A stretch of 52,671 nucleotides of DNA from Octopus bimaculoides (Eukaryota): assembly GCF_001194135.2 (NCBI RefSeq), contig NC_068985.1, forward strand, positions 70,330,839 to 70,383,509, in the 5' to 3' direction. The notes beneath the pieces were generated by a model. That model saw only the letters and a program-made list of their open reading frames with translations. It was not told the DNA's origin and did not search any database. Positions 1-52,671 of this stretch are shown piece by piece. The translations under genes and the position numbers were made by a program. The first letter of the stretch is position 1, and each line of letters starts with the position of its first letter.

Positions 1-152
1 ACGAGTGGGATACTACATAACTTGTTATAGTACGTCCCTCGGTGCAGATGTATTTTGTCTGGTAACCTTTCAAAAGTTACCTCGTTAAATACACTCTGTT
101 CCGCTTGGTTCGATTATACAGCATGTTGTTATATGCCTGTAGGTAGTTGCCT

Positions 153-153
153 C

Positions 154-184
<31 letters not shown>

Positions 185-260
185 GTGTGCGTGTGTGTAT
201 GTGCGTGTGTGTGCGTGTGTGTGTTCGCGTGTGTGAGTGGCTGTGTGTGAGTAAGTGTGC
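153..260. repeat. (TG)n microsatellite
   Basis: Imperfect TG dinucleotide run; source of the spurious VC/HT ORFs. Confidence 0.95.
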
Positions 261-2355
261 GTGTGCAAATGAGGAGAGATGTCTTTGACCATGTAATTAT
301 GCGCGTGGAGTGGACACATATGAGTGTGTACGCATGCATATCAATTATGAATTTTGCAAGAAGCTATTTCCCTCGTCGTAGGTGAATGTCTGGATGAGAA
401 ATGAAATTACAGCTGCCCAGTGTAGTTCATAAGAATTTGATAAGCTTGGAGTAGTATTGTCAAAAATTATTAACAATATGTCTGTCATTCTGTCCCACTA
501 CAGCAAATATTATACGGAGTGTGTTTACTCTAAAGTCGGCCTTGTTATCTGCGCCTTTCACAATCACTTAAATTAGAAATACATTCATGTAATTGATGAA
601 GATAATTTAAACAAGTATAGATAATAGATGAAATCATCCATTAATATTTTTTATTACACTATATAATAATATGATGGATAATCATGCATTAATGATGACA
701 TTCTCATAAATCTTTTAGATTCCAATTATGTCGTCAGTGTGTAGTTTGTGGCTCCTTTGTGGGCTGATAATCGAGGGGTTACAGAAGCAAATATTACAGT
801 GAGAGATTTACTGTCACTATCATTTATGTGATGTAGGCATCAAAGTAAGGAGGAAAGGTGAAAGACAGAATGAGACAGAGAAAGAGAGAGAAAGACATCT
901 GTATTAATTTGAATTAATGTACATTTACATTTACTTTAATACGTTAATGTACTTAATACGGTAACATATTTAATCTGTTTCAATAGCATAATATTGATGC
1001 TATTAAATGTTGTAGTTTAAGGTCATAACTCTCTGATTTATATCATAAAACTTTATTGCTCTTCACAATTTATGTTAATAAATGTCAGTACTAAAACTGA
1101 GACAAATCTTGTGTCGGCATTTTTTAAAACTTAACACAGGCAGATCTAGCCTGGCATACTAGCAAATACAACGAATGCTATAAGAATCACACTTTGTAGT
1201 ATCAAGCACTTCAAAGAGAAAGCCAGCAGTTTTTAAAAATATTGTTTTCTAAATATATAAACTAATTCAAAAGATCTTATGCGAAACATAATTATGCAAT
1301 TTATCATGAAATATATTTATGCAATTTATCATTCAACATTTAATATCATTACTTTATTTCTCTTCCGTTTTGTAATGCACATAGACTCGTCACTAAAGGG
1401 GTTCAGATGTATATTAGTAATATTTGTCGTTCCTTTTTTGCTTAGAGATAAGACGATATCGCTCAACCTCCTTTTTTAAGTAGAAATAGATTCTCTGAAT
1501 AGTCTCCAATAACACTTCACATACAGCGGCGTAGTCGAGTACAAGAGAATGTAAGCAAGCGAAGAATCGCATCCACTGCTAGGGTTAGGGTTAGGATTAT
1601 TTCGACTTTATCGGAATTAAGAAAACCAAAGTCGAACTTTATGGAAACTTCAGTGTGCAAAGAATAAATGACGCACGGCTTCTGTCTCACACCGTTTCAA
1701 CTAATTCCACTCCGATTAATATACATTTTCTTATAATTTAAATAGCTATTTCATAAGTAGGATAATGGTTGCATACATACGTAGAAGATTTAACTGAGCG
1801 ATTTAGTATCAGTACGTTTGCTATTAATCATTTTATCATCCCTGAACGAAAGAAAAGCAAACACGAGTGTTGTGGGAAATAAATTGAGGCTTTGATACTA
1901 AACACTCAAGATGAATGTTTTGAAGTTGATTATTCCTGATACCTGACAATGTTATCTAAAATAAGGATGTCTGGAAGATAGCCAGAAATTATATTCCATT
2001 ATATTTACAATGTGCTTAACTAGTGTTCCATTTTCTCAACCTAGATGGAGGAAATACAAAGCTGATATCAGTTGTGGAAATTGAAGTAGGTACCTGAAGA
2101 GACGATCATAAATATTACAAAACATTATATTTATATCAGGTATTTGAACGACCCCGACAGCCACAGTGTTTATGTTCCGTATAATACTGTAAAGGTTAAT
2201 ATGATTGCAGCAAATAAAAATCAATCAGTAAAGAAGTGAATTTGCAAAATACATATCTTGTCTACATTTTCACCCAAGTTATTCATTTATTTGGGTGATA
2301 TGCCGAATTTTGTAAAGTAGTAAAATATGTTTAAGAATACAGTTAATCACTAGGT

Positions 2356-2661
2356 GAGGGCACGTGGCTTATCTGTAGCTTAGTGGTTAGGATTATTCGG
2401 CTCGCAATCGTAATATCGTAAGCACGATTCCCGGCGGCGCGTTGTGGTCTTGCTCCAGTCTATTCCGCTGAAGAAAATGAGTAGTACCGGTATTTCAAAA
2501 GGCCAGGTCTGTCACTTTCTGTGTTAGGCTGAATCTCCCTGAGAGCTACATTAAGGGCCCGCGTATTTGCGGAGTTCTCAGCTACTTGCATTAATTTCAC
2601 GAGCAGGCTGCTCTGTTGACGAGATCAAGTGGAACACTCATTGTTGCAACCGATGGAATGC
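2356..2661 (+). mobile_element. tRNA-derived SINE, head A + tail X
   Basis: A-box-like TAGTGGTTAGG and B-box-like CACGATTCCC. The 3' ~170 nt (TTCAAAAGGCCAGG...CCGATGGAATGC) aligns with the 3' half of the 45311-45693 element. Confidence 0.75.
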
Positions 2662-4497
2662 TAGTTAGTTAATTTCTATACAGAAGTTTTTCACCTGCTT
2701 CTAAGTATGAAGAGAAGTTTGGAATCTTGGGGATTAACTTATCCATGGAAATCCAAATGAAAATATAAACACGCTTATAGAAAAATTATTACATGTCAAT
2801 ATAACCGAGGATATCACTTGACGCAAGTTTGATTAGAAAGCACAATTACTTAAGAAAGATCCTAGGTTACATTTCACAACGGGCAGTTTCAAAACAAGAA
2901 CAATAGCTAGATCATGGGACCAAATGTTATCGCAACTTTGAATATCACCTCCTTAAGTATTCTTGATCAGTTTCAAACGAAAATTTATTAGAATCATCAT
3001 CAACTTCATCGTTTCTCTCTTTACACGTTTCTTTCTTTAAGTCATTTAAATGAGAAAGTCAACTTGTAAGACAACAAATGCCGGTTTATCCTGACAACTT
3101 ATACTACATAAAATTCAATTGAGAGTGCAATAATCAATTGGATCTTTATCACAGGTTCCCTTAGCCTCCACATTGAACGAAATTCTTTTAGTATACGTTC
3201 GATTGATTAGAAACCAGTCACTGCTGGTTTCATACTAATGGCATCAGTCTTTTAAGAAGCATTAAAGTAGAGTTATTCTAGGAATAACAGAATCGTTTAC
3301 AAAAACGTCTGGCAAAAAAACATTTCGGGAATGACTTATCAGCCATCAAATAGACCTCTACATAAATTTCAGGCTTGCTAGAAAGAGCAGAACATTTTCC
3401 CTCAAATCACACTGGAATCACTTAAATGAGAAAAAGTCACATTAGAGAACAGAAATATCCACAGCCTTATAATGACTACTCCCGTTTGAAATGCCTTTGT
3501 TGATAGGTTTGCCAAAATAGAGCTGACAAGGGACTAAGAAACTCCATTTACAACACCATCAATAGCAACAGCAACAACAATAAGAACCACAGATACGGGT
3601 TATTACTTATAGACTCCATTCATCCTTGTTCTGCTGACACCCAAATTTCCTGTCAATTCCGTTGCAGCATCTCTCTAAATATATCAAGTTTAATTTGCTT
3701 CAGTGTATCTTCTTACACGACACACTCTTTTTGTTTAAATTGTGAACATGATCGCTGATAGCTTTAACTATTCACGCTCCAGTTAAGATGCAATATCACC
3801 TTAGTCGTAACCCTCCAAACAAGCATCATATCTGCATGCAACCTAAATATTTACCCTATTGAGTGCTTACCTCCTATGAATAGAATATTGGAGATCATTA
3901 ATGTATCAAACAAAACGGAGTGAATGAACAAACAACACATACTACACAGAATCACTATACATGTCAATATAGCACAGATATAACTACAGGATATTTTTGG
4001 CACATGAAGGCCTAATACTACCTACAAACACTAGACCTGGCAATTATCGAAAACAGGGCAACGGACATCAAATTTATAAATACAATGCTAAATCATATCA
4101 TTAGACGAAGCTAGATTTTTTTATATACATAGCACACATAAAACTGGTTGTTGGGGAAGGAATTGTTTCTTTAGGAAAGGAAGAGACACCCATTTTCAAC
4201 AGTTGCATACAATTCCTAAGAACATTGTTCATTTTATTATTGTTCAAGAATATAAAATCAGCGGCTAGCAGTGTGTCTTTTACCTTGGGTTTCAGGAACC
4301 ACAAGTATTTATCCTGCAACCATTCAGCGCAAACATTACAAGTGGAAGGATAGAGAGTTGAATTATTAGTGCTTCTAAAAACCAGAGTTTTAATTCATTC
4401 CTGCAAGTTTAAGCTGAAGTAATTAATTATATACTCAATGTTACTCAGCCATTTGGCATTATTTCTTCCGTTCCTTTCTAGTGAAATATATATATAT

Positions 4498-4675
4498 NNN
4501 NNNNNNNNNNNNNNNNNNNNNNNNNNNNNNNNNNNNNNNNNNNNNNNNNNNNNNNNNNNNNNNNNNNNNNNNNNNNNNNNNNNNNNNNNNNNNNNNNNNN
4601 NNNNNNNNNNNNNNNNNNNNNNNNNNNNNNNNNNNNNNNNNNNNNNNNNNNNNNNNNNNNNNNNNNNNNNNNNNN
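4498..4675. other. Assembly gap (first of 12). Others: 18248-19105, 20522-20747, 22696-22945, 23610-24090, 25167-25612, 28523-29027, 39158-39459, 39967-40500, 41341-41350, 49789-49988, 50509-51398
   Basis: Runs of N, almost all bordered by (TA)n, (CA)n or (GAG)n repeats. Confidence 0.98.
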
Positions 4676-4849
4676 TAAGTAAAGAAAGACAGAAAGATGA
4701 ATAGATAGGAAGATAGATACGAACGTGACGTATATATACATACATTCCCACACATGTGCACATACAGGATATATATATGCATATATGTGTGTGTGTATGT
4801 GTGCGCGCGCGCATGTGCGTGTGTGCGTGTAAAAACTCAGATTAGATAT

Positions 4850-5120
4850 GTCTCGACCAAAGATTGGTCCAGGCCATGTCTAACTTAATAGCACCACCTG
4901 ATAGGATTATCTAAATCCTTTTTACGGTCAAGTTTTGTTTATGGTCCATTCAAGTAGTGAGTTCTTATTGACTGATTAGTATCCAGGTATGGGTGGCTTG
5001 TCTGGTATTCTTTGAAGAAAACTGTCTAGACTCCGTTTAAAGCTTATAGGATCCTTTTCTTCTTTTATCTGTTTCGGGACAATGTTAAACAATGTAAGCC
5101 CACTTAATTTTAACCTCGCC
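4850..5120 (-). mobile_element. 3' fragment of a CR1-group LINE (ORF2 C-terminus)
   Basis: Minus-strand translation GLTLFNIVPKQIKEEKDPISFKRSLDSFLQRIPDKPPIPGY*SVNKNSLLEW resembles the CR1 C-terminal pattern G..LFN.LP..I......FK..LD.FL..IPD.P..PGY. One in-frame stop. Confidence 0.7.
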
Positions 5121-5410
5121 TATAGATACATTCACACGCACACGCCTCCCACATAAACACTCACACACACACCATTCTTACTTATACACACATGCTTGCA
5201 TCGGTCATTTCATCCTTTTGAACCGTTATTCACTCCACATTCTTTTCTCTCTCCGTTTTTTCTCGTTCGCTCTGCATTTTGTTCCTCTCAGCCCTTTCCG
5301 TCGAACAGCGTCGGCTCCAACCGTCAAAGACATTTCTTATCTTCCTGAGCGTCAAGTTAATACACCTACGTGTTGTAACCTCACCAGACTTCGTTTTCTA
5401 TAAATCTGAA

Positions 5411-5470
5411 CGGTGGTGCACCAGCATGACCGCAGCCACTTGGCTAAAACACATAAATAAATAAATATAA
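5411..5470 (+). mobile_element. Isolated 3' tail of the retroposon family seen at 7286, 16929 and 44631
   Basis: GGTGCACCAGCATGACCGCAGCC...GGCTAAAACA plus an A-rich tail resembles GATGCTCCAGCATGGCCGCAGTC...TGAAAC at ~17256-17290. Confidence 0.55.
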
Positions 5471-5478
5471 AATGGGAG

Positions 5479-6072
5479 GCTAACTCGCAATTTTACAGCC
5501 TAAAGGCAGACATATGTACGTCAGTAAAGTGAACAAAGGACACTAATCATCACTAGTATTGCTAGAAATAAGAGTCAAAACAACTCAATATTCAAAGAAG
5601 CACTATCTTGATGAACTGACAAGGGGGACAAACTCTGTACCGTCGCAAATACAGCCCGATTATCGATGCTTCTGTAGTTAAATTTTTTTCTGTAGTTAAG
5701 TTCTTTGTTCACTTTAGTGACGCATATATTTCTGCATTTAGGTTGTAAAATTGGGAATAGCTACCCATATCATTTATAATTTTCACTTTAACCTTTTATG
5801 AAATCAGCGTATGATTTCAAAGGATATCTTATAAGTTGACAAAGCATGATGGGTTTAATCCTAGGGAAGGTTAGAGCCACCGATGAGTATTAAGAAGGGT
5901 TTAGCATCAAAATGCAAAATCACCGATGATCTGGCTTTATCTGCGTCAGCTCATTAAGATAGTACATTTTGTAGCTATTGAGTTGTGTTGACTGTTATTT
6001 CTAGCAATAGTGGTGCTCATTAGTGCCCTATGTTCACTTTAGTGACGTATGTATTTCTGCCTTTAGGTTTTA
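5479..6072. repeat. Fold-back/MITE-like element with long imperfect inverted arms
   Basis: ~5491-5590 is the reverse complement of 5976-6072 (about 85% by eye). 5703-5761 is a third, partial copy inverted relative to 5479-5540. Confidence 0.75.
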
Positions 6073-6074
6073 TA

Positions 6075-6232
6075 TGTGTGTGCGTGTGTGTGTGTGTCTT
6101 TGTGTGTCTGTGTGTCTGTGTGTGTGTGTATTTGTGTGTGTCTCAGTCTGTCTGTGCCTGTATGTGTCTTTGTGTGTGTGTGTGTGTGTGTGCGTGTGTG
6201 TGTGTGTATGTGTGTGTGTGTGTGTGTGTGTA
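6075..6232. repeat. (TG)n microsatellite (a second block at ~6578-6670)
   Basis: Direct reading. Confidence 0.95.
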
Positions 6233-6248
6233 CATAAATATAGATTTG

Positions 6249-6378
6249 CTTTTCGTAATGAGATAAAAAGAACCAACGCTGTGTAGATTTTAGAACAATT
6301 ATAGATAGAAGATCCTTCTATTTATAAAGGTTCTAAAATATACACAGTCTTGTTTTTTTTTTATCTCATTACGAAAAG
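6249..6378. repeat. 130-bp near-perfect palindrome (hairpin)
   Basis: 6249-6311 vs reverse complement of 6315-6378: 8 mismatches and 1 gap over 64 nt, with a 3-nt loop ATC. Confidence 0.9.
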
Positions 6379-6618
6379 TAATTTTTTATATACACACGCT
6401 GATATATGACCTACGTTGGACCCCTTATTCGCATAATCACCGAACCTGGAGCTTAACTATGGTCTATCCATAGCGTTTACTCAGCATTACCTGACACCTC
6501 TGGGTCTCATTGACACCACAACCGTTCATAACCTTCATATACATATATATATTTATATTTATATATGTGAGTTGTGTTGTGTGTGTGTGGGTGTGTATGT
6601 GTGTGTATGTGTGTGTGT

Positions 6619-6672
<54 letters not shown>

Positions 6673-7285
6673 TTGTTTATGTGTAGACTAATGTATACAT
6701 TTTTTGATTAACAGAACAAATTACATCTTCAGTTAGAATGTTGAGAAGATACACAGTATTCCTCTCGCACCTGTATTTATAGCATGCAAACCAGAGTGAA
6801 TCAGTGTGATACAGAATGTAATGTTGAATCCGTTCTTTTAGAATCTATATTATCAAAGCAATGATGTTTCTCGTGTGTTTAGCTTGCATCGTAATACTTA
6901 GCTTGTATATGTTCGTTCTTGTCTGCAAATATACGGATGTTTGGAGGATTAGTTAAAGGATTTTAATATACTTATCAAATATGTTTTAGAAAGAATTCTA
7001 GAAATATTGCTGCTTTTATCAGATAATTCAGGTCAGGTACGAAGAGTTTAATATTTTTTATTTGTGGGAGGAACTTTAGCGATTGAAATACGTTCATGTT
7101 TGCAGATGTCATGGTAATCCTTTTCTCGTAGAGAAATAACATCTAACGCTCATCCGAGATTGCCCCTTCCATCATATCGATAAGACTTATTGGTATAAAG
7201 GTTTCTGGGTGTTATATATATATATTTGTTTATTTCTCAAGAAATAGAGGGTATCTACTTATTCTCACACATCATAGTGTGAGTA

Positions 7286-7682
7286 TACTACTCTTTACTC
7301 TTTTACTACTCTTTACTCTTTTACTACTCTTTACTCACTCTTTACTCTTTTACTTGTTTCAGTCATTTGACTGTGGCCATGCTGGGGCACCGCATCTAGT
7401 CGAGCAAATCGACCCCAGGACTTATTCTTTGTATGCCTAGTACTTATTCTATCAGTCTCTTTTGCCGAACCGCTAAGTTACGGGGACGTAAACACACCAG
7501 CATCGGTTGTCAAGTGATGTTAGGAGGACAAACAGTTTCTATCTACCAAAAACACTCACAACACTTTGGTCGGCCCGAGGATATAGTAGAAGACACTTGC
7601 CCAAGGTGCCACGCAGTGGGAATGAACCTGGAACAACGTGGTTGGTAAGCAGGCTACTTACCACACAACCACTCCTGCGCCT
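7286..7682 (-). mobile_element. tRNA-derived SINE, head D with CORE-like motif, tandem-repeat tail
   Basis: Minus strand reads AGGCGCAGGAGTGGTTGTGTGGTAAG...CCAGGTTCATTCCCACTGCGTGGCACCTTGGGCAAGTGTC. The tail (~7286-7353) is an expanded ~18-bp TACTACTCTTTACTCTTT unit. Homologous to the copies at 16929, 18043, 30140 and 44631. Confidence 0.85.
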
Positions 7683-7841
7683 ACTATACTACTATATAAA
7701 TTAGCAGGATAGAGCAGTGATAATACGCTGAAGAGCACATAAGCCTACAGCAAACAAACAATGTTGTATACCCACCAATTGTGCATGGAGCAACTTCAGC
7801 CTGGGAAAGTGTGATTGCAACTATACGGAAAAAACTGTATT

Positions 7842-8020
<179 letters not shown>

Positions 8021-8415
8021 AGAAAGAGAAAAAACAATTTGTATATCTTTCTTAATGTGGACATACTAAAGAAAAACAGAATACTGCGGTATTCATCTTC
8101 ACAAAGCATCTTCTGTAAACGTATAACCGATACTGCTATGAGGCAAAGAAGAATTATTAACTGTGGTGAAATTGCTACTGACATTATTGTCTTATTTAGC
8201 ACTATACGTCAATAAGAGATGCTTTCTCAAAACGAGTATCGTAGTATTGCGGCTTTCTTACAGTATATCCACCTTAAGTAAGATATACACTTTGCTTCTC
8301 TGAAGCAATACTGCTTCAGTTCCTAATAACGAAAAGGTTCGTACATATAAGTATGCGTGCGTGCGTGCGTGCACAGAGAGAGAGAGAGCGCGATGAATAA
8401 AGGAAGGGGAGGGAC

Positions 8416-8495
8416 AGACAGACGAACAGACAGACAGTCAGACAGACGGACAGACAGACAGACAGACAGATTGACAGACAGGCAGATAGATAGAT
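8416..8495. repeat. (GACA)n/(GATA)n tetranucleotide array abutting the Tx1 3' end
   Basis: Direct reading. Confidence 0.9.
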
Positions 8496-8496
8496 A

Positions 8497-10685
8497 ACTT
8501 TCTTTATTGGCCACACAGGGCTGAACATAGAGAGGACAAATACAATGTAGAGCTTTTTCTTCTAGTGGGGGTGGCGAAAACAAACAAAAGTAAAATAAAT
8601 AAAAATAGGGACAACGATCAAAAGGGATCGAAATCGTATGGGATATACAAAAGTCGAAATAATACAACAAGTTCCTAAAGTGAGGAGGTTTATCCGAGGA
8701 AAGAAAAACCTACGAAAAGACCACGGTAACCTCGGCCAATGATGTCACACAATAACACATTTACAAGTAGGTAACTCTGGTTTTTTCTTTGCTTTTTCTA
8801 GTTCATAGGAATATGGTCAAGGTGGCTCCGTCATTCACACATGCCATCCTTGCTACATTCACCCATCTTTTGTTGAAGCATTCGTTATAGACAAAACTTC
8901 CCCCTCTACTATTACCTTCCTTTTCAAGTGATACTTGAAGAAGTTGGTGTGAGATTGACCAGAGAGGAAAGTGTGTGTCTCTAGTCTTTTCAGACGCGTC
9001 CACCAGAACATTCTTTCACCGTAGCCACAAGTACGATGAAAATGGCTCTTCCTTCCCGTTTGAAGGAAGGAGACGAGACAATATTGATGATAGACTCGGC
9101 TGATAAACCGACTCGTCCCACACGTGACAGCAGTCGTTCGACATAAGCCCACTTGTCGGAAATAGTTGGACACTGCAGGAGTGCATGCAGATCGGTTTCG
9201 TCGCTCTGTAGGACTTATCCCGAACAGGTAGCGCTTTTTGATAGCACTGCCAGGCCAGGGATCTCTGGAAGTTGTCCATAGGTCTCGGCCCGAAAGTCCT
9301 CTTGAACAGGTGGATCAGGAGTTCCTCGTCAACACCCAGGATCGCCCCGAGATCGTTGTCGTACTTCCCCTCCAGTAATCCCCTATAGAATGCTTTGGAT
9401 GTGATACAGTCGCTCAAGGTCGACCCGAAACGGCATAGTTGCTCGAGAGCAATGTGACACTCGTGGTGTCATTCGCCCTTCCTCGACCTCTTCTTGATCC
9501 ACGACTGCAGTTCGGGCATGGAGATGAGCTGCGGGAAAGCGCACTGCACAAACGGCGACAACATCTGTCCACCGTCGTCTACGTAGAGCTGGAGATGTCG
9601 CAGTCTCAGTGCATATCTGCGCTTCATCAACCACGGCATGCCCAGCCTTTCTTTTAGCGGGTGTTGGTAGCAAACGAATCACCTGACCGTCGGAGCGCTT
9701 CCTTTCCACAAGAAGCGGAAGAAGATACGTTCCAGTTTGGTGATGGTAGGATCGGAACAAGGCACGACGGTCAGGCGGTAGTAGATGACAGACGCGATGT
9801 ACACGTTCGCCACCTCCACCCGACCTTTTAGGGACAGCTTCTTCTCGGCCCATTGCCGAGAGAGAGGGGACATCCTACTCGTTATCTCGTCCCAGTTCTT
9901 CTCCGTTTCGAGGTTCAGACCAAACCAGACCCCGACAACCTCATCGGACCGTCGGTCCAGCATCTCACTACGGAGGCGCTGCTAGACGGCATAAGCTTGC
10001 TTCTCCAGGTGCCGAGCTGCAAGCCCACTGACTTTTCACGGTTGATTTTTGCCCCCGTTGCCGCTTCGTAGTCTTTCAATGTCCCGCCGACCAGGTCCAT
10101 GTACCCGCGACTAGATTCTATGATGGTGACGTTGTTCGCGTATGTGGACCCGCTCGTCCTGCACCCAAGTTCTCGCGGGAAGCCTCTCAGCGTCGCCAGC
10201 TTCCGCAGAAGTGGCTCGAGAATCAATACGTACAGAAGTGACGAGAGAGGGCATCCCTGACGGAACGAACGTGAATTACTGAACGGATGCCTCTGTAGAA
10301 GGCAGCCATCTAGCCACTGAAGACAGGACCGAAACCGGCTGCTATGAAGACAGCCTCCAATTGTCGATGATCTACCCTATCGAATGCTTTGGATTGATCT
10401 AAATTGATCAGGGCCCCACCCACGTCAGGTTCCTTAACTACCCTGTCTATGATGTAGCGTATCAGATGGAGGTTGTCGTGGATGCTCCGTCCCGGAACGG
10501 CGCACGTTTGCGCTTTGTTGACTAGTTTCTCGATGACAAGCGCCAACCTATTGGCTAACACCTAGTCCAAAATTTTCAAATCTGCATTGATCAGTGATAA
10601 GCCTAAAGTTATCTATTACGTCCCCCTTGTTTGGATCTATCTTTAGCAGCGTTCCGGCTCCTCGGCTCACAAAACCGGGGATGCT
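8497..10685 (-). mobile_element. 5'-truncated non-LTR retrotransposon, L1/Tx1 clade (ORF2 RT to C-terminus plus 3' UTR), inactivated
   Basis: Minus-strand motifs across frameshifts: TLLKIDPNKGDVIDNFR, LANRLALVIEKLV, PGRSIHDNLHLIR, LINLDQSKAFDRVDH, SVRQGCPLS, YANNVT (decayed YADD), AKINREKS, HALLQC (CxxC half of the Zn knuckle deleted). ORF2 stop at ~8803; AATAAA at 8503-8508. Confidence 0.92.
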
Positions 10686-10689
10686 CCAG

Positions 10690-10860
10690 TTTTGCTGGTG
10701 GTGGTGGAGGTGGCGGTGGTGTCAGTTGTAGCAGTTGAAGTTGAAGTAGTGGTGTTGGTGTTGGTGGTACTGTCTTCGGTGGAGGTCATGGTGGACGGCT
10801 TTGCGATGATATTGTTTTTGTTGGTGGTGATGTTGGTGTTGGTGGTAGTACTGGGATTCA
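10690..10860. repeat. (GGT/GTT)-rich low-complexity tract
   Basis: Direct reading; would encode poly-Thr on the minus strand. Confidence 0.8.
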
Positions 10861-11242
10861 TGTTTACGTCTGTATTCGTTCTTTTTAAATTTATCTCCAC
10901 CGTCCTCCTTTCATCAACATGTGGTAGAGAGAGGGTAGGAAAGTTGATGTCAAACGTGTCTCCAAGGAGACTGGCATTTGTCATTATACAAAAACTGTCT
11001 TCATGGCTTGAAGACGCCATCCTCCAATGAAAATGGCTAAGCAAGCCGAAAACAAATTCACAAAACTAGGAAATATGCCACAGAGGGCAAGTTTCCATGC
11101 TGAAACAATTTGCAAGATCGAAAGCATCAGTTGTTGCACAACTTTTACATAAAAATATATTATACAAGACACACTTTTGAAAGCCAAACAAAAAAACAAA
11201 TGCGAACTTACTCGGAATCGATTTGACTATCAACTGTCCATA

Positions 11243-11300
11243 AGATAGAGAGACAGACAAATAGATAGATAGATAGATTGATAGATAGATAGATAGATAG
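11243..11300. repeat. (GATA)n array
   Basis: Direct reading. Confidence 0.95.
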
Positions 11301-11512
11301 TATTTTTTATTGCATAAAAACCGACTTATTAAAATTGACAAAAATAAACGAATATTTATTTGTAAATTTTCTTAAGAAAAAAATTAAAGAACGGAAATAC
11401 ATCAATTGCTTTCCATTTTGTAGCAAACTTTGAAAAGAAGAAATTGCCTATTTTCGAAATTGATAGCTTAATGTCATTAATGATTGTGTTGAGAAATTTC
11501 TTTCTTTGAGTA
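11301..11512 (-). mobile_element. Possible short 3' end of a second, AT-rich LINE
   Basis: Minus strand reads ...IINDIKLSISKIGNFFFSKFATKWK..., then GCAATAAAAAATAC immediately followed by (TATC)n, the same end architecture as the Tx1 copy. Protein similarity is weak. Confidence 0.35.
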
Positions 11513-25734: not shown

Positions 25735-28700
25735 CGTCCTTGCTTACTTTTCTGGCGTCCTGTTAATACTTTGCATGTACCACGTCCGCGCGTTGTTGTT
25801 TTTTCTTGTTTTTTTTCCCCCGTTTTTTTTTTGTGGGGGGTAATTGTGTGTATATATATATAAAGAACTGTAAAGCCATAAATTAGCTGAAAAAGTAGAA
25901 CAGACGACGAAACCTCACAAAGAGACGAGACACCGCACCTCACACGACAAATGTGCATTTTACTAAAGGGATAAAATACTGCTATTAATAGCGTTTTGAT
26001 AGCGCTTATGAGACAGCTAACATAATGGTTGCGCAATTATGTGACATCTAGCTTGTCGATTTTAGTATTTGATCAGTACTGTACCTATGATCCGACCATC
26101 TCTGCTCTGGGCATCCGTTTCTTATGACGGAGCATTCCAGATTTCTATTTACCACATTGCTAATCGAATGGTAGATATATCTACCTGCATAAAATATTTG
26201 TCATTCAGAAGTTATGTTACTTGTAAAAGAAATTTAATATAGCATTACCACTGCCTTAATATGTGAGTTATATCATCTACATTATTTATTCAAGGAAAGT
26301 GTAATGCATTTAGATATTGGAGATAAGCGTGCTGAATACAGACATGATGTATCACTAGCGACGAGATATGCTATAAACATGTCAGTCGACCCTCTAATGA
26401 GGGCACGCTGTTTTATAATTTACCAACTATGATGTATAAACTATTATTTATGAACGTGAGCAATTTGAAGAAGATTTGGCAGTTATATTGAGCAACTGGA
26501 AGATTCTCTCTCCAGCTGATTTGAGTGTTATTGCATAATTAGTGATGATGGGTTGCTGTGGATGAAGCTTGTAACAGCAGCTTGTACTGATGCTGTTAAT
26601 GCTGTTTAGTAATGAAGAATATAGGAGAGATGGCAATAATGTTGCTTGTTGGTGCAAATTGTTGTTACTCTTGTTGCCATTGATGTGGTTGAGATGGATT
26701 AATGGTAGAGCGATATATAAATTTTTATTTGGTTATGGTAGTTCTGATATGGTGATAAACGTGATGAAAGAAATATATTCGGACGGCGTTACTTATAATT
26801 AGTTGTATTTGTGTGAAGTGTGGATGTTAATGATTACTGTCATGTTAATTGTAATGTAAAAATGTGAACCCTTCCGAAGTCCCGAGTGGATTGGAATGGT
26901 TAATGATTAACTCTGGATTTATCAAGGTAAAGTGTTGTGAGACAATTCCTCACTTGGAAAGAATGCCGGTATATCGCCACTAACATTCACAGATAATTTG
27001 GTACACATTCCCCGTTGAGTGGTAAGTAAAATGAGGACATGTAGGAAATTTGAACAGGCAACCTTAGCTTTCTTGTCTCTGCTGATGTACAATTAGAAGT
27101 CGGACAAGCTTCATATTCGCTGATATCAATCGATTCCAGAGCTGGTTTTCACTCAGCATTTCATCTTAACACACAGAAACTATGTCCCTCTAATTGCCGT
27201 TGAGCCTCTATAAGCCGAAAGGTAATATTTATCTCCCACTTAAGCATGGATTTTCAGTTAGAACAAACTATATACCACGGTAGATATCATGAAAGAAACT
27301 TTTTTATGTTGCTGACTTTTGTAGTTGTTGTTGTTGTTGTTGTTTCTTTTGGTGTTTTTGTTTTTGCTGCAAAATACACTCTATAAGCTATTTACTTAGC
27401 AACTTTTCAAAATTTATTAATAAAAGATAACACCGATAGTTACAACAAATTAAATGCACGTGCATATATTCCGAGTTTTATAACTGATCTAATTTAATTT
27501 ATAAATATATAGATACTCATAATGTTCCATTGTTATAAATGTTTTGGTTATTTCTTCCTTTTCGTTCTATAATTTTGTCAAACGTGAAGCACACGAAATC
27601 GTTTCTCTAAACCAAAGATTTCGAATATGCATTCGCTTTTGTTCTATTGCTAAGGTTATTAAACGAACAAGACCAGAACACGTATTACGACGCTAATTCA
27701 ATAAAGCTAGAAATTTCAGACGAACTATTTTACTAGTATTTAATTTATTGCTCCTGAAAAATCAACGGGAAGACAAGTCCGAGGGGATATACTTGTTAGT
27801 AAATATTTTCGAAAGTTTTTGAACAATACTAATGATTTATACGGATGGTAAGTATTGCATATAATCAACCCAGTATTAAATACTGCAAAAGCAAAACCGG
27901 AACCTTTACGTGGCCACTCGACCTGCAAGTAGCAACTAAATTCCCTAGATTTACGCTTTGCTGTCACATTAGATAATGTGTTCATGGGTGTAGTGTGGCT
28001 AGGAAAAGACTTCTAGTTACGTCTGAAATACCGTGGATTGTGTGCCTACTCAATCAGAAACGACATAGCGATAGACAACAAATAACAAGAATAATAGTAA
28101 AAAGCCTAAAGGGAACTAGAAATAGCTGTTGAATTTCTGACCTTCCACGCTAGGGATACTGAAAAATAATGGGGGTTGGGCATGGCAGCATTTCCTTTAA
28201 ATTGTGGTAAATTCCGAGGTGATTGGCACTATGCATTTTTCAGGTTCGGGGTACAGTCGAGTAGACAGAACTAAGTATTTGAGTGGTACCATAATTTGTC
28301 GTACACGAATGAATATTCCTGTTGGCTTACGCAAAAATTGAATGCAGAAAGAAATGAGATACCAGGAATCATCTTTGTCCAATATTTCAAAGATTGTACT
28401 TATAGCACTCAACTGTAATTGGAACAAAGTGAACTATTTTGTTGCTTGTTGGTCAAAGAAATATTTTTCTTTCTTTTTTTTAAAATTTTATCATGCAACA
28501 TTGTAAACCAACAATCTCTACGNNNNNNNNNNNNNNNNNNNNNNNNNNNNNNNNNNNNNNNNNNNNNNNNNNNNNNNNNNNNNNNNNNNNNNNNNNNNNN
28601 NNNNNNNNNNNNNNNNNNNNNNNNNNNNNNNNNNNNNNNNNNNNNNNNNNNNNNNNNNNNNNNNNNNNNNNNNNNNNNNNNNNNNNNNNNNNNNNNNNNN

Positions 28701-29027
28701 NNNNNNNNNNNNNNNNNNNNNNNNNNNNNNNNNNNNNNNNNNNNNNNNNNNNNNNNNNNNNNNNNNNNNNNNNNNNNNNNNNNNNNNNNNNNNNNNNNNN
28801 NNNNNNNNNNNNNNNNNNNNNNNNNNNNNNNNNNNNNNNNNNNNNNNNNNNNNNNNNNNNNNNNNNNNNNNNNNNNNNNNNNNNNNNNNNNNNNNNNNNN
28901 NNNNNNNNNNNNNNNNNNNNNNNNNNNNNNNNNNNNNNNNNNNNNNNNNNNNNNNNNNNNNNNNNNNNNNNNNNNNNNNNNNNNNNNNNNNNNNNNNNNN
29001 NNNNNNNNNNNNNNNNNNNNNNNNNNN

Positions 29028-29070
<43 letters not shown>

Positions 29071-30139
29071 ATAGTGTATACACATGCACATATTTATACA
29101 GACACATACATACACGGAGATGGACACATATATATATATATACATGTATGCATGTATGTGCACATTAGCTTTGTTTACACTTTCATCTGTTTACTTATTC
29201 ATACGGACATTTCTGTGTTTATTTTGTTGCTTGTGTTTCATATTTTTGTAATCGTTCATCGTATTTTGTTTTCTTTTGTATTATTATGTCAGCTGATTTT
29301 AATTAATTATGATTAAGCCCTGTACACTGCCATACTGAGGAAATCAATTAATAATTTGCATGGCTTGGAGAAGCAATATTACATTAACAAGCATGAAAAC
29401 TTAATAACACTAATATTTCAACAGTTGACTAATACAGTTATCGTGCGACGATAATGAACTAATTGTTATTGTGACTAATTACAGTTGATATTATGAGTCA
29501 GTCCATCGCAGAGCAGTGATATCCGCGAGGGAATATAAAATAAAATAAAAATAAAATGTATAGATGAGGTGGGAATAGACGTTTAGAAGTTTCATCTCTT
29601 CCTCTTGTTATAGCTATTGTCAATATTGTCAGTATCGTCGCTGTTGTTGTTATCATTGTTATTAATAACGTTGCCTTAATGTTATCGCGGAGCTGTTGTT
29701 GCTTTTAATGTTTATCTAATTGCTGCTGTTAAACAGTGTGGGGGTGAATTGGCAAAAACACTACGGCAGCTCACTATGATTTTCTTTTCTTTTTATCTCC
29801 ATTTATTTATTTCATTATTTATTTTCGTACTTCTACCTTCTGCGTTCCAATCCTTCTGGCTTTCATTTAGAATTTGCATTCTTCTGGAGCCTGTAAAGAT
29901 AACAGTAGAGCAATGCGTGTCAATTCAATCCGCGATAGTGCAGCCTTTGCCTTATGAATCTGGTGCCCTCTCAAGTCACGACGAAATCAACATGACTACA
30001 TGTGAATATCAAAAGCGAATGATGTAGCGTTAGTATTCGTCTTTGATTTCGCTGATGTTGCATATGTCAACAGGCATTAACGTCACAACAGCTCTTTGTA
30101 CGCACAAACTCACACACACACACATATATCTATGTATGA

Positions 30140-30540
30140 ATCTTTTATCTTTTAATCATTGACTTGCTTCGGTCACTGGACAGCGGCCATGCTGGGGTAG
30201 CTCCTTGAAAGGCTTAGTCGAACAAATCGACTACAGGACATTTTTAAGCGAGGCACTTATTTTATTGGACGTTTTGACGAAGCGCTGGTTACATATACGT
30301 AAACAAACAAACACTGGTTGCCAAGCAGTGGTAGGGACAAACAAGCGCACACAAACGCACACATACACTCACAAATGTATCTATTGGACGGGCTTGTTTC
30401 TGATGCCAAATCTACTCACTAGGCTTTGGTCGACCTGGGTATATATTACAAGACACTTGCCAGCAGTACCACGCAGTGGGTCTAAACCCAGAACTATATG
30501 GTTGAGAATCAATCTTCCTTCCACTCAACCACAACTTGCC
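30140..30540 (-). mobile_element. Diverged SINE, head D family
   Basis: GCGGCCATGCTGGGG...AGTCGAACAAATCGAC...CAAGACACTTGCC...CCACGCAGTGGG aligns with the 7286 copy. Confidence 0.8.
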
Positions 30541-31557
30541 AGTGATTCTGTGGATATACTGTAACATACATATTCGTCAAATACGCATTGAGAAAATAAG
30601 TACAAGCCTGTAAGATAATTGCAGTTGTGTACGTACACGGCTAAACCTTTGAAGCCTGAACCCTCTCAATTTATGTGCATTATTATAATTTCAATAATTA
30701 CCTTATTACTGTTGTGATAAATAAGCATATTTTAGCATGATAGTAACTAAAATAAGACTTGAGCAGTGACGTTTCTCACATGCATTATTGGTAGAATTGT
30801 TTTCGCTGGCACAGTGAAACTTTAATATTTTCCTTTTTCATGCATTATGACTTATAATATGTAAGTGATGAAAGACTGGAACATTAATTATAAAATGAAT
30901 TACATGCATGGAAAATAAATATAATATTTGAATAATGTAATACAATATAGGATAAATCAATTAAAAAGCATCTTATACACAGGAATTTAAAATAAAATGC
31001 TTTCGTGCATTAGGACATATCTGATTGATGACTGGAAACTGAAGCATCAAGATTGTTCACGAAAATCATTTAAAAATCGAGAGAGTCTCCTTGTTTTTTT
31101 ATGCCGTAAAACAATACAATTTGAAACTCAATTCGAATGGATTGAATTATAAAGATAAGCGAAATCACTCTAGAACGGAAATAAACTATTCTTCGAAAAT
31201 AGCCAAAATTATATAATTGCATGTAAAAGAAAATGTCGAAGCATTAATATTTATACATTGAAATTATCTAATTCTCTATATTCTTGTTCCAATATATATA
31301 TATCAAATGATAAAAATTTACACATGAAAAATAACCACTCAAGGCATTACGGGTAAATATCCATTGATGACGCAATAGCTGAACAGGTTACTCAATAAGT
31401 GGGATGTACAATGGCAGAATGGCGTAAATAAAGATGCAGTGACGTAACAGTGACCTCATTCCTTACACTCTTCTATCTAGTCTCCTTGCACTCTCTCTTT
31501 CATTCTTTCATTCATTCTCTCTCTCTCTCTCTCTCTCTCTTTTTATTTTTCTCATTT

Positions 31558-31807
31558 CCCTATTATGACCACCAAACGTCATCAGCACCAAGGCTAAAAA
31601 TAACCTACGCCACTAACACACACACATTACCAAAATTTAAGTCTACTCCAAGATCCACATCAGCCTGTTTACTGCTGTTTGCCACATCGCACGGGCGAAA
31701 CTAGGGAGAGAGGAGAAAAAGAAATGAAGAGATTTTCGAAGCCATTAAAAAAAAACGTAGGTTATTTTTAGCCTTGGTGCTGATGACGTTTGGTGGTCAT
31801 AATAGGG
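31558..31807. repeat. Perfect 52-bp inverted repeat with 146-bp spacer
   Basis: 31558-31609 is the exact reverse complement of 31756-31807. Confidence 0.97.
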
Positions 31808-32620
31808 GATTCCTTGTTGCTAGATTACCCATGTTGAAACAAGATTATAAAATTTGTGGGAAAGACATGTTCAATTATTTCGATTATTGACATGGGCATA
31901 AATTCGTGAACTCGACCATCGCTGGCTTTGAGTTTGTATGTAAAGAAAAATCACTCAATACCAAAGATAACGTTATTCTAACATAATTGCAAGGCCAAAA
32001 ATAAAGAAAACAGTATGTTATATTGACATCAGAACATGACTGCCTCTTATCTGATCAATGACAGAAACATCCAGTAAAAATATTTTTTTCATTTTGTTTC
32101 TTTTACCATGTTTTCTGTATTAATTCCTATCGTACTAAAGGGTTTTGTATTGAGTTCAAATACAGCTAGAATTGCTTTTGCTCTTCGTCATTGCTAATTC
32201 TTCACCAGCGATACAGGGAGTTCGATTCTGTCATTATTCCCGATATTCAACTTCTACTTATAAAAGTTGTAAGCAATTTTTTTGGTTTCGCTTGGAATCC
32301 CAGCGTTTTCTATACAGAATGAGCCTCGATCAAGGTCAATACGTAAAACAAGAAAGCCTGTACACCAAGTATCTCTGTTGTATCACCACCGGCATACAGT
32401 CGATGATGTTTAAAGACTGAATGTGCATAAATCTATCAGGAAAGAAAGAATTTTTTTTTAAATCATACATGATTCCAATTTAACTAAATATTTATATTGG
32501 TCTATTCTATTCTGAAGCCTTATTAATACTTCCGTTAACTGCTTACCTTCTTTTTTATGTAATTTGAATTTCTTTTCCGATTCCTTCCATTCTGACGTGT
32601 TTTTGTCCTATTCCTTAAAA

Positions 32621-32830
32621 GGCGGCGAGCTGGCAGAATCGTTAGCGTGCCGGGCAAAATGCTTATCGGCATTTCGTCTGTCTTTACCTTCTTCATTCAT
32701 ATTGCGCCGAGGTTGAGTTTCATCCTTTCGGGGTCGATAAAACGAGTACCAGTTCAGTACTGGGATGGATTACATCGATTTATCCCCCACCTTCCTCGAA
32801 ACTGCTGGACTTGGACCACAATTTGAAACC
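32621..32830 (+). mobile_element. tRNA-derived SINE, head C + tail Z
   Basis: GGCGGCGAGCTGGCAGAATCGTTAGC...CATCCTTTCGGGGTCGATAAA shared with the 44659 copy; ends ...CACAATTTGAAACC. Confidence 0.85.
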
Positions 32831-35800
32831 AATATATTCTAACCAAACTTCATCTATTCCATCTACTGTAACCAAATATAATTTAATGAAATCTAACTAG
32901 TCTAACTTAAACTACCTTAAATTTATTAGATTGGAGTTGGTTAGCATTCAAAAAGAAAGATTCGGTAGTCTGATGGCTTATATTGTCGTCAAATTTGAAA
33001 TATTTGAAAATTGATGATTTAAAAGATAAAAACCAATGATTTAGTTTGTCTTATTAAACACGTAATGGTGATGACGTCATAGTAGAATATTTTTCTTGTT
33101 TTCAAATTGTCTGAGAAATGAAACAGCCATTTGTGGTATGTCTCTCTTGTGTGTATTAGATATATACTGCTGAAATTTTAAGAAAGTCATTCTATTATTC
33201 TATGGAGCTACACTAAGTTGCTTATATTTAAGCTTGATATTTATATTTTACAGAATATATGATTATATGGTTACATGTCAGTGTTCTGTTTACGGGTAAA
33301 TTGCTGTTACTTATTTTATAAGATGCAGAAAGACAAACACTCAAATTCATATAAGCATTGTTTCGAAAACTCTCAAGAAGTTGTAAAAACTTCTCCTCTT
33401 ACAGAATTAATACCTTCCCCAAAGTGAAATATTTTAAATTTGGATTCGAAACTGCATGACCAAACTGTTTACTTCTTCACCTTCTTGCGACATACCTTAA
33501 TAGGTTTCCTTGTTTTAAAGATTTCTTATGGCTCAATCAAATAGGACATTTATCAAGGCCATCGGATACACTGTAAATCAGCAGGACGAATGCTTGCAAG
33601 AGAGTATATTCTGCTGAAAGTATCCAGAGATCAAGTCGTCGTGTTAAACCGATTGTAGGATTAAATTTATAAGTGAGCATGGCAGGACTATGTGTGGAAA
33701 CAGACGGACATACACTTAGTCGTAACGTAATGTTGTTCCTTAATAAGGCACAAGGCCAGCAATTTCGAGGGACGCATATTAGTCGATACAATGGATAGGA
33801 TACTTCCCGGTATTTGTTTCGGCTCTTCGCTACATGAGTTCAAATTTCGAGGAGATCAATTTTACCATGCATCGCTACGAGGCCGATAAAATCTGTACCA
33901 ATATAGTGTCATGGCGGAAATGTAACAAAGTTTGACCGGAAGCGTCGAGTATTTGTTTCGCACCTTTGCATTCTGAGTTTGAATCCTGCTGTAGCTTAGC
34001 TTACATGGCTTGTAGATTTAACTCGTCTCCCGATTTAATACTGTCTCCTGATGACTCTGGGTTCTTTAGAAAAGTTCATCCTACAGTAAGCATTTGAGCA
34101 ATGTCTCCAGTTTAAGAATGCACTTTTCTTTCCTTCCCTACTAGTCTCAGAAGCCCTACAAAGACTCACATTCATTGTCTTTCCTATGACTAAACATTTT
34201 AAAGAATACAACGTATTGTAAAAGGGATAAGATGTAGGTTCTTCTTTGATGTTACTTCGAAGTCACGGATATCTTCAAGGTTATTCTTTTTGTTGCCTTA
34301 TTTATCATTATTGATGATGCTCCTGCCTTTCATGGGTGTACCTTCCGATGCAACAGGGCAGTTACTCAAGCTGTAGGAATGTTTTCTGTCTAAGGATGTT
34401 CTTTCCTTCTGAGTCTCTTTTCCACTTTGTTGGTGTGGAACAGAGTTTACAGCTATCTCTCTGTTATATACTCACCACCACTGTTTACGGTCATCTGCAT
34501 TATTTTTCCAGCTATCAATTAGTATATTCAACAATGACATAGTCTCCTTGATCACGTTACAGAAGCGTTTTGGGGCGAGGACATTCCGCAATCGCTAATC
34601 ATAGGATTTGTATTGTTATCTAATTTAGCATCATTTTAAACCTTCCAAATGCCGGTGACAAAGATTTGCAATGTCTGTGAGCATTTTCCTGCGTTGATGA
34701 AACTCCCGCTCAAACCTCCGACGCCTAAAAGCAAAAAGGTCTTAGTTCTACAGCTATGAACTTTGTGAATCAAAGATCATAGCTGTATATCTAAGCATCT
34801 TTGCGCAGCGATTGCAGATGGTTATTGCCCAGAGAGTGCACTCGTGAAACAGTCCTACATTACTTCATAGACGACCCCACCTTACCCCACAAAAGGCAAG
34901 ATGTTGCTCCAAAACAAAGATTTGCTAAGATAGAAGCATGAGATTGGTTATATGCGCAAATTTGTTCAAATATCGTTATGCTTCGTGTAGAGACCATAAA
35001 CCCAGCCTCTCATACCGTCAAAAACACTTCGAAAAGTCCATGACTGCAACAAGTAGAACGCAATGTTTCGATAGCCTATTCATGGAACTGTGACGCGAGT
35101 TTATTATTTTACCAGCATCCTCGGAAGAAATTAAGTTTGTAATAAATAATTAGCTAAAACATTAATTCAATGAACGTATTTCTTACTCATATTGTCAGGT
35201 TGTAATTTAGTGGCATTTATCTCGCATTTATGCGCATTAAGTGCAACTCCCATTCAGATCAACAACGCTTTTTATTCATTTTGATATCGATTAGATAAAC
35301 TTAACAGTCTAAATTGGTGGGTTAATGAAGTATGCCTTAGTTCTTTCGCATCTTTGTTTTCTAGTTCTGTTGTGGTAGACTTAACACGTCACACAATTTA
35401 ACACTATCTGGTACTTCGGTTCCCCTAACAGAGTTCACTATTTTTTCTAAGCATTTTAGCCAGATAAGCTGGACGCAACTTATTTCCTTCCTACCATTAG
35501 TATCGGTGGCCCTAAGAAAATAAAAGTCTATGGATGATGTTGATCTCTCTCTCTTTCAATAAACGATTGAAAATATGAGAGGGCATTCAAATCGAAGTTG
35601 TGGAGAGTACTGTTGAAATTTAGCCCGAGTAGCTTTGTCGAACTGATCAAAAGAATGTCTTCCATTATCATCCTGTTTTTCTTATTGCTAATTGAAGCTT
35701 GATCTAGCAGACCTGGGATGAAATCCATTTGAACCATGACGATCTCATTAGGTGAAACAATACTGAATACACTTTTACCTCTTTATTACGATAGGGTGTG

Positions 35801-36680
35801 ATTTGTTGGAGATTTGGCTACTATTATTAACAAGCCGAACCATTATATACTGCTTTGCGTCGGCTCGGACGTGTTCCTGAAATTGGTTGATATAAGTTTC
35901 GATTCAATTGTTTTCGGGGTAAAATCTTGGACAGTGTTTTGTATTTCTCTAAAGTATATATAGGGTTAATGGGTTAAAAAACTTAAGGTTTGCCTCAAGC
36001 CTTGAAACTCATTTAACCAGATACTATCACAGTTCTGACTTGGTAGGGTGACTATCAGTTCTGAGTTTCATTTATCTAAACAGGATACCTATACGCCAAA
36101 AGGCTAAATAAACACCAGCTAGTTAGGGACTTATAAAAGAGAACACAGTTCATAATGTACAATTAAATGCCCTTAAGAAGACCGGGAGATCTTGAATGGA
36201 AATCTTGAATGGAACGTATATCACCAGGGCACTGTTAGATCAGTGCTTATCTTTCGCTAAACTACAACCTCAACGCAATGGCCAGCACGGACATGTTTCG
36301 TTTAATCTATGTGAAATAGCATCCAAACTTCCTTCAAATCATACTTCACATTCTGAAAAACAGGGTTCATTAGATAATATATGCTTACATAACCTCAGAA
36401 AGAGGGAATGATCACGTATGAAATGTGTTTCCATATGGGTTTGCTTAATCACGATTACCCTCTGATTCAACATCAGTAATAATGTGAAGAGGGCTATGGT
36501 AACGCACGTCTCTAAAACCGAGATAAATACCTGCCAAATTAACCGAATACCAGCACATTGCAAAAACGAAGATAAATAAGGAAAAGTAGATGAAATTATT
36601 TCCTTGTTTTTGTACTTGTCTTTATTATTGTTACAGGCGTTGTTTGTGTTGGTGTTATTGTTTTTTTTTCTCTTCTGCTG

Positions 36681-36978
36681 CTCTTCTTCTTCTTCTTCTT
36701 CTTCTTCTTCTTCTTCTTCTTCTTCTTCTTCTTCTTCTTCTTCTCCTTCTTCTTTTTCTTTTTCTTCTTCTCCTTCTTCTTTTTCTTCTTCTTCTTCTCC
36801 TTCTTCTTTTTCTTCTTCTTCTTCTTCTTCTTCTCCTTCTTTTTCTTCTTCTCCTTCTTTCTCTTCTTCTTCTTTTTCTTCTTTTTCTTCTTCTTCTTCT
36901 TCTTCTTCTTCTTTTTCTTCTTCTTCTTCTTCTTCTTCTTCTTCTTCTTCTTCTTCTTCTTCTTCTTCTTCTTCTTCT
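36681..36978. repeat. 298-nt uninterrupted pyrimidine tract, (TTC)n with variants
   Basis: Only C and T on the + strand between the G at 36680 and the G at 36979. Confidence 0.95.
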
Positions 36979-38260
36979 GCTACGTCATGGTATTCGTCGC
37001 CGTCGTCGTCGTCATCATCGTTATCGTCGTAATCATCATCATCATCACCATCGTTATCATCATCATCGTCAGCATCGTCGAAGTCGTCTTCTATGCCAAC
37101 ATTTTCCTCCTATTCAGACGGTCTTATGAACAAAAACCATTTCAGACGTCAAGAAATGTGCCCCTGGCTACCTCATCTAATGTTTTTGATCTATAAGAAG
37201 ATAAAGAGAAATTGGAAGTTCGCAGGCTGCTGTTTATAGTAGAATGAATAAAGATATAGTAGTTCCCTTCCTGGGTGGGAGAGCTTGTATCTCATCAATG
37301 ATAGCTGCAAGACCGGGATAACGAACATTTGTCGTTCGAATTATTGTGCGTTTGAATAATTTAGAATCTAAATCACCCCGAGCTTTCCTATAAAGAAGGC
37401 AAAGTAACAAAGACAATGGCATTAACCCCAAAAAAAGTCGGAAGGAAGTTGACACTGAAAAACTGAATGTAAGTAGCCAATGTCTATGTCATTCCACTAC
37501 GAAACTACCATTTATCGTCCGTAGCGTCTCCTAATGAGTTTTATAGCCAATGAGAGCAGTTACGCCTCTGATTCCTAAGACAAGACATTACTGACTAGAA
37601 TATAATTTGCTCTATGAAGCTACATTTTGAATCATGATATGCATTTTGGGTCTGTGCTCAAATATGTGCTAAGTCTATGAAATCTCCAGAGATTACAAGG
37701 TGCCTTATTCATTTGAAAGGAAAGCTTTCTTTCAGAACTTCTCTTTGGTAGATTATCAGAATCGGAAATATGAGAAATATGTGAACTAAGAGTAAACATT
37801 CGGCATGAGAATGATGTCCTAACACGCACAGCGTTCAACTGATTGGCTAGGGACTTCTATCGATCAAAGTTCTCGTTGTCAATATAGTGTCATTAAAAAC
37901 GTGACTGACTATTACCACGAATTTAATATATGCGTTAACAATATCATGTAATTCAGAATATTACGAATGACACTTTCAAGCCAATTATTATAAAATAACT
38001 TTCTGAAATCGTTGTCCTGAAGTTGCTACGCGTGACGGAGCTGTGTGCCATAAGTTTGAAAATCACGGAGTTTAAAGAGTGGTAATATATTCGTAGATAC
38101 AATATAGGAGGAGAAACTTATAAATCTACCCTCATCAAATAAAGCAGCAGTTCTTTCACTGCTGAATTTTAGCAAACAATTGATATGCAGCATACTTTAG
38201 ATTAACATTGCCACAAACACCATGGCAAAATTGATCCAATAACATTTGGTTATAAGTCAA

Positions 38261-38517
38261 GGGTGACTGTTATGTAGCCTAGTGGTTAGGGTGTTGTTCT
38301 CAGGATTGGAAGAGTGTGGTTTGTATACGGAGTACAGGCAATGTACTGTGTTCTTGAGCAAAACACTTCATTTTATGTTCCTCCCAAATCTACTCAACTC
38401 GCAGAAATGGATAATCCTGCAGCAGACCGGTGTTTTGTCTCAGAAGGGAAAATGTACACAACATAATCCATGAAATCAGCCTTCTGAGCCTATGAATATG
38501 ATACGGGCAAAACTTTG
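38261..38517 (+). mobile_element. Diverged tRNA-derived SINE, head A + tail Y
   Basis: TAGCCTAGTGGTTAGGGTG A-box and GTGTTCTTGAGCAAAACACTT. CTCCCAAATCTACTCAACTCGCAGAAATGG resembles CTCCAGTCTATTCCGCTGAAGAAAATGAG in the 2356 copy. Confidence 0.6.
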
Positions 38518-39459
38518 TTATCTCGAAATCTATTTTAACTGTTTAGATTTATAAAGAAAAGATTTCATCCGGCACATTCCACCTTTTTGTACATCAAGGA
38601 CTACAGTATCTAAAGTTTACGTTTACTATTGTCTTGCAGAAAGGAAAGATACGATTTATGTTGCACATACACCTCCAAAGAACACGCATACATATATACA
38701 CAAAGTCACAGACACACACACACACGTACGTATACGTGTATATCAGAGTGTCTCTCTGTCTGTCTTTCTGTGTGAATACATGTCTGTATGTACGTCCATA
38801 TATGTATGCCTATGTATGTATGTATGCATGTATGTATGCATGTATGTATGCATGCATGTATGTATGTATGTATGTATGCATGTATGTATGTATGTACGTA
38901 TGTATGTATTATGTATATATATAATGCTACGGGTTGATCAATAGTTTTTATATCAATAGTACGTATCAAATGGAATTAAATTCAAAGCCTACCAACACAA
39001 TACCAGATGCTGAAATTTCTGATCCTCAGACACACGAATAATAGTTTCAAATCTTAGTGTCAACTTCATCTATAAGAAATAGACTGGGAGATTAACATTG
39101 ATGTATGAGTATTAGATCAAAGACATAATAACTCATATATATATATATATATATATANNNNNNNNNNNNNNNNNNNNNNNNNNNNNNNNNNNNNNNNNNN
39201 NNNNNNNNNNNNNNNNNNNNNNNNNNNNNNNNNNNNNNNNNNNNNNNNNNNNNNNNNNNNNNNNNNNNNNNNNNNNNNNNNNNNNNNNNNNNNNNNNNNN
39301 NNNNNNNNNNNNNNNNNNNNNNNNNNNNNNNNNNNNNNNNNNNNNNNNNNNNNNNNNNNNNNNNNNNNNNNNNNNNNNNNNNNNNNNNNNNNNNNNNNNN
39401 NNNNNNNNNNNNNNNNNNNNNNNNNNNNNNNNNNNNNNNNNNNNNNNNNNNNNNNNNNN

Positions 39460-39545
<86 letters not shown>

Positions 39546-39863
39546 ACATATATGTACTGTGTGGGTGTAGGTGTGTGGGTGTGAAAGTGCGTGGATGTGT
39601 GTGAGTGTGTGAAAAGAAAAGGATAGATTATTTGATAGTTGCATACATTTAGTTGCGTATATATACGTTCAAGTGAGCACATTCCCTTGCTGTCACAGAG
39701 ACACACTGCACAACAGAACCCCTTCGTATTTATATGCGTTTCTCTGTGTATTTGTATGTGATGAAGTGTATATAAATTGATGTACATATAATATTATATA
39801 CGCACACATATACATAAGCGCTTATACGTATACATACACACATACACAAAGATACACACACAC

Positions 39864-39896
<33 letters not shown>

Positions 39897-41286
39897 CGCA
39901 TATATGTATATACACGTATAACAACGTGTGTAAATAAATATAAGCATATATATATATATATATATANNNNNNNNNNNNNNNNNNNNNNNNNNNNNNNNNN
40001 NNNNNNNNNNNNNNNNNNNNNNNNNNNNNNNNNNNNNNNNNNNNNNNNNNNNNNNNNNNNNNNNNNNNNNNNNNNNNNNNNNNNNNNNNNNNNNNNNNNN
40101 NNNNNNNNNNNNNNNNNNNNNNNNNNNNNNNNNNNNNNNNNNNNNNNNNNNNNNNNNNNNNNNNNNNNNNNNNNNNNNNNNNNNNNNNNNNNNNNNNNNN
40201 NNNNNNNNNNNNNNNNNNNNNNNNNNNNNNNNNNNNNNNNNNNNNNNNNNNNNNNNNNNNNNNNNNNNNNNNNNNNNNNNNNNNNNNNNNNNNNNNNNNN
40301 NNNNNNNNNNNNNNNNNNNNNNNNNNNNNNNNNNNNNNNNNNNNNNNNNNNNNNNNNNNNNNNNNNNNNNNNNNNNNNNNNNNNNNNNNNNNNNNNNNNN
40401 NNNNNNNNNNNNNNNNNNNNNNNNNNNNNNNNNNNNNNNNNNNNNNNNNNNNNNNNNNNNNNNNNNNNNNNNNNNNNNNNNNNNNNNNNNNNNNNNNNNN
40501 NATATATATATATATATATATATACAGGTTTGTATTTATGTATCACCTGACTTTGTTAATCTACACATCCAGAATTAATACGTTGCTTTTGTTTTCGTTA
40601 GTTTTTGTAGTTTAATTTTCTTCATTTTATATTCCCCCCCACCTTATTTTTCGCTTTATTTTGCACACTAGTTTTGCTTTCTGGTTTCTTTTCTGTTCTT
40701 TCTTTTTTTGATTCTTACTTTTATTCTTCGGTTTTTTGATTTTTGATTTTGCTTTATCTCTTCTGGATACTCCAAGACTTTGCCAATAATTGATTCTCTC
40801 GCTCTTCTCACCTTTGATCAATACCATATGCCTGAGGTGAGTTATTTGCTGGTTTTTAGAAACACTTCTTTCTCTTCTGTCAGCCTATTGAAATCGATGT
40901 TTTACCAGCTGTCTTCCACCTTTCTTTTTCTTTTTTTTTATTTGTGTTGTTGTCTTATTAGTTAGATTGGCCGACCTACTGGAATGTCTTTCCGTAACAC
41001 TTAAAACTTAACAACTTATACATCGAGAAAGGAAGCAAAACAAATCAAGAAGTAAGATTCCTACCCATAAAGAAAACAAAAAAGAAAAAGAAAAGAAGAA
41101 AATCTTTATTATTTGTTTCATAGTATTTTTTCGTATATTTAATTCAGGATTATTTTTTTTATATATACATACATAAACACACACATGATACTCACACACA
41201 GCCACATATGCACACAGACTAAGACACACTCACACACACTCACACAAACACACAAAGATGGATATCTATTCGCGTGCTTGTGTGTC

Positions 41287-41318
<32 letters not shown>

Positions 41319-41627
41319 CTGTGTGTATGTATGTATATATNNNNNNNNNNTATATACAAATATTATATATGACTATACATAAATATATATGAATATACAT
41401 ATATATATATATGAAAATACATATATATATAGGTGTATATATATCTATACATTTATACGTATATATATATATATATATGTATGTGTGTATGTTTGTATAT
41501 GTATGTATGTATATGTATATATCTGCACAGATACGTATAGTGATGCATAAATATATATAGGCATATACATCCATATATGAATTTGTGTGTATGTGTGTAT
41601 GTATGTGTTTGTGTGCGCGCGCATATA

Positions 41628-41659
<32 letters not shown>

Positions 41660-43266
41660 CGTGTTTGTATGTGCCTGTGTGTACCAATGACTGTCTGCGC
41701 GCGTGTACATTTATATTTTTCTCATAGTTAGTGAATCTGCCATATTGGATCTGATAGATATCACACTGGTCATCTGATGAAGCTTTTGTGTTAAAGTAAC
41801 TTTTCTATTGCTTGTATGGAACATAGCTTACTATTCTGTATAACATATACAAATTTATGACGGCTGCCAACCAAAGCTTTACGCTCAAACTTCAACCTAA
41901 CATGTCGCTCGTTCGTGTGTGCGTGTGTGTGTGTATTTGTGTGTGAAAATGAATAAAAAAATATATAAATAACTGTATTTATATGTACACATACACAGAT
42001 ACGTATACACACATAATGATATACGTGTGAGTGGAGGAATTGTAGATTGGACTGCGTGACAGTAATTTCGTTGCTCTAAACTAGCAATACTCACGATTTG
42101 GGTAATTTCCTACAGCCTTGTGTAACAACATTGAAGCTACCGAGTTAATCTTTGCGAACAAATTTGGCCCACATCACAGCAAGCTTGTTCTTTCCTCTCG
42201 TTATCAATGGTTTATTCGCACCAAACTACAGCCACTTCATGTAGTGATAACTTCTGTTTTTATATATATCTTGCAGAAAACTTGTTATTCGTTCTGAGCT
42301 TTGGTATTTTCTATCAAGCCTTCGTCACATCCACGATGAGGAGTTATCTATTTCCCTCAGTGGTTTGTCAATCATTGATCTTCCATTACATTCAAATATA
42401 ATGTCAGCTTGCTAAGTCATTGCCGATCAAGCTAAAACGCACATTATCGCACCTTCACACGATGCAGCGCATAGCCATCCGTCTGCTGCCCACACTTCTC
42501 TTTGTTCCTGATACTCTTTCTTATATTTCAGATATTTGAAGCCACTTTTTGATTGTATTCTCTCCATATTTTCTCCTAGTGGCAAGGTTAACTGAATTAT
42601 CAAAATTTCTTTCTCAAGTCACGTTTTGCCATGGGGCTGGTTTGCTGCGTTTCTTCAATATAATTTGGAAATGCAAGTGCTTCCACAATCTATCCATACT
42701 TTCCAATAATTAGCGCAACCAGATTTCTAGATGCTGCTTGGCGTTTATCTCATCCTCATAGTGCCTAGCATGTGGGAAGCAGCAGGTTGAATATTGGTCT
42801 CGTTTCTCATCGTTGGAATTGGATTATGTTATATTAATTATTTACTGGAACAGATTACTCAAGATTTTGATACCTTCCATGTTGCCTGATACAACTTCAC
42901 TAATATGTAACCCCCGGAACGAAATCACCAAACATTCTAAGACCACCATGACATATCAGTCGGGCATGAAACAACATCATTCACAGCTGCCAATAGACAT
43001 TTTGGCTACAATTTACACAATATCTGATACTGTGTATATTCACTAAATTTCCAACTCTACATTTTCCACCACACATTCTTTCCATTCAATATTTTATTTC
43101 GAATAACTATGGCCGGAATATTTTTTCCTTTTTTTTTTTTTTTTTTTTACCCTTGTGTTATATCTGTCCCACTTCAAAAAGCATTTTGTCCTTCATTTCC
43201 AGGCTAGAACCACCATTTCATTATCTATATCCTTTCGGCAGACGCTATTGTCTGAGTGGCACATAT

Positions 43267-43357
43267 AATTGGTCTACAGAATCTTGCAGAATCATACAAT
43301 TGTTCTACAGAATCTTGTAGAATCATACAATCGGGCTACAGAATCTTGTAGAATTAT
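43267..43357. repeat. 31-bp minisatellite, about 2.9 copies
   Basis: AATTGGTCTACAGAATCTTGCAGAATCATAC / AATTGTTCTACAGAATCTTGTAGAATCATAC / AATCGGGCTACAGAATCTTGTAGAATTAT. Confidence 0.9.
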
Positions 43358-44630
43358 GTGAAGATATTTAATATGTTTCGTTAGTCTTCTCAGATATTAG
43401 TGACGTGTATGTTTATATCACGTCGTAAAAATTTATGCCATATTTGAATATTCCTGAAAACAGCATTGTCTATATTTCGTCTTGGGTGTTTATTTTCTTT
43501 TGATTTTCTGCATATGATATTTTCATTTTTCAAACAATTTAGTTCCTTTTAATATTGATCATTATTTACTGAAATTGATGATTAGTTAGACCCTTAAACA
43601 GCCTTAAAGTTTAACACCACCACTCATACCCCCAGGTAACTTTCCTAAACTCGATCCACTTTCAAGAATTTGAAGCAGGTCTGAGAGTTCTTGATGAGTT
43701 CACACATATCACTGCAATCGAAACCATGAAATGTCTTTTAAGATATTCATCCTGCTAGAAATAGTGGCTTAGCATAATGTCCATCAAACCACACCATAGT
43801 GTCTAAATAAAGGCAAGCTTTATACATAATATATTTTCTGATATGCAAAAAGATGCGTAAGCCATGACTAGAAACCATTTGAACAATTCCGAGAAATTGT
43901 AATCTATAACAAACTATGATTCCTGGAGCCCTTCTCCACATTTTTCGGCAGCTTCGAAGACAGCAAGATATGGGCGTTGCCATTATATAAAAATTAACTG
44001 AACCGTCAATCAGTGCCTTATTTTTCGTATTTTGTTTCAGTAAGTTATTATATCACATCAAATAACATCGATATTTTAAAATCTACATCAATGTAAAACA
44101 TTTATACTAGTCTCATTTCACGAGACCCCTGAAAATTGAAATTGCTATCCATCCGACTATATATCATTTCAATGGTACTTATCGCCTTTACATTCTAAGG
44201 AGAGGAGGTTCAAAATTTGATTACAGCTTCCAGTCTATGAGATTAATTTTGCGGAAGAATTTGCGTACGTTTCCATTGAAACTCCAATTACAGGAAATTG
44301 TGAACCGGGAATGCGAACAGTCAATAATAAGGCTCAGACGCATAGAACGTTATAAACGCATAGACGGACATGCATACACATGTTCTGACATACACACATG
44401 TATACATTGGTATATACAAGCACATACACAGGCACACACAAACATACACTCACACAACTATATTGTTTTCATGTAAGCTCAATCAGAAACCATTCCAGCA
44501 TCTAAGATTTTACATTAGTAAAGTTAAGTTTGTTATCTAAACTCTAAATCAAGCATCGAATATTTCTTTCGTAAGTACACACATACATACATACAAATAT
44601 CTGCATGCATGCATGCGTATGTATGTATGT

Positions 44631-45224
44631 GTTGGCCGTGGTGGTAAAGAGTGGTAAAGGCTGCGAGCTGGCAGAAACGTTAGCACGCCAGGTGAAATGC
44701 TTTGCGGTATTTCGTCTGCCGTTACGTTCTGAGTTCAAATTCCGCCGAGGTCGACTTTGCTTTTCATCCTTTCGGGGTCGATAAATTAATTACCAGTTAC
44801 GCACTGGAGTCGATGTAATCGACTTAATCCTATTGTCTGTCCTTGTTTGTCCCCTCTATGTTTAGCCCCTTTTGGGCAATAAAGAAATAGGTAAAGAGTT
44901 TAATTCCCAATCACAGGGTCCTTGATTCTGTCCTACTGCGTTGCAAGTGTCTTCTACTATAGCCTCCAGCCGACCAAAGACTTAGCAGCGGATCTAGAAA
45001 TTGAATGAAGACTGTTGTGTGTTTATATATATACATACGTTTGTGTGTGTGTTCTTCTCCACTGCTTGACAACAGGTGTAGGTATGTTTACCTCCCCATA
45101 ACTCATCATTTCGGCAATAGAGAAGAATCGACTAAGTACCAGATTTGATTACTTCTACCAATATTCCTAGAAGGGGTGCCCAAGCATGGCCACAGTCTAA
45201 TAACCAAAACAAGTAAAAGTAAAA
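44631..45224 (+). mobile_element. Old head-D SINE split by a younger SINE insertion
   Basis: Head start at 44631-44652 resumes at 44890 (TTTAATTCCCAATC...GCAAGTGTCTTCTACTATAGCCTC) and runs to ...CAAGCATGGCCACAGTC...AAACAAGTAAAAG. Confidence 0.75.
44653..44889 (+). mobile_element. tRNA-derived SINE, head C + Tx1-like tail, with 10-bp TSD
   Basis: GGCTGCGAGCTGGCAGAAACGTTAGC, B box GAGTTCAAATTCC. TSD GGTAAAGAGT at 44643-52 and 44890-99. Confidence 0.9.
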
Positions 45225-45310
45225 TATGAACGATAAAAGATATTTATACATACATACATACATACGTACGTACATACGTAGATACATAGATACATATATA
45301 CATATATTAT

Positions 45311-45693
45311 GAGGAGGCGCAATGGCCAAGTGGTTAGGGCAGCGAACTCTCCGTCATAGGATCGTGGTTTCGATTCCCAGACCACGCGTTCTGAGTGTTT
45401 ATTGAGCGAAAACACCTAAAGCTTCACGAGGCTCCGGCAGGGGGTGGTGGTGAACCCTGTTGTACTCTTTCACTACCACCTTCTCTCACTCTTTCTTCCT
45501 ATTTCTGTTGTGCCTGTAATTCAAAGAGCCAGCCTTGTCACACTCTGTGTCACGCTGAATCTTCTCCTAGAACTACGTTAAGGGCACACGTGTCTGTGGA
45601 GTGCTCAGCCACTTACACGTTAATTTCACGAACAGGCTGTTCCGTTGATCGGATCAACTGGATCCCTCGTCACCGTTACCGATGGAGTGCCAC
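45311..45693 (+). mobile_element. tRNA-derived SINE, head B + tail X
   Basis: TGGCCAAGTGGTTAGGG A box and GGTTTCGATTCCC B box; 3' half homologous to 2490-2661. Confidence 0.85.
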
Positions 45694-45694
45694 T

Positions 45695-45725
<31 letters not shown>

Positions 45726-45849
45726 TCAATAATAGGATGAATTTTTTTACAAGAAATTATCAAGTAGCTAGCGTGGAAAAAACCTCATAAGGGAAAAAAT
45801 CCATCATTTATTCCCCAAAATATATATTTATTTATATAAGGGCATTACT

Positions 45850-46687
45850 ATACAATAACGCCTCACGCCATGAGGGACTCTAAGGTCAGACTACCATAAA
45901 AAACCCATTTTTACCGAACGCGAGGAAATGCAACTCTCAAAGCCAGCCCCTTAAAAACAGACTGAATTATAGGGGAATAGCAACTGACACAGATGAAAAG
46001 TCGGTACTTCAACTACCACCAAAATATGCTGTCTATAATAAGGTAAATAGCATCCGATGCCTCTCTGAAATTGAAAAGTCATTCACAAAAATACGTTGGA
46101 ATTTAAACATGTAGAACAACAACAACAACAACAACATCAACAAACGAGCGACAACAACAATACGAACAACAATAACCGCAGCGACAACACCCATCACAAC
46201 AACAACAACAATACAAACAACAATAACTGTAGCAACAACAACACAAATAATATTGACCGCAGCAACAAAACCCGTAGCAACAAAAACAACACGAACAACT
46301 ACAAACCCACCAAGAGCAGCAACAACAACAACAACCGCAAAAACGAACACACGAACACAAGCATCAGATACAAATACAAAAACAAACAAAAAACAGAGAA
46401 CATATCGAATACAACAACAGTAACAGGGGGAACGGACACACAGACACACACACAGATAACCATAGGCACAAGGACACGAATAAAAGTAAGGTCATAGGGG
46501 TCACGAGGGAGAATAAAGTTGAATGCAACAGAATTCTTGGATAGGGAGTCAGTAGACTTAAAACAGAAAACACTACTGTTAGAAACAGAAACAACAACCA
46601 CAACAGTAGTAGTAGTAGTAGTAGTAGTAGTGGCAATAGTGGTGGTAGTAGTAGTGGGGTCGATGATGGTAGCAGTAACGACGGTAA

Positions 46688-46732
<45 letters not shown>

Positions 46733-49640
46733 CGGTAATGAGGAAGATAACCCAAGAAGGGCCAACAGCATGAATGCGCACCCCCTTGACACTCAGTTTT
46801 TCAACATATGTAACAAATTTTACATGAGCCGCGTTTACCCAACATTACCCTTTAACAAAAGGGTTTGCACCCCAAACATACTCGTGACCACATCGAAGCA
46901 CAATTCACTATAGCTAGGACCAAACTTAGACAGATTTTAGAACTATACACTAAGAGACAGAGACAGAATATGACAGAGGCCCAACAACTCGAGAATATAC
47001 ACGGATGTGGCCTACGTAAGCTTATGCAGCGCACGAGGAACGGAGAGGTGGTATTCCTTCCCAAAGATAAGTCCGGCAGGGTATTAATTGACAGCTTGCT
47101 GCACTACATCTAGGCAATGCAACCTCAGATCGCCAATACGAAAGTAACAATTTTGCAGGCGCATGAGGAGAGAGAAAAGATCCTCAACGCCCACATGATG
47201 ATGTGGACAATTGTTCTTGGACCCCAGAAATGCACAGCCAACAATTTTCAAGCCTGGAACAACGATATCCCGACACTGTGTGGACTTCGCAACGACCACA
47301 AAGTAACCACTGACCCTGTGGCGGGACCACCAACAAGACCAGTCTGTAGCGCGAATATCGCTGGCAACTACAGGATTTCCTACTTCCTCTCAATGATCAT
47401 ACGCCCCATAATCCGGATGTCACCTGATATTTGTGACAGCACGGAAGATCTCTTCAGTAGGATCAACGACTCTAACAACACCTGCGACCTGACAGGATGT
47501 ATAGTGGGTAGCATGGATGTGGTATCCCTATACCCATCTATGGGCATGGATTTTGCGGTGGAGAAGTGCGTGGAGATGATCAACGAGAGCGAAGTGGAGT
47601 TCCGCAATGTCAACACAGAGGAACTGGGCCTCCTACTTAGATTGACATATGACAATGAATATCTAGAATATTTTGAGGTTTATGCCCAGAGTAGACGCTT
47701 GACAGGTTGACCAACAGCAATTACTTCTATGTTAGGAAGACCCTTATAGAGAAATGAAGCGGGTGGACCAGAGCAAATGTTTATCAGGTAAAGAAAATGA
47801 CCGCCCATGCACTAGGAGCTAGTATAAGAGTTGCTCTAAAAGGCCACACGTTTAACAACAAAATATACGCCCAGGACGAGGGGGCAACCATAGACGTTCG
47901 TATCGCCGGTGATGTGGCCAAACTTTTAATGGTATGGTGGGACAGAAGGCTTACACAGAACTCCGTACTCCATGGTATGGTGGGACAGAAGCCTGACACA
48001 GAACTCCATACCCGTGAACATGTGCTCTCGCTATGTCGATGATATCAACGTAGTAATATCATCACTACGTTTCAAGAGAGTACTCTTAAAATAGAAATAG
48101 AAACTAATACTATGGAGAGTATCCAGCAAATAGCTAACTCCATCCACCAGAGTAATAAGGTCTTGATAGACTAGCCTACAAAACACCCTAACCATAGACT
48201 AGCAGTGCTAGATACAGAACTCTGGCTGGAAACTGTGAATAATAAAACCCAAATCCTTTATTCGCACTATGCCAAACCTATGGCCTCCAAATATCTGATC
48301 TACCGGAACTCAGCTATCGCGGAAAATGCCAAATTCAATATACTAATGGCAGACCTCGTCAGAGTAATGCGAAATGTGTCCCGCATGTGCGACCCTACAA
48401 AGTTAAAGAGACACATACAACATTTCGTTCACCGCATGCATTTCTCAGGTTACAGCCATAAAGAAAAGATCAGAGTATACAAAGGAGTCATGAGGAAATT
48501 TGAAACTATCATACGTAAGGATAGGAATGGGATTTGCCCACAATATAGGAGCAAGTCATGGGATACCATTGAAAGGACTCAGAAGAAAATAGGAATACCA
48601 ACTCATGGTATGATAGCCATAAATACCAGAGTGTCATGTTCGTCGACACCACCCCTAGAGGCGAACTGGAGTACTGTTTTAGAAGGGCCCCAGAAAAACT
48701 TAAGTTAAGAATTAAGGTTATTGAAAGGCCAGGCAACCCTATCAAATCCCTAATCAGTAGAACCTACCTTGTTAGTAGAACCCCATGTACTGATAGGACC
48801 TATACTGCATGTGGATTTAGACCACAAACAAACTGTCAAGTCAGAAATAAATTTAGTCTATAGTATAAGTTGTATAGAGGGACGGTGCAGTAAAAAGACA
48901 ACGACGTACGTAGGGAAAACAGCACGGAGCATAGTAGAGCGGGTAAATGAGCATTGGAGGAAACTTAAGGAAGAGAAGAGCACATTGGTTCTGTACCAGC
49001 ACGCGGAGCAGGAAGACGGGGGCTCACTCAACAACATAGAAGTTAAAATCTTGTCCACACATTGAACAGACGCAACACTTAGATAGATTATAGAAGCTAC
49101 ACACATAATAGAAAATAAACCTAGCCTGATTAGGAAACTGGAATGGAACGCAAACACCCCCCCCCCACTACACCACAATATAAGACAGAATAAGATCCCC
49201 ATAAACTAATTACAATATGAACAAAATATAATACGATACACAGATAAACAAATAAATAACTACGTTAACAAAATTAAATTAAATATAAAAAATGGAAGAA
49301 TAGAGAAAAAATAATAAGTAGGTATAAACACATGAACAAAATATATAAAAACAAATTAAACGAACGTGTATAAACAGGGGATACAGATAATACAGATACT
49401 CCCTCCTCACATGCACACGCACTTACTAAACATAGACACACATAGGAGCATACGCATGCGCTTATACGTACAGTACACATACAATAGCAATACAAAGTAC
49501 AAAATGGCTGATCGTTAGTAAGGAAAGACACACAAATAAGAAAGATGAAAGGAAAGACCACTGATGAGGTCACAGAAGTATGACGAAAGAACTCTGGTTG
49601 AAATACGATTAATTTAAAAAGTAAAAAAATAAAGCTGAAA
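45850..49640 (+). mobile_element. Penelope-like retroelement (RT plus C-terminal GIY-YIG endonuclease), 5'-truncated and inactivated
   Basis: Motifs in order across frameshifts: DEKSVLQLPPKYAVY...KIRW, PFNKRVC, GEVVFLPKDKSGR, DHK...PPTRPVCS, STEDL, GSMDVVSLYPS, RYVDD (48029-43), VLDTELW, HYAKPMASK, MFVDTTPRGEL, C..C linker, VYSISC...YVGKTARSIVERVNEH, QIIEA. Many stops and frameshifts. The 5' boundary is approximate. Confidence 0.92.
49556..49599 (+). ncRNA. Minimal type I hammerhead ribozyme motif
   Basis: gACCA-CTGATGA-G-GTCA-cagaagta-TGAC-GAAA-G-aa-CTC-TGGTt. Intact core, 4-5 bp stem I, 4-bp stem II, 2-bp stem III, CUC cleavage triplet. Confidence 0.75.
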
Positions 49641-50012
49641 CAAATTAACACCAAATACATAGTGCGTGTGTTTTTATTGGCTAAACACGCAAAATGACCA
49701 TCCCAAAAGACAACAATATCTATTTCAACATACGATTTCGCATCAAGAATCTTGCAAAACGAATATAGTAACGTATATATATATATATNNNNNNNNNNNN
49801 NNNNNNNNNNNNNNNNNNNNNNNNNNNNNNNNNNNNNNNNNNNNNNNNNNNNNNNNNNNNNNNNNNNNNNNNNNNNNNNNNNNNNNNNNNNNNNNNNNNN
49901 NNNNNNNNNNNNNNNNNNNNNNNNNNNNNNNNNNNNNNNNNNNNNNNNNNNNNNNNNNNNNNNNNNNNNNNNNNNNNNNNNNNNNNNNATATATATATAT
50001 ATATATATATAT

Positions 50013-50076
<64 letters not shown>

Positions 50077-50477
50077 ACATACATATAAACACATAGCATT
50101 GTTTTCAGGAGCCAAATTCTTTTTCTACAGGTACTTTATAACACCATGATTCCAAATTTTCTCCGTTTTAAAAGAAATTACTGCTAGTAATTAATACATG
50201 CAAGCAAAGAAATTTTCAGCCCAAACTTGTGTGTGTGTACTTCTTTAGTTATAGTGTTAAGTTGACTACAAATTAAAAGATACACGCACCACTGAAGTCA
50301 ATGTGTGTTAGCCTATGACTCATACACACTTCATTCACAAACACACACGTATATACTGGAAGGCGCACTTTACGTCACTCAATTACAACAGCACCTATGT
50401 TTGTTAATCTCTCTGTCTCCCTCACTCTGTATTTATCTACCTTCAATCATTCAACACACACGCACGCACCCCCCCCA

Positions 50478-50508
<31 letters not shown>

Positions 50509-51919
50509 NNNNNNNNNNNNNNNNNNNNNNNNNNNNNNNNNNNNNNNNNNNNNNNNNNNNNNNNNNNNNNNNNNNNNNNNNNNNNNNNNNNNNNNNNNNN
50601 NNNNNNNNNNNNNNNNNNNNNNNNNNNNNNNNNNNNNNNNNNNNNNNNNNNNNNNNNNNNNNNNNNNNNNNNNNNNNNNNNNNNNNNNNNNNNNNNNNNN
50701 NNNNNNNNNNNNNNNNNNNNNNNNNNNNNNNNNNNNNNNNNNNNNNNNNNNNNNNNNNNNNNNNNNNNNNNNNNNNNNNNNNNNNNNNNNNNNNNNNNNN
50801 NNNNNNNNNNNNNNNNNNNNNNNNNNNNNNNNNNNNNNNNNNNNNNNNNNNNNNNNNNNNNNNNNNNNNNNNNNNNNNNNNNNNNNNNNNNNNNNNNNNN
50901 NNNNNNNNNNNNNNNNNNNNNNNNNNNNNNNNNNNNNNNNNNNNNNNNNNNNNNNNNNNNNNNNNNNNNNNNNNNNNNNNNNNNNNNNNNNNNNNNNNNN
51001 NNNNNNNNNNNNNNNNNNNNNNNNNNNNNNNNNNNNNNNNNNNNNNNNNNNNNNNNNNNNNNNNNNNNNNNNNNNNNNNNNNNNNNNNNNNNNNNNNNNN
51101 NNNNNNNNNNNNNNNNNNNNNNNNNNNNNNNNNNNNNNNNNNNNNNNNNNNNNNNNNNNNNNNNNNNNNNNNNNNNNNNNNNNNNNNNNNNNNNNNNNNN
51201 NNNNNNNNNNNNNNNNNNNNNNNNNNNNNNNNNNNNNNNNNNNNNNNNNNNNNNNNNNNNNNNNNNNNNNNNNNNNNNNNNNNNNNNNNNNNNNNNNNNN
51301 NNNNNNNNNNNNNNNNNNNNNNNNNNNNNNNNNNNNNNNNNNNNNNNNNNNNNNNNNNNNNNNNNNNNNNNNNNNNNNNNNNNNNNNNNNNNNNNNNNAT
51401 ATATATTTATATATATATATATATATATATATCACAAAATTAATTTAATGAAGTACAGTGCATTATCATATAAATTCATTTACTGTTATATTTCAGCTGA
51501 TGTTGTGAATATGCGTATATTATGCCACTTTGGCTTTTTTAAATTTCATGTAATTTATCAAATTCTATAAACACCGCATACTTATAATTCTTAGATATGT
51601 ATTATTCATAACACTCCCTCCTTGTCCGCTTTACCTTCTCTTCCTTCTCCACTGATGGTTGAGAATGTAACACTTGAAACGCAAGGAAGTCAAAATCTGA
51701 ATTCTCAAGCGTATATTTTTTTATTTATTATCAGATATAGATTAATTTCTTTCTTACACCACAGTAAGTTTGTGTCAGTGTTCATGTGTAGCTTATGACA
51801 TATATACATCCATCCATCCATCCATCCATCTATACATACATACATACATACATACATACATACATACATACGTAGTATATATAGATATAGATATAGAAAT
51901 TGATATATAGATATATATA

Positions 51920-52671
51920 TCAGGTCATCCCATAAGTTCTGTTCGAATTTGGAATAAATTGATCAAACGTTATATTTTATTGAAATTTAATCATCAATGT
52001 ACTTTCCTTAATTGTTTATGACTTCCTTCCATCTATTTACAAGCTTGTTTAATTCTGTCAATGTAAAACTCTTAATTTCAATGCGAAGAACTCTGAAATG
52101 TCAGTTTCGACCTCCTCCTGGCTTGTGAAATTATGTCCCACAAATGATTCTGTAAACTACGAAAGACATGGTAGTCTGAAGGAGCAAGGTCGGGAGAATA
52201 AGGGGGATGAGGTATTTTTTCCCAACCAAGCTCTTCGATCTTCTGTGATTGGATCTTTGCAGTGTGGGGTCGTGCATTGTCCTGAGAAAACATCACTCCT
52301 TTTCGATTCACTAAATCGGGTATTTTTTCTTCTTCAAAGCTTAATTCAAATGTTGTAATTGCTGACAGTAGACTTGAGCATTGATTGTTGCATTAGGTGG
52401 TAACAATTCAAAGTGAATTATTCCTTTGCAATCGCACCAGAGAGAGAGAAGAACCGTTTTTTCTATGAAATTCCGTTCTCGGTTGTGGTTGAGCGTTTTT
52501 CTCTTTTACCAAGCCACTGTTTACCACGTTTAACATTTCGATAGAAGATCCATTCTTCGTCACCAGTCACATGTCTATCCAAAATGGGTGAAATGAGTTC
52601 GCGAGAATGGAGAGAAGAGCAGATGTCCACTCGAGATTTGCTGGTGCTTTCGGACAATTCATGAGGCACCC
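51920..52671 (-). mobile_element. mariner (DD34D) transposon, 3' part with terminal inverted repeat; transposase pseudogene continues past the window
   Basis: TGDEEWIFY, QDNARPH and YSPDLAPSDY with exactly 34 residues between the second and third catalytic Asp. C-terminus ...KYIDD* at ~51987. TA then TCAGGTCATCCCATAAGTTC at 51918-51939. Frameshifted. Confidence 0.95.

What the first reader, a model, noticed from the sequence alone, without database searches (positions are those of the whole stretch)
8500..44886. A tRNA-SINE carries the 3' tail of the L1/Tx1 LINE in this window: candidate SINE-Tx1 partnership
Seen: SINE 44846-44886 (TTTGTCCCCTCTATGTTTAGCCCCTTTTGGGCAATAAAGAA) matches the reverse complement of Tx1 8500-8540 (TTTGTCCTCTCTATGTTCAGCCCTGTGTGGCCAATAAAGAA) at 35/41 with no gaps. 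The match lies at the extreme 3' end of both elements and neither has a poly(A) tail. Three of the six mismatches fall in the loop of a small GCC(C)/(G)GGC hairpin just upstream of AATAAA. Known: shared 3' tails mark stringent SINE/LINE pairs (classic for L2, CR1 and RTE), whereas mammalian L1 recognises only poly(A). Inference: this SINE subfamily is mobilised by a stringent Tx1 LINE, which is an uncommon pairing. I cannot tell whether it has been described for this genome.
Basis: partly seen in the sequence, partly recalled or inferred. Interest (0 to 1): 0.78.

Follow-up and report, generated by a model that had tools for sequence, protein, structure and literature searches.

The report
Octopus SINE carrying an L1-type LINE tail
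A short parasitic repeat (SINE) in this octopus-like genome ends with the same 40-60 bases as an L1/Tx1-type LINE in the same window. The same pairing recurs in several copies in the argonaut genome, so the SINE most likely gets copied by imitating that LINE's tail: a familiar trick with an unusual partner.

Summary
SINE 44846-44886 matches the reverse complement of 8500-8540 at 35/41 without gaps, far above chance. No assembly gap touches either element.

The block is the native 3' end of a 5'-truncated, frameshifted L1-group LINE (10697-8497, minus strand). Other copies of that LINE family, from Argonauta hians and from two metagenome contigs, end their 3' UTRs in the same motif followed by differing microsatellites.

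The SINE (44653-44889) has a perfect 10-bp target-site duplication, so body and tail inserted as one unit.

The decisive evidence comes from a 22-kb Argonauta locus. It holds six copies of a homologous SINE, three with target-site duplications. Their last ~65 nt match the end of a near-intact LINE at the same locus (score 64 against 18±2 for shuffles). In each species the SINE tail is closest to that species' own LINE.

The partnership is therefore a family-level trait shared by octopods. Three points stay unproven:
- Tx1 rather than plain L1 is supported only by domain architecture.
- The hairpin is not statistically supported.
- The tRNA origin of the head is not shown.

This is a new member of a known kind. 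I found no prior description.

The parts
8806..10697 (-). Remnant of the LINE ORF2 (RT and C-terminal zinc-binding region). It is 5'-truncated and has at least 6 frame changes.
   Evidence: tblastn of P0001 residues 260-912 maps to 10697..8806 in seven pieces at 60-68% identity. Pfam RVT_1 scores 2.7e-16. The best solved relative is human L1 ORF2p at 2e-16, against R2 at 1.7e-5.
8497..8805 (-). LINE 3' UTR (~300 nt).
   Evidence: It lies between the end of ORF2 homology and the terminal AATAAAGAAAGT.
8499..8540 (-). LINE 3'-terminal block shared with the SINE: TTTGTCCTCTCTATGTTCAGCCCTGTGTGGCCAATAAAGAAA.
   Evidence: The same terminal motif occurs in related LINE copies L002/L127, L005 and L003.
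8411..8496 (-). (TATC)3(TGTC)n microsatellite directly abutting the LINE 3' end.
   Evidence: Related LINE copies end in (ATT)n (L005) or (CA)n (L003).
44643..44652 (+). 5' copy of the SINE target-site duplication, GGTAAAGAGT.
   Evidence: perfect 10-bp direct repeat with 44890-44899.
44653..44889 (+). SINE, 237 bp. It has a head with a B-box-like GAGTTCAAATTCC at 44731-44743, a Deu/Nin-DC-type core (CATCCTTTCGGGGTCGATAAA at 44765-44785) and a LINE-derived tail.
   Evidence: It is homologous to Argonauta SINE-A from the B box through the core and tail.
44830..44889 (+). SINE tail homologous to the LINE 3' end.
   Evidence: In alignment columns 24-64 it matches the window LINE at 33/41, the Argonauta B-type consensus at 30/41 and the Argonauta LINE at 25/41.
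44890..44899 (+). 3' copy of the SINE target-site duplication, GGTAAAGAGT.
32612..32830 (+). Context only: a second copy of the same SINE superfamily with a different tail, which shows that the tail is modular.
   Evidence: BLAST gives 76.6% over 171 nt of head and body. The tail is not significantly similar to the LINE end.

Best explanation
The window holds one decayed copy of an L1-group (Tx1-like) LINE and one copy of a SINE whose last ~45-60 nt derive from that LINE family's 3' end.

Proposed mechanism, by analogy with stringent LINE/SINE pairs:
1. The LINE's ORF2 protein recognises the terminal sequence of its own RNA. This is the conserved ...TCT-TGTT..GSCC-CTTGT-GGSY-AATARAGAAAT(C) block, possibly presented as a small stem-loop.
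2. It nicks an AT-rich target and starts reverse transcription there, without needing a poly(A) tail.
3. The SINE transcript carries the same terminus, so the enzyme accepts it in trans and inserts it with 10-15-bp target-site duplications.

Shown here:
- The tails are homologous and lie at the extreme ends of both elements.
- The tail is native to the LINE family.
- The SINE moved as a unit, body plus tail.
- The pairing is a family-level trait, also present in Argonauta, with the best match within each species.

Inferred: recognition of the tail by ORF2p, the direction of tail capture (LINE to SINE), and Pol III transcription of the SINE.
For: Tail identity is far above chance.

The LINE belongs to the L1 group:
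- The window remnant matches RVT_1 and human L1 ORF2p best.
- The intact Argonauta relative matches L1 ORF2p at 3e-51 against R2 at 1e-26, and L1 endonuclease entries at about 1e-5.
- Its ORF2 carries Exo_endo_phos, RVT_1 and zf-RVT.

The terminal motif sits at the end of contiguous ORF2 plus 3' UTR sequence in the window, in L002/L127, L005 and L003. It is also present in a second LINE family at 36% amino-acid identity. The flanking microsatellites differ between copies.

The window SINE has a perfect 10-bp duplication enclosing body and tail.

The Argonauta 22-kb locus has 11 tail motifs, 6 of them on SINE-A copies. Three SINE-A copies have duplications of about 9-15 bp. The SINE-A consensus against the LINE 3' UTR scores 64 against 18.3±2.4, with 0 of 500 shuffles reaching it, over ~65 nt ending at the last base of both.

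The window SINE and Argonauta SINE-A align from the B box through the Deu-type core and the tail. The best tail match is within each species.

The SINE-A consensus (238 nt) has no run of four T, which is compatible with Pol III transcription.
Against: - Only one SINE copy with this tail and one LINE copy lie in the window, and I could fetch no further sequence from the window's own genome. Family-level support for the window's species is therefore by homology with Argonauta.
- Other SINE copies of the same superfamily carry a different tail that is not similar to this LINE end. These are window 32612-32830, the fragment at 33730-33800, and the pieces inside O. bimaculoides proteins P0121 and P0122. 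This LINE clade is therefore not shown to be the partner of those copies.
- The hairpin is weak. The 4-bp stem is paired in 85.9% of cells against 83.4% in shuffles (92 of 500 reach it). There is one two-sided change. RNAalifold predicts no pairs, and single-sequence z-scores run from -1.0 to +0.45.
- The window SINE copy has TTTT at two places, one in the tail loop. These would terminate Pol III if present in the source gene. They are probably later mutations.
- No tRNA is detected in the head.
- The RT was not placed on a tree with reference Tx1 and L1 sequences.
Confidence: 0.78

Rival explanations
1. One-off chimera. The window SINE copy arose once, by template switching of a LINE reverse transcriptase from a LINE 3' end onto a SINE RNA, or by chance juxtaposition. 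It does not represent a SINE subfamily.
For: Only one such copy is in the window. The other SINE copies in the window have a different tail.
Against: Six Argonauta copies of a homologous SINE carry the homologous tail, joined to the body at the same point, and three have their own target-site duplications. The window copy has a duplication around body plus tail.
Confidence: 0.04
2. The direction is reversed, or the module is shared. The LINE families acquired their terminal block from a SINE, or both took it from a third source. Alternatively the block serves 3'-end processing (the AATAAA signal) rather than recognition by the reverse transcriptase.
For: The block contains AATAAA close to the end. 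The sequence alone does not show the direction of transfer.
Against: The motif is kept at the end of two LINE families whose ORF2 is only ~36% identical, and in LINE copies from several sources. The SINE heads and other tails vary. That is the pattern expected if the LINE is the source and is under constraint. A Pol III SINE has no use for a poly(A) signal, and in Argonauta SINEs the signal is AATAGA.
Confidence: 0.08
3. Relaxed mobilisation. The SINE is mobilised through its terminal A-rich stretch or short repeat, or by another LINE. The shared tail is then a historical relic without a present role.
For: L1-group elements of mammals and most plants recognise only poly(A) (PMC3472496). The hairpin has no statistical support. 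Copies are followed by TAT or by microsatellites.
Against: No poly(A) is present on any LINE or SINE copy seen. The last ~30 nt are the best conserved part of otherwise divergent LINE 3' UTRs. The SINE tail tracks the LINE of its own species.
Confidence: 0.08
4. Chance or low-complexity similarity between two unrelated pyrimidine-rich ends.
For: Both ends are T/C-rich, and the window is full of microsatellites.
Against: None of 100 dinucleotide shuffles gave even one match. None of 500 shuffles reached the alignment score. Homologous tails recur in another genus.
Confidence: 0.01

Closest known systems
Stringent SINE/LINE pairs with a common 3' tail (for example eel UnaSINE1/UnaL2 and zebrafish L2 pairs; Kajikawa and Okada 2002, Hayashi 2014, as cited in PMC4824008 and PMC4176376)
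   Same: The SINE's extreme 3' end is homologous to the partner LINE's extreme 3' end. There is no poly(A), short repeats follow the end, and target-site duplications are present. A small terminal stem-loop has been proposed.
   Different: The partner here is an L1-group (Tx1-like) LINE, not L2, CR1 or RTE. The stem-loop is only 4 bp and is not statistically supported here. No assay has been done.
L1-clade stringent pairs in green plants and algae: maize/sorghum SINEs with LINE1-1_ZM, and Chlamydomonas SINEX-3_CR with L1-1_CR (Ohshima 2012, PMC3472496)
   Same: [quoted passage not shown]
   Different: Those cases are in plants and an alga, and the Chlamydomonas pair ends in poly(A) repeats. 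The present pair is in an animal (cephalopod), has no poly(A), and its LINE has a CCHC-type ORF1.
Crocodilian SINEU families mobilised by Tx1-Mar LINEs (Kojima 2015, PMC4494074)
   Same: It is a SINE/Tx1-clade partnership in animals.
   Different: That partnership was inferred from shared target preference (Mariner-N4_AMi) and shared U1/U2-derived 5' heads, not from a shared 3' tail. The SINE heads derive from snRNA. No target-sequence specificity is evident here.
Mollusc SINEs with highly conserved domains (Deu, Nin-DC, Meta, V, CORE) and their partners (PMC4758252, PMC4824008, PMC11481361)
   Same: The design is modular: head, conserved central domain and an exchangeable LINE-derived tail. 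One superfamily can carry several tails.
   Different: The partners reported in bivalves and gastropods are CR1, CR1-Zenon, L2 and Nimb. No L1/Tx1 partner was reported, and no partner was reported for octopus SINEs in the papers searched.
Mammalian L1 with Alu/B1 (relaxed recognition)
   Same: The autonomous element belongs to the L1 group. The SINE is non-autonomous and is inserted with target-site duplications.
   Different: Mammalian L1 needs only a poly(A) tail and shares no sequence with Alu. Here a specific terminal sequence is shared and poly(A) is absent.

Membership tests
SINE/LINE pair with shared 3' tail (stringent type) | The SINE 3' end is homologous to the LINE 3' end, above chance. 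| tested here: met
   35/41 ungapped. Score 54 against 13.3±2.1 (0 of 500 shuffles) in the window. Score 64 against 18.3±2.4 (0 of 500) for the Argonauta SINE-A consensus against the LINE.
SINE/LINE pair with shared 3' tail (stringent type) | The homology reaches the extreme 3' terminus of both elements, and the tail is native to the LINE family. | tested here: met
   The SINE ends 3 nt after the block, at its target-site duplication. The LINE ends 2-3 nt after it, at a microsatellite. Other LINE copies, including a second LINE family, have the same terminus.
SINE/LINE pair with shared 3' tail (stringent type) | The tail is present in many SINE copies (family level), each inserted independently. 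| tested here: met
   Six SINE-A copies lie in one 22-kb Argonauta locus, three with duplications of about 9-15 bp. In the window's own genome only one copy could be examined.
SINE/LINE pair with shared 3' tail (stringent type) | No poly(A) tail; short repeats or a defined end instead. | tested here: met
SINE/LINE pair with shared 3' tail (stringent type) | The LINE reverse transcriptase needs the tail for retrotransposition in cis and in trans. | not testable with these tools
   This needs a retrotransposition assay.
SINE/LINE pair with shared 3' tail (stringent type) | A conserved terminal stem-loop supported by covariation. | tested here: inconclusive
   The 4-bp stem is paired in 85.9% of cells against 83.4% in shuffles (92 of 500 reach it), with one two-sided change. 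RNAalifold predicts 0 pairs. Single folds show the hairpin, but z-scores are only -1.0 to +0.45.
L1 group of non-LTR retrotransposons | ORF2 with an N-terminal APE endonuclease, an RT and a C-terminal Cys/His motif. The RT is closest to L1 among solved structures. | tested here: met
   The Argonauta relative carries Exo_endo_phos, RVT_1 and zf-RVT. L1 ORF2p scores 3e-51 against R2 at 1e-26. L1 endonuclease entries score about 1e-5. The window remnant scores L1 ORF2p 2e-16 against R2 1.7e-5.
Tx1 clade (within the L1 group) | The RT clusters with reference Tx1 elements in a phylogeny. | not tested
   No labelled Tx1 reference sequence was available through the tools. Published octopus repeat annotations list both L1-Tx1 (80 families, 56 Mb) and L1 (60 families, 11 Mb).
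Tx1 clade (within the L1 group) | ORF1 of the RRM/zf-CCHC type (a Type I variant), not Transposase_22. | tested here: met
   Argonauta ORF1 (L127 7120-8550, 476 aa) contains CFICQKPGHLKSVC, a CX2CX4HX4C knuckle. Pfam zf-CCHC scores 0.0037, below the curated cut-off. There is no Transposase_22 hit. Ivancevic 2016 (PMC5203782) states that such variants in animals are consistent with Tx1. No ORF1 survives in the window copy.
Tx1 clade (within the L1 group) | Target-sequence-specific insertion (true of many, not all, Tx1 elements). | tested here: inconclusive
   The flanks differ between copies. 8 of 11 Argonauta tails are followed by TAT, and LINE ends abut different microsatellites. This suggests a weak AT-rich preference at most.
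tRNA-derived SINE | The head is derived from a tRNA, with A and B boxes. | tested here: inconclusive
   ARAGORN finds nothing at default settings and gives only inconsistent calls at 70% thresholds. Rfam shows no tRNA match at E up to 10. A B-box-like GAGTTCAAATTCC (window) and GTGTTCGAATCCC (Argonauta) are present.
Deu / Nin-DC SINE superfamily | A conserved central domain shared across phyla. | tested here: inconclusive
   The 21-mer CATCCTTTCGGGGTCGATAAA is exact in at least 120 metagenome contigs from a non-octopus animal, with different heads and tails. The literature classes the abundant octopus SINEs as tRNA-Deu. I made no direct comparison with the published Deu consensus.

The most novel reading that the evidence does not exclude
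A lineage of L1/Tx1-group LINEs in octopods uses stringent, sequence-specific recognition of its 3' end. It has been parasitised by at least one, possibly two, SINE families since before the Argonauta-Octopus split, with the tails co-evolving within each genome. This would be an animal example of the proposed ancestral 'stringent L1' state. It would also mean that part of the octopus-specific SINE expansion ran on L1/Tx1 machinery.
Probability: 0.5. Interest if true: 0.65.

Novelty: new member of a known kind. Interest (0 to 1): 0.5.

Why it matters
SINE/LINE tail sharing is textbook for L2, CR1 and RTE but rare for the L1 group. [quoted passage not shown] The one reported Tx1-SINE partnership, crocodilian SINEU, rests on target preference rather than on a shared tail.

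An animal L1/Tx1 lineage with a conserved non-poly(A) terminus copied by SINEs would support the idea that sequence-specific 3'-end recognition is ancestral in the L1 group and was relaxed later. It would also give a tractable system for testing that idea, because the Argonauta element is nearly intact.

It also assigns a candidate autonomous partner to some octopod SINEs. These repeats make up about 12% of octopus genomes, and the papers I could search name no partner for them.

Tried and rejected
- **Metagenome scan with the SINE core 21-mer.** It returned 120 contigs, all from another animal host whose SINEs share only the central domain. That was useful for classifying the core but useless for the tail, and it consumed the single scan.
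- **Six-frame translation of the SINE as a protein query.** I hoped to recover SINE-derived ORFs with genomic context. It found only two O. bimaculoides UniRef proteins with exonised SINE pieces carrying a different tail. P0121 is not on record with DNA.
- **Viral contig scans with a SINE pattern and with the LINE protein.** Nothing was found.
- **Locus of P0012 on a 708-kb ENA contig.** It has 43% GC and no SINE, so it is a different organism.
- **A second protein search with the intact relative P0001.** It found no further close family members.
- **Is the commoner octopus SINE tail (…AAATTGCTGGCCTTGTGCC…) also derived from this LINE end?** This looked plausible by eye. Alignment scores of 12-20 fall mostly within the shuffle range, with at best 9 of 500 shuffles as high. 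Rejected as unsupported.
- **Hairpin covariation and an extended three-stem fold.** The fold appears in single-sequence predictions but is not significant.
- **tRNA detection in the SINE heads.** Negative or inconsistent.
- **Target-site duplication of the window LINE.** None is recognisable next to the microsatellite.
- **Species of assembly GCA_024449705.1.** Not found in the papers.

Full report
**Observation**

SINE 44846-44886 and the reverse complement of 8500-8540 agree at 35 of 41 positions without gaps, and BLAST extends the match to 42 nt. Three tests put it far above chance:
- A 24-mer from the block with up to three mismatches occurs only at these two sites. None was expected in dinucleotide-preserving shuffles.
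- A local alignment of the two 84-nt ends scores 54, against 13.3±2.1 for 500 shuffles.
- A profile of the tail finds only these two places in the window.

The assembly gaps flagged by the scan's program (listed) all lie outside both elements and their flanks. The nearest are more than 3 kb away. The finding's long span is only a bounding box, so continuity across gaps does not matter here.

**The LINE**

On the minus strand, 10697 to 8806 encodes the equivalent of residues 260-912 of an intact relative (P0001), in seven pieces with frame changes. The copy is therefore 5'-truncated and dead.
- It matches Pfam RVT_1.
- Among solved structures it is closest to human L1 ORF2p (2e-16, against 1.7e-5 for R2).
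- Its closest database relatives are octopod: 60% identity to a protein from NCBI assembly GCA_024449705.1, 55% to Argonauta hians, and 52-61% to proteins from metagenome contigs.
- After the stop there is a ~300-nt 3' UTR ending ...GCCCTGTGTGGCCAATAAAGAAAGT at 8497. A (TATC)3(TGTC)n microsatellite follows at once. There is no poly(A).

**Is the block the LINE's own end?**

Yes. I fetched the contigs that encode the close relatives. Wherever the 3' UTR is complete it ends in the same motif:
- L005: ...CCGGGCCCTTGTGGCCAATAAAAGAAATC, then (ATT)n
- L003: ...GTCCTCTTGTGGCCAATCAA, then (CA)n
- Argonauta...TGTCGGCCCTTGTGGCTAATAAAGAAATC

A second, much more divergent LINE at the Argonauta locus (36% amino-acid identity) ends in ...TGTGGGCCTTTATGGCCGATCTAGAAATT. 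The terminal ~30 nt are the best conserved part of otherwise poorly alignable UTRs.

**Clade of the LINE**

The Argonauta copy (L127 7120-12285) is nearly intact:
- ORF1 is 476 aa with a CX2CX4HX4C knuckle and no Transposase_22 domain.
- ORF2 is about 1200 aa with one in-frame stop. It carries Exo_endo_phos, RVT_1 and zf-RVT.
- Its RT matches human L1 ORF2p at 3e-51 against R2 at 1e-26. Its endonuclease matches L1 endonuclease entries.

This places it in the L1 group. According to Ivancevic et al. 2016 (PMC5203782), an ORF1 of the zf-CCHC type in an animal L1-group element is consistent with the Tx1 clade. Published octopus repeat annotations list L1-Tx1 as the larger of the two L1-group classes. 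I could not place the RT on a tree with labelled Tx1 references, so 'Tx1' is likely but untested.

**The SINE**

The element is bounded by a perfect 10-bp direct repeat, GGTAAAGAGT, at 44643-44652 and 44890-44899. That gives a 237-bp insertion, 44653-44889. Its parts are:
- a head with a B-box-like GAGTTCAAATTCC;
- a central domain containing CATCCTTTCGGGGTCGATAAA;

Body and tail therefore retrotransposed as one RNA.

The central 21-mer is exact in at least 120 metagenome contigs from another animal, with unrelated heads and tails. This fits the Deu/Nin-DC type of conserved SINE domain, and the literature calls the abundant octopus SINEs tRNA-Deu.

A tRNA origin for the head is not shown. ARAGORN and Rfam find nothing at usual thresholds.

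**Is the tail a family trait?**

The window alone cannot answer this. It holds one copy with this tail. A second copy of the same superfamily (32612-32830) and a fragment (33730-33800, minus strand) carry another tail. That other tail also appears in SINE pieces inside two O. bimaculoides proteins, and it is not significantly similar to the LINE end.

The answer came from the Argonauta locus. BLAST of the window SINE against it hit SINE-like sequences that run through the tail. The enlarged 22-kb locus L127 contains 11 copies of the terminal motif:
- the LINE's own end;
- six copies of a ~240-bp SINE ('SINE-A');
- four 'B-type' ends that match the second LINE family's UTR.

Three SINE-A copies have recognisable target-site duplications of about 9-15 bp, and two B-type elements have duplications of 13 and 16 bp.

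The SINE-A consensus aligns to the last ~65 nt of the LINE 3' UTR with a score of 64, against 18.3±2.4 for shuffles (0 of 500). The alignment ends at the final base of both. The consensus has no TTTT run, as expected for a Pol III transcript.

The window SINE and SINE-A are homologous from the B box through the central domain and the tail, although their 5' heads differ.

In each species the SINE tail is closest to a LINE of the same species:
- window SINE against window LINE: 33/41 in alignment columns 24-64;
- Argonauta SINE-A against Argonauta LINE: 29/40 in columns 24-64, and 26/31 in the last 31.

This is what co-evolution or repeated re-capture would give.

**The hairpin**

Position 31 changes a stem pair: C-G in the SINE, C·C in the window LINE, and G-C in the LINE copies L005 and Argonauta L127, which makes one two-sided change.

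Over 16 tails, however, the 4-bp stem is paired in 85.9% of cells against 83.4% in column shuffles, and 92 of 500 shuffles do as well. RNAalifold predicts no consensus pairs. Single-sequence folds place the hairpin inside a longer imperfect stem (TCT.TGTT with AATA.AGA), but with z-scores of only -1.0 to +0.45. The conserved element may be read as sequence rather than structure. The data here cannot decide.

**Mechanism**

The best-supported reading is a stringent-type partnership. The ORF2 protein of this L1/Tx1-like LINE recognises its own conserved 3' terminus, initiates target-primed reverse transcription there without poly(A), and accepts SINE RNAs bearing the same terminus.

The anatomy, the homology, the target-site duplications and the cross-species recurrence are shown. 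Recognition and mobilisation are inferred by analogy with L2-type pairs.

Rivals are weak:
- Chance is refuted.
- A one-off chimera is contradicted by the Argonauta family.
- Reversed direction of capture, or a relic tail with relaxed mobilisation, cannot be excluded without experiments. The conservation of the motif across divergent LINE families and the absence of poly(A) argue against them.

**Comparison with what is known**

- Shared tails are classic for L2, CR1 and RTE.
- Kojima (2015) inferred that crocodilian SINEU elements are moved by Tx1-Mar LINEs, from shared targets and shared 5' heads rather than 3' tails.
- Mollusc SINE surveys report CR1, CR1-Zenon, L2 and Nimb partners.
- Octopus repeat papers list L1-Tx1 LINEs and tRNA-Deu SINEs but name no partner.

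I found no description of this pairing. Repbase and Dfam could not be consulted, so prior curation cannot be excluded.

**Verdict**

It is a new member of a known kind of system with an uncommon partner clade. Interest is moderate, highest for people working on LINE 3'-end recognition and on cephalopod genome expansion.

Noticed in passing
window 32612-32830 (+); 33730-33800 (-); 33836-33890 (+): Further copies or fragments of the same SINE superfamily carry a different tail (…CCTCGAAAYTGCTGGMCTTG…). The same tail is seen in SINE pieces inside O. bimaculoides proteins P0121 and P0122. It is not significantly similar to the L1/Tx1 LINE end, and its partner LINE is unknown.
   Followed up: partly
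loci L006-L125 (JGI metagenome contigs): The SINE's central 21-mer, CATCCTTTCGGGGTCGATAAA, is exactly conserved in at least 120 contigs of a non-octopus animal host. The heads and tails there are quite different, so this is a cross-phylum conserved SINE domain of the Deu/Nin-DC type.
   Followed up: partly
window 8411-8496; L005 2020-2105; L003 1768-1781: LINE copies of this family end directly in different microsatellites: (TATC)3(TGTC)n, (ATT)n and (CA)n. In Argonauta, 8 of 11 tails are followed by TAT. This could reflect slippage at the 3' end, microhomology priming or a weak target preference.
   Followed up: no
L127 7120-12285 (Argonauta hians, GCA_054771915.1 BAAFZT010000001.1): A near-intact L1/Tx1-like LINE. 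ORF1 is 476 aa with a CCHC knuckle. ORF2 is about 1200 aa with a single in-frame stop at 9869-9871. A second, 5'-truncated 3'-UTR copy follows, ending at 12650. The database protein (P0002, 670 aa) covers only the C-terminal part.
   Followed up: partly
L127 ~215-1284 (-) and 5124-5385 (-): A second LINE family (36% amino-acid identity) has a related terminus. A 262-bp element flanked by a 13-bp target-site duplication matches the end of that family's UTR over its last ~105 nt, while its first ~157 nt do not. It is a candidate second SINE family using the same LINE clade.
   Followed up: partly
LINE 3' UTRs: window ~8560-8585 (-), L003, L004, L005, L127: A second conserved module, CCCCCC-(T)ATT-GGGG(A)ATTT, lies about 50-150 nt before the LINE 3' end (nearest in the window copy). 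It is absent from the SINE tail, so it is probably not needed for mobilisation in trans.
   Followed up: no
window 44579-44632: An imperfect palindromic ACAT/ATGT microsatellite just 5' of the SINE gives weak sub-threshold hits to several miRNA families on both strands. This is a low-complexity artefact.
   Followed up: yes
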